Of a stretch of DNA of 64,000 bases, positions 1-64,000 are shown piece after piece (within the stretch, counting starts at the first letter, position 1; the number at the start of each line of letters is the position of its first letter). The stretch is from an uncultured Hormoscilla sp. GTDB taxonomy: Bacteria; Cyanobacteriota; Cyanobacteriia; Cyanobacteriales; Desertifilaceae. Location: positions 5,664,001 through 5,728,000 of the forward strand of contig OZ001293.3 in NCBI GenBank assembly GCA_963921275.4, written 5' to 3'. The notes under the pieces were generated by a model. That model did no database searches, had not been told where the DNA came from, and was given only the letters and a program-made list of their open reading frames with translations. Made by a program: the position numbers and the translations under genes.

Positions 1-340
1 TATACAAGTGGGGAGAAGCTGGTATATCCTACGGAGTAATCATTTTTGTTGATTATAAATCAATTCGGACAAGTAATTTCGGTGGATTAGTGCGATCGCT
101 GATTTTGCTTTGGGATACGGAACAGGAAATGGACTGGAAAGATCAGATTTTCTACCTCCAACCTCAATTGTGACAAGACTGGAGAACAGAATCTGTAGTA
201 TAATGCTATAACAAAAGAGTCTGTGGCGGATGATAGCTTCGTTGTTAGTATCGTGCGATCGCAATGCGCATCGCACGGCTCTAACATAACAGAAAATCGA
301 CAACACAGGGTTAAACATGAGACTGTAGGGAAAAAATACT

Positions 341-634
341 ATGCTTCTAACAATCGACATCCCGGATGACATCATCCCAGATGACATAACCCAGCAACTC
401 CCGGAAACATCTGACAAATTGCGACATTACCTGCTGGAACTCCTAGTCATTGAAGCCTACCGCACGGAACGCATTACCCACTTTCAGGTGGGGCAAATCC
501 TCAAACTGCCCTCTCGTTGGGCGGTTGACGAATTCCTCAAAACCCATGATGTTTACCTCCACTACAACGAAGAAGATTTGGAACGCGATCGCGCAACCCT
601 GCGCCAGTTGAGAGCCAAGAATGCCACCAGATAA
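341..634 (+). CDS. UPF0175 family protein (putative antitoxin)
   Basis: 97 aa with EAYRTERITHFQVGQIL...RWAVDEFLK...YLHYNEEDLERD pattern; directly upstream of a PIN/DUF3368 gene. Confidence 0.8.
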   Translation: MLLTIDIPDDIIPDDITQQLPETSDKLRHYLLELLVIEAYRTERITHFQVGQILKLPSRWAVDEFLKTHDVYLHYNEEDLERDRATLRQLRAKNATR

Positions 635-692
635 TAAACAATCGTTATCTCCACATGCTGCGCTGTACTCAATTGTTATACCTGCTACATGA

Positions 693-1175
693 ATGATAGT
701 TATCTCCGATACTTCTCCTATTCTCTATCTGCTACTGATTAACCATCTAGACTTACTGCCGCAACTGTATGGTCAAGTAATTATCCCCAAAATTGTAAGG
801 GATGAACTCCGAGATCCGGGAGCCCCTGTCGAACTTCAGCAATGGATTGCAAATCCACCGGAATGGCTCCGCGTTCAGCCAGTCACCAGTACACCCAATG
901 TAATTCTACATAATCTCAATCCAGGCGAACAAGCTGCTATCACCTTCGCCCAAGAATGCCAAGCTGACTTACTCATTATTGATGAACGAGCAGGACGACG
1001 CGCCGCAACAAACCTAGGAATTCCTATTATAGGTACACTAGGTATTTTAGATGAAGCGGCATTTCTTGGCTTGGTCAACTTCCCAGAGGCGATCGCCAGA
1101 CTCACAGCAACTAATTTCCGTGTCTCATCCCACTTAATTCAGACCGTCCTAGATCGGCATTCACAGGCTCCGTAA
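693..1175 (+). CDS. DUF3368 / PIN-domain protein (putative toxin)
   Basis: MIVISDTSPI N-terminus, L(N)PGEQAAI, LLIIDERAGR and GTLGIL motifs. Confidence 0.85.
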   Translation: MIVISDTSPILYLLLINHLDLLPQLYGQVIIPKIVRDELRDPGAPVELQQWIANPPEWLRVQPVTSTPNVILHNLNPGEQAAITFAQECQADLLIIDERAGRRAATNLGIPIIGTLGILDEAAFLGLVNFPEAIARLTATNFRVSSHLIQTVLDRHSQAP

Positions 1176-1288
1176 TACCATGATTGTACCGGTAGCGCAT
1201 GTAGCCGTAGGGTGGGCGGTGCCCACCCTACATTACACGCATCAGGTGTATAATAAAAGATAAACAGGAGTTGGTGGAGGTAACAGTC

Positions 1289-1977
1289 ATGGTAATGCAA
1301 GCAACCAAAGCCAGAGAGATAATCTATCCCGAAAGCGATGGAAAACCAATGGCAGACAATACGGTGCAGTTCCGCAGGATAACGGTCATACATTATAATC
1401 TGGAGTCGCTATTTGCTCACAATCCCAACGTATTTATTGCGGGGGACTTGTTATGGTATCCAGTAGAACATGATACGGGAATAAGCCAAGCACCGGATGT
1501 GATGGTAGTGTTCGTCCCAAGGGCGATCGGGGTTCCTACCTACAGTGGAACGAAGGCAATATAGCGCCGCAGGTGGTGTTTGAAATCCGTTCTCCAAACA
1601 ATACCCGAACGGAAATGGACAGGAAATTGGTATTTTACAACCGCCACGGCGTAGAAGAATATTACCTGTACGATCCTAAGAAGAACGATCTGAGTGGATG
1701 GTTACGTTCCCAGTGGGGTTTAAATGTAATAGACCAGATGGATGGTTGGGTAAGCCTCCGGTTGCAAATTCGGTTCGATATGTCGGGAGAGTCCTTACAA
1801 CTGTACCGTCCGAATGGGAAAGCATTTGCGACCTATTCGGAGACAGAGGAACGACTCGAACAGACAAAGGAACGACTCGAACAGACACAGCAAGAACTAG
1901 AATTGAAGGATAGGGAAATTCAAAGGTTAAAAGAGTTGCTGCTCGCGGCTCGTATTGACCCGGATACAATTGATTGA
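1289..1977 (+). pseudogene. Uma2 (DUF820) endonuclease-like protein, frameshifted
   Basis: YPESDGKPMADNT...APDVMVVF continues in another frame as RPKGDRGSYLQW...APQVVFEIRSP; frameshift near 1512. Confidence 0.85.
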
Positions 1978-2425
1978 ACTCGGGAAAATGCTCCCGGAAG
2001 ATGATTCTATAGGGGCGGTTTCAACGCGGCACTTAGTGCCGCCATGGCTTTGTCCTCCGGGGGACACAGCCGCCCGATCAGGGTGCACCTGTACCAGAAA
2101 GCCCGATCGCGGATAAAATAAAATAGGTAAATCTGTAAGAGAGCCCAGATGAGAGCGATCTTGCGCAACAGGCATTATTAACGATCTCGGATTTATATCT
2201 CTAGACCAACCCCTAGAGATAACTCCAGAAACAGCAGAGGATCCAGACGATGAAAGCATAGAGTCGGTAAAAGCTCCTCTGCGCCAGTCTTTAGCTTCTG
2301 CTAAAGAGGAAAAAGCTTATCCATTGCTCAATTGTGGTCGGGAATTGATGCAAAATGAACCGCCTTCTCGACTAAAATCTGTAGCAGCCCGATCGCCCCT
2401 GACAGGACGGGAGGGCGATCGCATC

Positions 2426-2635
2426 TTACTCTCCCTTTTCGTTTATCTGCTGCTTATAACGTCGAGCAGAAGCACGCAACTTGTTACTCGGTTCTGGCGG
2501 GTTGAGTAAAGCTTCTGCGAAATAAGCACTATCCGGATCGCTTAAATGCATCACATCCTTTTCTCGAACAATGCTTCTGGCTACCTTCTGCACGGCGTCG
2601 AGTCTGTTACGATCTCCTCGCATCTCATTCCTCAC
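2426..2635 (-). pseudogene. DUF1778 (TacA-like antitoxin) C-terminal remnant
   Basis: LSDPDSAYFAEALLNPPEPSNKLRASARRY motif; N-terminal RHH part missing. Confidence 0.55.
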
Positions 2636-2760
2636 TACAATATATAATCTGATTATATCTGAAAATTGTTTCCAGTCCCTTGCCTGCGGATCGCCTATGA
2701 CAGAACGGGAGGGCGATTGCTCATCTGGAGCCGGTGGTGGGCGGTGCCCACCCTACAAAC

Positions 2761-3743
2761 TATTGCATTACGCAAATACATTAGGACATTCTCGAAAGGC
2801 AGCATCAATGCAGTCTTGGAAATTCTCAAATTCGTTTATCCTTTGTTTCATCCAATTCTTGAGAACAAACCACCAATGCTCTATTTTATTAAGAGCGGGA
2901 GAATAGGTTGGTAAGTATAACAGCTCGCATCCAGCCGACTCAATTAGTTCCCTAACGAATATTGACTTATGAAAACTTGCATTTTCAATAATAACTACAT
3001 CTCCCAAGTTGAGGGATTAAACAGAATTCTACCCAAAATTCAAATAAATCCTTGTTACAACCTCCACTAAATGCTAAAGGAGCAAAGACCTTATCTTCTC
3101 TCTGCGCCGCTATCTAACTGACTCTCTCGGTTCGTTTTCCGGATTTTAGTGCGTAAAATCTTTCTCCTCGGATCGCAGTAACCATAGGGGTATTCTTCTC
3201 TGTTATCTATTCCTGCGATGTCTCAGGAGAGCGCTAATCGCACTACTCCTGAGACATCGCCTCATCAACGTATATTCTCTTATTTTTTCGAGATTATCTA
3301 GTTTTCGCAAAAACTCTTGACGTTTTTCTTCATCTCTTTCCCGATATCCATAGGTCTTTTTTTTTCTGCTTATCCCTAACCAAAGCATGGTTCTACTAAT
3401 ATTTGGTTGCGTAACACAATATGGCCATCTCTTTTTGAGTTTTATCTCCATGCTCCTTTATAAACGCACGAAACTTTTCTTGATTGTTGATTTTGGGTTG
3501 AGGACCTTTGCGACTGGCTGTTTTAGCCTGAAAATATCCAGTCTCAGCCTCTCTTTTCAACCAAAGGTCCAGAGGATTCCTGCTAATATTGAGTTTTCGA
3601 CATATGTTTGTTTTTCGTTCACCTCGTTTATAAGCTTCGATTGCCTTTTTCCGAAAAGCTGTAAGGGGCCGGCATTATTATTCTCCTCGAATCGGTCTTC
3701 TTGTTTTACATTATACGTCCTAAGCTGCTTTGGTAGTGCTATA
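2761..3743 (-). mobile_element. IS630-family element, transposase pseudogene
   Basis: Imperfect TIRs (TATTGCATTAC...TTAGGAC and TATAGCACTAC...TTAGGAC) starting with TA; fragments [45 protein letters not shown]; several frameshifts and stops. Confidence 0.9.
3215..3260. repeat. Hairpin micro-element, family A (46 bp, empty form)
   Basis: GCGATGTCTCAGGAG-AGCGCTAATCGCACTA-CTCCTGAGACATCGC, perfect 15-bp stem; interrupts the IS630 YVDE|AG motif. Confidence 0.9.
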
Positions 3744-3821
3744 CAAGGTTTTCAGAAGGTCCATTCCGGTGAGTTATAATCAATATACCTTGTCAGTAGC
3801 CAATATGGAGCACTCGCACTT

Positions 3822-4451
3822 ATGTCTTACAGCGAATTCACCCTCGAAGAACTAGAAAGCCAATTTCAACTAACAATTCAGGAAGAAGTGGAATTATTTG
3901 ACACCGTAGAACCAGTCACGCCGAGTGGACTCTTGAGAGAAATATTAGCAGAGAACATTCCCCTCGCCTTAGCAGTAGATACAGAAAAAGCCCGCTCTGA
4001 ATTGATTATAGCTCCAATATTGGTAGAAATGAGGAAGCAATTTAATCGTCAAATTAGTGTTTTCTCTGGGACAGAATTTAACGTAGATAGAAGTAAAGGA
4101 CTAAGCGGGAGATGTGACTTTATCATCAGTCATTCTCCCAGACAGTTGTCCGTGACCGCCCCAGTAGCTATTCTCGTGGAGGCAAAAGATGATAACATCA
4201 AATCTGGAATATTCCAGTGCATTGCCGAAATGGTAGCAGCTCAAGTATTTAACGAACAGAAAAATAATAACATTCCCAGCATCTATGGTATAGTCACAAC
4301 AGGAAGTATTTGGAAATTTATGAAATTGGCAGAAAAACAGGTGGCGATCGAGCCCGGAGAGCATTTCATCAACAATATAGAATCCCTGCTGGGCATCCTC
4401 TCATATATAATCCATACTACTCGCCCCCTCACCGTGGTCGAGAAGCCGTAG
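3822..4451 (+). CDS. Conserved cyanobacterial hypothetical protein, PD-(D/E)xK / HsdR N-terminal-like fold
   Basis: MSYSEFTLE, TEKARSELIIAPIL, GRCDFII, VEAK, QCIAEMVAAQ and YGIVTTGSIWKF motifs. Confidence 0.75.
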   Translation: MSYSEFTLEELESQFQLTIQEEVELFDTVEPVTPSGLLREILAENIPLALAVDTEKARSELIIAPILVEMRKQFNRQISVFSGTEFNVDRSKGLSGRCDFIISHSPRQLSVTAPVAILVEAKDDNIKSGIFQCIAEMVAAQVFNEQKNNNIPSIYGIVTTGSIWKFMKLAEKQVAIEPGEHFINNIESLLGILSYIIHTTRPLTVVEKP

Positions 4452-4479
4452 TTGGGTTGAGGCACGAAACCCAACCTAC
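4448..4479. repeat. REP-like GTAG-hairpin repeat (GTAGGTTGGGTTGAGG.ACGAAACCCAAC family)
   Basis: Further copies near 21605-21637, 43805-43833 and 51591-51623. Confidence 0.75.
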
Positions 4480-4522
4480 GATATTAAAGTAAATCATCGC
4501 CGAAGATATTACCGATCGCCCA

Positions 4523-5674
4523 GTGACGAATCAATTTACATTTCAATCTCAGGCTGAATGCAGCCACACCCAAGCCCGGGCCGGGATTTTTACCACCCCT
4601 CATGGTATAGTAGAAACACCCCGTTTCATGCCCGTAGGCACTACCGCCACCGTCAAAGGCGTCACCTCTTCCCAACTGTTGGCAACCGGTGCCCAGATTG
4701 TGCTAGCCAATACCTATCACCTCCACATCCAACCCGGAGAAGATTTGATCGCCAAAGCTGGAGGTTTACATAAATTCATGGACTGGAATGGCCCTATCCT
4801 CACGGACTCCGGCGGCTTCCAAGTCTTCAGCTTATCTGAGTTACGCACCATCAGCGAAGAAGGCGTCACCTTTCGTTCTCCCCGTGACGGACGGATGATT
4901 AACCTCACCCCCGAGCGCTCGATCCAGATCCAAAATAAACTGGGGGCAGATGTAATCATGGCCTTTGACGAATGTCCCCCCTACCCCGCCACCCGCGCAG
5001 CAGTGGAAGCAGCCACCTCACGCACCAGACGCTGGCTAGAACGTTGCCTTCAGACCCATAAACGTCCAGAGCAAGCCTTATTTGGCATCATCCAGGGAGG
5101 GGTATATCCAGACCTGCGGTCAGCCGCAGCCAAATCCCTAGTAGAATTAGACTTACCCGGTTATGCCATCGGTGGCGTCAGCGTCGGCGAACCAGAAGCA
5201 ATCATCGCCCAGATCGTCAAGGTAACCACCCCCTTGCTACCCCCCCACAAGCCCCGTTATCTCATGGGCATCGGCACATATCGGGAAATGGCCCAGGCGA
5301 TCGCCTCCGGTGTAGACCTGTTCGACTGCGTCATACCCACCCGTTTAGCCCGTCACGGCGCCGTCTTCGTCGCTGGGCATCGCTGGAACATCAAAAACGC
5401 CCAATTTACCGAAGACTTCGCCCCTCTGGACGGGGAATGTCCCTGCTACACCTGCCAGCACTTCAGCCGGGCCTACCTCAACCACCTCTGGCGATCACGG
5501 GAACTCTTAGTCTATACCCTACTGTCCATTCACAACCTCACGGAACTAATACGGTTCACCCAGAGGATCCGGGATGCCATTATCCGCGACTGCTTCACCA
5601 GGGAATTTTCCCACCTGCTTACCCCACCTCAAGTGACCAGTGACCAATTATCAGTTCCAGAAAATGTAGTTTAA
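4523..5674 (+). CDS. tgt: tRNA-guanine(34) transglycosylase
   Basis: [37 protein letters not shown] and zinc site CPCYTC. Confidence 0.97.
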
Positions 5675-5755
5675 ATTTGTCTTAGCTTAACTGAGGAACT
5701 ATGTTAAAATTTATTTAAATTATGAGAGCCCCAACTAGGAGAGGTAAATTTACAC

Positions 5756-5893
5756 ATGGAAGCAGTGCTGCTATTGGCCAAATTGCCCGAAGCTTACTCA
5801 ATTTTCAACCCCGTGGTAGACGTTATGCCCGTTATTCCCGTCTTTTTCTTGCTGCTGGCCTTCGTTTGGCAAGCCGCCGTTGGGTTTAAATAA
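5756..5893 (+). CDS. psbK: Photosystem II reaction centre protein K (45 aa, below ORF-track cutoff)
   Basis: [45 protein letters not shown]; usual position downstream of tgt. Confidence 0.97.
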
Positions 5894-5923
5894 GAACGTC
5901 ACAGGCGATCTGCCCGATCGCCT

Positions 5924-6481
5924 TTAACCGCGTTTCCCGATCGTCTTCTGGAAAGCCGGTCGTTCCGAAAGCCGTTTAATATAATCCACCACCGCCGGAT
6001 ACTCACTCAAATCCAGCTTCAGCATAATCGGCACGTAGGCCAAAAGGGACCCCACTGCCACATCCGCCACCGTCAACTCATTTCCCAGTAAAAACGGTTG
6101 CCGATCGAAAATATCATTCAGCGGTGGGAGAAGTTGGGACATCGCCCGATCGCGACTCGCCTCAACAAAAATCCCCGGTCCCAAAGTCGCATTGCCAAAT
6201 AGCACCCACTGTGCTATCTCCGAACGTTTTTCCAGAGACTCTGGCAGTTGGGAGTGCTTTTCCGCCAGATACATGAGACAGGCCCCCGACTCCCACAGAT
6301 TAAAATCCCCCTCCACGATCGCTGGCACCTTCCCCATCGGATTAATCGCCAGAAACTCTGGTTGCTTGTGTTCTCCCGCCTCCATATCCAGCAAGACGAA
6401 CTCGTAAGGGATCTCCAGTTCTTCCAAATACCATTGCACAATCGACGCCCGCGATCGGGCCCCACCGTATAATTTCAACAT
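5924..6481 (-). CDS. Glutathione S-transferase family protein
   Basis: SRASIVQWYLEEL, INPMGKVPAI, LWESGA and TVADVA motifs. Confidence 0.93.
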   Translation of the reverse strand: MLKLYGGARSRASIVQWYLEELEIPYEFVLLDMEAGEHKQPEFLAINPMGKVPAIVEGDFNLWESGACLMYLAEKHSQLPESLEKRSEIAQWVLFGNATLGPGIFVEASRDRAMSQLLPPLNDIFDRQPFLLGNELTVADVAVGSLLAYVPIMLKLDLSEYPAVVDYIKRLSERPAFQKTIGKRG

Positions 6482-6482
6482 C

Positions 6483-6950
6483 TTACAAAACCTTGTGAGT
6501 ATACTCGTGTTGCTTCACATTATCCTCCTTCCGCACAATATTTTCGGCATTCAGCACCCGCTTGCGGGCCGTTGAATAGTTAAAATCCTGGCGAATTGTG
6601 CCCAGAGGGATGTGATTTTTCGCACTTGGACGACTCTTATAGCTGCGCGTCGCCGCGATCGCCCTCTCCGCGAACTCATCGGGAAACTGGGCCATTGATG
6701 GGAAATCATCGGGTCTTTGCGGAGTTTCACCGGTTAGCACCCTTCCCAAAGTCGTTCCACAAGCCATTTCATAGGAAGTTGGAATTCCCTTCACAATTGC
6801 TTCCAGGGCCGCCGAAGGTATCGGTTCCACCACCTTCACCTCATGGACATCTCCCTCTTCCTTAATGAAACAGGTAGCCAAGCCCACCACCAAATAGTCA
6901 TCTTTAGACAGTTCCGGAGCATTTGCATATACCACTGTACTTGTCATCAC
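6483..6950 (-). CDS. Conserved cyanobacterial hypothetical protein
   Basis: Intact 155-aa ORF abutting the GST gene; DDYLVVGLATCFIKE...EPIPSAALE...DNVKQHEYTHKVL. Confidence 0.75.
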   Translation of the reverse strand: MMTSTVVYANAPELSKDDYLVVGLATCFIKEEGDVHEVKVVEPIPSAALEAIVKGIPTSYEMACGTTLGRVLTGETPQRPDDFPSMAQFPDEFAERAIAATRSYKSRPSAKNHIPLGTIRQDFNYSTARKRVLNAENIVRKEDNVKQHEYTHKVL

Positions 6951-7595
6951 AATCCGACCTTATCCCTTGCTGAGTACCAAATTATATAGCCTTTTACATA
7001 CCGATACCGCCACTCACTCATCCTTGTGACAATTGAGCGACTGGCACAATCTCCAACTAGCGCGGGCCATCGCCAACTTCATCAATTAAACTTTTGGCCT
7101 TGCACAATCGAGGGATGATAGTCATTGTCAATTTTTCATTGTTTGCGCTCATTTTTTATAGTCATAAATAATCAAAATTTGCAATTTTCAATTTTCGATT
7201 TGCAATTTTCAACCCAGAACTTTTTAGCAGTAATACACGTCCCTAAACACACCGCCTCTTGCCCGAACTATCTCTGGAATCAAGATGCCCTTGAGCGTAT
7301 AATTTATTATTGGCGGCATCTGTGGGGCCACAGCCAGCAACCACTTCAGTAACTGACACAATGTCCGTTCCCGGTGGCACGAGCAAGAAATAGGGTAAAT
7401 GTATTCAGGCATCTATACAGCAATACAGCAAATGAACAACAACTCCCCCAGTATTTTACATCCCACTATTTTGGCCGCCACAACGCAAGGACTCTTTCCT
7501 CTGGGAGCCCCCTGCTAACAGCCCCGAAGCCCGTCAGCAACGCCGGTTAGAAGCCTGGTTAAACGACTTGCTCCGACCCCTATTAGCTTAGAACA

Positions 7596-7692
7596 GTTGT
7601 TAGTTGTCGGTTGTTAGTCGTTAGTTGTCGGTTGACCACTGACCGCTGTTTGGGGCTTTAGCCCAACAACGAACGACTACTGACCACTGACT
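7596..7692. repeat. Heptamer short tandem repeats (STRR-like)
   Basis: GTTGTTA/GTTGTCG and CCACTGA/CTACTGA runs; similar arrays at 10695-10808, 20601-20632, 21561-21600, 23713-23767 and 49587-49620. Confidence 0.8.
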
Positions 7693-7990
7693 ACTTATTT
7701 TCCTCTATCAGAACAATCGGACGGCGTTGGGGAGCAACTCTGTGACTTTCCTCCTGCATCACCGTTTTCGCCTGCCCTGGATCGAAAGCCCGGTTAAAAT
7801 CCCTTTGCCAGCGGTTTACACGTTCTTCTGCACGCTTCACCTCTGTTTGGATAACGAGGGACTTTTCCTGTACAGACTGATATAAGGGCAATAAGCGCAT
7901 CAGCCCCGAAATTGCTGCCGCCGCCAGTACCAAATTCACCGTTAGCTTAGCTGTTGTTTCCAGGGCCCTGGCTTTTTCAGCCCGCAACAT
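7691..7990 (-). CDS. Slr1601-like putative cell-division (FtsB/FtsL-like) membrane protein; start uncertain (7990 or 8192)
   Basis: ALETTAKLTVNLVL transmembrane segment, coiled coil, FDPGQAKTVMQEES; GGAGG lies 7 nt before the ATG at 7990; lies downstream of psaM. Confidence 0.65.
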   Translation of the reverse strand: MLRAEKARALETTAKLTVNLVLAAAAISGLMRLLPLYQSVQEKSLVIQTEVKRAEERVNRWQRDFNRAFDPGQAKTVMQEESHRVAPQRRPIVLIEENK

Positions 7991-8012
7991 ACCCTGGCCT
8001 CCTGTTTCCCCC

Positions 8013-8122
8013 GATGCTGCGTCTCCTGGTGCTGCATCTCCTGGGAGCGCTAATCGCACTACCCAGGAGATGCAGCGCGCTAATCGCACGTTCCCAGGCA
8101 GAGCCGTGGGAACGAGGGGGGG
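8013..8122. repeat. Composite of family A hairpin elements and a GTTCCCAGGCAGAGCCGTGGGAAC repeat
   Basis: 8031-8076 has a perfect 15-bp stem with the AGCGCTAATCGCACTA loop and sits inside a second partial A copy; the GTTCCCAGG repeat also occurs near 16300, 37572 and 57539. Confidence 0.8.
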
Positions 8123-8210
8123 GACACAACCCCGCTGTTGGCGACGTGACTTCGAGAGTGGTTTTTCTTGTCGTGTCGCTTGATGGCATCATATTTACAG
8201 CTCAAACTTA

Positions 8211-10608
8211 ATTAAACTAAGCCAGTCCGTCACCGGACCGACTCGTCTTCAAAACCGGACATGAGACTTTCGCCTCATCCTGCTCCTCGGTCACGCCACC
8301 CTTGTCATGGGTACGGCTACTGCCATCGCTGGCAGTCTTTTTGTCGTGGCAGTGTTTGTGTAGCAACTGTAGGTTGTCATACCGGTCCTTACCTCCTAGT
8401 GAAAGGGGCATGATATGGTCAACTTCCCATTTGTCACTATCCATAAACGTTAGTCCGCACTGTTGGCATTTTCCCTTTTGCTGCTTGAGTAGCGTTGCTA
8501 CCCTTTTACTCAGTTCGGGGCTTTTGCCTAATCTTGTGCTCCAATATGTGAGGTTCCCGTCGTATGGGCTTGCGGTCCCTTTCACTTTTACGTGTCTGAT
8601 TATCTCAGTTTCGGAGTGTTTACGTATCTTCATATCACCCTCTTTTGTCTTGCTTCGGAATCGCCATTTAGCATCCTGGTTTACAGACCAGTATTTATAG
8701 GTTATCCAGTTACTTGACTTGTTAGGGTGCCTCCTTTTGGCCCATTGCCATAGGATGTTCCATAGGTAGTTGTCCATATCGCTGTAAATTTCCTTGCTTA
8801 CCACTGTCCTAAAGTAGTTTGACCATCCCCTTATTATCGGGTTTAGCCTGCTTATTAGGGCCGCTTGTGGTGCTGTTATATGGCTAGTTACCATTTCTGA
8901 TAACCGTTCTTTATGCTTCCCTATGGACTTATTACTGGGTTTGATTAGGGTTTTGAATCCTAGGGGTGTTCCGTTTGTTGATTTGCCGGTTCTGTATTTT
9001 CCCTCTTTATATTGCCTTATATTGAATCCTAGGAAGTCGAATCCCGGGTTTTCTCCATTTAGCCTGTGGGCTATCTTTGTCTTTTCAGCCTTCAACTCAA
9101 GCCCTATTCTTCTTAGCCACTCTGCCACCACTGTTTGCGCTCTGTCTATCATCTCCCTGTCTTCATGCATGATCACAAAGTCGTCTGCGTATCTGACTAC
9201 CGTCAGCTTTTGCTTTTCCCTTTGTGTCTTTGCTAATTCCATTACTGCTTCCTCTAACCCCTGTAGGGCTATATTGGCTAGCAGTGGGGATATGACACCC
9301 CCTTGTGGCGTTCCTGCCTCAGTTGTGTGCCATATCTTCTTGTCAATCACCCCGGCTTTTAACCATGCCCGTACTTGTTTACGGATTGGTGACGTAGTAT
9401 TTAATTTTTCGACTAGCGCTTTGTGGTCTATCCTGTCGAAACATTTCGCAATATCTGCATCTAATACCCATTTGGGTTTCTGTTTAATGCTGCTGAATAT
9501 TGCCGCAATTGCATCGTGGCATCCCCGACCCGGTCTGAATCCGTATGAGTTCCCCTCCATATATGCTTCCCATTCGGGTTCGAGCGCAATCTTGAGGAGC
9601 CCTTGATTCGCGCGGTCGTGCATCGTGGGTATTCCTAAAGGACGTTTTTCTTCTCTCCCTGGCTTAGGAATCCATACACGACGTGTAGGCTTAGCCTTGT
9701 TTGAGATTTCAATCTGTCCTACCAGTTCTCGGCGTTGCTTTGGGGTTAGTGATTTCACACCATCCACACCGGCTGTCTTCTTTCCCTGGTTATCTTGTGT
9801 AACCCGTCGTACCGCTAGACATTTGGCAGCCCGGGAGCTTACCAGTAACCTTTGGAGCCTGCGAACTTTTTGCTTATTGCCTTCTTGTGCCGCTCTGTAA
9901 ATTCGTTTTTGCAACTTAAAGACTACCCGTTCCAGCCGAGGCCAGGGGATATCCTTCCATTCATTCATCGATTTTGACATCGTGCTCATGACGTATGTAT
10001 TGCTACTTACAACTTTACAATTGACGTTACCGTGAGGGCGTCAGCATATCCCATCCATTACAGAAAGGCGTTAGCTTCTCCGCGAAATCTTTCCCAGATA
10101 TAACCTGCCGAATGTAAGCAGATGTTGCGCCTTTGGTGGCTGCTCAACCTATCGACCGGTGGTTGAGAGTATGTACCTGGTTTACTTCGTTCCTCTAGAT
10201 GATTGGTCGTAGTTTTAGGTGGATTCCTTATGCCGGGTTTATTGTCGGTGCTTATTGGTCAGAATTCAAACCGCCAATGACCATTATCCTTTCCCTTTTG
10301 GGCCAGCGTGTTTAGCCTTATTACGCTGGTTTGTCGTAACGACACTGTAAATCTTTGCTTTCGCTCACCGTGACTACTTGCACGCTGCGCGAAAAATCGG
10401 CGATGACCGGTTTAGGCTACCAGCCAGGGCGCCTTTCGTACCCGCTTCACGGATTGATGCCATCGCTACCGTGGGGTAAGTGCTGTCACTCCTGCACCTG
10501 GAGGGGTGGGCTTTCACCACCATCATCTAAAAGTTATCAAGGCTAATGGAGCCTTGCCAGTGGTCCCCCTTCGGTTATCACCGGTGGTTTACACTGAACG
10601 AGTCGCAC
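8211..10608 (-). mobile_element. Group II intron (IIB, chloroplast-like), ORF-containing
   Basis: 5' GTGCGACTCGTT at 10608; DV GAGCAGGATGAGGCGAAAGTCTCATGTCCGGTT; DVI ending TTAGTTTAAT at 8211; EBS1 TGAATT pairs with exon GATTTA (G-U allowed). Confidence 0.93.
8217..9989 (-). CDS. ltrA: Group II intron reverse transcriptase/maturase with HNH endonuclease
   Basis: RPLGIP, GTPQGGVISPLL, RYADDF, X domain (LNPIIRGWSNYF), CQQC...EVDHI...NLQLLHKHCH. Confidence 0.95.
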   Translation of the reverse strand: MSTMSKSMNEWKDIPWPRLERVVFKLQKRIYRAAQEGNKQKVRRLQRLLVSSRAAKCLAVRRVTQDNQGKKTAGVDGVKSLTPKQRRELVGQIEISNKAKPTRRVWIPKPGREEKRPLGIPTMHDRANQGLLKIALEPEWEAYMEGNSYGFRPGRGCHDAIAAIFSSIKQKPKWVLDADIAKCFDRIDHKALVEKLNTTSPIRKQVRAWLKAGVIDKKIWHTTEAGTPQGGVISPLLANIALQGLEEAVMELAKTQREKQKLTVVRYADDFVIMHEDREMIDRAQTVVAEWLRRIGLELKAEKTKIAHRLNGENPGFDFLGFNIRQYKEGKYRTGKSTNGTPLGFKTLIKPSNKSIGKHKERLSEMVTSHITAPQAALISRLNPIIRGWSNYFRTVVSKEIYSDMDNYLWNILWQWAKRRHPNKSSNWITYKYWSVNQDAKWRFRSKTKEGDMKIRKHSETEIIRHVKVKGTASPYDGNLTYWSTRLGKSPELSKRVATLLKQQKGKCQQCGLTFMDSDKWEVDHIMPLSLGGKDRYDNLQLLHKHCHDKKTASDGSSRTHDKGGVTEEQDEAKVSCPVLKTSRSGDGLA

Positions 10609-10953
10609 TAAATCGCCGACATTACACCGATTACAGTCCCAAGCAGATGTCGCTAATGAGAGTCCTGCTCCTATACAATCTACAACAGAACTGCGTTGTC
10701 AGTTGTTAGTTGTGGGTTGTTAGTTGTTAGTTACTCGTTGTTCCTTGGCTGCTGACCACCGATCGCCTACCTCTAATACAACTAGCCACTGACTACTGAC
10801 CACTGACTTGCGATCGTCAAGGGGGGCTGCCTTGTCTGCACTAGCAAACCATACAGCCCCAGTACTTACGCAACTTTTTCCGTCCTAGACTGCCGATAGC
10901 CTCGGGCTAGCCCAGAGTTGTGTAAGTCCTCAGTTCTTGGCGACCAACTAGCC

Positions 10954-11049
10954 CTACTTGTAAAGTTCCGTTCCTAGCCGGTACATCAATACCAACGGAA
11001 ACAATGCAATTACTAGAGCCGTGTAGACTTGAACATCCGATAGACTCAT
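10954..11049 (-). CDS. psaM: Photosystem I subunit XII (31 aa, below ORF-track cutoff)
   Basis: MSLSDVQVYTALVIALFPLVLMYRLGTELYK with an AGGAG RBS upstream. Confidence 0.93.
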   Translation of the reverse strand: MSLSDVQVYTALVIALFPLVLMYRLGTELYK

Positions 11050-11242
11050 GGTTATCAAACTCCTGAAAATAATGGTAGTTTCTCACCACTGTCGGTCAAA
11101 TTGGGCAAAACTGGAAGGGGTTTGTTACAAAACTTAACTTTCGGGCTGATGACAACCGGTAGATTAGGTGAGAGTAGAACAGGAGTCGGACGGGGCATGT
11201 GCTGCGTTTAACCCTCACAAATCCAACAAGTAGATCCGTGCA

Positions 11243-12076
<834 letters not shown>

Positions 12077-12735
12077 TAGTATAACAGAGCGCATGAGATT
12101 GGCGCGCTCAGGCAAGGCTCGTGCAAAGCTCGTAGCGTAACACGCTCACGCTGCGAGCGCTTATAGTTAGCAGCCAGGGCTAGCCATCCACTGCTTTTTT
12201 CTAGCTTAGTGGACTTGCCTCACAAAAAGCAAGTAATATACCGGATTTGCCGCTCTCAAGTAAGACGAGCGCCTGCTATGGCAATAATACGGAACGAGGG
12301 AGATGATGAGAGATTACTGCCAAATCCCCCGCTCGTACTGAGGATTACCCCAAATATTGGAGATGTGTAAGTTTTTGGGCAACAAGAGCGCAACTCCAGA
12401 TAAGTAGGATGCGTATTTTGCCAGAAGACGAGATCGCCTCTGGACTGGGATGGTGCCCACCAGTGACCAGGACCAGGCCCACCAGTGACAACTAACAACT
12501 GACAACTGATAACTTGACAAAGAGCAGGAGAGATGAGTTATTATATACAGATTAACCTAGCCCGAACGATAGTGGTCGATTTTGAGTGGGAAAACTAGAG
12601 GACAGGCTGGTCGCTATACTGGGTCGGGCCTAGCTCGGGGCGGTATAAATCTGGGTTGGTATCTACACGCACATGGCTACAGGGCGAGGTCATACAAGTT
12701 GCGCCTGCGCGATCGGAGAGTTGGAGTTAAAGCTA

Positions 12736-13407
12736 ATGGATGCTCCTGTTCCAGGTCCAAGAGTAATTACCAGAACTAGCTTGGCTCGCCAGCTGCGAAG
12801 CTTACAGGGGGACGTATTACGCATGGGATCCCTGGTAGAAAAGTCCTGCTGGCTGGCCCGTAAAGCTATATACGATTGGGATTTGGCAGCGGCCAAAGAG
12901 ATCGCGGTGCAAGATAAACAGATCGATCGATTTTACCGACAAATTGAACTAAACTGCGTCAGCACGATGGCACTCCAGGCACCGGTGACCCAAGACTTGC
13001 GGTTAATCAGTGCTCTGATGCAGCTAGTACGAGACCTGGAGCGAATAGGTGATTATGCTAAGGATTTAGGCGAAATCGCGTTTAAACTGTTTGCTTATCC
13101 GCCTCATGAGTGCATGGGAAAAATTCAGGTGATGTTAGACAGAACTCAAGCTATGCTGGCAATGAGTTTAAGGGCCCTGTCGGACTTGGATGCCCAGGCG
13201 GGTCTAGAAGTTAAGGTGAAAGATGATCAGGTAGATTCAGACTACCTGATCATCTATAACGAACTGGCCAATCAAAAGGATCTTCAGGGGGTGGTGGAAC
13301 AGACTATGCTACTGGTGTTAGTCATCCGTCACTTGGAACGCATGGCAGACCATGCTACTAATATTGGACAACGAGTGGCTTACATTGTCACAGGTCAGCG
13401 CTATTGA
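12736..13407 (+). CDS. phoU: Phosphate signalling complex protein PhoU
   Basis: LQAPVTQDLR, RDLERIGDYA and RHLERMADHATNI motifs. Confidence 0.95.
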   Translation: MDAPVPGPRVITRTSLARQLRSLQGDVLRMGSLVEKSCWLARKAIYDWDLAAAKEIAVQDKQIDRFYRQIELNCVSTMALQAPVTQDLRLISALMQLVRDLERIGDYAKDLGEIAFKLFAYPPHECMGKIQVMLDRTQAMLAMSLRALSDLDAQAGLEVKVKDDQVDSDYLIIYNELANQKDLQGVVEQTMLLVLVIRHLERMADHATNIGQRVAYIVTGQRY

Positions 13408-13754
13408 CCTCTTGGTTGTCCTGTTCCCTATAGGTGTGAATTGACATCGATACCAACTGGACTAGGTGGGAAAAACAGCAAAGGGTTTTGCCATGCTGGA
13501 CATCGGTGCCGCCCCGCATTGTATCATCAATGTCTCCTGTGTGCCGTCCATGTCCCCTGGGACAAGAGCAAGGAGCAGAGATATCGAATCATCGACTTTC
13601 AAAAGATGGTGACACACAACCTACGGAAGTGGCCATGATGTCTGGAGACGTGATGATCTGGCGATATCACTTGACACAGGGTGAGATCCTATCGTCTCAC
13701 CCCTGTCAAGTGATATGGGATTGACAATTGTTCAAGGAGAGGAATCATCGCTAC

Positions 13755-16031
13755 ATGGAATTTTCAATCGCAACACTGCTAGGGAATTTTGAAGATGAAA
13801 AATTGGTAGCGCCTAAGGTTTTGGAGAAAAAACTGGGTGCTACGGAAAATGGAAGTCTGCGCAAACTCCAAATTGCCTTAGACGCCCTAGAAAGAATTGG
13901 GATTTTAGTCAAAGACCGTGGCAGATATAGAAGGGTCTATGACAAGCAATCCTTCGTTGAAGGCAAACTCCGCTGTTCGAGCAAGGGTTTTTGCTTTGCT
14001 ATCCAAGATGCCGAAGATACTGAGGATATCTATATCCGAGAAAGCAATCTCTCTACGGCATGGAACGGCGATCGGGTATTGGTGAAGATCCTCAAAGAAG
14101 GCAGTCGCAGACGCTCTCCAGAAGGAGAAGTACAGCTGATTCTAGACCGAGCAATTACTTCGGTACTAGGACGGGTGAAGCGTGCGAACGGGGATTACAA
14201 AGCCGTGCCTCTGGATGACCGGCTGCTGTTTGAACTGGACATTAAATCACAGGAGGCTCAAAACCTGGAAGAAGCGGTGGATCACCTGGTACATGTGGAA
14301 ATCCTCCGCTATTCTCTCGGTCAGCATCCTCCCATAGGCAGAGTTACCCAAGTCCTGGGTAGCAATGCTGAAGAAGCGGCTGATACGGAAATCGTCCGCT
14401 GCAAACATAACTTGCCCAAAGAGTTTCCCCCTGAGGTCTTAGCTGCTGCGGCTCAGGAGATGTCCCCGCCGGTATCGGAGGCAAAACGGCGGGATTTGCG
14501 CCAGATGCTGACAATTACGATCAAACCAGGCGCCTCGAAGGACAGTCGCCCTGAGACCTTAGATGACGCGCTCAGCCTGGATCGAACTGAAGCGGGATAT
14601 TGGCGCGTGGGGGTTCATATTGCCGATGTGGCTGAGTATGTCCTACCAGATGAGCCGATCGACCAGGAAGCTTCAAAGCGAGGGGCCTCGGTCTATTTGG
14701 GCGAAAAGGTGCTGCCGATGCTACCAGAGGCGGTGGCTGCTCGATGCTGCTTGGTGCCAGAAGCAGATAGATTAGCTGTCTCTGTATTATTGACCCTCGA
14801 CAGTGAAGGGCAGTTGATTGAGTTTGAGTTTCAACCGACAATCGTGCGAGTTAATTATCAATTGTCTTATCAGCAGGTAAGAGAAATTATTAATAAAGAG
14901 ACCAAATCATTTCCGAGAAAGGTAGCTGAAACTTTGTCCGAACTGTTGCTATTGACTCAGGGATTGAGAGAACAGCGCCTGAAGAGGGGTTCCTTTGATT
15001 TGAATTTGCCAGACAAAAAATTTCACTACGATGATGAGGGCACCTTGGGGGCTTTGGTAGTCTCGCCCCAACTGCCAGAGAGATCGATCGTAACGGAGTT
15101 GATGATTCTGGCAAACCAGGTGGTGGCAACCCATTTGCAGGCCCTATCTTTGCCGTTAATTTACCGCGTACATCCGACCCCTCATATGGAAGAGGTGCAG
15201 GAGTTAATTAAGTTGGCGGGTAATTTGGAGATTGAACTGGAACTGGCAGAAGAAGATGTGGTGACGCCGGCGGATTATAAAGCTTTCACCGGGGTGTTTG
15301 CCCAGTCATCGGCCCAGAAGGTACTCACCAATATCTTGATATCTACCTTGAAGCCAGCTGCTTACAGCACTACCCCTAAACCTCACTTTGGACTGGCCCT
15401 GGACGAGGCATACACTCACTTTACCTCTCCTCTACAGCGTTACGGCGATCTGCTGGTTCACCGGATATTGCATGCGGTGTTCGAACAGGGACGCGATCGC
15501 CGTACCAGTCGTGCTAAAGAAAGTTTTAACCTGCGCCACAGCAGTTGCCACAATCAAATCAACTGGAAGGTTCTCCCCCCAAACATCCTTCAGGACTTCG
15601 AGGATCACTTTACCTCAGTTGCTGCTCACTTGAGTGAGAAAGAAAGGATCGCCCAAGAAGCCCAAGAGGACTTGGACGGACTGCAAAAAGCGGAATTTAT
15701 GAAGGCACATACAGGGGAGATATTCAGTGGGGTGATTACTGGGGTCCAGTCCTACGGTTTCTTTGTGGAGCTGGAAGATGTATTGGTAGAAGGACTGGTA
15801 CATGTAAGCTCCCTGAAAGATGACTGGTATGAATATCGCTCCCGACAGCAAATGCTGGTGGGTCGCAAAAACCGCAATCAATACCGACTGGGCTCACGGG
15901 TGGAGGTGCAGGTGAAAAGCGTTGACTATTACCGCCAGCAAATTGACCTGATTGCTGTTAGCGGGGGTAGCGTTGGCACGGAATGGGAGGATGACCCAGA
16001 CGACCTTGAACCCGATGAATATAAAGATTAG
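13755..16031 (+). CDS. rnr: Ribonuclease R / RNB family exoribonuclease
   Basis: Cold-shock domains, LDDALS, YTHFTSPLQRYGDLLVHR and a C-terminal S1 domain. Confidence 0.9.
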   Translation: MEFSIATLLGNFEDEKLVAPKVLEKKLGATENGSLRKLQIALDALERIGILVKDRGRYRRVYDKQSFVEGKLRCSSKGFCFAIQDAEDTEDIYIRESNLSTAWNGDRVLVKILKEGSRRRSPEGEVQLILDRAITSVLGRVKRANGDYKAVPLDDRLLFELDIKSQEAQNLEEAVDHLVHVEILRYSLGQHPPIGRVTQVLGSNAEEAADTEIVRCKHNLPKEFPPEVLAAAAQEMSPPVSEAKRRDLRQMLTITIKPGASKDSRPETLDDALSLDRTEAGYWRVGVHIADVAEYVLPDEPIDQEASKRGASVYLGEKVLPMLPEAVAARCCLVPEADRLAVSVLLTLDSEGQLIEFEFQPTIVRVNYQLSYQQVREIINKETKSFPRKVAETLSELLLLTQGLREQRLKRGSFDLNLPDKKFHYDDEGTLGALVVSPQLPERSIVTELMILANQVVATHLQALSLPLIYRVHPTPHMEEVQELIKLAGNLEIELELAEEDVVTPADYKAFTGVFAQSSAQKVLTNILISTLKPAAYSTTPKPHFGLALDEAYTHFTSPLQRYGDLLVHRILHAVFEQGRDRRTSRAKESFNLRHSSCHNQINWKVLPPNILQDFEDHFTSVAAHLSEKERIAQEAQEDLDGLQKAEFMKAHTGEIFSGVITGVQSYGFFVELEDVLVEGLVHVSSLKDDWYEYRSRQQMLVGRKNRNQYRLGSRVEVQVKSVDYYRQQIDLIAVSGGSVGTEWEDDPDDLEPDEYKD

Positions 16032-16353
16032 GGGGAGCATGTGAGTTCGTAGGGCGGGCGACAAGAGCTGCCAGTCAGTTGTTAGAGCGTCGGTCTATTA
16101 ATAATACTTGACAAATTAAAACATCTGTGAATCAACGAAAAATCAACATATTCTCGCCTCCCCCTCTCCCTGGACCCCTCATGATTTTACCCAAAATTTG
16201 TTGTACTGGACCGATGCTTTAGCTGTTAGCGCCATCCCCGTCGGTAGGTGATTTTGTCTGAGAGCAAAAATAAGGACGAGACTTATCTGGACATGCTCCC
16301 CCGTTCCCAGGCAGAGCCGTGGGAACGAGGGGGAGGACAAGGCCAAAGGAAAA

Positions 16354-16977
16354 ATGGAAAATCAAGTGAGACAGACTCTGGTTATGGGAGTATCGGGGTC
16401 ATCGGGTTTAATCTATGCGGTGCGGGCGCTCAAATTTTTGCTCTGGGCAGATTACACTATTGACCTAGTTGCCTCGAAGGCAGTTTATATGGTCTGGCAG
16501 GCAGAGCAAAATATCCGCATGCCAGCGGAGCCAGTACAGCAGTCGGAGTTCTGGCGGCTGCAAGCTGGGGTAGAAACTGCCGGGAAACTGCGCTGTCACC
16601 CCTGGCAAGATATTGGTGCCAATATTGCCAGTGGTTCCTTCCGCACCCGAGGGATGATTATCATCCCTTGCAGTATGGGTACGGTGGCCAAATTGGCAGC
16701 AGGCTTGAGTTCGGATCTGCTCTTAAGGGCCGCTGATGTCCAGATCAAAGAAGGTCGGAAATTGGCGATCGTCCCCCGGGAGACTCCCTTAAGTCTGATT
16801 CACTTGCGGAATCTGACGGCTTTGGCTCAAGCAGGTGTTAAAATTGTTCCAGCAATTCCTGCTTGGTACCACAAGCCGCAGACGATCGAGGATCTGGTAG
16901 ATTTTGTGGTGGCTCGTGCTTTGGACCAACTGGATATTGATTGTGTGCCGATTAACCGCTGGGAAGGTCACGCTTAA
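16354..16977 (+). CDS. ubiX: Flavin prenyltransferase
   Basis: GVSGSSG, ANIASGSF, PCSMGTV and VPRETPLSLIHLRN motifs. Confidence 0.95.
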   Translation: MENQVRQTLVMGVSGSSGLIYAVRALKFLLWADYTIDLVASKAVYMVWQAEQNIRMPAEPVQQSEFWRLQAGVETAGKLRCHPWQDIGANIASGSFRTRGMIIIPCSMGTVAKLAAGLSSDLLLRAADVQIKEGRKLAIVPRETPLSLIHLRNLTALAQAGVKIVPAIPAWYHKPQTIEDLVDFVVARALDQLDIDCVPINRWEGHA

Positions 16978-16981
16978 AGTT

Positions 16982-17698
16982 ATGCCTGCCATTAGCCTTG
17001 TTTTACTGCTAGTCATTGGCGGAGGGCTGACTCTGTTTGCTTTGCAAAACTGGTCGCCTTCTTTGTCCCTGGTGTTTTTAGGATTGCCAACTCCTCCCTT
17101 GCCCCTGGCTGTCTGGATATTGCTGGGCCTGGCTGCCGGAGTGATGACTGGGTTGTCGATCGCGGCCTTGTTTAGGTGGTACAGTTATCTAGAGGCACGC
17201 CCACGCTACGAGGGAGGGTCTGCTTATCCTGCGGGTTCTTGGCCTCCTCAAGAGTCGAAAGGTAGCGAAACGGATTTTATTCGACGTAGTAAAACCACTT
17301 ACAATGCCCACCAGCGACGGGACGGTTTTGATACCATAGGCGATCGCACCCAAAAAGCGGCAGTCCCGACTAAAGGCGATCGCTGCGCGAAAAATCGCAC
17401 CCCCTCTTCAGCAGCATCGAATAATGATGATTGGGAACAGGAAAACAAGATATCTGAGGATTGGGATGATGCTGTAACGTCCGCAAGCACGGAGCAGAAA
17501 AAGGGCGATAAGGCTAAAGCAGGTCAGGAGGAAGGGAAAGATTCATTCTACTCCTATGGCTTCCAGGATAAGGGGAATTCGGGGAAAACTGAGGATGTCT
17601 ACGAAGCGAATTATCGGGTGATAATTCCTCCGGTTCGCGAGGAGAGTGACGCAGAGGAAAATGATGAAGATTGGGGATTAGATGAAGATGAAACTTAA
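16982..17698 (+). CDS. LapA family membrane protein with acidic tail
   Basis: LFALQNWSPSLSLVFLG and two TM helices; C-terminal VYEANYRVIIPP. Confidence 0.8.
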   Translation: MPAISLVLLLVIGGGLTLFALQNWSPSLSLVFLGLPTPPLPLAVWILLGLAAGVMTGLSIAALFRWYSYLEARPRYEGGSAYPAGSWPPQESKGSETDFIRRSKTTYNAHQRRDGFDTIGDRTQKAAVPTKGDRCAKNRTPSSAASNNDDWEQENKISEDWDDAVTSASTEQKKGDKAKAGQEEGKDSFYSYGFQDKGNSGKTEDVYEANYRVIIPPVREESDAEENDEDWGLDEDET

Positions 17699-17734
17699 TG
17701 AGATGATTGGTTTTCAACAGAAAAAAGATGATCA

Positions 17735-18331
17735 ATGAACAATTTAAGAGGAATTAGTATTTATATAATCGGGATGATGGGTGCAGGGAAAACGACGGTG
17801 GGGGAATTATTGGCAAAGGAACTGGAATATCGTTTTTTTGATACGGATGTGCTGATTGAACGAGTCAAAGGAAAAGCGATCGGGGAAATATTCAAAACGG
17901 AAGGAGAAGCAGGATTTCGGGAGATAGAAAGTCAGGTGTTGGGCTCGCTGTCAGCCTATCTGCAATCAGTGGTGGCTACGGGTGGAGGGATAGTATTGCG
18001 GCAGAAAAATTGGAGTTACCTGCACCACGGCATCGTTGTCTGGCTAGATTTACCGGTAGAACAATTATATAAGCGTTTGCAAGGAGATACGACCCGCCCT
18101 CTGTTACAAGAATGCGATGTCTCCCGGACGCACGGCGAAAACCCGGGAGACATCGCAGACCCCTTGGAAAAACTGCGATCGCTCCTGTCCGACCGGCAAC
18201 CCCTGTACAGTCAAGCGGATTTACACATTACTATGACAGGAGAAGAAACCCCTGAAGGAGTAGCAAGGCGCGTGCTAGAGGAAATTCCGACTATTATCAA
18301 ACCAGAAGTAAAGAATCGGGAATTTAACTAA
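17735..18331 (+). CDS. aroK: Shikimate kinase, carrying an in-frame hairpin insert
   Basis: GMMGAGKTTVG, FFDTD, ATGGG and RPLL motifs; extra CDVSRTHGENPGDI segment. Confidence 0.95.
   Translation: MNNLRGISIYIIGMMGAGKTTVGELLAKELEYRFFDTDVLIERVKGKAIGEIFKTEGEAGFREIESQVLGSLSAYLQSVVATGGGIVLRQKNWSYLHHGIVVWLDLPVEQLYKRLQGDTTRPLLQECDVSRTHGENPGDIADPLEKLRSLLSDRQPLYSQADLHITMTGEETPEGVARRVLEEIPTIIKPEVKNREFN
18113..18157. repeat. Hairpin micro-element, family B
   Basis: TGCGATGTCTCCCGG-ACGCACGGCGAAAAC-CCGGGAGACATCGCA; same loop reverse-complemented at 32032-32046. Confidence 0.9.
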
Positions 18332-18374
18332 ATTAACAATTTATTTGTGTGAGTAAATAATACCCATTAGACAT

Positions 18375-19268
18375 ATGCTCAAAGAAAATGAAGATTTGCA
18401 GCTTGAAGTTAGTGCGCGGGTGCGAGTGCTGAGTGAAGCGCTGCCCTATATGCAACAGTTTGCGGGTCGGACTGTGGTGGTCAAGTACGGGGGGGCGGCG
18501 ATGAAAGATAGCACTCTCAAAGATAAGGTGATGCGGGATATTGTATTTTTGTCCTGCGTTGGCGTGCGTCCGGTGTTGGTGCATGGTGGCGGTCCGGAAA
18601 TTAATACCTGGCTGGGTAAACTAGGCATTGAACCACAATTTAAGAATGGTCTGCGGGTGACGGATGCGGACACGATGGAAGTTGTGGAAATGGTCCTGGT
18701 GGGGCGGGTGAATAAAGAAATTGTCTCTCTGATTAATACGGCTGGGGGAAAGGCGATCGGGCTGTGCGGTAAAGATGGTAATTTGATCTGCGCTCGCCCG
18801 CAAGGTGCTGAAGGTATTGGTTTTGTCGGGGAAGTCAGCAGCGTGGATACCCAAATTTTGCAGTCCCTGGTCAACAGTGGCTATATTCCCGTAGTCTCAA
18901 GTGTGGCAGCAGATGAAACGGGACAGGCTTATAATATCAATGCTGACACGGTGGCCGGGGAGTTAGCAGCGGCCCTGGGGGCGGAAAAGCTGATTTTGCT
19001 GACGGATACTGCTGGAATTTTGCAGGACTATAAAGACCCATCAACCCTGATCTATAAATTAGACATTCAACAGGCGCGAAGTCTGATAGAAAAAGGGGTG
19101 GTGGCTGGTGGGATGATTCCTAAGGTGAATTGCTGCGTGCGGAGTCTGGCTCAAGGTGTGCGGGCTGCTCACATTATCGATGGTCGCATGCCCCACGCTC
19201 TGTTGCTGGAAATCTTTACTGACTCTGGGATCGGCTCGATGATCGTTGCCTCGGAATTCATGAGTTAA
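18375..19268 (+). CDS. argB: Acetylglutamate kinase
   Basis: [23 protein letters not shown] and GGMIPKV motifs. Confidence 0.97.
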
Positions 19269-19336
19269 TAGCGTAGGACGGGCGGATCGCCTGTCAGCGT
19301 AGGACGGGCGGATCGCCTGTCAGGGAGAAGCGTAGG

Positions 19337-19852
19337 GTGAAGACAGAAAGTTTAGAGATTGTCAAGGATAACTACGAGGCGGGCAAAAATGCCTTTGAGC
19401 GCGGTCAGTACAGCGCCTCAGTTGAGTATTTGGAAAAAGCGAGTGGCCTAGTTAATCCCAATTCTCAACTGGGAGGAGATGTGCTTCTGTGGCTGGCGAT
19501 CGCCTATGAGGCTGCCAGTAAGCAAGCAGAGGCGCGGGCGGTTTGTCAGCAGTTGCAATCTCATCCCAGTCTGGAAGCCCGCAAAGAAGGTAAGCGCTTA
19601 CTCTATATTCTGGAAGCACCCCAGCTAAAGAGACCGGAAGCATGGATGAGCAAAATCCCGGATTTAGGCTCAATGTCGGAAAGTGAGGTAAAATATCGGC
19701 GGGGTGCTGGTGTTGCTAAAAGCGGCACATCCCAGGGGCGGGTTGAACCGGAAGCAGATTTAACTCAGGTAAATAGGGAAGATAATCGATTTATCTGGGT
19801 GGCTCTGATTGTAGCAAGTCTGACAATCTGCGGTTTTATTTTGCTAAGTTAG
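19337..19852 (+). CDS. TPR-like protein with C-terminal TM helix
   Basis: YEAGKNAFERGQY helical repeat and LLYILEAPQLKRPEAW; lies directly after argB. Confidence 0.8.
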   Translation: MKTESLEIVKDNYEAGKNAFERGQYSASVEYLEKASGLVNPNSQLGGDVLLWLAIAYEAASKQAEARAVCQQLQSHPSLEARKEGKRLLYILEAPQLKRPEAWMSKIPDLGSMSESEVKYRRGAGVAKSGTSQGRVEPEADLTQVNREDNRFIWVALIVASLTICGFILLS

Positions 19853-19869
19853 TAGGAAGGGAAAAGGTA

Positions 19870-20604
19870 ATGATCGTGCAGAGGCAAAAGTCAGTTATCC
19901 GTTTTCTGGTCCCGGTTTATATTTTACTTTTGACAATGCTGACAGGCTGCGTCGAATATGACATTGGGGTCCAGATGAATAGTCAGACTCATGGGGAAAT
20001 AGTACAGCAGATTCAGCTGAAAGATCAGCTAAATCTTTTTAGTCGGGCGACGCTGCAAACATGGTTAGATAGCATTGACGAACGGGTGCGCCAGTTGGAA
20101 GGCAAAACAGAGATGCTTTCTGACCAGGCTATGAATGTGATTATTCCTTTTAATAATGGGGCGGAATTGGCTGTGAAGTTCAACAGTTTTTTTAATCCCT
20201 ATGAGCGGCCAGCTAATTATAATAATAATGAGGCGGATTTATCTTTACTTTCATCAAATTTGGAGGTAGCCCAAAATAATTTTATCTTGGCGCTCCGCAA
20301 TCACTTGCAACTAGATTTGGATTTGCGATCGCTCGCTGTGGTCTCAGCTGATGACGAAGTATTGCTGAGTCCGGATAGGTTTTTGGCTCTGAAATTTGGC
20401 CTGACTACTCCTTGGGGGGCAAAAATAATTGGCGATGATACCCGGAGATCGGGAAATCAGCTAGTCTGGACACTGGAACAGGGTAAACTAAATCATATTG
20501 AAGCGATATTCTGGGTTCCCAGTCCGATCGGAATTGGTGCTTTGATAATTATTATGTTGGTAGCAGGGGGAACATATTTGAAAGAGGGAAAGGTGAAGAG
20601 TTGA
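19870..20604 (+). CDS. DUF3153 family lipoprotein
   Basis: LTGC lipobox, IPFNNG, LDLDLRSL and NHIEAIFWVPSPIGIG. Confidence 0.8.
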   Translation: MIVQRQKSVIRFLVPVYILLLTMLTGCVEYDIGVQMNSQTHGEIVQQIQLKDQLNLFSRATLQTWLDSIDERVRQLEGKTEMLSDQAMNVIIPFNNGAELAVKFNSFFNPYERPANYNNNEADLSLLSSNLEVAQNNFILALRNHLQLDLDLRSLAVVSADDEVLLSPDRFLALKFGLTTPWGAKIIGDDTRRSGNQLVWTLEQGKLNHIEAIFWVPSPIGIGALIIIMLVAGGTYLKEGKVKS

Positions 20605-20634
20605 GAATAGAGAATAGAGAATAGAGAATAGAAA

Positions 20635-21564
20635 ATGGAATCATTAAAAGGACGAGATTTATTGAGTTTGGCAGACCTAAGTGCTAGGGAATTGAACTCA
20701 CTGTTAGAACTGGCGGCGCAACTGAAAAAGGGTAAGGTAAAATGGCGCTGCAATAAGGTGCTGGGACTGTTATTTTCTAAAGCTTCTACCCGGACTCGGG
20801 TGAGTTTGACTCTGGCAATGTATCAATTAGGAGGTCAGGTAATTGACCTGCTTCCTAATGTAACCCAAGTTAGTCGGGGAGAACCGCTGATCGATACAGC
20901 AAGGGTTTTAGAGCGATATCTAAATGTTTTGGCAATTAGAACTTTTGAGCAGCAAGATTTAGAAACTTTTGCTGAATATGCTAAGATTCCAGTGATTAAT
21001 GCGCTGACAGATAGAGAGCATCCTTGTCAGATATTGGCTGATTTATTGACGATCAAAGAATGCTTTTGCAATCTGGAAGGTAGGACTTTAACTTATGTGG
21101 GAGATGGAAATAATGTGGCGCACTCATTACTGTTAGGTTGTGTACTGGCGGGGATGAATGTGAGAGTGGCGACGCCGCCGAAGTTTGAGCCGAATGGTGA
21201 AATTGTGGCCCAGGCGCGTCAAATGGCGGCGGGACGCACGGAAGTGATGATAACCACAGACCCAGTGGCAGCAGTAACGGGCAGTCAGGTGGTTTATACT
21301 GATGTTTGGGCTAGTATGGGACAGGAAGCTTCTGCGGGCGATCGTTTGCCAGTTTTTCAGCCTTATCAGGTGAATAAAGCACTGTTAGCTAAAACGGATC
21401 CAAAGGCGATCGTGCTCCATTGTTTGCCAGCCCATCGGGGAGAAGAAATTACTGATGAGGTGATGGAAGGTTCTCAATCACGAATATGGGACCAGGCCGA
21501 AAATCGATTGCACGCCCAAAAGGCTTTACTGGCAAGTATTCTGGGGAATGAATTGAGCAATTGA
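20635..21564 (+). CDS. argF: Ornithine carbamoyltransferase
   Basis: STRTR, HPCQ, HCLPAHRG and QAENRLH motifs. Confidence 0.97.
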   Translation: MESLKGRDLLSLADLSARELNSLLELAAQLKKGKVKWRCNKVLGLLFSKASTRTRVSLTLAMYQLGGQVIDLLPNVTQVSRGEPLIDTARVLERYLNVLAIRTFEQQDLETFAEYAKIPVINALTDREHPCQILADLLTIKECFCNLEGRTLTYVGDGNNVAHSLLLGCVLAGMNVRVATPPKFEPNGEIVAQARQMAAGRTEVMITTDPVAAVTGSQVVYTDVWASMGQEASAGDRLPVFQPYQVNKALLAKTDPKAIVLHCLPAHRGEEITDEVMEGSQSRIWDQAENRLHAQKALLASILGNELSN

Positions 21565-21721
21565 GAATTGAGAATTGAGAATTGAGAATTGAGAATTGAG
21601 TTTAGTAAGTTGGGTTTCGTGCCTCAACCCAACCTACAGTTACTGAAATTTATATTATGGGCATTAAACCGGAGATGGGCAGGCGATCCGCCCGCCCTAC
21701 GCAAAAAATAACTGACAAATA

Positions 21722-23356
21722 ATGAGTGAAGTCCTGCTTTCTGTGGAAAATCTTCGAGTCGCTTATCCCCAACTTCACGGAACACCTAGTTGGGCGGTGG
21801 ATGATGTCTCTTTCACTCTCAAACCTGGAGAAAGATTGGGTTTGGTGGGAGAATCGGGTTGTGGTAAGTCTACTCTGGGACGTGCGGTGATGCGACTTTT
21901 ACCAACTGGTTCTCGCCTGGAAGGACGGGTAACTTTTGCGGGGGAGTCGGTATTTGATCTTTCTCCAACACAGTTGCGCCGCTTTCGTGGAGAAGCAGTG
22001 GCGCTGGTGTTTCAAGACCCGATGACTCGTCTGGATCCTTTGATGACCATCGGGGACCATTGTCTGGAAACTCTGCGATCGCACGAACCCCAACTTTCGC
22101 GCCGTCAAGCAAAGCAAAGAGCAATTTCTACTTTGTCGGCGGTGAACATTCCTGCCGATCGGTGGGGACAGTATCCTCACGAGTTTAGTGGTGGCATGCA
22201 ACAGCGGGTGGCGATCGCTCTCGCATTGGTGCTGAAGCCAAAACTAATTGTTGCCGACGAACCCACTACTAGCTTGGATGTGACGGTAGCGGCACAAATT
22301 CTCCAGGAACTGACGCGCCTCTGTCAAGAACGGGAAATGGCGCTGCTGTTAATTTCCCACGATCTGGCAACGATCGGAGAGTATTGCGATCGAATTGCGG
22401 TGATGTATGCCGGTCAGATCGTGGAAATGGGCGCTACTCAACAAGTGCTGCAACATCCCGAACATGAGTATACCCGATCGCTCTTGGCAACTGCACTCCA
22501 CATTCAAGCCGTCTCCGATAGAATCTCAGAAGTCAAAACTGACAATTCGCCCCTACTGCGGGTTACCGACTTACAGCAGCATTATACCTTGGAGGGCAAT
22601 TTTGTCGAACAGCTGTTTCGCAAAAACACTCCTGTAATTAAAGCAGTGGATGGAGTCAGCTTAGAATTATATCCTGGGGAGATTCTGGGATTAGTCGGAG
22701 AATCTGGTTGCGGCAAAAGTACCCTTTCTCGCAGCATTTTACAGCTTGTTCGCCCCACAGGTGGCAAGGTCGAGTTTCTTGGAGTTAATTTAACGAAAGC
22801 TTCACCTCGCAGACTGCGAGGGTGGCGCAGACAAATGCAAATGGTATTTCAAGACCCCCATGCTTGTCTAAATCCCTTGATGACCGTGGGACAAAGTATA
22901 GCAGACCCACTGTTTATCCACAAGTTGGCTACCCCTGCTGAGGCCAAAGCACGAGTAATATCCATGTTAGAAAGAGTCGGGTTAACTCCAACTGCTGATT
23001 ATTATCATAGATATCCCGGTGAGTTGTCTGGAGGACAGCAGCAACGAGTCGCGATCGCCCGGGCTTTAATTACCCGTCCGCAACTGCTGATCTGCGACGA
23101 ACCTGTCAGCATGCTAGATGCCAGCGTCCAGTCCCAAGTCCTAGATTTAATGTTAGAACTAAAACGGGATTTTGACCTCACTTATCTGTTTATTACTCAC
23201 AACCTCTGGGTGGCCAGGTTTCTGTGCGATCGCATTGCCGTGATGAACCAAGGTAAGATTGTCGAACTCGGTTCCACTCATGATATCTTTACCAACCCTC
23301 AGCACCCTTACACTCAAACTCTGTTGCAAGCTGCTCCTTTACTTGCGAATTGTTAA
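21722..23356 (+). CDS. Oligopeptide/dipeptide-type ABC transporter, fused double ATPase
   Basis: Two GESGCGKST Walker A motifs, FSGGMQQ/LSGGQQQ signatures, HPYT motif. Confidence 0.93.
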
Positions 23357-23951
23357 TTGTTGATTGTTGATTGTTAATCGTGCAACACGACATGCTCATT
23401 CATCTCTGTGGTTTGTTAGATGATGGAGGCTTTGCCAGTCCCTTGAATGTAAAGGATGAAGATTGGCAACCAATCAGACTCCATCTGATTCAAGTTAATG
23501 ATGATGATAATTTTGTAGCATATATTGATGCGCTCCATGAATACGCAGATGAGCCCTCCCAAACCTGCCCAAGGAAACTGGCTTCAAGTAGCCTTCAGTC
23601 AGGGTTGGTGGAGACATAGTTTGGGTGCATCCCATTTTTGTAATTTTGCGTAGCGTTAGGGGCGAGCCCGCTGAATTTTATTCCTCTTCGTCGTATCGGT
23701 GAGGTTGGGGGAAGGGAACAGGGAACAGGGAACAGGGAACTTTTAACAGGGAAACAGGAGAACAGGGGCTCCCGGGACGGCGGGGGCGGTGGGGGGATCG
23801 CTAGCGAGCAGAATAACATCAATTGATGCCTTATTTTTGATACTCCCCCAAAGCTTGGATGCGCCCCTTCGGCCCCGACAGCTTTTGCAGGACAACCCCA
23901 CCATAGCTAGTCGCAACTCTGGCTAACGTCGGTTGGGGGTTGGGAGTGTTG

Positions 23952-24119
23952 ACCTATAATAAATTGATTTCGACCTATAATAAATCGATTATAATATATA
24001 ATAAACTTAGTATAAATATGACTAAATTAATTATAACATATAATCGATTTATTCATATTTATACTAAGTTTATTCATATCCATACTAAGTCTATTCTGAC
24101 ATATAATAGATTCTTATCC
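23952..24119. repeat. AT-rich degenerate 21-bp tandem array (8 units)
   Basis: ACCTATAATAAATTGATTTCG, ACCTATAATAAATCGATTATA, ATATATAATAAACTTAGTATA, ... through ACATATAATAGATTCTTATCC. Confidence 0.75.
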
Positions 24120-24558
24120 GAACAGATAAGGGAGACTCAGACTTAAAGTCGGGACAACCCGTTCCGAGCTAGGCTTCTAGCCCACAGGGACGTGCTTGCC
24201 GCTCGCGCGAGCGCCTCAATGTCACGCTTTTACGTTGGTAGCCCATTTTTCTCTTTTTTTTTTCCAAGTCACCTTGTCTCTCTTGTCTTCCAAGTCACCT
24301 TGTCTCCCTTGTCTGGTCACTGCCTCTTTGTAAAAAACCTACCCTTGTAAGCCTCCCCCTCCCCCCACACCGGAGGAAGCTCCCACACCTCCCACACTCC
24401 CCTCCCCCAATCTCCGGATACGCCCCTTCGCCAGGGTTAAGATAGCCCGCCCCGTAACGGGTTTCAGAGCAAAAATGAGATGCTCCAATTAGCAATTAGC
24501 AATTAACCATTCTCAATTTTTAACAAAGGGTTGTCAGAGTGGGAAGAGATAGAGTATA

Positions 24559-27500
24559 ATGGAGGGAGAGGGAGGAAGAAGACTCCCCCAGGCCAGAGCA
24601 GCGATCGCCCGCAAGCAACCCGATATTATCCTCTTGGATCTAGGCTTTCCCGAACAGGCAAAAAACGGGTTTCAACTGTTAGCGGAACAGACTCAATCCC
24701 CCGTGCCTGTGTTAGTATTTACTGATCGAGAGAGCTTGATTGACCGGGTAAAAGTGGCTCGTTTGGGAGCACGGGGCTTTCTCCAGAAACCTATATCTAC
24801 AGCGCAAATTATGGAGGCGATCGCTCAAGTTATGGAAAAAACGGACCCGACCGTGGCCAAGCTGCTGATTGTAGACGATGACCCTCAGATGCTAGACCTG
24901 CTGCGCGCAGTATTAGAACCTTGGGGATTTACAATCACCCTGCCAAACGACGCCAAGCAGTTCTGGAATACCCTAGAACAATCGGCTCCCGATTTGCTGA
25001 TTTTAAATGTAGAAATGCCAGAGTTTAGCGGGATAGACCTGTGCGTGCGATTCGTTTAGCGTAAACCTACTTGACACGTGTCAAGAAAGGGAGACCGCTA
25101 CCAGGGTTCCATTAGCCCCGAGAACTTACAGGTGATGGTGGTGAAAGTCCACTCCTTCAGGTGCAGAAGTGAAAGCACTATCCCTACGGTAGAAATGGCA
25201 TCAATCCGTAAAGCGGGATAGAAAGGCGCTATAACTGGCAGCCCAAAACCGGTCAACGCCGATTTTTCGCGCAGCGTGCAAGTAACATGATGAGCGAAAG
25301 CAAAGGTTTGCAGCGTCGTCACTATCAACCAGTGTAATAAGGCTGACACACTGGCCCAAAAGGGAAAGGATACTGGTCATTGGCGGATGTACAGCCGACC
25401 AATAAGCACTGACAACAAACCCGGCGTATAGAACCCATCTAAAGTTACGACCAATCATCTGTAGGAACGAAGTAAACCGGTTGTAGACTCTCCATCACCG
25501 GTCGATAGATGGAGTAGCCACCACAGGCGCAACATCTGCTTTCATCTGGCAGGTCACAACTGGGAAAGATTAAGTAGAGAAGCAAATGGCCACCGGTAAT
25601 AGGTGGTATAGGCTGACGCCCTCATGGTTTCGTCAATTGTGAAGTTGTAAGTAGCAGTGAATATGTCACGGAACATCGTCGATAGACAAGTGTATGACTG
25701 GAAGGCCGTCCCTTGGCGAAAGCTAGAAAGGGTAGTTTTTAAGCTGCAAAAACGAATTTACAGAGCGGCACAGGAAGGCAACTTGCAGTTAGTTCGCAAG
25801 CTCCAAGGGTTACTGAATAGGTCATGGTCCGCCAAGATGATAGCGGTTCGGCAGGTAACACAACAGAACCAGGGAAAGAAGACAGCTGGTGTGGATGGTG
25901 TAACAGCACTAACCCCAAAACAACGACAAGAACTGGTAGGTCAACTCAAAGTCACCAGAGAAGCAAAGGCAAAACCCACACGTCGAGTGTGGATACCCAA
26001 GCCAGGAAGGGACGAAAAGCGGCCACTAGTAAGACCGACGATACACGACCGCGCACTTCAGAGATTGGTCAAACAGTCGCTAGAGCCCGAATGGGAAGCG
26101 TACATGGAAGCCAACTCCTACGGATTCAGACGCCCGAGAGGATGCCACGATGCGATCGAAGCGATATTCAATAGCATCAGATACAAACCCAAGTGGGTTC
26201 TAGACGCCGATATTGCCAAATGTTTCGACAAAATTGACCACTCAGCACTCCTAGAGAAATTGAATACAACATCACCAATCCGTAGACAGATACGGGCATG
26301 GTTAAAAGCCGGAGTGATGGACCAGGGAATATGGCAGGACACAGAAGCCGGAACTCCTCAAGGTGGGGTAATATCACCACTGCTGGCCAATATAGCCCTA
26401 CATGGGTTGGAAAAGGTAGTGATGAGTCTTGCCCACACAAAGAGTGAGAAAAGTAAACTAACAATAGTCAGATACGCCGACGATTTTGTGGTAATGCACG
26501 ATGACCGGTCAATGATTGAGCGGGTACAAGGAGTAATTGAGGAGTGGTTAAGAGGGATAGGACTAGAGTTGAAAGCCGAGAAAACCCAAATATCTCACAC
26601 GCTAGAAGGAGAAAACTCAGGATTTGATTTCTTAGGGTTCAACATCCGACAATATGCAGTAGGGAAACACAGAAGCGGTAAACTCACCAACGGAACCCCC
26701 CTAGGATTCAAAACCCTAATCAAACCTAGCGATAAATCCATTAGGAATCATAAAGAGCAACTATCACAGATAGTTCGCCGCCATAAATCGACACCACAAA
26801 CAGCCTTGATAGCCAAACTAAACCCAATGATCAGGGGGTGGAGCAACTACTTCAAGACGGTGGTAAGTAAGTTTCCTTACACCGACATGGACAAATACCT
26901 ATGGGAGCTGCTATGGCAATGGGCAAAAAGAAGGCATCCCAACAAAACGGGCAAATGGATTGCCAGTAAATATTGGGCCATAACCGGGAAAGACCGGTGG
27001 AGGTTCACGGGCAAATCAAAAGAAAATGGAGAAATAAAGCTAAACCGGCACTCTGAAACTGAGATAATCAGACACACAAAGGTAAAAGGGACAGCTAGCC
27101 CGTTTGACGGTAACCTAGTCTACTGGAGCCAGAGATTAAGAAAGAGCCCGGACGTAAGCACGAGAGTGATTAACCTACTCAAGAGGCAGGAGGGCAAGTG
27201 CCAGCATTGCGGACTAACGTTTAAGAACGGCGACAAATGGGAAGTGGACCACATTCTGCCAACCTCACTGGGAGGAAAGGACTGGTACTCCAACCTACAG
27301 TTGCTACACGATTACTGCCATGATTATAAGTCTGCCAGAGATGGCAGCAAAGGCCGTATCCATGACAAGGATGACGAAACTGAGGAGCCGGATGAGGTGA
27401 AAGTCTCACGTCCGGTTTTGAAGACGAGTCGGTACGGTGACGTACTGGCTTAGTTTAATAAAGTAGTGCGCAATGACCCACATTGGAATGATTTGCCCGT

Positions 27501-28146
27501 GCTGTTTTTCTCAGCTCACACCGATGCCGAAACATTGCATCAGGTGTTTGCAGCTGGCGCCGATGACTACGTGCAAAAGCCAATTGTCCCACCAGAACTA
27601 ATCGCCCGGGTTATGAATCGACTGGAACGCAATCTCATGGGGCGCAAACTGTCGGAAACTGATGGGCTAACTGGTATTAAAAACCGGCGGAAATCGGGAC
27701 AGGAACTCACCCGCATGCTACATCTGGCAGAACGGCACAAACAGCCTTTCTGTTTGATGCTATTGGATTTAGATAAGTTCAAACAAGTCAATGACCAGCA
27801 CGGTCACGATGCAGGCGATCGAGTGTTGAGTCTTGTGGGAGAACTCCTGAAGCAAAACTTTCGCAGTGAAGATGTGGTGGGTCGCTGGGGCGGCGAGGAG
27901 TTTGTCGTTGGTCTCTACGGGACGACCAAAGATCGGGGCGTGGCACGACTGACAGCATTTCTGGAAAACCTGCGTCAGCACACATTTACCGATGCCGATC
28001 ATCACGAGTTTCATGTCACCTTCAGTGCGGGGGTGGCCGAGTATCCCCAGGATGGGACTGACCTGCAAGCACTCTATCGGGCCGCTGATACCATCCTCTA
28101 CCAAGCCAAGGCAGCAGGTCGAAATCGGGTATTACCCGTGCAATAA
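24559..28146 (+). CDS. REC-REC-GGDEF diguanylate cyclase split by a group II intron (exons 24559-25044 and 27460-28146); 5' end looks truncated
   Basis: Joined exons read ...SGIDLC|KVVRNDPHW... in frame; GGEEF motif and RSED I-site present. Confidence 0.85.
25045..27459 (+). mobile_element. Group II intron (IIB, chloroplast-like), ORF-containing
   Basis: GTGCGATTCGTT start; DV GAGCCGGATGAGGTGAAAGTCTCACGTCCGGTT; end TTAGTTTAAT; EBS1 GTACAG pairs with exon CTGTGC. Confidence 0.95.
25657..27453 (+). CDS. ltrA: Group II intron reverse transcriptase/maturase with HNH endonuclease
   Basis: GTPQGG, RYADDF, X domain and HNH; diverged paralog of 8217-9989. Confidence 0.95.
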   Translation: MNMSRNIVDRQVYDWKAVPWRKLERVVFKLQKRIYRAAQEGNLQLVRKLQGLLNRSWSAKMIAVRQVTQQNQGKKTAGVDGVTALTPKQRQELVGQLKVTREAKAKPTRRVWIPKPGRDEKRPLVRPTIHDRALQRLVKQSLEPEWEAYMEANSYGFRRPRGCHDAIEAIFNSIRYKPKWVLDADIAKCFDKIDHSALLEKLNTTSPIRRQIRAWLKAGVMDQGIWQDTEAGTPQGGVISPLLANIALHGLEKVVMSLAHTKSEKSKLTIVRYADDFVVMHDDRSMIERVQGVIEEWLRGIGLELKAEKTQISHTLEGENSGFDFLGFNIRQYAVGKHRSGKLTNGTPLGFKTLIKPSDKSIRNHKEQLSQIVRRHKSTPQTALIAKLNPMIRGWSNYFKTVVSKFPYTDMDKYLWELLWQWAKRRHPNKTGKWIASKYWAITGKDRWRFTGKSKENGEIKLNRHSETEIIRHTKVKGTASPFDGNLVYWSQRLRKSPDVSTRVINLLKRQEGKCQHCGLTFKNGDKWEVDHILPTSLGGKDWYSNLQLLHDYCHDYKSARDGSKGRIHDKDDETEEPDEVKVSRPVLKTSRYGDVLA

Positions 28147-28224
28147 TTTGGTAAAATCAATATTAAATCGATCCAGGACTGATAAATGAAATGACATCCC
28201 CAGAACCACCGGTACGTACCTCCA

Positions 28225-28536
28225 ATGCCGATGAGGATGGCAATGCATCGCCATCTACTTACGGTTAGTCCAGAGACTTGCATCAAAGCGGCGATCGCCC
28301 TAATGAGTCAAGCACAAAGCAGTTGTGTCTTGATTGTAGAGGGATCGAGTCTGACTGGTATCTTTACAGAACGAGATTTGGTCAGATTAATTGCCTCGGG
28401 TACCTTGACAGAAGAGGCGACCGTTGATGGGGTGATGACCAGAGAACCGATCGCCTTGAGAGTTGATTGCTATGGCAATGAGCAATTACAAAAAGGTTTT
28501 AATCCCAGGAAAGTTAGAAATAATCGATCAATTTAG
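28225..28536 (+). pseudogene. CBS-domain protein, probably truncated
   Basis: SSCVLIV...LTGIFTERDLVRLIA...VMTREPI, then degenerates. Confidence 0.6.
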
Positions 28537-28547
28537 GAGGAGTGAAG

Positions 28548-28721
28548 ATGAATAATTACCCTTGCTGCTCTGATACAATGTTACGTCACATTCGCCATCA
28601 CGAAATCTATTGGTATTGTCCTTCCTGTAGGCAGGAAATGCCAAATTTCACAACATTGATTAGTAAGTCAAGCTTGTTAAGCAACATCGAGCTTGAGAAA
28701 AAACAGTCAACCATGGTATAA
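28548..28721 (+). CDS. Small Cys-containing conserved cyanobacterial protein (57 aa, zinc-ribbon-like)
   Basis: MNNYPCCSDTMLRHIRHHEIYWYCPSCRQEMP with an AGGAGG RBS. Confidence 0.7.
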   Translation: MNNYPCCSDTMLRHIRHHEIYWYCPSCRQEMPNFTTLISKSSLLSNIELEKKQSTMV

Positions 28722-28795
28722 CTCTGGGATTTAAGTGCAAGTCCTGAACGGATTACGGATGACATTTGATGACAAAAAAACATTAACAAAATAAA

Positions 28796-30019
28796 ATGAC
28801 AAAGCAATCATTACCTGAGGAGAAGACTGAGAAAAATCTCTGCTGTTATGTGAATGGAAGGAGGCAGTGCGATTCGTTCCGACATAAGCCAGTAGGTGAA
28901 AGTCGGGTCTGGCTCTATCAGCCAGATAACTCTGGTTATCATGGGGGTTAAATTCCCTTTCCCCAGGTACGGGGGTCGAGGGTACTACCGGTCGGAGGTG
29001 CTACGGAGCCACATCGCCGTGGTGCCTCCCGAGGACTTAAATGTAGGATAACTGGCAGCCTAAGCCGGTGACGCCGCTAGGAAAGATGCTAATGGTTAGA
29101 ACAAGCGAACCTATGTAAACCTCGTTAACCAGAACCAGCGGAAGAAGGCTTATGCGCTTGCCCAAAAAGGGAAATGGTAGTTAGTATTAGCTCTTGCCTC
29201 TGGCTAATAACGTACTCAAAGAACTCCCGGGGTATAGTAGGAACCTAAAAGCATCGTGAAATGATACTAGGGAACGAAGTAACCTCTCGTGAGCTGTCCC
29301 CATTTGGACAAGTTAGATGTAAAGCGCAAGCCACGAAGAAGAAGGATGTCCTAAGAAGCTAACGCCCAGGGTAATGCCTGTGGATATGCAGACGTAGGAC
29401 GGATATGGTAAGACACCCTTGGGAAAAGTAACCTTAATGTCACAGAACTAGGGAGAAATTCCGAAAGTACGAATTTTGGATTCAAATCTTAGCCAGGTAA
29501 AGTTCAGAGCCCTTACGAAAAGCGGAAAGCAGAATGGGGAAGATGTTAGTAAAGAGCGGCGAGTATGGTTTGCTGAACTATCCTCCGCGAACCTTCCGCA
29601 GCTCAGTACTTAAACGGTCCAATAGGATTGACCATAAGGGGTAAAATTTCAAAGGGTAAGGGACAACGGGGGTAACCCCCAGTAATCCTACTGATGACAA
29701 CAGCTTACCAACCAGTAGCCGTGTGCGGTTCCAGTCGCTCTTCAGGTTTCGCTCTTGGAGGGTTGGGGAGTGATTCCCAGCTCGACCCCGACCATTGCTG
29801 GTGCTTCGGATCGCCAATATTCCCAATTGGTATTTTGAGCGAGTGGTTTTTCCCAAAGAGCGCTTATTGTTTGCAGCACCGCCAACAGCTAAGCTAGAAA
29901 TTCATCAGCACAACCATGATGGGACAACTCTATCAGATATTATTCCCTGCAAGTACTTGCGTGTTGATGAAGTCAGCCATAATAATAGAGCAATCGAGTT
30001 ATGCAGTTCTCCTGGTTAG
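28796..30019 (+). pseudogene. DUF1830 family gene interrupted by an ORF-less group II intron
   Basis: Exon 1 MTKQSLPEEKTEKNLCCYVNGRR; exon 2 LLVLRIANIPNWYFERVVFP...LEIH...IPC. Confidence 0.75.
28867..29792 (+). mobile_element. ORF-less group II intron (926 nt) with degenerate DV
   Basis: GTGCGATTCGTTCC start; DI-DIII similar to 11243-12076; end CTCGACCCCGAC; DV GAAA loop changed to TCCA. Confidence 0.88.
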
Positions 30020-30315
30020 GAGCGGGTTGGCGATCGCCAACCCGCTTAAAAATTACCTGATAGTAAAAAAGAGGAGGTAAAAGAAGCATGTTCCATGAAT
30101 TTGAAGGGGCTAAAGTCACGGCTTTTCAAATCAAGAAATGTCAGCCCCAGGAGTTGACAATTGTAGCCGATCGCGACAGCGCGGCGCCAGCCGTAGAATT
30201 GCTAGCATAGTTAAGGTTCAGAGAAGTCATAGATCCTGGTGGGCGGTGCTCGCCATACTAGCTAAAGAATGCGCTGCGCGCACGCTACGCGGACGCCTGG
30301 TGGGCGGTGCCCACC

Positions 30316-32880
30316 CTACGAGAAATTACGACGAGCAGCTGACAGCAGGAGGCGCTGTTCCCCACGGGAGATCGCCTGCCGGGTACGATCGACGGCATTA
30401 ATATCTACAGAAATGGAGGTGATACCCCAGCGCACTAAAGCATCTATTAATTCGGGATACATCGCCGGTGCCTGACTGCAGATAGAACAAGGAATTCCAG
30501 CTTGCCGTGCCATGGTAATTAACTGCTCGATCGCCCCCATGACAGCGGGATGACTAGCATTAAGATTACTTGCCAGGGGACCTAAGTCCCGATCAACCCC
30601 CAGCAACAGCTGAGTCAAATCATTGGTGCCAATAGCAATTCCCTGGACTCCAGCTTTAACATATTCGGGCAACAAAAATAAGATAGAAGGCACCTCGGCC
30701 ATGATCCAGAGTTGTAGAGAACGGAAAGCAAAGGTTTCTACCCGACGGCGACAAAAGGAAAACTCCTCTACCCTGCGCACAAAGGGCAAAATTAAGTTAA
30801 CATTGGTTAAACCCTCCTGGTGTAACCTGGCCAAAGCAGCTAGTTCCAGATCGAATAAAGTCGGATATAGCTGATAGCTGAGAGTCCCTCGCAAACCTAA
30901 TTCGTTTCTATCGCTGTCAGACCGCAAATCAAAAGAGCGATAAAATACTGGTCGGGGGGCAAAGGTAGCCGCAAACTTCCGCAGGATCTCCACCCATTGA
31001 TCGATCAACTCCGCCCCGCGACCCTGCTGCAACCACCACTTGGGATGCTTGTTCTCTAAAACCTCTGGGGCCATTAGTTCCGATCGCAATAATCCTACCC
31101 CATCCACGGGCAGGTCTTTGGCCCGTTCCAGAGAACTGGGTTGAGACAGGTTAACTAGCAGTTGCGTGGCAATGGGGTATGGAAAGTGCAAGTGACCGAC
31201 TGTGCTTGCCTGTGGGACTGGTACAAAGGAGTCTTCGATGTCTCCGGAGTAGTGCTCAGATGATGTCCCCTGGGTTTTGGCGATGTCTTCGGGGTTTTTG
31301 CGATGCATCCCGTCGCGCAGCGTGGCGCAGCCATAGACATCGGTCCGGGGGACATCAAGCTCTCCGGAGACATCGAAAGCCTCAACCTGATAAACTTCAC
31401 CTTTGTTGCCATCCATGAGTAATCTGGTGCCAGTGGAAATTACTTGCGTGGCATTACTGGCACCGAGAATGGCTGGGATACCCAATTCTCTGGCAACGAT
31501 CGCCCCGTGGCTAGTCAGTCCTCCCCGTTCCGCGATCGCCCCAGCAGCTTGTTTGAGTAGAGGCAAGTAATCAGTAGTGATTGCCCGCACTACCAAAATT
31601 GTACCCGACACGGCTGGCGCCGCGCTGCGCGATCCGACTGGCTCTCCGGGGTGGGAAAGCACCGTCGCAGGAGCGATCGCGCGTCCGGCCGCAGCGGCCA
31701 GTCCTCTGAGGACTAGCGTAGGAGATTTCGGATTATCCATTAGTTGGGGTCTGGGACTAGAGGGTGGGAGTACAGCATCATCTTTTTCTCTATTTTCCCC
31801 AGTCTCCCGTCTGGGAATTGTTTGCGTCAGCACAAGTTGCGGGTCGTTACCTGGTGCGAGTGAAGCCTGGACCGTCCATTCTAAAGTAAATCTAGGACTA
31901 AAGTCTGCTGCTATTCTAGTTGCGAGGGCAATTAGCTGTTGCAGGTAAGTTTGGTCTAGGGAATTGGTTGCGATTAGTTCCTCGCTGACTGTATAGCTTT
32001 GTAAAGGCGATGTCTTCGCGATGCCTTCCGGGTTTTCGCCGTGCGTCCGGAAGGCATCGTAGGTTTTTGCGATTTTTCGCGCAGCGTAGCATCCCGATTT
32101 TTCCGGAACGGTAGACATCGAAGTCGGGCTATCATGGTCGGAAACTAAGTGATAGGCAATGCTTTTTTGACCGGGTACCTGTACTAGGATCGAGCCAGTG
32201 GACGCCTCCACTTCCCAGTAGTCTGGGATGACTTCTCCTTTTACCAGGGACATTCCTAACCCCCAAGTCCCCTGGATGCTCCAGATTCGGTTGGCCCTTA
32301 AGACTCCAGAGGCGATCGCATTCTGGATCGGTTGCACCAAGACCGCCCAGTTAATCTGTGCGATGCTAATACCTCTGCGCTGCCAGAAGAACAAGCTGCG
32401 GGCTCTAAATAACTCCGCCCAGGCGAGTTTCAGGGTGCGGGCGATCGCATCATTATCGGTAAAGCTGACATAAGATTGCCAAAGTCCAGCAACAGTATCA
32501 CTTAACATAGGGTGATATGCCTCGCCACTCAGAGACTTGACATGCACAGAAGGGCGAAAAATTACTGTGGGAACTTGCAACTGTTTAATCCCTTGAGAAA
32601 GGGTTGCCAACCATTCTAGAGGTAGGGTGGCGTCCGCAAGCAGCTGACGGAGACGTCTGGCTTCTGCTTGCAGTTGGCGGGGGTTATCCACTCTCAAGGC
32701 TGCATATGCTGGTTCTAACCCGTCTTGAGTTTCCAGAAACTGCCGCCAGACTCCGCTGTTCACCACCAACCCCGGGACTACCGGATAGCCATGCTGCATT
32801 AATTGGCTCAGGTAAAAGGCTTTATTCCCTACCAGGGCCCGGTCCGTTGGTTGAATTTTCTCTAGCCAGTAAAGATCCAC
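30316..32880 (-). CDS. PEP-synthase/PPDK-like PEP-utilising protein with in-frame nested inserts
   Basis: VGNKAFYL, GGLTSHGAIVARELGIPA (phospho-His), DGVGLLRSE, MAEVPS and IGTNDLTQ motifs. Confidence 0.9.
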   Translation of the reverse strand: MDLYWLEKIQPTDRALVGNKAFYLSQLMQHGYPVVPGLVVNSGVWRQFLETQDGLEPAYAALRVDNPRQLQAEARRLRQLLADATLPLEWLATLSQGIKQLQVPTVIFRPSVHVKSLSGEAYHPMLSDTVAGLWQSYVSFTDNDAIARTLKLAWAELFRARSLFFWQRRGISIAQINWAVLVQPIQNAIASGVLRANRIWSIQGTWGLGMSLVKGEVIPDYWEVEASTGSILVQVPGQKSIAYHLVSDHDSPTSMSTVPEKSGCYAARKIAKTYDAFRTHGENPEGIAKTSPLQSYTVSEELIATNSLDQTYLQQLIALATRIAADFSPRFTLEWTVQASLAPGNDPQLVLTQTIPRRETGENREKDDAVLPPSSPRPQLMDNPKSPTLVLRGLAAAAGRAIAPATVLSHPGEPVGSRSAAPAVSGTILVVRAITTDYLPLLKQAAGAIAERGGLTSHGAIVARELGIPAILGASNATQVISTGTRLLMDGNKGEVYQVEAFDVSGELDVPRTDVYGCATLRDGMHRKNPEDIAKTQGTSSEHYSGDIEDSFVPVPQASTVGHLHFPYPIATQLLVNLSQPSSLERAKDLPVDGVGLLRSELMAPEVLENKHPKWWLQQGRGAELIDQWVEILRKFAATFAPRPVFYRSFDLRSDSDRNELGLRGTLSYQLYPTLFDLELAALARLHQEGLTNVNLILPFVRRVEEFSFCRRRVETFAFRSLQLWIMAEVPSILFLLPEYVKAGVQGIAIGTNDLTQLLLGVDRDLGPLASNLNASHPAVMGAIEQLITMARQAGIPCSICSQAPAMYPELIDALVRWGITSISVDINAVDRTRQAISRGEQRLLLSAARRNFS
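31234..31377. repeat. Four-level nested hairpin element (A contains B, B contains C, C contains an SDR-like unit)
   Basis: Three concentric GATGTC...GACATC pairs around CGCGCAGCGTGGCGCAGCCAT. Confidence 0.85.
32008..32120. repeat. Family C element carrying a family B element
   Basis: CGATGTCT...GCATCCCGATTTTTCCGGAACGGTAGACATCG with inner CGATGCCTTCCGG-loop-CCGGAAGGCATCG. Confidence 0.85.
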
Positions 32881-32922
32881 AGTTAAGATGTAAATAATCT
32901 CTCGTCAACAGGAGTATGGAAG

Positions 32923-33699
32923 ATGGGCAGCCCGACTCAATGGGTAAAGAGCTTTTTGAATCTGTTTCTCAAGTCCAATTGTCCTCTGTGCGGACGTCCA
33001 GCCGATCGGGAATTATGTCCATCTTGCGAGCGCTCGCTGCTGCGGTGCCAGTTTACCAATCCCAGTCAATTTTGGAAAGGACCGCTGCCAATATTTGTCT
33101 GGGGCTTATACGGCGGCCTGCTCAAGCAAGCGATCGCTGCCCTCAAATACGAAAATCAGCCCCAGTTAGCTCGTCCTCTCGGTACTTGGCTAGCCCAAGC
33201 TTGGATGAAATCGATATCTCCTGGGAGCGCTACATGCGCTGCGCGCACGCTGCGCGATCGCACTACCCAGGAGATATCGACGCCCCATTCTCAGGTTAAA
33301 CCAGCGGTTCGACTTCCCTCACCGCAAGTAGTTGTACCTATCCCCCTACACGCCGATAAGCTCAAGCAGCGCGGCTTCAACCAGGCAGAACTGTTGGCAG
33401 AAAGCTTTTGCCAATACACGGGTTTACCCTTGTGCCGCCAGGGTTTAGAACGGGTGCGGACAACGGAGGCCCTGTTTGGTTTGTCTCTTACTGAAAGACA
33501 ACAAGTTTTGGCTGACGCCTTGAGTGTGGGTGAAAGCTTAACTCAAAAGCGACCGCAACGGGTGCTGCTGCTAGACGATATCTACACTACTGGTACTACT
33601 GTAAGCGAAGCCACTAGTGTCTTGCGCCGTCAGGGAATTTTCGTCTATGGCGTAGTCGCGATCGCCACCACCAAGAAATCTCCCGGTAGTGGGTCATAA
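32923..33699 (+). CDS. comF: ComF family protein with in-frame insert
   Basis: CPLC...CPSC zinc finger, RGFNQAELLA and LLDDIYTTGTT motifs. Confidence 0.92.
   Translation: MGSPTQWVKSFLNLFLKSNCPLCGRPADRELCPSCERSLLRCQFTNPSQFWKGPLPIFVWGLYGGLLKQAIAALKYENQPQLARPLGTWLAQAWMKSISPGSATCAARTLRDRTTQEISTPHSQVKPAVRLPSPQVVVPIPLHADKLKQRGFNQAELLAESFCQYTGLPLCRQGLERVRTTEALFGLSLTERQQVLADALSVGESLTQKRPQRVLLLDDIYTTGTTVSEATSVLRRQGIFVYGVVAIATTKKSPGSGS
33211..33280. repeat. Family A element, filled form (24-bp SDR-like unit in the loop)
   Basis: TCGATATCTCCTGGG-AGCGCTA[CATGCGCTGCGCGCACGCTGCGCG]ATCGCACTA-CCCAGGAGATATCGA. Confidence 0.9.
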
Positions 33700-33840
33700 G
33701 TAGTGATTTTAGCCTCTGGAGCCTAGAGAGGGCGGACTCAAGAGAGCATCCGATCGCGTAGGCGTAGCCGTGTGTGCGCAGCGCAATCGTTCATTTGGTC
33801 GAATTGGCACCTGCCGGGAAGATCGGGCTAGACCCAACAG

Positions 33841-33934
33841 CGATGTCTGAGAGATTTTTGCGATTTTATGCGCTACGCGCACGCTACGCGGACGCTCGCG
33901 TAGCATCCCGATTTTTCCGGAACGGCAGACATCG
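33841..33934. repeat. Family C element (intergenic) carrying an SDR-like unit
   Basis: Same outer sequence as 32008-32120 with a different passenger, ATGCGCTACGCGCACGCTACGCGGACGC. Confidence 0.85.
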
Positions 33935-34104
33935 AAAGCTAAATTAGCTACCAATTATTATCTCCCCACTCCTCGGGGTTGAGGGTTGGGGGTTGATGAT
34001 ATGAGTGATTCCCGAATCGAAGTAAATTAGGGGGGGGCCGAGCTGCGGGAACCGCAAGATTTGACGGCCACAAAGAGTCCTCTGCAATGCTGCGGTGCTG
34101 AGCT

Positions 34105-36382
34105 CTAGGTCGGTAGGAGAGGAGTGCTATTCTGATCGCTCACGTAAATCTTTGAAATCCCCTGCAGGGTAGCCAGGGTTTCCCCTTCAAAGTTAATCAA
34201 GGTATCTAGGCCCTGATAGACGTGAGCCAAATCTACCGTTCCGGAAAAATCGCGTCCAGCCCGATCGCGTCCAGCCCCGTCCGTATAATCTTCAAAGTCT
34301 ATGATAGTACCCATCATGTCCGACTCCAGAACAAAAATATTGGCCTCTGATCCTTCGTAGAGGCGATCGCTTCCATGGTTTCCGTAAACGCGATCGCTTC
34401 CCTCCCCGCCGATCAGAGTGTCCTCCTCCTCCTTTTCAAAGAGTGATAAAGTTAGGGGTTGGGGGTTGAGAGTTAGGGATTGACGAGTATTGCTAAAGTT
34501 AAGGTCAGTAGGAGATTCGGCAACATTGTTCACATTAATAATCAAAGCCTCCGAGTAACTGGCCCCAGTAACGTCAATAGTCTGAACGCGGATGCTGTAA
34601 CTCGACCTCATCTCCAAAGCCGGAGAACTGTTAATTAGCAATTGGTCCCCTACTATAGTGAAAGCAGCGTTATCATCGTCACCAAAACCAGAGATTAACC
34701 GGTAGGTAAAGGTATTTCCCCCGTCCGGATCGCTAGTAGAGAAAGTCCCCACGATCGCACCCTTACGGGAATTAGAATTGATACTGCTGTTGCTAAGAAC
34801 TATGTCGGTGGGAGACTCGGCAACATTGTTCACATTAATAATCAAAGCCTCTGAGTAACTGGCCCCAGTAGAGTCAGTAGTCTGGACGAATATCCTGTAA
34901 ATCGACTGAGTCTCAAAATCCGGGAAACTGTTAATTCGCAGTTGGTTCCCTACTATAGTGAAAGCAGCATTATCATCGTCACCGTCGCCCGAGACTAACT
35001 GGTAAGTAAAAGTATCTCCATTATCGGGATCGCTAGTAGACAAAGTCCCCACGACTGCACCCTCAGGGGAATCTTCATTGATGCTGCTGCTGCTAAGGAC
35101 TAGGTCGGTAGGAGACTCGCCGACATCGTTGACGTTAATAATCAAGACCTCCGAGTAACTGACCCCAGTCGAGTCAGTAGTCTGGACGCGGAGGCTGTAA
35201 CTGGACTGAGTCTCAAAGTCCAAAGAACTGTTAGTTAGCAGTTGGTTCCCTACTATAGTACAGCCAGAGATCCTCCAAATTGGAAAGATTCCCTAACTGA
35301 CTCGGGATGGTGCCAGTCAGTTGGTTTTCGTTCAGCCGGAGACGATTCAAATTGGAAAGATTCCCTAACTCAGTCGGGATGCTGCCAGTCAGTTTGTTCG
35401 ACTGCAGGTAGAGATCCTCCAAATTGGAAAGATTCCCTAACTCACTCGGGATGGTGCCAGTTAGTCGGTTGTTGGACAGCTCGAGATCTTCTCTCAAATT
35501 GGAAAGATTCCCTAACTCACTCGGGATGCTGCCAGTCAGGTCGTTGTTGTCCAGGTCGAGATCTTCCAAATTGAAAAGATTCCCTAACTGACTCGGGATG
35601 CTGCCAGTCAGACCGTTCCTGTTCAGATAGAGTCCCGTCACCCTGACTCTATCTAGCGTCACCCCAAACCAATTAGCAACAACAGACTCATCGGGGAGAA
35701 TGGTACTGTTGAAATCCCAGTCCTCCCAGCCATTCGTGTTATCCCAAGATGTAGCCCTACCCGTGCCTTGGTATAGACGCCTTAAGGCCTCATAATCCTG
35801 CTGATTGAGGGGGAGCAATATGCCTCCATAGGCTATCTGAGCTTCTGCGGACAATGCTAAGGGAGTTTCCATCCCGGGAGTCCGCCACTCCAACTCCCAA
35901 TTCCCGCCCCGGGCTGCTGCCCCTGTCCGGGTAGTAGAGGCGGCAATATCAGCCGCGGTCAGGGCCTGTAGCTTAGCCATCAACTCCTCTCCTGCATCTC
36001 CGGCGGCGACGTTACAGCCGTAGAGTAGGAGTTGTTTTACCTTCCACTTCTGCAGGGTAGAGGCGTAATCCCCTAGGGTATCTAAACTCAGTTGGGAGTT
36101 CCCCAGATACAGACAGCCAGGGCTGCCGTGGGAGAGTAGGTGAAGAACCTCTGTTTCCCGATGCTGTAGGAGTTGTTCGCCGATCTGTTCGATGCCATCG
36201 GACTGAGGGTCTAAGAGGAAGGGTTTGGCCTGGGGCCGGATGCCGTCTATAAGCTGCTGGTAGTTTTCTAGGGAGGCATCCACTACTACCATGGTGTTGG
36301 CATTGGTATTGGTATTATGCTTCATTTTTGGTTCTGAATTCATTTTTCTGTCGAGGTGCCGGTTCGCATTGCTGAGCTTCAA
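34105..36382 (-). pseudogene. DUF4347 + plant-type LRR + cadherin-repeat surface protein, broken by an out-of-frame internal deletion
   Basis: LHLLSHGSPG...LLYGCNVA (DUF4347); LTGSIPSELGNLSNLEDL repeats; DFETQSSYSLRVQTTD cadherin repeats; junction near 35260. Confidence 0.85.
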
Positions 36383-36465
36383 GACGTTTCAAAACCCGTT
36401 CGTCAGCATCATAAGCTTTGTCTGCGAGTAACGCATCAGCCTTAATATTATCAAGTAACACATCA
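36375..36465 (-). mobile_element. IS5-family internal fragment
   Basis: Near-identical to 60940-61029 (LLADKAY region). Confidence 0.85.
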
Positions 36466-36780
36466 GTCGGGGTCGAGCCTATTGTCACCCCCCAACCCTC
36501 CCATTCGGAACCGGACTCTCTTTACCGCATCCGGCTACTGGGAAGTAGGGCCTTGTCATCGCTAGGATTACTAGGGATTACTCCCATTGTCCCTCATCTC
36601 ATGTAATTTCTCCTTTTTCCTGGTTGGTAAGTGGCACTGCCAGATAACCTTTAGTATTACCATTTTCTCAAGTCTGTTTTACCAGTCATCCCACCTTAGC
36701 TACGCCAGGTATTGGGGCATGTTAGGAATACTTTTGCCCAAGATTTCCTACTTTCACCAACCCGCGTCTGCATGTTGAGG
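36466..36780 (-). mobile_element. 3' fragment (DIV-DVI) of the ORF-less group II intron
   Basis: Reverse complement aligns with 11765-12076 and ends CTCGACCCCGAC joined to the IS5 fragment; DV partly deleted. Confidence 0.85.
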
Positions 36781-37306
36781 CATTATTATCCTGATGTAAG
36801 GGATGAACTTTTTTAGGGTTGGTCACCGGCGACCTTGAGGGAAGCCAGCTTTTAGCTATTATAGTAGCTTTCTTGCTTGGACTATAATCATTAAAACATA
36901 TTTTCCGGAAATTATCATAAATAAATTTTTTGCCACTATACTGTCGGGGTTGGGTGTCTCTGTTCAATAACGATGTCCGTGTAGTTCCCATGTCGATCGC
37001 CGGTCATGCCCCATTCTTGTATCCCGTTCGCGTAGCGTGCGCGCAGCGCATTCGCGATCTAGACCAAACTTACAGCAGCGTATTGTCATACATCATATTT
37101 GCCCGCGATCCCTCCCCAGCTTTTTCAACCGGCGCTATTGAGCAACTTGCCCCCGGGGGGCTGGAAGGGGCTCCTCTTACCAATGGGCGCAAGACCACAC
37201 CCCTGATCTTACTCCGGCATTGGAAGTGCTTCCTCCGGCCTTGGAGTTACTCAACTGCTTTTCGGTAATCTTGGCTCACGTCAAAGCCAAAGGTTGTGAC
37301 GTCACT

Positions 37307-37430
37307 GAATGACTTTCGTACTTGGTGGAATGATTCAGTTACTCCTGGAAATGAATAGTTACTCCTAGAAATGAATAATTTTTCCCGGAAATGACTGAGT
37401 CACTAGAGGGAGTTCCGAAGTTATTCCGGG
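37307..37430. repeat. Degenerate 20-21 bp tandem array
   Basis: GAATGATTCAGTTACTCCTGG, AAATGAATAGTTACTCCTAG, AAATGAATAATTTTTCCCGG, ... Confidence 0.6.
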
Positions 37431-37766
37431 ATAAAATATTTCTATTGTTAAGGGGCGTGAGCGCAGGCTGCGACCTTCGAGGCCAACGCCATTTAGGGAG
37501 AAAGCTCAGAGTCGGCTGAGATGCCTAAAGGGCGCACTACTCGTACTAATAGAGGCGGAGCCTCAATAGCTCGTTCCCTGGCAGAGCCAAGGAACGAGGG
37601 TAAAACGCTTTCTCGATAAGGCAATAAGATCGGTTTTCAACCGACTTTAGCTATTAGCCTTTGGGTTTTAACCCACGGCGGGCCATGAAGCCAAGAGGGG
37701 GGTCAAACCCCCTCTTGGCCTAAGCTCTCCCACTATGTTAAAATGAGAAAAGTCTGAGGATGAGGA

Positions 37767-40754
37767 GTGGCTTTGAAAGATAAACATCGCAAATATCTGC
37801 TGGTTTTGGCAATCATCTGGTTGGCGGGGGCAGCAATCGATCGCCTGTGGTTTGCCCTGGACAATGGGGTCTTTGCTTGGGACCAGGCGGACTACCTGAC
37901 CGGGGCCTTAAATTACTGGCAAATCCTGCAAGCACCAGAATGGTTGAATAGGGAATGGTGGACCTCTTTCTGGATGCGATCGACCAAAATTCCGCCCCTA
38001 ACCTACATTACCACGGTTCCCTTTCTGAATATCTTTGGCACTGGACCGGACCAATCCACCCTGGTAATGCTATTCTATAGTGCCATTGGACTAGGTTCGG
38101 TGTATTGTCTGGGCAGGCAATTATTTAATGTCCGGGTGGCCCTATGGGCAGCGGCACTCTGTCAAATACTACCTGGTTTATATCGCTATCGCCTGGATTT
38201 TCTCCTAGATTATCCCCTGACAGCAACTGTTACCCTGAGTTTCTGCTGTCTGACCCTCTGGAAAAAGTCAATTAACTCCACTACCCTAAAGGGTAGGGCT
38301 ACAAGAACAAAGCCCGCCTGCGCAAGCTTAGGGTTGGCGACTATAGGGAGGAGGATACTGCTAGAAAACAAGTGTATTCATGGATGGTTTTGGGCAATTG
38401 TATTTGGGCTTTCCTTGGGGATGGCGCTATTAGTAAAGCAGACAGCATTATTTTTCCTATTGATGCCAATTTTGTGGGTAATTTTTGGGACAATTAAACA
38501 GGGTCAGTGGGGGCGCATAGCGCAGTTGATGGGGAGTTTGGCGGTAGCATTGTTAGTATGTTATCCCTGGTATCGCACCAATTGGTTGCTGATTTTGACC
38601 TCTGGTAAACGGGCAACCCTAGATGCGGCGATCGCCGAAGGAGACCCGGCCCTCAATACCATCGACGCCTGGGTTTACTACTGGAAAATTACTCTTTACC
38701 TGGTTTCCTGGCCTTTATTGCTAGTGGCGATCGTTGGCTTAATTCTCTATTGGCGGCAGCAAGGTAAGAGCAAGATGAATCTGCTGCCACCTGACTATTT
38801 CCCTATCTACCCATCTCCCCATCTCCCTATTCAGCATCACCTAGATTTCCCTTCCTTATCTAGGCGTCCAAATAAGAAGCATGCCACAGTAAAGGAGATG
38901 ATGGACTGGAAATGGTTAGCAGTATTTGCGATCGGGGCATATATTCTCTGTTCCCTGAATATTAATAAAGATGCCCGCTACGTGTTACCCTATTTACCTA
39001 TATTATCCCTGTGGTTAGCCAAGGGCTTGATTTCCTGGGATGCTGTCAGTCGTCTTTGGGGAAGTAAGATCCGTTGGGGAACGATGCTGTTAGCAACAGG
39101 ACTGATGTTGAGTAATCTCTTTCCTCTGCCTGGTGCTTCCCTTACCCAAATTCTCAGCCCCCGGACCCAGCATTATCCTTATCGGGGACAACCCTGGCCT
39201 CACCAAGAAGTAATTGATGAAATAATTAAAACTGAACCCTATTTGCGCTCGACCCTAGGAGTATTGCCCTCGACACCATTCATTAATCAGCACAATTTCA
39301 ACCATTACGGTGCCTTAAGGAACTTTCAGGTGTACGGACGTCAGGTGGGGACTCAGACAGAACAGGTGCCACAAGATGCCCGATCTCTATCTTGGTTTGC
39401 GACCAAAACGGGGGAGCAAGGATCGGTGCCCACAGCAGCGCAAACTCAAATCGTGCAAATAGTCGAGCAAGGATCGGATTTTAAACTGCAGAAAAGCTGG
39501 CCCTTAGCTGATGGCAGTACCCTCAAACTCTACCACAAAAAACAGCCGCCCGTACAGGTACAACCCGCCGCAGTACCCAGTACCGAAGTGCAGCTAGTCA
39601 GAGTAGAAGTGCCGGAAACAGTGCCTCCAGGAGTTCCCGTCCCTGTAACCTATGAGTGGATTGGTCCGTGGGAAGAGCTACAATCGGGTTTAGTATTAAT
39701 CACCTGGCAAATTGATGGTAATGTGAGGTGGGAAATGCCCAAATGGAAGCCTGCGCAGGCGGACTTTGTATCTGTAGCCCCACCATTTATGGTGGGGGTA
39801 GAGAAAAAGCCCACCTTGAAGCCCGCGCAGGCGGGCTTTGTATCTGTAGCCCGACCCTTTAGGGCGGGCGTTATGGTGGGGGTAGAGAAAAAGCCCACCT
39901 TGAAGCCCGCGCAGGCGGGCTTTGTATCTGTAGCCCGACCCTTTAGGGCGGGCGTTATGGTGGGGGTAGAGAAATCTCAAAGATGGTTGCACGACCACGG
40001 TATTGGCATGGGTGCTTTGTATTCTGAACAAGCAGATAAGTCAAGCTTTCAGGTCATAGAACATCTGGCAATGCTGCCTCCCTCCGACCTGCTAGCTGGT
40101 GCATACAGCCTCAAGGCGACCTACCTGAACCGGAAAACGGGTGAAAGCTATCCGATAAAAGTGCCAAAGGTGACTGTTACCATCGACCCCGATGCTGCTA
40201 TAATATCTCCGGTTTCTCCTGGGAGCGCTACATGCGCTGCGCGCACGCTACGCGGACGCACTACCCAGGAGAAACCGTCACCGGAATTGGATCTGGTGAC
40301 CCAGCTACGGCAGGTTGCCACCCACTTACCCAAGGGGTCCGAGGGACTGAAGATTGTCTTTGCCCAAACCGGGAGGATTAACCAGTACGATCCAATTCAG
40401 GACTATGTCCTGCAAGCCGATCTGGCCCTAACATATCGGATGCAGCAAGAACCAGAAAATCTGGACTGGGCCTATGAGCTGGTCTTATCCAGGGTGTTAC
40501 AGCAAAATGTAGAAGGCGCGATCGCGGCATTAAGACAAGTCCGGCAGCTAGACCCCCAAAACCCCTATGTTCATGCCTACTTGGCCTTCGTTTACCTTTA
40601 TGACTGGCGTCCTGGAGAGGCGGAACGGGCCCTGGAATGGGCGATCGCCCTTTTTCCTAATTTACCTGAAATCAAAATCCTCAGAGGCATTATTGCCCTG
40701 ATGCAACTCAACCTCACCAAAGCGTGGTATTATCTATCTGGAAGTATCAGTTAG
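37767..40754 (+). CDS. PMT/ArnT-type (GT39-like) membrane glycosyltransferase with C-terminal TPR and several in-frame repeat inserts
   Basis: AWDQADYL, FLLDYPL, LLVKQ and NKDARY motifs, many TM helices, TPR-like C-terminus. Confidence 0.85.
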   Translation: MALKDKHRKYLLVLAIIWLAGAAIDRLWFALDNGVFAWDQADYLTGALNYWQILQAPEWLNREWWTSFWMRSTKIPPLTYITTVPFLNIFGTGPDQSTLVMLFYSAIGLGSVYCLGRQLFNVRVALWAAALCQILPGLYRYRLDFLLDYPLTATVTLSFCCLTLWKKSINSTTLKGRATRTKPACASLGLATIGRRILLENKCIHGWFWAIVFGLSLGMALLVKQTALFFLLMPILWVIFGTIKQGQWGRIAQLMGSLAVALLVCYPWYRTNWLLILTSGKRATLDAAIAEGDPALNTIDAWVYYWKITLYLVSWPLLLVAIVGLILYWRQQGKSKMNLLPPDYFPIYPSPHLPIQHHLDFPSLSRRPNKKHATVKEMMDWKWLAVFAIGAYILCSLNINKDARYVLPYLPILSLWLAKGLISWDAVSRLWGSKIRWGTMLLATGLMLSNLFPLPGASLTQILSPRTQHYPYRGQPWPHQEVIDEIIKTEPYLRSTLGVLPSTPFINQHNFNHYGALRNFQVYGRQVGTQTEQVPQDARSLSWFATKTGEQGSVPTAAQTQIVQIVEQGSDFKLQKSWPLADGSTLKLYHKKQPPVQVQPAAVPSTEVQLVRVEVPETVPPGVPVPVTYEWIGPWEELQSGLVLITWQIDGNVRWEMPKWKPAQADFVSVAPPFMVGVEKKPTLKPAQAGFVSVARPFRAGVMVGVEKKPTLKPAQAGFVSVARPFRAGVMVGVEKSQRWLHDHGIGMGALYSEQADKSSFQVIEHLAMLPPSDLLAGAYSLKATYLNRKTGESYPIKVPKVTVTIDPDAAIISPVSPGSATCAARTLRGRTTQEKPSPELDLVTQLRQVATHLPKGSEGLKIVFAQTGRINQYDPIQDYVLQADLALTYRMQQEPENLDWAYELVLSRVLQQNVEGAIAALRQVRQLDPQNPYVHAYLAFVYLYDWRPGEAERALEWAIALFPNLPEIKILRGIIALMQLNLTKAWYYLSGSIS
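39746..39973. repeat. Three tandem REP-like double-hairpin units in frame (unit spacing 72 and 84 bp)
   Basis: AAGCCCGCGCAGGCGGGCTT-TGTATCT-GTAG-CCCGACCCTTTAGGGCGGG; inverted related copy at 38280-38328. Confidence 0.85.
40210..40277. repeat. Family A element, filled form
   Basis: CGGTTTCTCCTGGG-AGCGCTA[24 bp]GACGCACTA-CCCAGGAGAAACCG. Confidence 0.9.
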
Positions 40755-40763
40755 GCGAGTATT

Positions 40764-41000
40764 ATGGTAGTCGATCAACACCGAGAAGCTTTTATCCCTA
40801 TCGTCGCTCTGACATCATCGAACTTTGTCTGGAAGACGGTAAGTTAGCCGCCGCCGATGTGCAAAAGTTTCGGGATTTTTGCTAAATCCTCTCAGCATAT
40901 TACCATTTTCAGTTCCATCGGCCGCTGGAGTTTTTAAAAAATAATTTTGCCCCCTTCGATCCGGGTGCCGATACCAAGTCCAGAACTCAACCCACCCCGG
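40764..41000 (+). pseudogene. DUF3754/TMEM143-like N-terminal remnant
   Basis: REAFIPYRRSDIIELCL...FRDFC*ILSAYYHFQFH...LKNNFAPFDP with a frameshift and a stop. Confidence 0.6.
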
Positions 41001-41023
41001 TTCGATGTCTCCGGAGAACGCTA

Positions 41024-41689
41024 CAACTGCAACCCACTCACGTCATTACTCAAGACCAATGCGATGTTTGTGCCTGTTTTTTGTCTGATGTCGAGGCAGC
41101 GGTGGGGGAACTGACGGGCATTCAGCCCCAGATTATTTCCTTACAACCAAATATTTTAGCAGACCTGTGGGCGGATCTGCAACGAGTGGCCAATGCTTTA
41201 TCAGTTCCCGGAGATGGGGCGATCGCCTCCTTAAAAGCGCGAGTCGAAAAGATTGAGCAGCAGGAGAAGAAGGCCCATCCCAAGGTAGCTTGTATCGAGT
41301 GGACGGAACCGCTGATGGCAGCAGGAAACTGGGTGCCAGAATTAGTTAATTTGGCGGGGGGCAAGTCACTGTTTGGCATTACAGAAAAGCATTCTCCGTG
41401 GATGGAATGGTCAGAAATTGTAGCAGCGGATCCAGAAATAATTATTTTCATGCCCTGCGGTTTTGATTTAGAACGCACTCGCCAAGATGCCCGACAATTG
41501 ACAACACATCCGGAGTGGCAGAACTTGCCAGCAGTTCGGACTGGGAAAGTTTACATCATTGATGGGAATTCCTACTTTAAGCGTCCCGGTCCTCGGTTAG
41601 TGGATTCATTAGAAATCCTAGCAGAGATTCTGCATCCAGAAATCTTTAATTTTGGGTATCGAGGCACTGGATGGGAACGGGTGCATTGA
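41024..41689 (+). pseudogene. BtuF-like cobalamin/Fe-siderophore binding protein, N-terminally truncated
   Basis: LQPTHVITQDQCDVCA, ACIEWTEPLMAAGNWVPE and PGPRLVDSLEILA; normal N-terminus missing. Confidence 0.75.
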
Positions 41690-41759
41690 AATGCAAGCTT
41701 CGCTACCACACCCTACGCTGGAACCCTTTCCCAGTGGGGCTAGACCACCGATCAGTCGT

Positions 41760-42182
41760 TTATGCGATCGTCCAATCGGAAAGTCTCAGAGAAGGTACCC
41801 GTGCAAAATCCCGTCGGTTGCGCGTAACCAGGATAGCATTTACCGAAAGTGCGATCGCTGCAATTCGCAAATCTTGCGTACCAATGCGAATCTTTTGACG
41901 AATCAACTCTGCGTAACAATTGTAAGCCTCCTGGTCTAAGTCAAGCAAATTAACAGTTTTGAAATAATCCCAAGCACCACGCAGCCTTGCATAAGCTAAT
42001 ATTAGTGTATCAGCTGATTTAGCCTGCTTAATCATATTAAGCCATCCATACATCTGTTCCTCGAATGTAACGACAGTTACAGCAATCGCTTCAGGAACGA
42101 CGGCATCAATGCGCTGTCTTACAAGTGGATGCCCCCGCTGATAAAGCGAAACATGATCCGTATCAAGTATCCACAGAGTCAC
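41760..42182 (-). CDS. VapC/PIN toxin
   Basis: WILDTDHVS, IGTQDLRIAAIAL and LVTRNRRDF motifs. Confidence 0.92.
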   Translation of the reverse strand: MTLWILDTDHVSLYQRGHPLVRQRIDAVVPEAIAVTVVTFEEQMYGWLNMIKQAKSADTLILAYARLRGAWDYFKTVNLLDLDQEAYNCYAELIRQKIRIGTQDLRIAAIALSVNAILVTRNRRDFARVPSLRLSDWTIA

Positions 42183-42610
42183 TTCGTTCCATCAACCTCA
42201 TCTAGTTCACGATAATATGCTTCCATTTCCGCATCCCGCTCGCGACGAAAGGCTTCAATATCTGCCAGTACCTCGTCGAAATATGGATCGTCCTTAAACA
42301 TCCCAGCAAACTTTTTCCAAGGATGTTCGGGTTTGGGCAGTTCTATTTCCATTTTAAAAATTTCCGCCTTTGACAAACGCTCTATCAAAAGCTGGCGTAC
42401 CTTTGCCAGTGCTTCTTCTCGCGTCGCCCCCTCAGCCTGACAGTCAAGCGAACCCCACACTGTCGCCCTCACACTACCCTCGTTTTCCGTTTCTATCACG
42501 ACATCATAAGTCAACTTATACGACTTGTCTGCCGTCGATGTCAACTCCTTAGTCTTAGTCTCCATCTTATCCGACTTGGACGATGTCAACTCCTTAGTCT
42601 TAGTCTCCAT
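42179..42610 (-). CDS. HicB-like antitoxin with duplicated N-terminus
   Basis: AEGATREEAL and HPWKKFAGMFKDDPYFDEV; 4-nt overlap with the toxin gene. Confidence 0.85.
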   Translation of the reverse strand: METKTKELTSSKSDKMETKTKELTSTADKSYKLTYDVVIETENEGSVRATVWGSLDCQAEGATREEALAKVRQLLIERLSKAEIFKMEIELPKPEHPWKKFAGMFKDDPYFDEVLADIEAFRRERDAEMEAYYRELDEVDGTK

Positions 42611-42695
42611 TTCTATCCTCTGTACTACTTGCCTTTCTTTTTCATCTTAACATCATATCCGTTTGATTGACAAGCATTAAACAAAAGTTAACATT

Positions 42696-43012
42696 AATCT
42701 TCGACTTGACGGTAATATGCTTCCATCTCTGCATCCAGTTCGCGGCGATAGGCTTCTATATGTTCCAGCACTTCTGGAAAAACCGGATTATCTGCATACT
42801 CAAGAGCAAACTTCATCCGTTCTGATTTTTCCATTTCAATTTAAATTTACATCTGGACAATTTATGCCTTTAAAAAACGCGCCTTCAAAAGCTGACATAA
42901 AGAAGCGACCGCCTCTTCTCGCACAGTCAGGCAAACCCCACACTGTTGCCCTCACCATACCAGACTTCTCTGATTCAATTATCACATCATAAGTCAACTG
43001 CTTAGTCTCCAT
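42696..43012 (-). pseudogene. Degenerate paralog of the adjacent antitoxin
   Basis: METKQLTYDVIIE...VRATVWGLPDC...EAYRRELDAEMEAYYR with a frameshift and stops. Confidence 0.8.
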
Positions 43013-43180
43013 ATTCCTCATCCTACTTGCTTTTACCATTTCATCTTAACATAATTTCCCAAATAATGCGATCGCCTCCAATTGTCCAGTTGACAGAACC
43101 AGGTATATTCTGCTAAAATCTAAATCTAGATAGCCTGTTAGGATCGAATAATCAGATAGCAGGAAAAACAGGAGGAAACA

Positions 43181-43738
43181 ATGTCTGTAGAATTATTGCG
43201 AAAAAAATTCACAGTTCAAGATTACCGCAAGATGACAGAGTCTGGTATTATTAATGAAAAGGATCGGGTAGAATTGATTCGAGGAGAAATTGTAGAAATG
43301 TCACCGATTGGTACGCGACATGCTGCTTACGTGCGACGCTTAAATACTTTATTCTCGGGAAAGCTGCTCGGACGGGCGATCGTTGATATTCAAAATCCGA
43401 TAGAATTAGACGATACCTCGGAACCTCAGCCTGATGTAGCATTGCTGCAACCCTGTGCCGATTTCTACATATTGGGACATCCGCAGCCACGGGATATCCT
43501 TTTGATTATCGAAGTAGCAGATACCACTGTCAGATACGATAGAGAGGTGAAAATACCTCTCTACGCGGAAGATGGAATTGTCGAAGTTTGGCTAATAGAT
43601 ATAAATGGGCAATTTATTGAAGTTTATCGGGAGCCGACTCCCGATGGCTATCAAAATATTCGCCAGTTGGGGCGGGGTAAAAATTTGTCGATCCTGGCGT
43701 TACCTGATGTGCCGATCGCCGTTAACGAAATATTATAA
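43181..43738 (+). CDS. Uma2 (DUF820) family endonuclease-like protein
   Basis: RVELIRGEIVEMSPIG, SEPQPDV and IEVADTT...KIPLYA motifs. Confidence 0.9.
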   Translation: MSVELLRKKFTVQDYRKMTESGIINEKDRVELIRGEIVEMSPIGTRHAAYVRRLNTLFSGKLLGRAIVDIQNPIELDDTSEPQPDVALLQPCADFYILGHPQPRDILLIIEVADTTVRYDREVKIPLYAEDGIVEVWLIDINGQFIEVYREPTPDGYQNIRQLGRGKNLSILALPDVPIAVNEIL

Positions 43739-43936
43739 TAATCCTATTATGGAGTAGGTTAGGTTAACATTAGGAAAGATGGTGACCAGATCGAGGCCAA
43801 CAACAGGTTGGGTTTAGGCACGAAACCCAACCTCCAACTGCCATAACCTGAGTGTTGGGAATTCCCGCTAGCAAGCAGTTCGGCGTTTAGCTACGCCCAC
43901 GGGGTATACGCTCGCCGCAAAAGGGGATATCTCCGT

Positions 43937-43982
43937 GCCGTGTCTCCTGGGTAGTACGAATAGTGCTCCCAGGAGACACGGC
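43937..43982. repeat. Family A element (reverse orientation)
   Basis: GCCGTGTCTCCTGGG-TAGTACGAATAGTGCT-CCCAGGAGACACGGC. Confidence 0.85.
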
Positions 43983-44177
43983 CTAATTTCAAGGGCCAAT
44001 AACCGCTCGCCGAGCGCCGAGCGCTGATACTAGGCTAGCCCATTCCAGTGAATGATCCCAGCCTGCAGTGCTAGCCCCGATTGCTAATCCAGCTATACAG
44101 GGGGCTGCAATTAATGCAGTCCGCCCTTTGCCAATTTGCTTTTTGAGCTGGAACATCGGCGAGGGAGCGGACAGTTA

Positions 44178-45416
44178 CTAATAGACCTTAATCATTAAAA
44201 ACAGGATAAAGGCGTTTAAGTTTGGTTCTAGCAGAGCGCGGTGGTGAAGTGCCAAGAGATAGTTTTTCTTGTGGCGTTTCGCGCTCGTATTCCAGGCCGC
44301 CAGTTCGGATTGAAGAGTGGGAAGGTCCTCTATTCGCTGCGCGAGGCACTGGCCTGTAAGTGCGGCGAGTTCAATTTCGGCTATATTGAGCCAGGAACCC
44401 TGTTTGGGCGTATGATCGATTTCCAGGCGGTTTACTCATACGTCTAGCTTCCTGTGGTGGAAAGGTTTTGTCAAGAGCCGCAGGCTTGTGGGTGTTGAGG
44501 TGATCACAGACGAGAATAACCTTTTGGGCTGTTGGGTAGTCTACATCAAGTAGATGTTTGATTTGCGGCGCCCAATCAGTCATAGTACGGTGTTCATGAG
44601 CTTCGACAGTACGTTTTCCCGACAGAGGTTCACAGAACATGAAGATGCTAGCGGTGCCGTTGCGTTCCTATTCATAGTCATACCTTGTGGGTTTTCCTGG
44701 CTCCAGCGGCAGTGGGATGCGGGTTTCTTTGGTCAGTTGCACTGGCTGTTCATCCATGCAGACAACAGGCACCTTGGCATCATCAGGACGTTGATAAATA
44801 TCGAGCACATCTTCCATCGCCGCTACTTTCATCAGCGTCCTCTTCCGGCGGGATAACCCAGCATTCGCGTAAATGGGGGCAAGAGGCAAGTTTTTTTTAA
44901 CACCTCATGAATTGTATTGGCGGTGCAGTGTGGTACAATGTCGATCTCGACAACGCGGTCTGCTAATAATTGCAATGTCCAACGGACGCGACCTTCCGGC
45001 GGTGTGCTACAGGCCAGTGCGATTCATCACGCCATCAAAAAGCCGTGGTCTGGGTGGTGTCTGGAGTTTCTTCCTTTGCCGCGCTGCTGCCAAGCCCTTA
45101 GACACCAACCGTTTGCGCAGTTCAGACACTGTATTCTTATGACAATGCAGCATCTGAGCAATCGTCTCTACAGACTTGCATTCTCGGTTGGCGTCGCTGT
45201 GGAGCCATATTTGCGCATGTCGTATCAAGAAGGCACCGCCCTTGCCTTTCTTAACAATATTTTCCAGTTCCTGCCGCTCCTGGGAGCTGAGTCGCACTAT
45301 ATATCGTTGTCGCTCCATTGACCCACCCTTTTAGAGCATGTTGAATTTAGAGCATGTTGAAGTTCAGAGATAAATGGTAGCACTCTTTCCTGGTTTTAGC
45401 AATTATGCCCTACTAG
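44178..45416 (-). mobile_element. IS630-family element, transposase pseudogene
   Basis: Imperfect TIRs (CTAATAGACCTTAATCATTAAAAACAGGA and CTAGTAGGGCATAATTGCTAAAACCAGGA); YIVRLSSQER HTH, VCMDEQPVQL, VCDHLNTH; frameshifts. Confidence 0.88.
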
Positions 45417-45657
45417 GGGTAAAGATAGTTTACAGTTTAAAGTAAAGGGGGGTGTCACCCCTGGATATAGAGATGGTGACTTGCCATCCCTTCACGGGGG
45501 CTGTGTCTGTTGACAGGGATGATATAATAGGGGCTCAGGCGTGTCAAGAGACCCAGAGGGCGCACCAGATGATACTACCCGTCATTTGGCCAGAGTCTCA
45601 GTATTCACGCTAGCCCCACAGCACCCCCGGCCCTGACAGGAGTCAATTGGCAGCGTC

Positions 45658-46326
45658 ATGTTTATTCTCAAAAGGCAGGATGTTGAAATTAAGAGCGTTC
45701 AACACCCCAAACGCGATCAACAAGTTCCGATTCTCACCTATCAGGGGCAGACCTTTCGCCTGATTAAGTCCTTTGGGGCATCCCAAGCGGCAGAGGCAAA
45801 GGCTTACTGGCGGGACCTGACCGATAACCATGGTAAAGTCTGCGTCCTGCTACAGGAGCCAGACAGAAACAGTGTCTGGGGCAAGGTCCGTCTAGAGCAG
45901 CTGGCCAGCGAAAAAGCAAGCGCTGGTGGAGCTCTGTCGCCCCTGTTCACCATAGCTTGTCTGTTGCTGCTGCAAGCGGTTTACATCGATATAGAAGACC
46001 TGTTGGGGGGCAGACAAGCTAAAGCATTTGAAAAAGACATTATTAAGGTGTTTAAGAACGGCAGCTTCCCCCAAACAGACTCTCCAAAGGCAGTCAAAGA
46101 GTTACTGACGGCGGACCCCCTCAACAATCTCCAGATTCCTCCTTGGGAAGAGGCGCATCTGAATAAGTTATTGCAAGATATGCATCGCCTGGGCCATGCA
46201 TATTTTGGCAATAACATTTTTACCGCAGCGACTGAGGTGTTGGAGGATATGGAGGCAGGCGATCTGGCTCAGTTTCTGGCTTGGCTAAATCAATCTAATC
46301 TGGGAAAATTGTGGGAAACTGCTTAA
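45658..46326 (+). CDS. Npun_F0813-like conserved protein
   Basis: MFILKRQDVEI...PILTYQGQTFRL...WRDLTDNHGKVCVLL. Confidence 0.75.
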   Translation: MFILKRQDVEIKSVQHPKRDQQVPILTYQGQTFRLIKSFGASQAAEAKAYWRDLTDNHGKVCVLLQEPDRNSVWGKVRLEQLASEKASAGGALSPLFTIACLLLLQAVYIDIEDLLGGRQAKAFEKDIIKVFKNGSFPQTDSPKAVKELLTADPLNNLQIPPWEEAHLNKLLQDMHRLGHAYFGNNIFTAATEVLEDMEAGDLAQFLAWLNQSNLGKLWETA

Positions 46327-46417
46327 AGGTTGCTTGCCCCGCTCTCCCGGTCCGACAGCCAGTACCTCAGCTAAATCAGCATTATATCACATTGCTAGTT
46401 ATCTGGATGCCTCTGAT

Positions 46418-47332
46418 ATGACCAGGTCAAAAAAAAAGTCATCTAAAAAATCATTTTTGACAGCCCGTAATATCGTTCTGGCTGGAGTTGCTTGGTGCCT
46501 AGGGGCGCTGTTGTTTTTTCTGCTGTTTAGCGCCGACCCTCCCGACTGGTACTCTCCGGTTACCTACGTGTTTGAATGTGTAGCTTACCTAGCGGCGGCC
46601 ATGTTATGTTTGAGAAACTGGCAAAGTACTCAGATTGTCAGCGGACGGAATGTCTGGCTGGGAATTGGCCTGGGAATGCTTTCCTACTTGATCGGAAACC
46701 TGCTGTTTGGCGTCTGGGAGCTGGTATGGAAACAAGACCCGACTGTCTCGCTAGGGGATATGTTTTTCTTCCTCACCTATGTTGGTCTCTCTTGGGGCAT
46801 GATTCTGGCGGTAACCACTCGGCGACTCAATTTGGAACTTAGGCAGTGGTTGATTGTAGCGGGAATTGGCATCTTGGGCATTGTCTTAGCTGTATTGGTG
46901 TCTTTACCAAATTCGGTCCCAGAAACACCTGTTGACAACAGTCGGGCTGCTGAACAGGTGGCGCAGACCCCAGAGTCGTCAGCTCCGGGTTGGGTGGTGA
47001 AACTAGAAAACACCCTAGCACCCCTTGAGGGACCGGTGACTCTAATTTATACGGTTTTGGATGTAGCGCTGCTGATTGCTGCGGTAACCCTACTGTTAGC
47101 TTTTTGGGGAGGACGTTTCTCTCAGTCCTGGCGGATGATTGCAGCAGCAGCCATCTCGCTATACATAGCGGATATGGGCTTTAACTATGCTGTCAACCGG
47201 GTGGAAAATTACGAAAGTGGAGGACTAATAGAAGTGTTTTGGATATTTAGCCCCGTCCTGTTTGGCATAGGCGCGGCCCTAGAATATGATCTGTCAACTC
47301 GCTCCTCTGGTCGTCGCCGTCGGCGCTCTTAA
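46418..47332 (+). CDS. Multi-pass membrane protein (paralog 1)
   Basis: Multiple TM helices, LAFWGGRFSQSW and Arg-rich tail. Confidence 0.8.
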   Translation: MTRSKKKSSKKSFLTARNIVLAGVAWCLGALLFFLLFSADPPDWYSPVTYVFECVAYLAAAMLCLRNWQSTQIVSGRNVWLGIGLGMLSYLIGNLLFGVWELVWKQDPTVSLGDMFFFLTYVGLSWGMILAVTTRRLNLELRQWLIVAGIGILGIVLAVLVSLPNSVPETPVDNSRAAEQVAQTPESSAPGWVVKLENTLAPLEGPVTLIYTVLDVALLIAAVTLLLAFWGGRFSQSWRMIAAAAISLYIADMGFNYAVNRVENYESGGLIEVFWIFSPVLFGIGAALEYDLSTRSSGRRRRRS

Positions 47333-47367
47333 TGTAAATCAGATATGGATTAAATTAGTAGCATACT

Positions 47368-48264
47368 ATGAGTAGTTCTGCGAAAAGCGATTTATTAATT
47401 GCTAAATCCTCTCTAAAAGCTGATGTTATCGTCCTAGTGGGAATTACTTGGGCAACAGTGGCCATGGTGTATTTTCTGCTGTATAGCACTAATCCCCCAG
47501 ACTGGTACTCTCCTGTTACCTATATTTTTGAATGTTCCGCTTACCTGGGTGCTTCCCTATTATGTTTGAGAAACTGGCAGAGCCCTCAGATCGTCAGCGG
47601 ACGGAATGTGTGGCTGTTAATTGGTCTGGGAATGCTTTCCTACTTTATCGGAGATGTGCTGTTTGGCCTGTGGGAGTTGGTTTGGCAGCAAGACCCGGCA
47701 GTCTCCCCAGGAGATATATTGTACCTGGTTACCTATATTTGTCTGTCTTGGAGCATGATCCAGGCAGTGACGAGTCGGCGACTAAACCTGGAAATGACTC
47801 AGTGGCTGATAATCGGGGGTCTAGGGGTGGTGGCGATCGCCATAGCTGTCTGGCTGTCTTTAAGCGTCCCAGCAACAGTGGAGGTAGCAAGCACGATCGC
47901 GCCAACAGCAACAGCTCCAGATTGGGTGCTAAAACTAGAAGAGATACTAGCACCGATAGAAGCACCGGTGACTCTGCTGTATACGGTTCTGGATGTGGCG
48001 CTGCTCATAGCTGCGGCCACCCTCCTGTTAGCTTTTTGGGGCGGACGTTTCTCCCAGTCCTGGCAGATGATCGCAGCGGCGGCATTTTCGCTCTATATAG
48101 CAGATATGGGGTTTAAGTATGCCCTAGACAAAGTCGCTAATTACGAAAGTGGAGGACTAATAGAAGTGTTTTGGATATTTAGTCCGGTCCTGTTTGGCAT
48201 AGGTGCTGCTCTAGAATATGATTTGTCAACCCGCACCACTCGCCGCAGCCGTCGGCGTTCTTAA
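47368..48264 (+). CDS. Multi-pass membrane protein (paralog 2)
   Basis: Tandem duplicate of 46418-47332. Confidence 0.8.
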   Translation: MSSSAKSDLLIAKSSLKADVIVLVGITWATVAMVYFLLYSTNPPDWYSPVTYIFECSAYLGASLLCLRNWQSPQIVSGRNVWLLIGLGMLSYFIGDVLFGLWELVWQQDPAVSPGDILYLVTYICLSWSMIQAVTSRRLNLEMTQWLIIGGLGVVAIAIAVWLSLSVPATVEVASTIAPTATAPDWVLKLEEILAPIEAPVTLLYTVLDVALLIAAATLLLAFWGGRFSQSWQMIAAAAFSLYIADMGFKYALDKVANYESGGLIEVFWIFSPVLFGIGAALEYDLSTRTTRRSRRRS

Positions 48265-48269
48265 GTCCC

Positions 48270-49073
48270 ATGGCCCCAAGAAAACTGTTAGACTCAGAAA
48301 AAATAGATATCATTGCTCTGTATCGAGAAACGGGAGATACGACCTCAACCTTGGCCAGTCGCTATAACGTCAGTAATTCGACGATTAGCCGCCTGCTCAA
48401 AAGCAGTTTGCCAGCCGATGAATATGAAATTCTGGTTCAGCAAAAGCGTGCTGCGGCTAAGGGTCAACCTCCTAAGCCTCAGCCGACTCAAGAGTCGGCT
48501 GAGGAGGAAATACCTTTACAGATTACTCCCACAGCTTCTCCTGAGTCGGAAGTGGATGCAACGATCGAGGTGATCGGTGATGATAGTTATCAAGCCCAAG
48601 TTAGTACGATCGAGGAATTGCTAGGGGAGAAATTGCTGCTGGAAGACCAAGATGATGAAGATGATGAGGATTACTCTGAAGATGAGGAAGAATCATCGCC
48701 TGATCGCAGGCTATTTGGCAGGCAATCCCTGAATTTGGCTAGTAATGGGAAGAAGTCCCAAACTTTGATTCAAATCATGCCCTTGTCTGAAGCAGAACTG
48801 CCGAAAATCTGTTATGTGGTCATAGACAGGGCGGCGGAGTTGATTACCCGACCCCTGAATGATTTTAGCGAACTAGGGAAAATCCCAGCGGCAGAAAATG
48901 GGTCGGCCACTCTGCCCATTTTTGAGAATCACCGGGTAGCCCGCCGGTTTTCCAAACGCAGTCATCGAGTCATTAAGGTTCCTGATGGCTCAATGTTGCA
49001 AAAGGTGAGTTCCTATCTGCAAGCTAAGGGCATTACTCGCCTACTGATTGACGATCTGGTTTATTCCTTGTAG
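48270..49073 (+). CDS. Conserved cyanobacterial N-terminal HTH protein
   Basis: TTSTLASRYNVSNSTISRLLK helix-turn-helix, acidic linker and conserved C-terminal domain. Confidence 0.75.
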   Translation: MAPRKLLDSEKIDIIALYRETGDTTSTLASRYNVSNSTISRLLKSSLPADEYEILVQQKRAAAKGQPPKPQPTQESAEEEIPLQITPTASPESEVDATIEVIGDDSYQAQVSTIEELLGEKLLLEDQDDEDDEDYSEDEEESSPDRRLFGRQSLNLASNGKKSQTLIQIMPLSEAELPKICYVVIDRAAELITRPLNDFSELGKIPAAENGSATLPIFENHRVARRFSKRSHRVIKVPDGSMLQKVSSYLQAKGITRLLIDDLVYSL

Positions 49074-49091
49074 CCCCTTGTTGTGCAGTTT

Positions 49092-49355
49092 TTAGTCATA
49101 TTCGTAGTCGGGGTATTCTGTATCATTCTTCTTCCTGGGAATGGTCAAAAGGAGTTGAGCGATCGCACCTCCAATAACCCCGACTCCGACAGTAAATCCT
49201 AGCATAACTCCTACGGGCACGCGAATTGATTGGAAGACGAGAAATTTTAATGATATTGCCGTGGCGTTTTGCACGGAAAGGATGGCGATCGCACTCACCC
49301 ACAGGGCAAGGACGATCGCGATTAATACTGGCGGAATTATTTTCATTTTTTCCAT
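49092..49355 (-). CDS. LapA/DUF1049 family membrane protein
   Basis: AIAILSVQNATAISLKFL and two TM helices; upstream ORF extension is repeat DNA. Confidence 0.75.
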   Translation of the reverse strand: MEKMKIIPPVLIAIVLALWVSAIAILSVQNATAISLKFLVFQSIRVPVGVMLGFTVGVGVIGGAIAQLLLTIPRKKNDTEYPDYEYD

Positions 49356-49384
49356 TAAAATCTCCTGTAAATCGTTCCTACCGT

Positions 49385-49478
49385 TCGTAGTAAGCACTTT
49401 AGTCCTTGCCAGGCAGTTCGTAGTAAGCACTTTAGTGCTTGCCAGGCAGTTCGTAGTAAGCACTAAAGTGCTTACTAC
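49385..49478. repeat. Three tandem 33-bp REP-like units
   Basis: TCGTAGTAAGCACTTTAGTGCTT repeated, with GTAG followed by a hairpin. Confidence 0.8.
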
Positions 49479-49616
49479 CCTAGCTATCAGGTAAGATAAG
49501 CTGTCGCGCAAACAAAGCTGCACATTATGTAATATCGTAATACAGGATGAAACTATTTGGTAATGGAAATCGGAGAATCTGAAAATAACTACGAACTACG
49601 AACTACGAACTACGAA

Positions 49617-50447
49617 CTACTTAACATCGGGAAGAGCCAAAGCTAGCTGGTAGAGTTGACGTCTGGGGAGGTTGGTGAGTTGGGCGAGTTGGCGACTGGC
49701 TTGCGCTCGGGAGAGCCCCTGTGCGATCAATGCTGCTAATTCAGCTTTAAGAACCTCTTCTGAAAATACCTGATTTTGCTGTTGGGCGCCAGCCAAGAGG
49801 ATGGTAAGTTCTCCTTTGGGTTGGCGATCGCGGTAATGGGCGATCGCCTCATGGATGGTACCGCGCCAGAATTCTTCATGTAGTTTAGTCAACTCCCTAG
49901 CTAAGACTATGGGGCGGTGTCCTCCCAGGGCCCCGAGGAGGTCTTGCAAGGTTTGCTGAATCCGATGGGGAGCCTCATATAATATAATAGTCCGGGATTC
50001 TGATTTGAGAGATTCCAGGCGGGAGTTGCGTTGCTGGACTTTGGCGGGTAAAAAGCCTTCAAACACAAACCTGGTGGTGGGCAACCCGGCGGCACATAAG
50101 GCTGTAATTGCTGCATTAGCACCGGGAATGGGCACCACAGGAATTGCAGCCTCCCTACAGGCGACAATTAATTCATATCCGGGGTCTGATATTGTTGGTA
50201 TTCCCGCGTCACTGACCAGGGCGATATCCTTTCCTTCTTTGAGCATCTGTAGCAATTCGGGAATGCGCTGCTGCTGGTTATGTTCGTGGTAACTCAGTTG
50301 GAGTGTGGTAATCTGATAATGCTGCAATAGCTTGCCCGTGTGGCGCGTGTCTTCTGAGGCGATCGCCTGCACTGATTTCAAGATCCGCACGGCCCGGAAT
50401 GTCATATCTTCCAGATTACCAATTGGCGTACCTACTACATAAAGCAT
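49617..50447 (-). CDS. rsmI: 16S rRNA C1402 2'-O-methyltransferase
   Basis: LYVVGTPIGNLED, SDAGIPTISDPG, YEAPHR and RELTKLHEE motifs. Confidence 0.95.
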   Translation of the reverse strand: MLYVVGTPIGNLEDMTFRAVRILKSVQAIASEDTRHTGKLLQHYQITTLQLSYHEHNQQQRIPELLQMLKEGKDIALVSDAGIPTISDPGYELIVACREAAIPVVPIPGANAAITALCAAGLPTTRFVFEGFLPAKVQQRNSRLESLKSESRTIILYEAPHRIQQTLQDLLGALGGHRPIVLARELTKLHEEFWRGTIHEAIAHYRDRQPKGELTILLAGAQQQNQVFSEEVLKAELAALIAQGLSRAQASRQLAQLTNLPRRQLYQLALALPDVK

Positions 50448-50453
50448 TGAATA

Positions 50454-50878
50454 ATGGCAAGGAAAGGACTATTTGTGGGTTTGGTAACTTTAGATTTTAT
50501 CTACCTCGCGGCGGATGTTCCCCATCCTAACCAGAAACTTGTTGCTGCTGATTATAGTTTTGCCGCTGGCGGACCAGCTACTAATGCTGCGGTTACCTTC
50601 CGGTATCTGGGTAACCACTCGATTTTACTTGCTGTTGTCGGCAAGCATCCCATGACTAATCTGATTTTAGCTGATTTAGATAGTCATGAGGTAGCTGTTA
50701 GGGATTTGGAACCGACCAGAGAGTACCCTCCGCCAGTCTCTTCTATTATTGTCACTCAAGAACAGGGCGATCGGGCAGTAATTTCCCTCAACGCGAGCAA
50801 AACCCAAGCCAGGCCCGACCAACTTGCACCTGATATTTTGCAGGGGGTTGACATCCTGTTAATTGACGGTCACCATAG
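50454..50878 (+). pseudogene. PfkB family sugar kinase, C-terminal half missing
   Basis: AAGGPATNAAV signature; ends at LIDGH. Confidence 0.8.
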
Positions 50879-51228
50879 ATGTTGCATATGCTGCGGTGCA
50901 AACCTTAGAATGGATTGAAACTCGGCAAGTTGCCAACCTAACCCTGGCAACTCAAATCAAGTCAGACTTGGATAATGGTGAAGCAGAAGCGATCGCACTT
51001 GCCATAGAGCTAGAGGCTGACTTACTCTTGATAGACGAACCAAAGGGCAGAAAAATTGCGGCTGGATATGGATTGAAATATACCGGGGTAATAGGAACCT
51101 TAATTGAAGCTAAGTCCGCAGGTTTGATTCCCTTTGTCAAACCTATACTGGATGACTTGATCTCGCAAGCAGGCTTCTGGGTTGGTAAAAGGCTGTACCT
51201 AGATGTTTTACAGCAGGTAAAAGAGTAG
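50879..51228 (+). pseudogene. DUF3368/PIN protein, N-terminus missing
   Basis: LDNGEAEAIALA...LLLIDEPKGR...TGVIGTL. Confidence 0.8.
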
Positions 51229-51283
51229 CTCGCTAAATAGTTTTGCTAATGGCTCTTGGTAGAGTTTCTTCGGGAAACTCTAC

Positions 51284-51556
51284 TCAAAACCTTCGCCCCT
51301 CTTCAATCATTTCCCGAATTGAATCTTTATCCAATGCCACTTCTTTCCCAAGTTGTCGCATTCGGAAAATTGCTTCAGTAATTGATTCTTTAGTAGTCAA
51401 TTTTCCCCAAGCATTATACCGTGGTTTAGTTTCTGCAGATGATAACGGCTGCACAACCACCACCACCTCAACAGAAGTATCCTGAAAATCAGTTGGCATC
51501 ACGATTTGCAAAATGCCATCTGTGCCAATATGCGCAATGTGCTTCATTGTTTCCAT
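51284..51556 (-). CDS. Small hypothetical protein (antitoxin-like)
   Basis: HIGTDGILQIVMP...VEVVVVVQP; C-terminal SIREMIEEGRRF. Confidence 0.55.
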   Translation of the reverse strand: METMKHIAHIGTDGILQIVMPTDFQDTSVEVVVVVQPLSSAETKPRYNAWGKLTTKESITEAIFRMRQLGKEVALDKDSIREMIEEGRRF

Positions 51557-51651
51557 ATCATCCTCCAGAAAATCATATACAAAAGACTCCGTAGGTTGGG
51601 TTTCGTTCCTCAACCCAACCTACAATCGCAGGTCCGATTATCCATAAGATA

Positions 51652-51816
51652 TCAAAAGAGAGTATAGATAAACGGAGCAATAACAGAAGCCTGACTGAGG
51701 ACAATCAAGGCCCCCACCATGACTAAACTGATAATCAAAGGTAATAACCAATACTTTTTGCGTTCCCGCAGAAATTCCCAGAGGTCCTTAAACAAATCAA
51801 CAGTAGTTTCCCACAT
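51652..51816 (-). CDS. DUF5989 / SxtK-like small membrane protein (54 aa, below ORF-track cutoff)
   Basis: MWETTVDLFKDLWEFLRERKKYWLLPLII...IAPFIYTLF; TAATG overlap with the upstream gene. Confidence 0.88.
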   Translation of the reverse strand: MWETTVDLFKDLWEFLRERKKYWLLPLIISLVMVGALIVLSQASVIAPFIYTLF

Positions 51817-52220
51817 TAGAAAGGTCGCTCCATACTTTCTCTAGTTTTCATTTGAGAGGGAATGCTATAGGACTCGACATGGCGCTTCCACTCTCGACCC
51901 ATCGGATCGCTACCCATCATCCGCCTGATGATTCCCATCGGCGTGAGGATGAGATAAAAGATAATCCCCAAAATCAACCGCGTGTTAATCCATCCCAAGA
52001 CTAGCCCAATGCGCATCCAGACTTGGTAGACTGGATTGAGGGTTTGGGGTGCTAACAATGCCCAAACCCAGAATATGACCGCTCCCATCCAGGGCCAAAG
52101 GGGTAAAGCATGACGCCATAACAAGGGTCCGACGATCCCAAACACTAGCCCCATCATCAAGCCGAAAATTAGTCCAAAGTCACGCAGCCCTTTTTTGTCC
52201 AGTTTGACGATTTCTTCCAT
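51816..52220 (-). CDS. SxtJ family membrane protein
   Basis: LRDFGL, WMRIGLVLGWINTRLIL and MERPF end. Confidence 0.88.
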   Translation of the reverse strand: MEEIVKLDKKGLRDFGLIFGLMMGLVFGIVGPLLWRHALPLWPWMGAVIFWVWALLAPQTLNPVYQVWMRIGLVLGWINTRLILGIIFYLILTPMGIIRRMMGSDPMGREWKRHVESYSIPSQMKTRESMERPF

Positions 52221-52224
52221 AGAT

Positions 52225-54057
52225 TTAATCTAGTTCAAATTCTGTTTTCCAAGCCTCATCCTTTTCCCAGACTGACTGTTCCTCCTTGGCCAGCAGGATA
52301 TTTTCCAGTACCAGATAATCCATTTCCGTGCGCATAAAGCAGCGGTAGGCGTCTTCCGGTGTACAGATGATCGGTTCTCCCCGGACGTTAAAGGAAGTAT
52401 TCACCAGCACGGCACAGCCAGTCAGTTCCTCAAAATGACGGATTAACTCATAATAGCGAGGATTGGTTTCCTTGTGAACCGTTTGCACCCTCGCAGTGTA
52501 ATCGACGTGGGTGACGGCGGGAGTTTGCGATCGGGGAATTTTCAGGCGATCGAACCCCAACAGTTGCTGCTGTGCTGTCGTCATGGGAACGTGGAGATTT
52601 TCTTTAACAGGAGCTACTATGAGCATATAAGGGCTAGAACTGTCCAGTTCAAAATAATCCGAGACTCGTTCGGCCAAGACAGAAGGAGCAAAAGGTCGGA
52701 AAGATTCCCGGTATTTAATTTTCAGGTTCATCACCGACTGCATTTTCTCACTGCGGGGATCTCCAAGGATCGATCGGCCTCCCAGGGCCCGGGGACCGAA
52801 TTCCATCCGTCCTTGAAACCAACCGACCACATTTCCTTGGGCTAAAATTTCTGCCACCTGGGGCATCAACTGGGCATCATCCAACCGGTGAAAAGGGGCT
52901 CTCACCAATTTCAGATAATCCAGAATCTCCCCTTCTGTGAAACTCGGTCCCAGATAAGCACCCTGCATCTTATCTTGCCCTTTTGATTCGCGAGGGCGAT
53001 CGCAGTACTGATGCCAAACGGCCAAAGCAGCGCCCAAAGCCCCGCCAGCATCACCAGCAGCAGGTTGAACCCAGATATCTTCAAAAATGCCTGCCCGTAA
53101 AATCCGTCCATTAGCAACGCAGTTGAGGGCCACACCACCAGCAAGACAAAGGCGATCGACATCTAGAGACTGGCGAAGAGTTTTAGCGAGGCGCAGCACG
53201 ATCTCTTCGGTCACCCACTGGATCGAACTAGCAATATCCATCTCCCGCTGAGTGATTTGGCTTTCTGGTTGGCGGGGCGGACCCCCAAATAACTGATGAA
53301 ACCTCTGGTTAGTCATAGTCAGACCCGTAGCAAAGTTAAAATAGTCCATATTCAACCGGAAGGTGCCATCCGGCTTGACATCGATCAAATGATTGAGGAT
53401 CGGGTCTACATATTTAGGTTGGCCGTAGGGAGCCAAACCCATCAGTTTATACTCGCCAGAGTTAACCTTGAAGCCAGTATAGTAGGTAAAAGCGGAGTAC
53501 AGTAAACCCAGGGAGTGAGGAAAATCAATTTCCCAGCTCGGAGTTAACTAGTGTCCCTCCCCCAACCAGGCCGTAGTTGTGGCCCATTCACCCACGCCAT
53601 CCAGACAGAGAACCCCTGCCCGGGGAAAGGGACTGGGGAAAAAGGCCGAGGCCGCGTGGGACTGGTGATGTTCGGTAAACAGCAATGGGGGCAAAATTTT
53701 GCTGCCTGCCAGGGTTGCCAGTTCTTTTTTCAGCAGACTTTTCAAGTAAAGCTTTTCCTTTAGCCAGACGGGCATGGCAGCTAAAAAGGAACAAAACCCT
53801 TTGGGGGCATAGGCTAGATAGGTTTCCAGCAGTCGCTCGAACTTGACCAGGGGTTTGTCGTAAAATACAATATAATCTAAATCAAGCAGGCCCAGTCCCC
53901 CTGCTGACAGACAGTACCCGATCGCCCTCGCGGGAAACCTAGCATCATGCTTTTTCCGAGAAAAGCGTTCTTCCTGGGCGGCGGCTGTAATCTGCCCGTC
54001 ACAAACTAAGGCAGCAGCGCTGTCATGGTAAAATGCTGAGATACCAAGGATCTGCAT
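52225..54057 (-). pseudogene. NodU/CmcH (SxtI-like) carbamoyltransferase with one in-frame TAG at 53548-53550
   Basis: YHDSAAAL, EERFSRKKH, EHHQSHA, then TAG, then same frame FPHSLG...EFGPRALG...KYRESFRPFAP. Confidence 0.9.
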
Positions 54058-54191
54058 CTGTTCTCTCCCATACCTACAAAATGATTATTATAGCTTCATG
54101 CTATTATTTTAATGTAACTTGAAAAATAGGCGATCGCCCGGTATCCCGTGCCTCAGAACATCCGTTTGTCAATAGCCCAATTCCAAAATCT

Positions 54192-55313
54192 ATGATTAAA
54201 TCATCCCCAGCCCTCAAACGCAAGCTGTCCAAATTTGCCTTATTCTTTTTCCTGTGGACGATCGTGCCTCTAGTCAGCATCGAATTAATCATGATTATCC
54301 TAGATCCGTACCTATTCCGAGGGTTTTACCAGTACGACCCCGACATGGGATTTCGGGTGCGACCTCATACAAATGGCACCAACAAATTTGGCTTTAATGA
54401 CAAAGATTATCCCCTGGAAAAACCACTGGGCACCTTCCGGATCTTAATTCTTTCAGACTCCTTTAACTGGGCGGGTGGCAGAGAAGGAAATTACACGGCT
54501 TTACTGGAAAATAAATTTAACGCCGACTCGACACAGCCGCAAGTGGAAGTGATTAATGCTGGATATCCCATGACTCATACGGGAGAACAGTTTATCGCCC
54601 TGAAAAAGTATGGACTGCAATATAATCCGGATCTGGTCGTGCTGGGTTTCTTTGCTGGTAATGACTTTATCGATGCCGACCCCGAGCGCAAGCGAATTGT
54701 GGTGAATGATATATACATAGACATCGACAAGGGCAAAGAATTGAAAATTCTGGGCTACCCAATTATAGCTCAATCTCGACTGCTACTGTTCCTACAGCAA
54801 AAATATAAAGTTTTTCAAGAAATGCAGAGAGTCAATAGTGAAGCTAAAACAGCAGGAAAGGGCACTTTTTCAGAAGCAACATTCTTGAGCATAGAAAAAG
54901 CGAGAATGGAATTTTGTAACGAGTCATTACACGAGCGAGGAGTTTTTCGAGAAAATATAGATTTGATATTCCAAAGTATTGCCGAAATGTCGGACATTTT
55001 GAAAGCCAGTGATATAGACTTTATGGTCGCTATCTATCCGGACGAATTTCAGGTAAATGAAGAATTGACAAATAAAATTTTTACTACATACCAACTCGAT
55101 CGCAATCAATACGATCTGGATTTAATGCAAAAGCTTTTAAAAGATTTCTTGTCAAGCAAAGACATCCATCATATAGATATGCTCTCAGAGTTCCGAGTAG
55201 CAGAAAAGACCCAAGACCTGTATCTGTTACGAGACACTCACTGGAATGCAGCAGGAAATCAATTGGCAGCAAATATTCTGTTTGAAAATTTGAGAAATAC
55301 TGTCGAGAAATAA
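54192..55313 (+). CDS. SGNH/GDSL hydrolase-like membrane-anchored protein
   Basis: ILSDSF, INAG, GND and DTHWN blocks. Confidence 0.8.
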   Translation: MIKSSPALKRKLSKFALFFFLWTIVPLVSIELIMIILDPYLFRGFYQYDPDMGFRVRPHTNGTNKFGFNDKDYPLEKPLGTFRILILSDSFNWAGGREGNYTALLENKFNADSTQPQVEVINAGYPMTHTGEQFIALKKYGLQYNPDLVVLGFFAGNDFIDADPERKRIVVNDIYIDIDKGKELKILGYPIIAQSRLLLFLQQKYKVFQEMQRVNSEAKTAGKGTFSEATFLSIEKARMEFCNESLHERGVFRENIDLIFQSIAEMSDILKASDIDFMVAIYPDEFQVNEELTNKIFTTYQLDRNQYDLDLMQKLLKDFLSSKDIHHIDMLSEFRVAEKTQDLYLLRDTHWNAAGNQLAANILFENLRNTVEK

Positions 55314-55558
55314 GAGCAGGAACAGCAGCTTGCTAACGGCCTAAATGGCCTGGCCATTACCCCTGGGTCTGCTGGATCGTGTTTCCCGATCGAGTCGTGT
55401 AGAATACTTGTCAAATTTACCTTGCCGATAGTATAGTAAGAGATTGGCGACTTAAACTGATAACTAACTACTCCGTCGATAACTGGCGATCGCGTACTGT
55501 GGGCGGAACCGACATGGCTGCGCCACGCTGCGCGATCGGACCCCTGCAAGAGATAAAG

Positions 55559-57463
55559 ATGAAAGAACAAGACCAGCGGTTTGACTACGTAAAAATTGGC
55601 ATAGCCTCCTCAGATAGGATACGTAAATGGGGAGAGCGAACCCTGCCGAATGGGTCGGTAGTGGGAGAGGTAACGAAGCCTGAAACCATAAATTACAGAA
55701 CGCTCAAGCCAGAAATGGACGGGTTGTTCTGCGAGCGAATCTTTGGACCTTCAAAAGATTGGGAATGTTGGTGCGGAAAGTATAAAAGAGTACGCCACCG
55801 AGGAATTGTCTGCGAACGCTGCGGCGTGGAAGTCATAGAGTCCAAAGTGCGGCGTCATCGCATGGGCTATATCAAGCTAGCAGCGCCAGTAGCTCACGTG
55901 TGGTATCTCAAAGGCATTCCCAGCTACATGGCGATCCTGCTAGATATGCCTTTGCGGGACGTAGAGCAGATCGTCTATTTTAATTCCTACGTAGTGCTGA
56001 ATCCGGGCAACACCGTGGAGTTGCACAAGGAAGACGAAAAAATACCTGCACTGGCCTACAAGCAGTTGCTGACTGAAGACCAGTGGATGGAAATAGAGGA
56101 TCAGCTCTACAACGAAGAGTCTACCATGATCGGTGTAGAGGTGGGCATTGGTGCTGAAGCCATGCAACGCCTACTTGCCAACGTGCCCTTGGAAGCAGAA
56201 GCAGAACAACTACGAGAGGAAATTGCTGCTTCTAAGGGACAGAAGCGAGCCAAACTGATTAAGCGTTTGCGGGTGATTGATAATTTCGTCGCCACGAACT
56301 CTAAACCAGAGTGGATGATCCTGGACATACTGCCAGTCATTCCCCCAGACTTGCGCCCCATGGTACAGTTGGATGGGGGTCGCTTTGCCACCTCTGACTT
56401 GAATGACCTCTATCGCCGGGTGATTAACCGCAATAATCGACTGGCGCGGTTGCAGGAAATCCTGGCACCGGAAATTATTGTCCGCAACGAAAAGCGGATG
56501 CTTCAAGAAGCAGTTGATGCTCTGATAGATAATGGTCGTCGCGGACGGACTGTGGTAGGGGCTAACAATCGTCCTCTCAAGTCCCTATCTGACATCATCG
56601 AAGGCAAGCAGGGTCGTTTCCGGCAAAACCTGTTGGGGAAACGGGTTGATTACTCCGGTCGTAGCGTGATTGTCGTGGGACCGCAGTTGCAAATCCACCA
56701 GTGCGGTTTGCCCCGGGAAATGGCAATTGAACTGTTTCAACCTTTCGTGATCCACCACCTGATTCACCGGGGACTGGTGAATAACATCAAGGCAGCAAAA
56801 AAGTTGATTCAGCGAGGCGACCCTCATATTTGGGATGTATTGGAGGAAGTGATTGACGGCCATCCGGTGCTGCTCAACCGGGCACCAACCTTACACCGCT
56901 TGGGAATTCAAGCCTTTGAACCGATATTAGTGGAGGGTCGGGCGATTCAATTGCATCCCTTGGTCTGTCCTGCTTTTAATGCTGACTTTGATGGAGACCA
57001 GATGGCGGTACATGTACCCCTGTCTCTGGAATCCCAGGCAGAAGCCCGACTGCTGATGATGGCTTCTAATAATATTATGTCTCCTGCTACAGGTCGCCCG
57101 ATCGTCGCCCCCAGTCAGGATATGGTCTTGGGATGCTATTACCTTACTGCTGATAACCCCAATCCCCAAAAAGGCGCTGGCACTTATTTCGCCAACCTCA
57201 CAGACGCGATCGTCGCCTATGAGCAGGATCGGGTACACCTGCACGCTTATGTCTGGGTGCGCTATGACGGTGAGGTGGAAACTGCAACCCCCGACAATGA
57301 AGTTGTCTCTCAAGAAATCTCAGCGGATGGCACGGTAACCAAATTATACCGGGAGCGCCGGGTGCGGGAAACTGCGGATGGAGAGATGATTTCCCAGTAC
57401 ATCCGCACCACTCCTGGTCGGATTATTTACAACAAAACCATAATGGATGTGCTCATGGCCTAA
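55559..57463 (+). CDS. rpoC1: RNA polymerase gamma subunit
   Basis: [10 protein letters not shown], zinc finger and NADFDGD; ends [10 protein letters not shown]. Confidence 0.98.
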
Positions 57464-57500
57464 ACTGACAAGGACTGCGTACTGCCATGAATTAAGAAAC

Positions 57501-57642
57501 GATGTCTATTGGGTAGTGCGACTACGATGTCTCCCCCACGTTCCCACGGCTCTGCCTGGGAACGTGGGATTAGCCCATGGGCTGCGCCACAGGCTACCGG
57601 TCCTACGCAATCCCCGGAGACATCGAGATCCCAAGAGACATC
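57501..57642. repeat. Nested hairpin composite downstream of rpoC1
   Basis: GATGTCTATTGGG-TAGTGCGACTA[CGATGTCTCC...GTTCCCACGGCTCTGCCTGGGAAC...GGAGACATCG]AGAT-CCCAAGAGACATC. Confidence 0.75.
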
Positions 57643-57804
57643 CCAGGTTTTGCCCAAAAACCTGGTTTCTGGGCAAAAGAGTGAAACCAGAGAGCAGCAA
57701 AAATGAGATACACCCAACCCCGCTGACTGTCCGAAGGGACAGTCAGCGGGGTTGGAAGTGGCAATTGTCAAATCTATTGCGTTGTTTTCTTGTTTCCTGT
57801 AAAA

Positions 57805-57826
57805 TGATAATGATTCTTATTCTCAT
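57805..57826. promoter_or_regulatory. Putative Zur box
   Basis: TGATAATGATTCTTA(TTCTCA) resembles the 7-1-7 TGATAATNATTATCA consensus; upstream of znuA. Confidence 0.6.
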
Positions 57827-57894
57827 GGGTTCTCAGTCCCCTAACCCCAAGGCGGACGCGATTACTCCCAGCAAAGAAAAAGAGCATATATCAT

Positions 57895-58917
57895 ATGATG
57901 AGGAATTTGTCAATGGTCAAAAAACTGCTCAAGCAGCGCCGGTACTTGTTCACCTTGCTAGCATTTCTGGCTAGCATTTCCTTGATTAATATTTCCTTGA
58001 CTAATGTCGCGTCCAGGGCTCAGAGTGGCGCTCCCAAAATAGTAGCCACGTTCCTGCCCATATATATGTTTACTAGGGCGGTAGCCGGTGAGGAAGCTCA
58101 AGTAGAGATTTTAATTCCACCGGGAGTAGAGGTTCACGATTACCAGGCGACGCCAGGGAATGTCCGCACTGTTGCTCTAGCTGATGTGTTGGTGATGAAT
58201 GGCTTGGATATGGAAGAATTCTTGAAAGGGTTGGTAGAAAATACTGGTAACCGGAGGCTGAAGGAAATTGATGCTAGCACGGGGATAGAACCTCTCAAAG
58301 ACGACGACGATGACCACGACGATGACCACGACGATGACCATGACGATGATGACCATGATGACCACGATGACGACCACGATGATGACCATGATGACGATCG
58401 CGACGGTCACGATCACGCAGAGGGAAACCCTCATGTTTGGCTAGATCCGGTATTAGCACAACAGCAAGTGGCAAACATTCGGGATGGTTTAATTGCCGCA
58501 GACCCTGTCAATGCTCAAACCTATCGGGATAATGCAGAAGCTTATATTCGACAACTTCAAAAGATCGATCGGGAATTTGAGGGCAGTCAACTAGGCGGTT
58601 GTAGGTTTATTACCTTCCACGATGCATACCCTTACCTGGCCAAACGCTACGGGTTGGAACAAATGGCAGTAGTAGAATTGCCAGAAGACAATCTCACCCC
58701 GAGAGATTTGCAGCGAGTTATAGCAGCAGCGAGGGAATTTCAAGTTAAAGCCTTACTTTCCGATAGCGTTGAAGATCGCCGAATCCAGCAGATAGCCAAA
58801 CAGGTGGGGGTGCCAGTAAAAATTTTAAACCCCATAGAGTCCGGACCTGCTGACCCGCAATATTACTTTCAAGCCATGAGGGAAAATCTGCAAACTTTGG
58901 AGACAGTCTGCCGGTGA
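57895..58917 (+). CDS. znuA: Zn/Mn ABC transporter substrate-binding protein
   Basis: EVHDYQATP, His/Asp-rich loop, NPHVWLDP and FHDAY motifs. Confidence 0.88.
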   Translation: MMRNLSMVKKLLKQRRYLFTLLAFLASISLINISLTNVASRAQSGAPKIVATFLPIYMFTRAVAGEEAQVEILIPPGVEVHDYQATPGNVRTVALADVLVMNGLDMEEFLKGLVENTGNRRLKEIDASTGIEPLKDDDDDHDDDHDDDHDDDDHDDHDDDHDDDHDDDRDGHDHAEGNPHVWLDPVLAQQQVANIRDGLIAADPVNAQTYRDNAEAYIRQLQKIDREFEGSQLGGCRFITFHDAYPYLAKRYGLEQMAVVELPEDNLTPRDLQRVIAAAREFQVKALLSDSVEDRRIQQIAKQVGVPVKILNPIESGPADPQYYFQAMRENLQTLETVCR

Positions 58918-59726
58918 TTAATTCTTTATGTGCTGGGGAACCACCCGTAGTCAAGGTCTCTAACCTGACAATCTATCGCGGTGAATATACAGCCGTCGAA
59001 TCGGTGTCATTCCAGTTATCATCTGGCACGAATACCGCGATCGTCGGTCCCAATGGCGCGGGAAAAAGTACTCTAATTCAGGCTATTTTAGGTTTGAGAG
59101 AACATCAAGCTGGAAAAATTAAAATCTTTGGACATCAGATCAAAAAATTGGGGAAACTTTGGCATAGTATTGGCTATATTCCCCAAAAATTGCCCTTTGA
59201 TCGCAGCTTTCCCCTGTCCGTAGCAGAGTTAGTGAGTTTAGGATACCATCATCAGCGCGGATTTCTGGGATTTGGCAAATCAAGAAAGCGCCAAGCTGTA
59301 GAATATGTCTTAGAACAAGTTAATCTGCAAAACCGGGCCCATCAGCGGATTGGCGTTCTCAGTGGCGGCGAACTCAAACGAGTGCTGTTAGCCTATTGCT
59401 TGGTCGTTCCTCGCCGTCTGTTGGTGTTGGATGAAGCGATGGCCGGTGTAGATGCCACCGGAGAAGCTGAATTTGCCGATCTCCTGGCCAAACTGCAACA
59501 AGAACAAGCTTGGACTATTCTCCAAGTTTCCCATGATTTAGACATGGTCAGTCGCTACTGCGATCGGGTAATATGTATGAATCGCCGTTTGCTGTGTCAA
59601 GGTGTACCGAGTATCGCCCTAAGTACAGAAAATATCAACAGGATCTACGGTTCAACTCTCACGCGCTATTTTCATCAACATGAATGTTTCCGATTTTTCC
59701 GGAACGGTGTGGGTAAGTCTATTTAG
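58914..59726 (+). CDS. znuC: Zn/Mn ABC transporter ATPase
   Basis: GPNGAGKST, IGYIPQK, LSGGE and VSHDL motifs. Confidence 0.88.
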   Translation: MINSLCAGEPPVVKVSNLTIYRGEYTAVESVSFQLSSGTNTAIVGPNGAGKSTLIQAILGLREHQAGKIKIFGHQIKKLGKLWHSIGYIPQKLPFDRSFPLSVAELVSLGYHHQRGFLGFGKSRKRQAVEYVLEQVNLQNRAHQRIGVLSGGELKRVLLAYCLVVPRRLLVLDEAMAGVDATGEAEFADLLAKLQQEQAWTILQVSHDLDMVSRYCDRVICMNRRLLCQGVPSIALSTENINRIYGSTLTRYFHQHECFRFFRNGVGKSI

Positions 59727-60507
59727 CTTACCATTTATGCAACGGGCTGTAGCTGGGGGTGTCCTCCTCGGAATTCTGGGGGGAATCTTCGGCAGCTTTG
59801 TAATTTTACGCAGGTTATCTTTATTTGGCAATGCTTTAGGTCATGCGGCTTTTTTAGGGGTGGTCATGGCTGCTTTATTAGAGTTGCCCCCAACTGCTTC
59901 ACTGATAGGATTTATTGTCGCCTCAGGGCTAGCAGTAGTTTACCTGATCGATCGGACGGATTTAGGCAGCGATACGATATTAAGTATTGTGGTGGCGGGT
60001 TCCGTGGCCCTGGGGACGATCGGGTTTAGTTTCTTGAAAGGATACCGAGGCAATCTTTTATCTGCTCTCTTTGGTGATATTCTGGCAATTAGTAGTACGG
60101 ATTTAATCTTATTAGCACTGCTGCTGGGGATAACTGTAGCAGGGTTAATCTTGACTTTCCCCGAACAAGTTATGCTGACTCTCAATTCTGATTTGGCACG
60201 AATGCAGGGAATTCCGGTGCAATGGTATCGGTATTTGTTTATTGTTCTCCTCTCAGGGACGATCGCCTTAACCATTCGGGCCGTTGGCATACTATTGGTA
60301 AATGCTTTTTTAGTGATTCCCGCAGCGACGGCAAAGTTGCTGTGTCATCAATTTGTGCCTTTTCTGGCAATGGCCGCCTGTATTGGTGCCCTGAGTGGGG
60401 CGATCGGGATGGTAGTATCTGGCAGTTTAGACTTACCTTCCGGACCGAGTATTGTCTTAGTGCAATTAGTAGGATTTTTGGGCGCGGCCTGCTTCAAAAG
60501 ATTGTGA
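59680..60507 (+). CDS. znuB: Zn/Mn ABC transporter permease
   Basis: LPFMQRA, ALGH, LFGDIL, VIPAATA and DLPSGP motifs. Confidence 0.88.
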   Translation: MNVSDFSGTVWVSLFSLPFMQRAVAGGVLLGILGGIFGSFVILRRLSLFGNALGHAAFLGVVMAALLELPPTASLIGFIVASGLAVVYLIDRTDLGSDTILSIVVAGSVALGTIGFSFLKGYRGNLLSALFGDILAISSTDLILLALLLGITVAGLILTFPEQVMLTLNSDLARMQGIPVQWYRYLFIVLLSGTIALTIRAVGILLVNAFLVIPAATAKLLCHQFVPFLAMAACIGALSGAIGMVVSGSLDLPSGPSIVLVQLVGFLGAACFKRL

Positions 60508-60718
60508 GGCCGCCCGATGAGGGTTGACTTGAGCAAGTGTTTCCTGCCAGACTAATTGCTACACGGATATCAGTGTATTACTGTCAGCCAAATAATTTCC
60601 GTATAATTAGTTTGTATCCCCCCATGACGATACATCTACTTACGTATAAAATGAGTATCTGTTGGAAAAATTAGATCGGCACAAAAAATTTTTCTAATTT
60701 TATCAAATCCAAGCACTA

Positions 60719-61618
60719 CTAGGGCGTGTCATCAGTTAAGCCAAACAACAGTAGCAGCCAGGTAGATAGCACCCAAGAAATTCTGAGCCCTCTTATCGTA
60801 ACGGGTGGCAATGGCTCGATATTGCTTGAGTTTGGCAAAAAAATTCTCAATCAAATGACGTGCTTTGTATAGATATTTGTCATAACGGCGTTGTTCTTTT
60901 CGATTGGATTTAGGCGGAATCACAGGTTCGCATTGCTGGGCTTCAAGACGTTTCAAAACCCTTCGTCAGCATCAGAAGCTTTGTCTGCGAGTAACGCATC
61001 AGCCTTAATATTATCAAGTAACACATCAGCCCCTTCCAAATCGTGAGCTTGACCGGCTGTTAAATGAAAACCCGTTGGGTTCCCCAATGCGTCACAGGTC
61101 GCGTGAATTTTGGTACTCAAACCCCCTTTACGGCGTCCGATGGCTTGGTCGCAATCTTTTTTTTGAGCACCTGCACTATGTTGATGAGCCCTTTATATCG
61201 TGGCATCAATCATCGCATATTCGTTATCGGCATCGGACGCAAGTACCTTGAATACTCTTTCCCATACCCCGGATTTTGACCACCTACTATGGCGCGTATG
61301 AATTACCCTCAAGTCCCCAAATCGCTCGGGTAAGTCCCGCCAAGGTATCCCAGCTCTATATCGATACAAGACAGCATAGACAAATAAGCGGTTATCCTTA
61401 GCTGTCCCCCCCACATAACCCTCCCGACCTGGCAATAGGTCCCTGATTCTCTCCCACTGGTCATCTCTTAAAGCATAGCGACGCATTTCTCAAATTCTCC
61501 TGCTCTAACCTTTACCCTCTTAGATCACACCAATATATCCTGGTTGTCAACTCAATCATCTTGTTATATATTTTTGGTGGGGACCCATATCGTTAATCTA
61601 ACTGATGACACGCCCTAG
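60719..61618 (-). mobile_element. IS5-family (IS427-like) element, transposase pseudogene
   Basis: Perfect 20-bp terminal IR CTAGGGCGTGTCATCAGTTA; MRRYALRDDQW, YKARHLIENFFAKLKQYRAIATRYDK; in-frame TAA at 61193 and frameshift near 60961. Confidence 0.93.
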
Positions 61619-62058
61619 AATAATTTTTTATTAATCGCTTTGGGAAAGTAATTTATCGGACTTTCTTTAAATCATATAGAGAAAGAGTATGGGGAATTCC
61701 CTGTCATCAAATAAGTGCGGAGTGGGGTGCTCAGCGAGTTAAAGGATTGTCTATTTCAAAAGCTATTAAACACAATCTTAAAAAGATATTACGATTGAAC
61801 TCTCGCTCCCTATCACAGAAGAATGTAGAAACTTCTTTGATTGAACGCTTCCTGTATCCTAAATACGGTACTCGCGACTTGAAGCCAAAATTTGTTGCAG
61901 AAACCCTGTTTCTTGTCCCGTGGGGAGATCGGCTGCTGGCCAGAAACCGGGTTTCTTCTAAAAGGAACGATCGGGTGGCGATCGTTGTGTGACCAGCAAT
62001 TATTACTGTCAAATTTCCACAGATGAAGATAGCGATCGCCGATCGGCGATCGCTGACA

Positions 62059-62226
62059 CTAAGCATGGCACTCACAACCAGCATGGCCACAGCCAGCACC
62101 ATTGGGATGACCGTCGGCACAGACATCGGAGCAGTAGTATTTGTCGTTTTTCTTCATCGCTGCCTCAATGTCAACCACACACAGGCAAGAATCACAGGTA
62201 CATTTCATTTGGGTTACCGTACTCAT
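62059..62226 (-). CDS. smtA: Bacterial metallothionein (55 aa, below ORF-track cutoff)
   Basis: MSTVTQMKCTCDSCLCVV...YYCSDVCADGHPNGAGCGHAGCECHA. Confidence 0.95.
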   Translation of the reverse strand: MSTVTQMKCTCDSCLCVVDIEAAMKKNDKYYCSDVCADGHPNGAGCGHAGCECHA

Positions 62227-62264
62227 CGTTGTTTCCTCAATCTGTTCTTATCTTTAATCTAACC

Positions 62265-62282
62265 CATTAACAGCAGTTCATG
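62265..62282. promoter_or_regulatory. Possible SmtB/ArsR operator
   Basis: Minus strand CATGAACTGCTGTTAATG resembles TGAACA-N2-TRTTCA, upstream of smtA. Confidence 0.35.
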
Positions 62283-62621
62283 TGTATGTTTATATTTTCT
62301 TAAACATTCAGTTGCCAGTCACCTCCCGCAGAGAGAATTAGAATCATTCTTATTCTGCTAGACAGATGATTATTGGTTATTGGTTAATTTACCATTTTCA
62401 ATTTGCAATTTATCAATACCCCAGTATAAATCCATTTGGCTTGTGGTCGAACGGGCATTGCGCAAGCCGTACTAGTGCGACTGGCTGGCCACCGAGTGGA
62501 TGAGGTAGAAATCGCGAGATTGCCAATCCTAGCGTCAGCGTGTTATGTGCAGATGAAAATAGAAACAATAATTTTCCCTCCCCCGCACCCGGTACTCAGC
62601 AATCTTTGCAAGTGCTAAGGT

Positions 62622-62987
62622 TTGGTGATTCCGGCGCACGACCGAAGGCTTATTTGCACACGCTACGCTGCGCTGCACGCCGATGAAATTCCACCGCTGC
62701 TAGTCCTGCACAAGCTCGTGCCATTGCTCGAACAAGCCGAACGGGACGACGCAGTAACCGGTGAAGTGGTGGTAGTGCCAGTCGCAAACCCAATTGGTAG
62801 CGATCAATATTTATTCGGCATTCATCAGGGACGCTATGCTCAGGGTAGCGGATTGAACTTCAATCGTCGCTATCCGAACCTCGTCGAGGCGATTCCTGGC
62901 CACACGGCCAGGAATCTCTCAAAGGATGCCGCGAGTAATGTGGCGCTGATTCGGGATGCAGCACTTAGGGAACTCTGGCAACAATAA
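62622..62987 (+). pseudogene. M14 succinylglutamate desuccinylase/aspartoacylase fragment
   Basis: LHADE, VPVANPIG and NFNR motifs; C-terminal part absent. Confidence 0.7.
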
Positions 62988-63101
62988 TCTTTAATCCATC
63001 GCTGAGGATAACAGTTCCCAGACAGGCAATTAAAAATGTCGATGCTGACTGTCGGTAACTTTGCCACCAGAGAATGCTAATAGTCGCGATCGCTACAACT
63101 A

Positions 63102-63311
63102 TCAACACTTCAATTGTGTGACAGTCAGCATTACTCCATCCAGAATTTGATTAGCTCGATCGTGGATCCACAGTAGCAATGCCGACTCTATAGCAAAGGT
63201 TGGTTGCTGCCACACCCCCGTTAATATTTTCCCTAACACCCAAAGGGTGATCGCGCTACTGAGTAATCCCCCTATTCTCACAATTGATAGGCGCAATGGT
63301 TGTTGCCACAT
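63102..63311 (-). pseudogene. PAP2 phosphatase N-terminal fragment
   Basis: FAIESALLLWIH...LDGVMLTVTQL, then stop. Confidence 0.5.
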
Positions 63312-63336
63312 TGTGAATTACAAATTGTGATTATCT

Positions 63337-63790
63337 TTAGCCTTTGAATGAATTAACCACCTCTTGCAGAGTAGCTTCCATTCCGTTGCCCAAAGCTCTA
63401 AACTTCCATTCTCCCTTATCTCTGTAAACTTCTCCCATTAACATAGCAGTTTTACCATCATACTCAGCATCACCCGACAAACTATATTTAGCAATTTCCC
63501 TGCCCTTGGCATCGATCGCTCTCACAAAAGCATTTTTGACCATCCCAAAATGCTGTTTCCGGTCTTTCGCCTGATAAATATTTACCCCCAGAACAATTTT
63601 CTGATATTTTTCCGGTATTTCTCTTTGAGAACTATTTGTTCGTCATCCCCTGCTCCCTCTCCTGTAAGATTATCTCCTGAATGAACTACCGTGCGATCGC
63701 CAGATCGCAAATGCCCATAATATATCACATCTTCTTGTTCGTGGTGACGATGCTTACAGGGATTTGCTTGTTCTAACCATGAACCTCTTT
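63337..63790 (-). pseudogene. TerD family stress protein, frameshifted and truncated
   Basis: VVHSGDNLTGEGAGDDEQI, QHFGMVKNAFVR and GEVYRDKGEWKFRALG. Confidence 0.8.
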
Positions 63791-63842
63791 CCGATCGCGC
63801 AGCGTGGCGCAGCCATGCGGCGTCAGTCCCTGGGCTGAGACC

Positions 63843-64000
63843 TTATCCTTCATTTAAGTCCTTGCTCCACACCACGGCGATGTGGCTCCGCAGCACCTCA
63901 CGCGGTCGCCCCCGCACCTGGGGAAGGGGAATTTAACCCCCATGATGACCAGAGTTATCTGGCTAATGGAACCAGACCCGACTTTCACCATTACTGGTTT
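63843..64000 (-). mobile_element. 5' (DI) fragment of the same group II intron family as the ORF-less copies, running off the window
   Basis: Reverse complement aligns with roughly 28887-29050 (GGTGAAAGTCGGGTCTGG...CATGGGGGTTAAATTCCC...GGACTTAAATG). Confidence 0.8.

Follow-up and report, generated by a model that had tools for sequence, protein, structure and literature searches.

The small dispersed repeats SDR1-8 of Nostocaceae, described by Elhai et al. in 2008, are reportedly 21-27 nt in size, share a fold with compensatory changes and nest into their own copies. No enzyme is known to move these repeats, and to our knowledge the spread of sub-100-nt repeats in cyanobacteria has been an open question since the SDR paper. 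SDR5 is placed within HIP1, between bases 3 and 4 (PMC4390886), and no SDR-type repeats are reported to have been found outside Nostocaceae (PMC5861425). The hairpins of Hormoscilla analysed here resemble the SDRs in being very small, high-copy and cyanobacterial, in inserting precisely, in nesting and in their compensatory fold, a comparison that takes the SDR side from descriptions, including those in PMC4390886 and PMC5861425. They differ in being 45 nt long, in having a host outside Nostocaceae, in targeting mainly a G rather than being confined to HIP1, and in carrying at least four loops on one long stem.

Three further systems bear comparison. As described in PMC3116915, PMC3733652 and bioRxiv 10.1101/279083, the REP/REPIN-RAYT system shares with our elements the hairpin unit, compensatory changes on both sides, an asymmetric mobile piece with a 5' tail and the location of some copies in genes; however, the Hormoscilla hairpin forms no REP doublet, lacks the unpaired GTAG/GTGG guide that a REP has within 0-2 nt of the stem foot on its 5' side, flanks no Y1 gene, and has a tail of 3 nt against about 6. 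The word GTAG is absent from the loops of families B, C and D and lies inside the inner stem of family A. CGTC/TGTC-tagged palindromes are alike in that a TGTC/CGTC word stands in the Hormoscilla arm and that, according to PMC3733652, they too have no known dedicated transposase, but their tag is unpaired and at one end of an 8-9 bp stem with a 4-5 nt loop, whereas here the word is base-paired and occurs in each arm of a 14-bp stem; PMC3733652 lists no cyanobacterial CGTC family. Finally, PMC8794818 describes the footprints that template switching leaves, namely multiple compensatory changes, an extended stem and an inverted loop, and quasi-palindrome switching as described in PMC8794818 and PMC5941160 has arm homogenisation, multi-base compensation, stem extension and loop inversion in common with our elements; it differs in that here these signatures are seen inside a dispersed mobile family, whose corrected variants then spread by movement. 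Our literature search, with supplements and most subscription papers outside its scope, returned no description of this hairpin family, and the available portion of PMC6520454 makes no mention of palindromes, insertions or mobile elements.

The elements are mobile, non-coding hairpins of DNA, each about 45 nt long, and we think it reasonably probable that their arms are matched by in-place template switching and that the folded single strand is recognised. Family matches occur in 5 of 301 genomes, all within a single genus that the named hits identify as Hormoscilla, and an Rfam scan of the window, the whole 64,000-nt stretch that was analysed, returned group II intron matches only, with the hairpins matching no RNA family. 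The elements and loci in the window are as follows.

2761..3747, minus strand: IS-like repeat of about 990 nt with broken reading frames, bearing the 3216 hairpin
3215-3260 (15 bp; 14-bp stem and 16-nt loop at 3216..3259), plus strand: family-A hairpin, passenger within the 1-kb repeat
8031-8076 (15 bp; core 8032-8075, within 8017..8088), plus strand: family-A copy that sits within an older one, where arm and loop of the latter meet
18113-18157 (15 bp; listed as 18113..18155), plus strand: family-B hairpin, in frame in a shikimate kinase gene
31236..31375, minus strand: nested composite with a family-A outer copy, inside a PEP-utilising enzyme gene; not mentioned in the original prediction
32008..32120, plus strand: composite of a family-B copy (32019-32059, 13 bp) and two 15-nt micro-modules
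33211..33280, plus strand: family-A hairpin, 15 bp, with a 24-nt module in its loop (40-nt loop), in a gene with a phosphoribosyltransferase-like domain
40210..40277, plus strand: family-A hairpin, 14 bp, with a 24-nt module (40-nt loop), in a TPR membrane-protein gene
43937-43982 (15 bp; core 43938..43981), minus strand: family-A hairpin of a variant loop type, its inner A-T pair being compensatory
57525..57625, strand not assigned (.): composite that shares the outer stem; its interior differs and is REP-like

The original prediction, which described five family-A stems with differing but always complementary arms around an essentially constant 16-nt loop, was correct as to these stems, which pair perfectly over 15, 15, 15, 14 and 15 bp. 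The loop is exact in only two of the five: those at 33211 and 40210 are enlarged to 40 nt by the 24-nt module, and that at 43937 lies on the other strand with three differences. Family B, said to behave in the same way, does so in that both of its stems are paired (15 bp and 13 bp), although the two loops stand in opposite orientation.

Genome-wide, family A comprises 280 copies of the ~45-nt hairpin, or 270 once identical flanks are collapsed, chosen by the loop and by each arm separately, with pairing not a criterion; they sit both within genes and in intergenic DNA. The 14-bp stem is perfect in 107 of the 270, carries one mismatch in 60 and has two to eight in the remainder, so that unfailing complementarity of the arms, true of the five window copies, does not extend to the genome. 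The proposed co-variation is nonetheless real: shuffling right arms among the copies yields a mean of 3.2 perfect stems and a maximum of 10 in 1000 shuffles, against the 107 observed. Pairing runs at 0.87-0.96 at stem positions 4-14, drops to 0.47 at position 15 (0.32 expected) and reaches chance level at 16, and the stem is therefore 14 bp. Rare bases (≤4%) are paired across both arms in 25 of 90 carriers, where 1.3 are expected, and unpaired in 65; the four-gamete test is failed by 39 of 78 position pairs; and linking the 62 perfect haplotypes needs at least 75 paired steps. Together, the haplotypes, four-gamete failures and paired rare bases rule out a few clonal arm subfamilies. An inner T·G pair is conserved in 265 of 270 copies while the adjoining pair co-varies, and the TAGTGC strand is the better folder (-21.1 vs -18.4 kcal/mol, as DNA). 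This conservation suggests recognition of the folded strand, which the original prediction had offered as the substrate. Outer-stem mismatches display no G.T/A.C strand bias (65 vs 68), and strand-specific wobble in the outer stem is rejected on these counts. The idea that the loop carries family identity holds in part, as at least four distinct loops occur on one stem type and loops are swapped at orthologous sites.

Empty and filled orthologous sites reveal a mobile element of about 45 nt, inserted usually as TT followed by 43 nt, in front of a target G that completes the last stem pair; no target-site duplication occurs in exact empty/filled pairs. Among 85 empty-site pairs, some of which have a host repeat in common, the net gain equals the hairpin plus 1 nt in 48 (two extra 5' bases and 43 nt, before the target G). 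At these 48 sites the extra bases are TT in 29 and the target is G in 37; in the 19 sites where they are not TT, their number is still always two. The other 37 pairs fall outside the +1 rule through flank divergence or membership of +44/+46 classes. The main class is asymmetric, having two extra 5' bases and a last stem base contributed by the target, and its ends are strand-specific, as 16 of 17 family-A sites have TT on the 5' side of the loop that reads AGCGCT. On its 5' side the stem is preceded mostly by TT or TG, the base 5' of the target is C in 14 of 29 TT sites, and the target consensus amounts to about one base. HIP1 is not seen as the target of the 45-nt element, whose empty sites do not match it. 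The junctions dispose of the suggestion that the outer arms are inverted copies of the target, which supplies the terminal G only, with one further base sometimes converted.

Within the window, the family-B insert at 18113 is 42 nt (TG + 40) before the target G at 18155, and all four aligned relatives' loci are empty, as are those of four out of four relatives for the in-frame insert 40210..40277 (net +69 nt). The insert 33211..33280, also in frame (+69 nt), is missing from G001, G002 and G003, and G004 has a 45-nt form with a 16-nt loop. A shorter version of the composite 31236..31375 occurs in G004, with nothing at the G002 and G003 loci, while at the site of 32008..32120 G004 has a plain family-A hairpin, and G002 and G003 have a different composite. 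The older family-A copy into which the 8031 hairpin is nested begins at 8017 and is truncated on its right side by another repeat. Orthologous flanks were sought for 43937 and 33840, and none were recovered. Four sequencing runs from one study contain long pieces identical to the window; this identity suggests that they probably come from the same strain and are hence not independent, and no empty sites were present among the matches listed. Among the listed sequencing runs that contain the sequence there was no RNA run.

Copies at fixed sites show how the arms change without movement. The IS-like repeat at 2761..3747, whose broken frames resemble an IS630-type transposase as judged by motifs, is represented in G000 by four copies that hold the hairpin and by a distant one, 69% alike, that is empty. 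At position 5 of the stem, the 3216 hairpin has A-T, and its three paralogues have C.T, C.T and C-G. The window copy of the repeat bears four private substitutions in about 715 nt, one of which is the exact compensating base (chance ~0.002); the hairpin was corrected in place, as a passenger. Rare paired changes at orthologous sites distinguish L198 from G000 C1:2719758 (T-A/G-C) and L123 from C1:2728031 (A-T/C-G). In 21 orthologous pairs, a count bounded by the roughly 2.3 Mb of G002 and G004 and smaller loci compared, there are 12 single changes, one paired change and one unpaired double. Most of the change at fixed sites is plain decay. The original prediction had named stem mismatches at the neutral rate, or a few clonal arm subfamilies, as evidence against itself; mismatches do accumulate at fixed sites, but the arms do not form a few clones. 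A loop inversion with stem extension separates L078 from C1:2405912 between flanks that are 100% identical, L279 being equal to G000, and another inversion distinguishes two paralogues at one host site.

The remaining families behave comparably. Perfect stems make up 20 of 34 in family B (shuffle mean 5.8, max 11). In the sister family D, 50 elements by flank, a 3-nt mismatch is kept in 33, converted one way in six and the other way in four, with two other paired blocks, four decayed copies and one ambiguous; the opposite mismatch occurs in 0 of 50. The converted copies may descend from few events. In 22 of the 33 mismatch-keeping copies, a 6-bp stem co-varies between two retained mismatch blocks, which would need very short tracts or selection.

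Several explanations could account for matched arms. If arms were equalised during movement, the excised or copied strand folding and having its mismatches repaired or its second arm re-synthesised by fold-back, new insertions would start perfect and then decay. The base beside the target G is indeed altered to pair with the element T in 7 of 19 TT sites without A in the empty site (reverse 2/10; flank mismatch 5/58), and position 16 is never enriched, which indicates an integration step. Young copies also lean towards perfection (13 of 19 lineage-specific vs 6 of 15 shared), but at p 0.16 the difference is not significant, and that comparison therefore does not support selection at movement. 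Mismatched forms have nevertheless spread intact, including the family-D parent (33/50) and a variant of family A in which the inner 3 bp are broken (~42 copies), and paired changes arise at fixed sites as well, so we consider this explanation unlikely. Pure selection on structure, in which point mutations occur and only well-folded copies move (or are tolerated in RNA), would give two-step compensation without copying. It would suit the abundance of one-mismatch copies, the inner pairs that co-vary while T·G is retained and the short stems that co-vary between kept mismatches; it sits badly with 3-nt blocks that flip with at most one partial intermediate in 50 family-D elements, with loop inversions, which are no point mutations, and with compensation in copy 3216 while it was a passenger of another element, and we judge it the least likely of all.

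Scarcely more probable is movement through an RNA copy, in which a borrowed group II intron reverse transcriptase, working at a nick, would copy into DNA a hairpin RNA that carries a short A tail at its 3' end, yielding the 5' TT. The better-folding strand does end in GAA and carry the T·G (U·G) pair, the 15-nt micro-modules also begin with a T run, and the window contains two intact group II intron RT genes; however, the extra bases depart from TT at many sites while remaining two, and the main class lacks target duplication or deletion. Our preferred reading, in-place template switching, is supported by the block conversions, stem extension and inverted loops at fixed sites. The ~45-nt hairpin inserts without target duplication, and a point change in one arm would be transferred in place to its partner arm when the replicating strand switches template. 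Loop patches would be exchanged between copies by gene conversion, and selection for the folded shape while an element moves would retain the inner T·G, the bulge and family D's internal mismatch. Of the original prediction's two alternatives, arm-to-arm copying gains support from the conversions, inversions and paired changes, although it happens in place and does not require mobilisation; recognition of the folded strand gains support too, and the two are compatible.

The folded single strand would be the likely substrate of a mobilising enzyme, for which our tentative choice, somewhat less likely than not, is an HUH (Y1) transposase that would cut and join single strands in trans. The absence of target duplication and the strand-specific ends recall IS200/IS605 elements, but a non-autonomous derivative of these would carry a pair of subterminal hairpins and have a fixed target of 4-5 nt lying 5' of the insertion, where we find one hairpin and a consensus of about one base. 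None of 29 Y1 loci (2 in G000, 27 in G001-G005) has a family A-D loop beside the gene; these loci have either different repeats at their flanks or no repeats at all. One of them lies about 1.1 kb from an A word, and G005 has one unstemmed look-alike. Across the IS110 (4), resolvase (10), TnpB (8) and Y1 loci, no element lies at the ends, and distances are like random (median 5.5 kb). Arms stand 0.3-6 kb apart in at least 19 long-range pairs; the 15 of these inspected had no transposase between the arms and represented inverted copies of other repeats, hairpin pairs or an IS inside a hairpin. A MITE of a DDE transposase is not supported: there is no target duplication, and the inspected pairs include no full element with the same ends around a transposase gene.

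In-frame copies lengthen housekeeping genes by 14-23 codons, and the family constitutes a natural record of template switching. Since block conversions and loop inversions occur at fixed sites, co-varying arms in repeats of this sort are not necessarily proof that selection acts on an RNA structure, and RNA discovery based on covariance should allow for this. With the element's ends defined to the base, the substrate is testable. In a bolder and rather doubtful version, a single 14-bp stem would be the whole cis signal of a genus-wide class of minimal mobile DNA, read by shape and not by sequence and with interchangeable loop cargo. An undescribed enzyme, which would also mobilise the 15- and 24-nt modules, would cut 2 nt beyond one foot of the stem and 1 nt within the other; arm copying would be part of the life cycle, leaving the signal free to drift in sequence. 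If true, no smaller programmable scarless insertion system would be known.

The five family-A hairpins of the window (3215, 8031, 33211, 40210 and 43937) lie where the original prediction placed them, and all have perfect stems of 14-15 bp, as do both family-B copies (18113 and 32019). The accompanying claim of a constant loop held in part: the loop is exact at 3215 and 8031, but is 40 nt long at 33211 and 40210, and reversed with three changes at 43937. Selecting copies via the loop and via each arm separately, we found 280 family-A elements in the genome (7.03 Mb, with 4738 HIP1 octamers on contig C1), 270 of them with distinct flanks. The claim that the arms always match is right in that they co-vary strongly genome-wide, yet perfection is not the rule, since a perfect 14-bp stem is present in only 107 of the 270, against 3.2 expected when right arms are shuffled among copies (maximum 10 in 1000 shuffles). 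Arm pairing is 0.47 at position 15 and at chance level at position 16.

A reading of the arms as a few clones was rejected, the 107 perfect stems comprising 62 haplotypes and requiring at least 75 paired steps. The four-gamete test fails for 39 of 78 position pairs. Of the 90 copies carrying a rare base, 25 have one on each arm, where 1.3 would be expected; the remaining 65 carriers, unpaired, are ordinary decay. Paired changes can also be followed in place. The copy at 3215 is a passenger in a 1-kb IS-like repeat, one of its pairs reading C-G, C.T, C.T and A-T across four paralogues, and the window copy of this repeat has 4 private substitutions in ~715 nt, one of which is the compensating base (about 0.002 by chance). 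Rare paired changes likewise separate two relatives' sites from their orthologues (L198 versus C1:2719758, L123 versus C1:2728031). These cases should not be read too strongly: in a set of 21 orthologous pairs of equal length, there are 12 single changes to 1 paired change.

Family D, whose parent form carries a 3-nt mismatch, retains that form in 33 of 50 elements counted by flank. In 6 the right arm has been converted to match the left and in 4 the left to match the right; 2 carry other paired blocks, 4 are decayed and 1 is ambiguous, and the opposite 3-nt mismatch is absent among the 50. The converted copies may be partly clonal. Fully palindromic family-D copies occur with the 4-nt loop either kept or inverted, and at a further site (L078), where the flanks are 100% identical, the difference consists of a loop inversion and a 2-nt stem extension. 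Exactly such patterns in arms and loops are described as template-switching footprints in the part of PMC8794818 drawn on here, and the corresponding part of PMC5941160 argues for template switching at bacterial inverted repeats. Loop patches, too, are swapped in place: a switch between CTACCC and CAAAAG, or a near form of that switch, occurs at five sites in one comparison and one more elsewhere, pointing to possible gene conversion between copies.

The hairpin element is mobile, with defined ends. The sites of 40210 and 18113 are empty at 4/4 aligned loci of relatives; that of 33211 is empty in three relatives, holds a 45-nt form with a 16-nt loop in G004, and has gained a 24-nt module in our genome, all forms being in frame. 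The same gene carries a second, unrelated 24-nt in-frame insertion (33303-33326), absent from all four relatives. We compiled 85 empty/filled pairs from relatives and paralogues, some sharing a host repeat; pairs whose left or right 8-nt flank differed at more than 2 positions were excluded. The net gain is the hairpin plus 1 nt in 48 of them; the other 37 have gaps of 3-11, reflecting partly +44/+46 classes and partly divergence. For the 48, a model that puts 2 extra bases at the 5' end, followed by 43 nt and then the target base, fits better than 1+44 at 28 sites, ties at 13 and is worse at 7. The extra bases are TT at 29 of the 48 and the target base is G at 37, with TT on the same loop side in 16 of 17 family-A sites. 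Of 19 TT insertions whose empty site has a base other than A after the target G, 7 now show an A there that pairs with the T of the element, compared with 2/10 for the reverse change and 5/58 flank mismatches. The empty/filled pairs show no target duplication, and the outer arms proved not to be copies of the target, their triplets (CGA, CGG, CTG, CCG) being subfamily characters instead.

On the strand reading TAGTGC, the family-A "loop" resolves into a bulged T, five further pairs and a 5-nt loop, and this strand folds better than the other (-21.1 versus -18.4 kcal/mol as DNA; -37.1 versus -32.7 as RNA). Its inner T·G pair is retained in 265 of the 270 copies, the adjacent pair being G-C in 239 and A-T in 16, and a separate search for inner stems recovered 1 perfected against 121 native. 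Copying alone would erase this inner arrangement, so something conserves it, and recognition of the folded strand would be the simplest reading. Outer-stem mismatches have no strand bias (65 G.T, 68 A.C).

Besides the family-A loop, the outer stem carries the loops of B, C and D as well as others. Copies are nested within one another at fixed places. At 32008-32120 the same outer ends enclose three different interiors, in our genome, in G002/G003 and in G004, which may represent a cargo swap or an insertion hotspot. Among 61 genomes, 5 contain the family-A core, and among 301 from the order, 5 show the stem pattern; every one of these belongs to a single genus. A contig scan gave at least 69 named loci, every listed one Hormoscilla, which makes this the most likely genus of our genome as well. 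One family-A copy (C1:5277776-5280555) is interrupted by an insertion sequence whose ends carry a TAG repeat. Overlapping AT-rich inverted repeats at 23979-24074 (arms of 15 and 22 bp) are unrelated to the family, and contig C3 (31 kb, 17.6% G+C) differs from the other assembly contigs and is possibly foreign, e.g. organellar. The window also holds micro-modules:

25263, 32073, 32098 and 59694, plus strand: 15-nt micro-modules
10396 and 34249, minus strand: 15-nt micro-modules

Each consists of five T, a 3-bp stem with a 3-nt loop, and T, directly 3' of CGA; genome-wide, CGA precedes 263 of at least 302.

No partner enzyme was found among Y1, IS110, resolvase and TnpB genes or between distant arms: the Y1 genes of all six genomes are flanked by other repeats or by none, no association with the hairpins is seen for IS110, resolvase or TnpB genes, and distant arm pairs enclose no transposase. 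Two RAYT-like Y1 genes, L001 (C1:241795; HUH motif degenerate) and L002 (C1:1348544; a partial family match, apparently frameshifted, as read from sequence), each adjoin tandem REP arrays, whose units recur at 39715-39954 and 49387-49478 of the window. Five near-identical IS607-type resolvase and TnpB loci lie at C1:50147, 195671, 1400128, 4428982 and 6146638. In the parts of PMC3116915 and bioRxiv 279083 consulted, HUH/Y1 chemistry and REPIN excision share with these hairpins the lack of target duplication, the polarity to one strand and the 5' tail; on these grounds a Y1 enzyme acting in trans is our first-ranked, if tentative, candidate. Host replication/repair or a recombinase is ranked lower, followed by a borrowed intron RT. 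Group II introns of the window are:

8211-9989, minus strand: group II intron with RT-maturase-HNH gene
25657-27459, plus strand: group II intron with RT-maturase-HNH gene
11999-12076: domain-V/VI end of a third group II intron

Unlike REP sequences, the hairpins have no guide at the foot and flank no RAYT, and unlike MITEs they make no target duplication, so they belong to neither class. In how they work, they resemble Nostoc SDR or REPIN elements.

Follow-up and report, generated by a model that had tools for sequence, protein, structure and literature searches.

Nested hairpin micro-elements of genus-wide families form an in-frame insert in a PEP-synthase-like gene of an uncultured Hormoscilla

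In the window analysed here, a stretch of 64,000 nucleotides from contig OZ001293.3 of an uncultured Hormoscilla sp., a gene for a PEP-synthase-like protein carries a 141-nt insert composed of four nested hairpin micro-elements. The layers belong to repeat families with tens to hundreds of copies each, and comparison of close species shows these families to be mobile and polymorphic. The stack consists of non-coding elements of genus-wide families that probably travel as single-stranded DNA, are probably first inserted by a trans-acting strand-transfer enzyme and probably build deep nests mostly through copying of existing junctions from one copy to another; we put this reading at roughly 55%. 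The original prediction of a four-deep nest, in frame within a protein-coding gene, was confirmed for the shells, the innermost unit and the ORF.

The host gene (30316..32880, minus strand) was identified by its ORF, its translation, Pfam and a PDB match. Its 854-residue product contains the domains PPDK_N (residues 15-367), PEP-utilizers (425-494) and PEP-utilizers_C (572-839). Residues 502-548 come from the nest and fall in the linker that connects the mobile His domain to the PEP-binding domain, and the alignment with the best structure match, PDB 9dae, runs up to residue 505 and resumes at 568. The nest is in frame with the minus-strand ORF and is stop-free in three of six frames. Its plus strand, defined by a conserved T.G wobble, carries the insert at 31237..31377, as delimited by the empty alleles and gaps described below. 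The predicted extent, 31234..31377, was correct at the right end, including a 3-nt tail, but its first three bases belong to the host. The inserted piece is free of in-frame stops, as had been noted for its core of 138 bp (46 codons), and measures 141 nt (47 codons) with the tail.

The nest has three inverted-repeat shells, one inside the other, at 31237-31374, 31262-31356 and 31282-31341. Layer 1 is a family-A shell (31237-31260 and 31359-31374, with the 3-nt tail at 31375-31377; plus strand), delimited by alignment to a free A copy. Layer 2 is a family-B element (31261..31358, plus strand; palindrome 31262-31356), delimited by the allele of genome G004. B occupies a fixed site directly after the A loop and adds a net 39 nt without cargo; the same A/B junction is present in 11 of the 14 copies of the nest's A-loop variant. 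Layer 3, a family-C element (31282..31342, plus strand; palindrome 31282-31341), is absent from the G004 allele and sits at a fixed site in B that five other loci with this A-loop variant also use. Judged against those five loci, 6 nt were probably lost on the 3' side of C. Layer 4 is a 22-nt double mini-hairpin unit with two GNA triloops (31313..31334, plus strand); its insertion cost one host base, and its junction recurs at C1:1994499. An SDR-like unit had been expected as the innermost layer and is present, but it is 22 nt long and lies in the 3' stem arm of C rather than in the loop. The net length steps of the layers are +45, +39, +36 and +21. As DNA, the nest folds at -47.9 kcal/mol (z = -7.4), a value equalled by none of 200 shuffles.

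Aligning orthologs to find empty sites, as had been proposed, was informative. In G001-G003, which belong to the same genus, the nest is absent and leaves a 141-nt gap, and G004 carries the outer two layers alone, A[B], in 84 nt. The peptide encoded at this site differs between the 84- and 141-nt alleles. Contigs from sequencing runs X5 and X10 also contain the empty allele, in which 31236 is joined to 31378 with no shared letters. Contigs from runs X1 and X2, which come from one study and are possibly the source of the assembly, agree with the window at every letter across the nest's left flank and its palindrome, as far as 31377 and 31372, respectively. A contig of run X6 departs from the window sequence at the start of the A loop; it could represent an A-only allele and was not counted. 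Two RNA runs contained just 5-7% of the words. The original prediction had named three ways in which it could fail, and none of them held: an ancestral protein domain was rejected on its absence from the orthologues and the solved PEP synthase, an assembly artefact on the agreement of the X1/X2 contigs, the empty X5/X10 alleles and the variation among orthologues, and the layers are repeated genome-wide. Family A was found in all five genomes of the genus and in no other genome searched. When 26 orthologous A sites were compared, nine were empty, nine had other content and eight had the same length.

Further copies occur in the host gene and elsewhere in the window. A second nest in the host gene (32009..32122, plus strand) is a C shell around two 15-nt units and a B-like element; at this site, relatives have different cargo or a different family. 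A 24-nt short-unit insert (31608..31632, minus strand, ends approximate) is missing from G001-G004. The neighbouring gene holds, in frame, a family-A element (33212..33280, minus strand) with a 24-nt unit inside it (33234-33257); G004 has A alone at this site, and G001-G003 are empty. Free copies predicted at 3215 (A), 18113 (B), 55514 and 63796 (unit) do exist, at 3217..3258, 18116..18154 and 55513..55534 (ends within 1 nt) on the minus strand and at 63795..63816 on the plus strand; those of A and B thus lie on the opposite strand. The supposed free C copy at 33841 proved to be a composite (33842..33933, plus strand) that itself carries further short units. In total, 156 copies of the 22-nt unit (≤3 mismatches) and 205 of the 24-nt unit were counted. 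Residues 251-294 of the host protein match at three unrelated loci, a warning that hairpin stacks in genes can create spurious protein homology between unrelated genes.

The short units follow a clear target rule. They insert in one orientation directly 3' of an NCGA-like tetranucleotide, which stood on the 5' side at 29 of 35 filled sites, and genome-wide they show this 5' bias with little 3' constraint. As polymorphic inserts they are constant in length and ends, and the innermost unit of the nest measures 22 nt in such inserts elsewhere. No target-site duplication was found at the clean joint of the nest or at the listed short-unit sites. The genome contains 4754 HIP1 sites against 85 expected. 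A C at -4 was found in 90% of the contexts of the 22-nt unit and 87% of those of the commonest 15-nt unit, and both units themselves end with a C at -4; the remaining two short families have it at -3 and family A at -1. The last four bases of each short unit resemble its own target. The G and A of the GNA loops are kept and the middle base is variable (149/156, 201/205, 260/274 and 134/136), counts that come from searches tolerating 2-3 mismatches, in which every position appears conserved. GNA mini-hairpins are specific to DNA and resist nucleases, according to the available text of PMC13037366. Insertion after NCGA without duplication, combined with such mini-hairpins, points to single-stranded DNA. 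We infer that this is the moving form, and that the enzyme would use HUH-like (phosphotyrosine) chemistry and be encoded outside the elements.

The long hairpins consist of a palindrome with a 3-nt 3' tail and are inserted after a C. Among 71 free A copies, the 5' C is present in 97% and the tail G-A-A in 93, 76 and 82%. Outer-stem positions 8-13 are paired in 347 of 432 cells (maximum 267 among 1000 shuffles), the T.G wobble on one strand is retained by 71 of 72 distinct copies, and copies in the relatives show 100 two-sided changes versus 28 ± 5. The GATGTC/GACATC ends that the families had been thought to share are just the commonest end; the ends vary through compensating paired changes.

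Nesting is strong and fixed in site, in agreement with the idea of several families of tiny non-autonomous elements. Of 100 simple A copies that bear the commonest end, 29 lie inside the loop of another A, and 14 of 32 simple B copies lie inside an A loop. A general preference for loops was not upheld: the innermost unit is in a stem, and the short units obey their 5' tetranucleotide rule, with just a 3.5-fold preference for hairpins after targets are counted. A depth parser gave a depth of at least 2 in 69 of 355 clusters, a depth of 4 in 8, and a depth of 2 in none of 1428 control windows; it is a rough guide because this nest received a score of 2 and other loci may have been over-counted.

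All three junctions of the nest were found again at other loci. Its rare A-loop variant occurs 14 times and never in a simple A. A 3' host variant occurs in none of 247 simple hosts, but 26 of the 73 hosts with a guest have it, and one junction recurs across 63 distinct hosts with 36 different guest arms. At C1:5758241, G000 (the genome of the window) and G004 carry different guests in a shared shell, and the B arm of the G004 nest allele agrees with two other G000 loci but not with the G000 allele. Four independent insertions, as originally envisaged, are not supported as the origin of these layers; the junctions and rare neighbouring host bases are re-used across loci. Once a guest lies in a host element, all other host copies provide homology on both sides, so that the guest could be copied or swapped together with a few neighbouring host bases; alternatively, the composite may move whole. 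Movement of whole composites combined with fast rewriting of the arms would produce much the same linkage as conversion. At short-unit insertions, flank overwriting was not significant (18/140 versus 35/419, p = 0.13), so copying with flanks is seen for the nested hairpins only. Filled alleles show a 15:3 bias toward consensus, which target choice predicts likewise.

Inserts of multiple-of-three length make up 41 of 46 in long ORFs and 12 of 24 outside them (p = 7e-4). Of 384 A copies, 98 lie within long ORFs, as do 106 of the 238 copies of the 15-nt unit, on an ORF map that covers 58% of the contig. Selection would mostly spare inserts of multiple-of-three net length in tolerant linkers. Within ORFs, antisense copies are in excess for the 24-nt unit (48:25) and family A (69:29), and the 15-nt and 22-nt units have no strand bias.

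Searches for a mobiliser of the types suggested earlier, in G000 and at the Y1 loci of the genus, found none linked to these elements. In G000 (assembly completeness 96.7%), Y1 gave two matches, of which the first has a changed HUH motif and the second is frameshifted; 18 of 20 Y1 loci in the genus lack any of these modules, and the intact ones lie within other REP arrays. Six OrfB matches belong to an IS607-type element with ends unlike those described here, and IS110 gave one broken match. Searches of G000 for tyrosine recombinase and Cas1 gave no match; the Y2 search gave none and neither did its control. The 70 commonest long-repeat groups all have ends other than those of the elements. 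In the window, Rfam matched only three group II intron D5/D6 regions, and the nest matches no family. G000 has 93 RVT_1 matches, and a 15-nt unit is located upstream of the RT gene at about 25263. recJ was found in all five genomes of the genus.

Several points weigh against our preferred model of transfer by an enzyme acting in trans, among them that no enzyme was found for the movement of these elements, that a single enzyme would need to serve the differing rules of long hairpins and short units, and that the antisense bias of the stop-free 24-nt unit is not explained by a purely DNA-level model. Perhaps, though we hold this only tentatively, the genome encodes no transposase dedicated to these elements, and single-stranded mini-hairpin modules of 15-54 nt handled by host DNA enzymes home into fixed sites within each other and add in-frame protein segments one layer at a time. 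A process without a dedicated enzyme would explain both the first insertions and the nesting: single-stranded fragments that resist nucleases would pair at replication forks by means of short, imperfect homologies (SPDIR-like), and the insert would be fixed after the hairpin has looped out. It fits the negative mobiliser searches, a behaviour common to many unrelated families, the host bases carried along by guests and the target-like last four bases of the short units. According to the available text of bioRxiv 10.1101/2023.11.22.568220, SPDIR makes microindels of 3-100 bp from single strands, is suppressed by exonucleases and, in the wild type, happens very rarely and with variable products, whereas the inserts here have constant length and ends. 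Little 3' constraint, non-significant flank overwriting at short units and recJ in every genome also speak against such annealing, and the invariant wobble pair suggests recognition by a protein; we consider it unlikely.

Hairpins could also be transcribed, copied by the abundant group II intron RTs and integrated via template switching. The RVT_1 matches, the intron matches in the window, the 15-nt unit upstream of an RT gene and the antisense bias of family A and the 24-nt unit would fit, but the 15-nt and 22-nt units have no such bias, the element rules are not matched by intron ends and targets, the 22-nt unit does not form its two hairpins with RNA parameters, and as DNA the conserved loops have a much higher stability than as RNA (available text of PMC13037366), making this route improbable. 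Very improbable, too, are four independent insertions at the nest locus, with each family seeking another's loop via shared ends. The two-layer G004 allele, a fresh +43 insertion in a degenerate A loop at C1:3298310 and the A-alone and A-plus-unit alleles of the neighbouring gene are consistent with them. However, the recurrent junctions with linked host variants, the fourth layer in a stem and the variable ends are not, and the G004 allele may be converted rather than ancestral. Least probable of all is host topoisomerase I, an enzyme whose cut in single-stranded DNA falls four bases past a cytosine (-4 rule; available text of PMC3467081) and which could rejoin wrong ends. It would account for the C at -4 in the contexts and ends of the 22-nt and commonest 15-nt units, but not for the C at -3 or -1 in the other families, and the enzyme is universal whereas family A was found in a single genus among the genomes searched.

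IS200/IS605 elements insert in one orientation 3' of a tetranucleotide, without duplication, and have imperfect hairpins. The short units insert in the same manner, but the elements here are gene-less and 15-54 nt long, no cognate TnpA with matching end hairpins was found, and family A follows a one-base target rule. They differ from MITEs in lacking target duplication, and no autonomous IS with these ends was found among the commonest repeats. The predicted likeness to SDR and Rickettsia palindromic elements (RPE) was supported. SDR1-8 of Nostocaceae (Elhai et al., 2008, Genome Res 18:1484, as described in available text of PMC4390886, PMC5861425 and PMC13756078), compared here by description only, resemble our dispersed 21-24 nt units in a HIP1-rich cyanobacterium. 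SDR5 reportedly inserts between HIP1 bases 3 and 4, which is the equivalent position here at full HIP1 sites, but most targets here are the 5' half-site alone. The present lineage is another one, the available text of PMC5861425 giving no SDRs outside Nostocaceae, and it also has units of 15 nt and families of 41-54 nt hairpins, with nests of several layers. RPEs add in-frame peptide to conserved proteins as palindromic repeats, but are single units of ~150 bp with a conserved peptide (available text of PMC10969869), unlike the four modules and allele-variable peptide here.

REPINs, described with RAYT (Y1) transposases by Bertels and Rainey (2011; PMC3116915), and GTAG/CGTC REPs (PMC3733652) are likewise non-autonomous imperfect hairpins, asymmetric units with a short tail. 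The available texts mention clusters arising where REPINs insert into or next to existing ones. The elements here, however, have no REP doublets and no RAYT clustering and occupy fixed sites inside other families. REPs are mainly extragenic; of the copies here, part lie inside long ORFs and the rest do not. GC clusters of yeast mitochondria are also short GC-rich palindromes, in frame in genes, that merge, shuffle and undergo gene conversion, but they belong to an organelle and have terminal repeats that are interpreted as target duplications (available text of PMC8811140); no such duplications are present here. No description of these families was found in the openly available literature, PMC7313196 included.

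Since the SDR report, it has been an open question how elements with far too little length for a gene of their own are able to move. This genus supplies hundreds of copies from several families, alleles both with and without inserts, precisely mapped ends, a target rule and conserved structural marks, which are enough for the design of direct biochemical and genetic tests. Such stacks also show a route for the stepwise gain of tens of new residues by bacterial proteins.

The stretch at 31234-31377 holds three inverted-repeat shells, one inside another (families A, B and C), and a short inner unit of 22 nt. It folds much better than shuffled versions (z = -7.4). As the original prediction of nested in-frame micro-elements in a protein-coding gene had it, the nest lies in frame within an 854-residue ORF on the minus strand, whose product carries PPDK_N, PEP-utilizers and PEP-utilizers_C domains. 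The insert encodes residues 502-548, and the linker bearing it has 62 residues, versus 24 in the solved PEP synthase 9dae. Flank and palindrome are identical in contigs of sequencing runs X1 and X2, which belong to one study, perhaps the assembly's source. Relatives carry inserts of different length or family at two further sites in the same gene (window ~32497-32525 and 32009-32122).

Ortholog alignment with four same-genus genomes (G001-G004) revealed empty sites. G001, G002 and G003 lack 141 nt at the nest site, and the G004 allele consists of the outer two layers alone (84 nt). Runs X5 and X10, each belonging to a further study, supplied contigs that are likewise empty and join 31236 to 31378 with zero shared letters, indicating that the element is a 138-nt palindrome with a 3-nt tail and no target duplication. 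The first three bases of the span originally proposed (31234-31377) belong to the host. Layer by layer, the net gains are +45, +39, +36 and +21 nt; all but the first are divisible by three probably only because 2, 6 and 1 bases were lost.

The genome holding the nest (G000) is that of a cyanobacterium rich in HIP1 (4754 sites vs 85 expected). Searching it for the predicted end hexamer returned 459 palindromic pairs with length peaks at 38, 39 and 42 nt (15, 25 and 84 pairs). Profile scanning recovered 247 simple family-A hosts and another 166 that are interrupted; copy numbers of the four short units range from 136 to 274. The family-A model was positive in 5/5 genomes of the genus and in none of 26 other relatives or 140 genomes sampled from the class, two sets that overlap. 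Of 75 loci with an A core among the matches listed from genome contigs, 73 are titled Hormoscilla, the probable genus of the window. The elements are real and mobile, and the outer family A is confined to the genus among the genomes searched. A family-A left arm at window 41004-41020 has no right arm nearby, and an 18-nt perfect palindrome at G000:C1:5916536, equal to family A minus its loop, is absent in G004. Contig C3 of G000 (31 kb, 17.6% G+C vs 47% in the rest) is possibly from another organism.

The hairpins themselves are conserved as structures. Across 72 distinct 42-nt copies of family A, the outer stem varies freely in sequence while pairing is kept in 347/432 cells (267 in the best of 1000 shuffles). 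An inner pair is G-C in 56 copies and A-T in 10; 71 preserve a T.G wobble on one strand. Copies in relatives have 100 two-sided changes versus 28 ± 5, counting the outer stem alone, with the inner core fixed in the search pattern. Each short unit forms a single or double mini-hairpin closed by GNA triloops, in which G and A are constant and the middle base is variable. GNA-type loops are described as exonuclease-resistant and far more stable in DNA than in RNA (PMC13037366), which suggests a single-stranded DNA stage.

Insertion follows recognizable rules. Comparison of G000 with parts of two genomes, G004 (~1.2 Mb) and G002 (~0.4 Mb), gave repeat-bearing gaps peaking at 15, 21-24 and 45 nt. 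NCGA lies directly 5' of the short unit in the filled allele at 29 of 35 independent sites and in the empty allele at 20; the 3' side is loosely constrained. The last four bases of each short unit resemble its target, and flank overwriting by short units showed no significant excess (p = 0.13). Free A copies are preceded by C and end with a G-A-A tail. Inserts are multiples of three in 41/46 cases in long ORFs versus 12/24 outside (p = 7e-4), and the 22-nt unit is scarce in ORFs (20/156). The stop-free 24-nt unit is commoner antisense than sense in G000 ORFs (48:25, p = 0.01).

Nesting, as predicted, is frequent for A and B: one fixed site in the A loop holds 29/100 simple A copies bearing the most frequent end and 14/32 simple B copies. 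For the short units, the preference for hairpins is only 3.5-fold after available targets are counted (20/719). There are 14 copies of the rare A-loop variant seen in the nest, none of them in simple A, although two may stem from a single local duplication; the variant is followed by B in 11, A in 2 and another insert in 1. C sits at the identical place in B in 6 of those 11, and the unit-in-C junction recurs within a chimeric nest at C1:1994499. A 3' host variant is present in 26/73 guest-bearing hosts versus 0/247 simple hosts, and at C1:5758241 G000 and G004 share a shell with differing guests. These re-used junctions, linked variants and differing guests suggest that nests behave like cassettes, apparently copied or swapped among copies. 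At the nest site, the outer shells of G000 and G004 are nearly identical (23/24 and 18/19) but in G004 the B arm agrees with those at two other loci of G000, meaning that the allele in G004 is not necessarily ancestral. Shared elements diverge faster than their own flanks (20/336 vs 52/1913, p = 0.004). A fresh insertion in a degenerate loop (C1:3298310) and a three-layer composite whose site is empty in G004 (C1:4439919) indicate that single insertions and whole-composite moves occur too. A further nest at window 57501-57643 has an A shell, a second shell, and within it a different REP-like palindrome with a degenerate short unit.

No mobiliser gene tied to these elements, including the originally suggested HUH/TnpA-RAYT, IS110 recombinase and reverse transcriptase, was found in G000 or at Y1 loci across the genus. 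Both G000 Y1 matches look damaged: the HUH motif is altered in one, and the other is frameshifted. Intact RAYT-like copies exist in G001, G002 and G004. Eighteen of the 20 Y1 loci of the genus lack all of these modules and are located in other REP arrays; the RAYT-like genes (L045 1261-2400, L046 1050-1960, L182-L199) each lie within their own. IS110 in G000 is broken. Neither tyrosine recombinase (PF00589, present in 14/14 control genomes) nor Cas1 was detected in the 96.7% complete G000 assembly, and none of its 70 commonest long repeats has these elements' ends. G000 also contains repeat groups of >100 copies whose ends look like those of group II introns, and the window has three D5/D6 matches (about 8211-8288, 11999-12076 and 27382-27459). 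An IS607-type element of ~1.8 kb with a serine recombinase and a TnpB-like ORF is present in six copies (G000:C1:50955 and five other places).

We favour a two-tier model, with a probability of about 0.55. In the first tier, single-stranded hairpins would be precisely inserted by an enzyme acting in trans; in the second, nested junctions would spread through homology-guided copying. The reading frame would act as a filter on the outcome of both. SPDIR-like annealing without an enzyme is an unlikely alternative. Retro-mobility could draw on the 93 reverse-transcriptase matches in G000, and a strand bias within genes, which we do not fully explain, is seen for family A and the 24-nt unit, but the other three of the four short units show none, and we regard this route as improbable. 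That each layer was a separate insertion at the nest locus, as originally supposed, conflicts with junctions that recur elsewhere and a host variant that tracks guests; four independent events there are very improbable. Host topoisomerase I as the enzyme is the least probable of these proposals.

The elements resemble several known systems. Nostoc SDR5, described in later papers, is a 21-nt module inserted between HIP1 bases 3 and 4 (PMC4390886, PMC13756078), and the short units work alike; SDRs were not found outside Nostocaceae according to another report (PMC5861425). The tail and absent duplication recall REPINs, the in-frame residence RPEs, and the merging and conversion between copies yeast GC clusters. 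Key features that mark out REPINs, MITEs and RPEs as classes were sought in these elements and were absent. The openly accessible literature searched gave no description of these families. The elements are a variant form of known small palindromic elements, and the system is more modular than was originally supposed.
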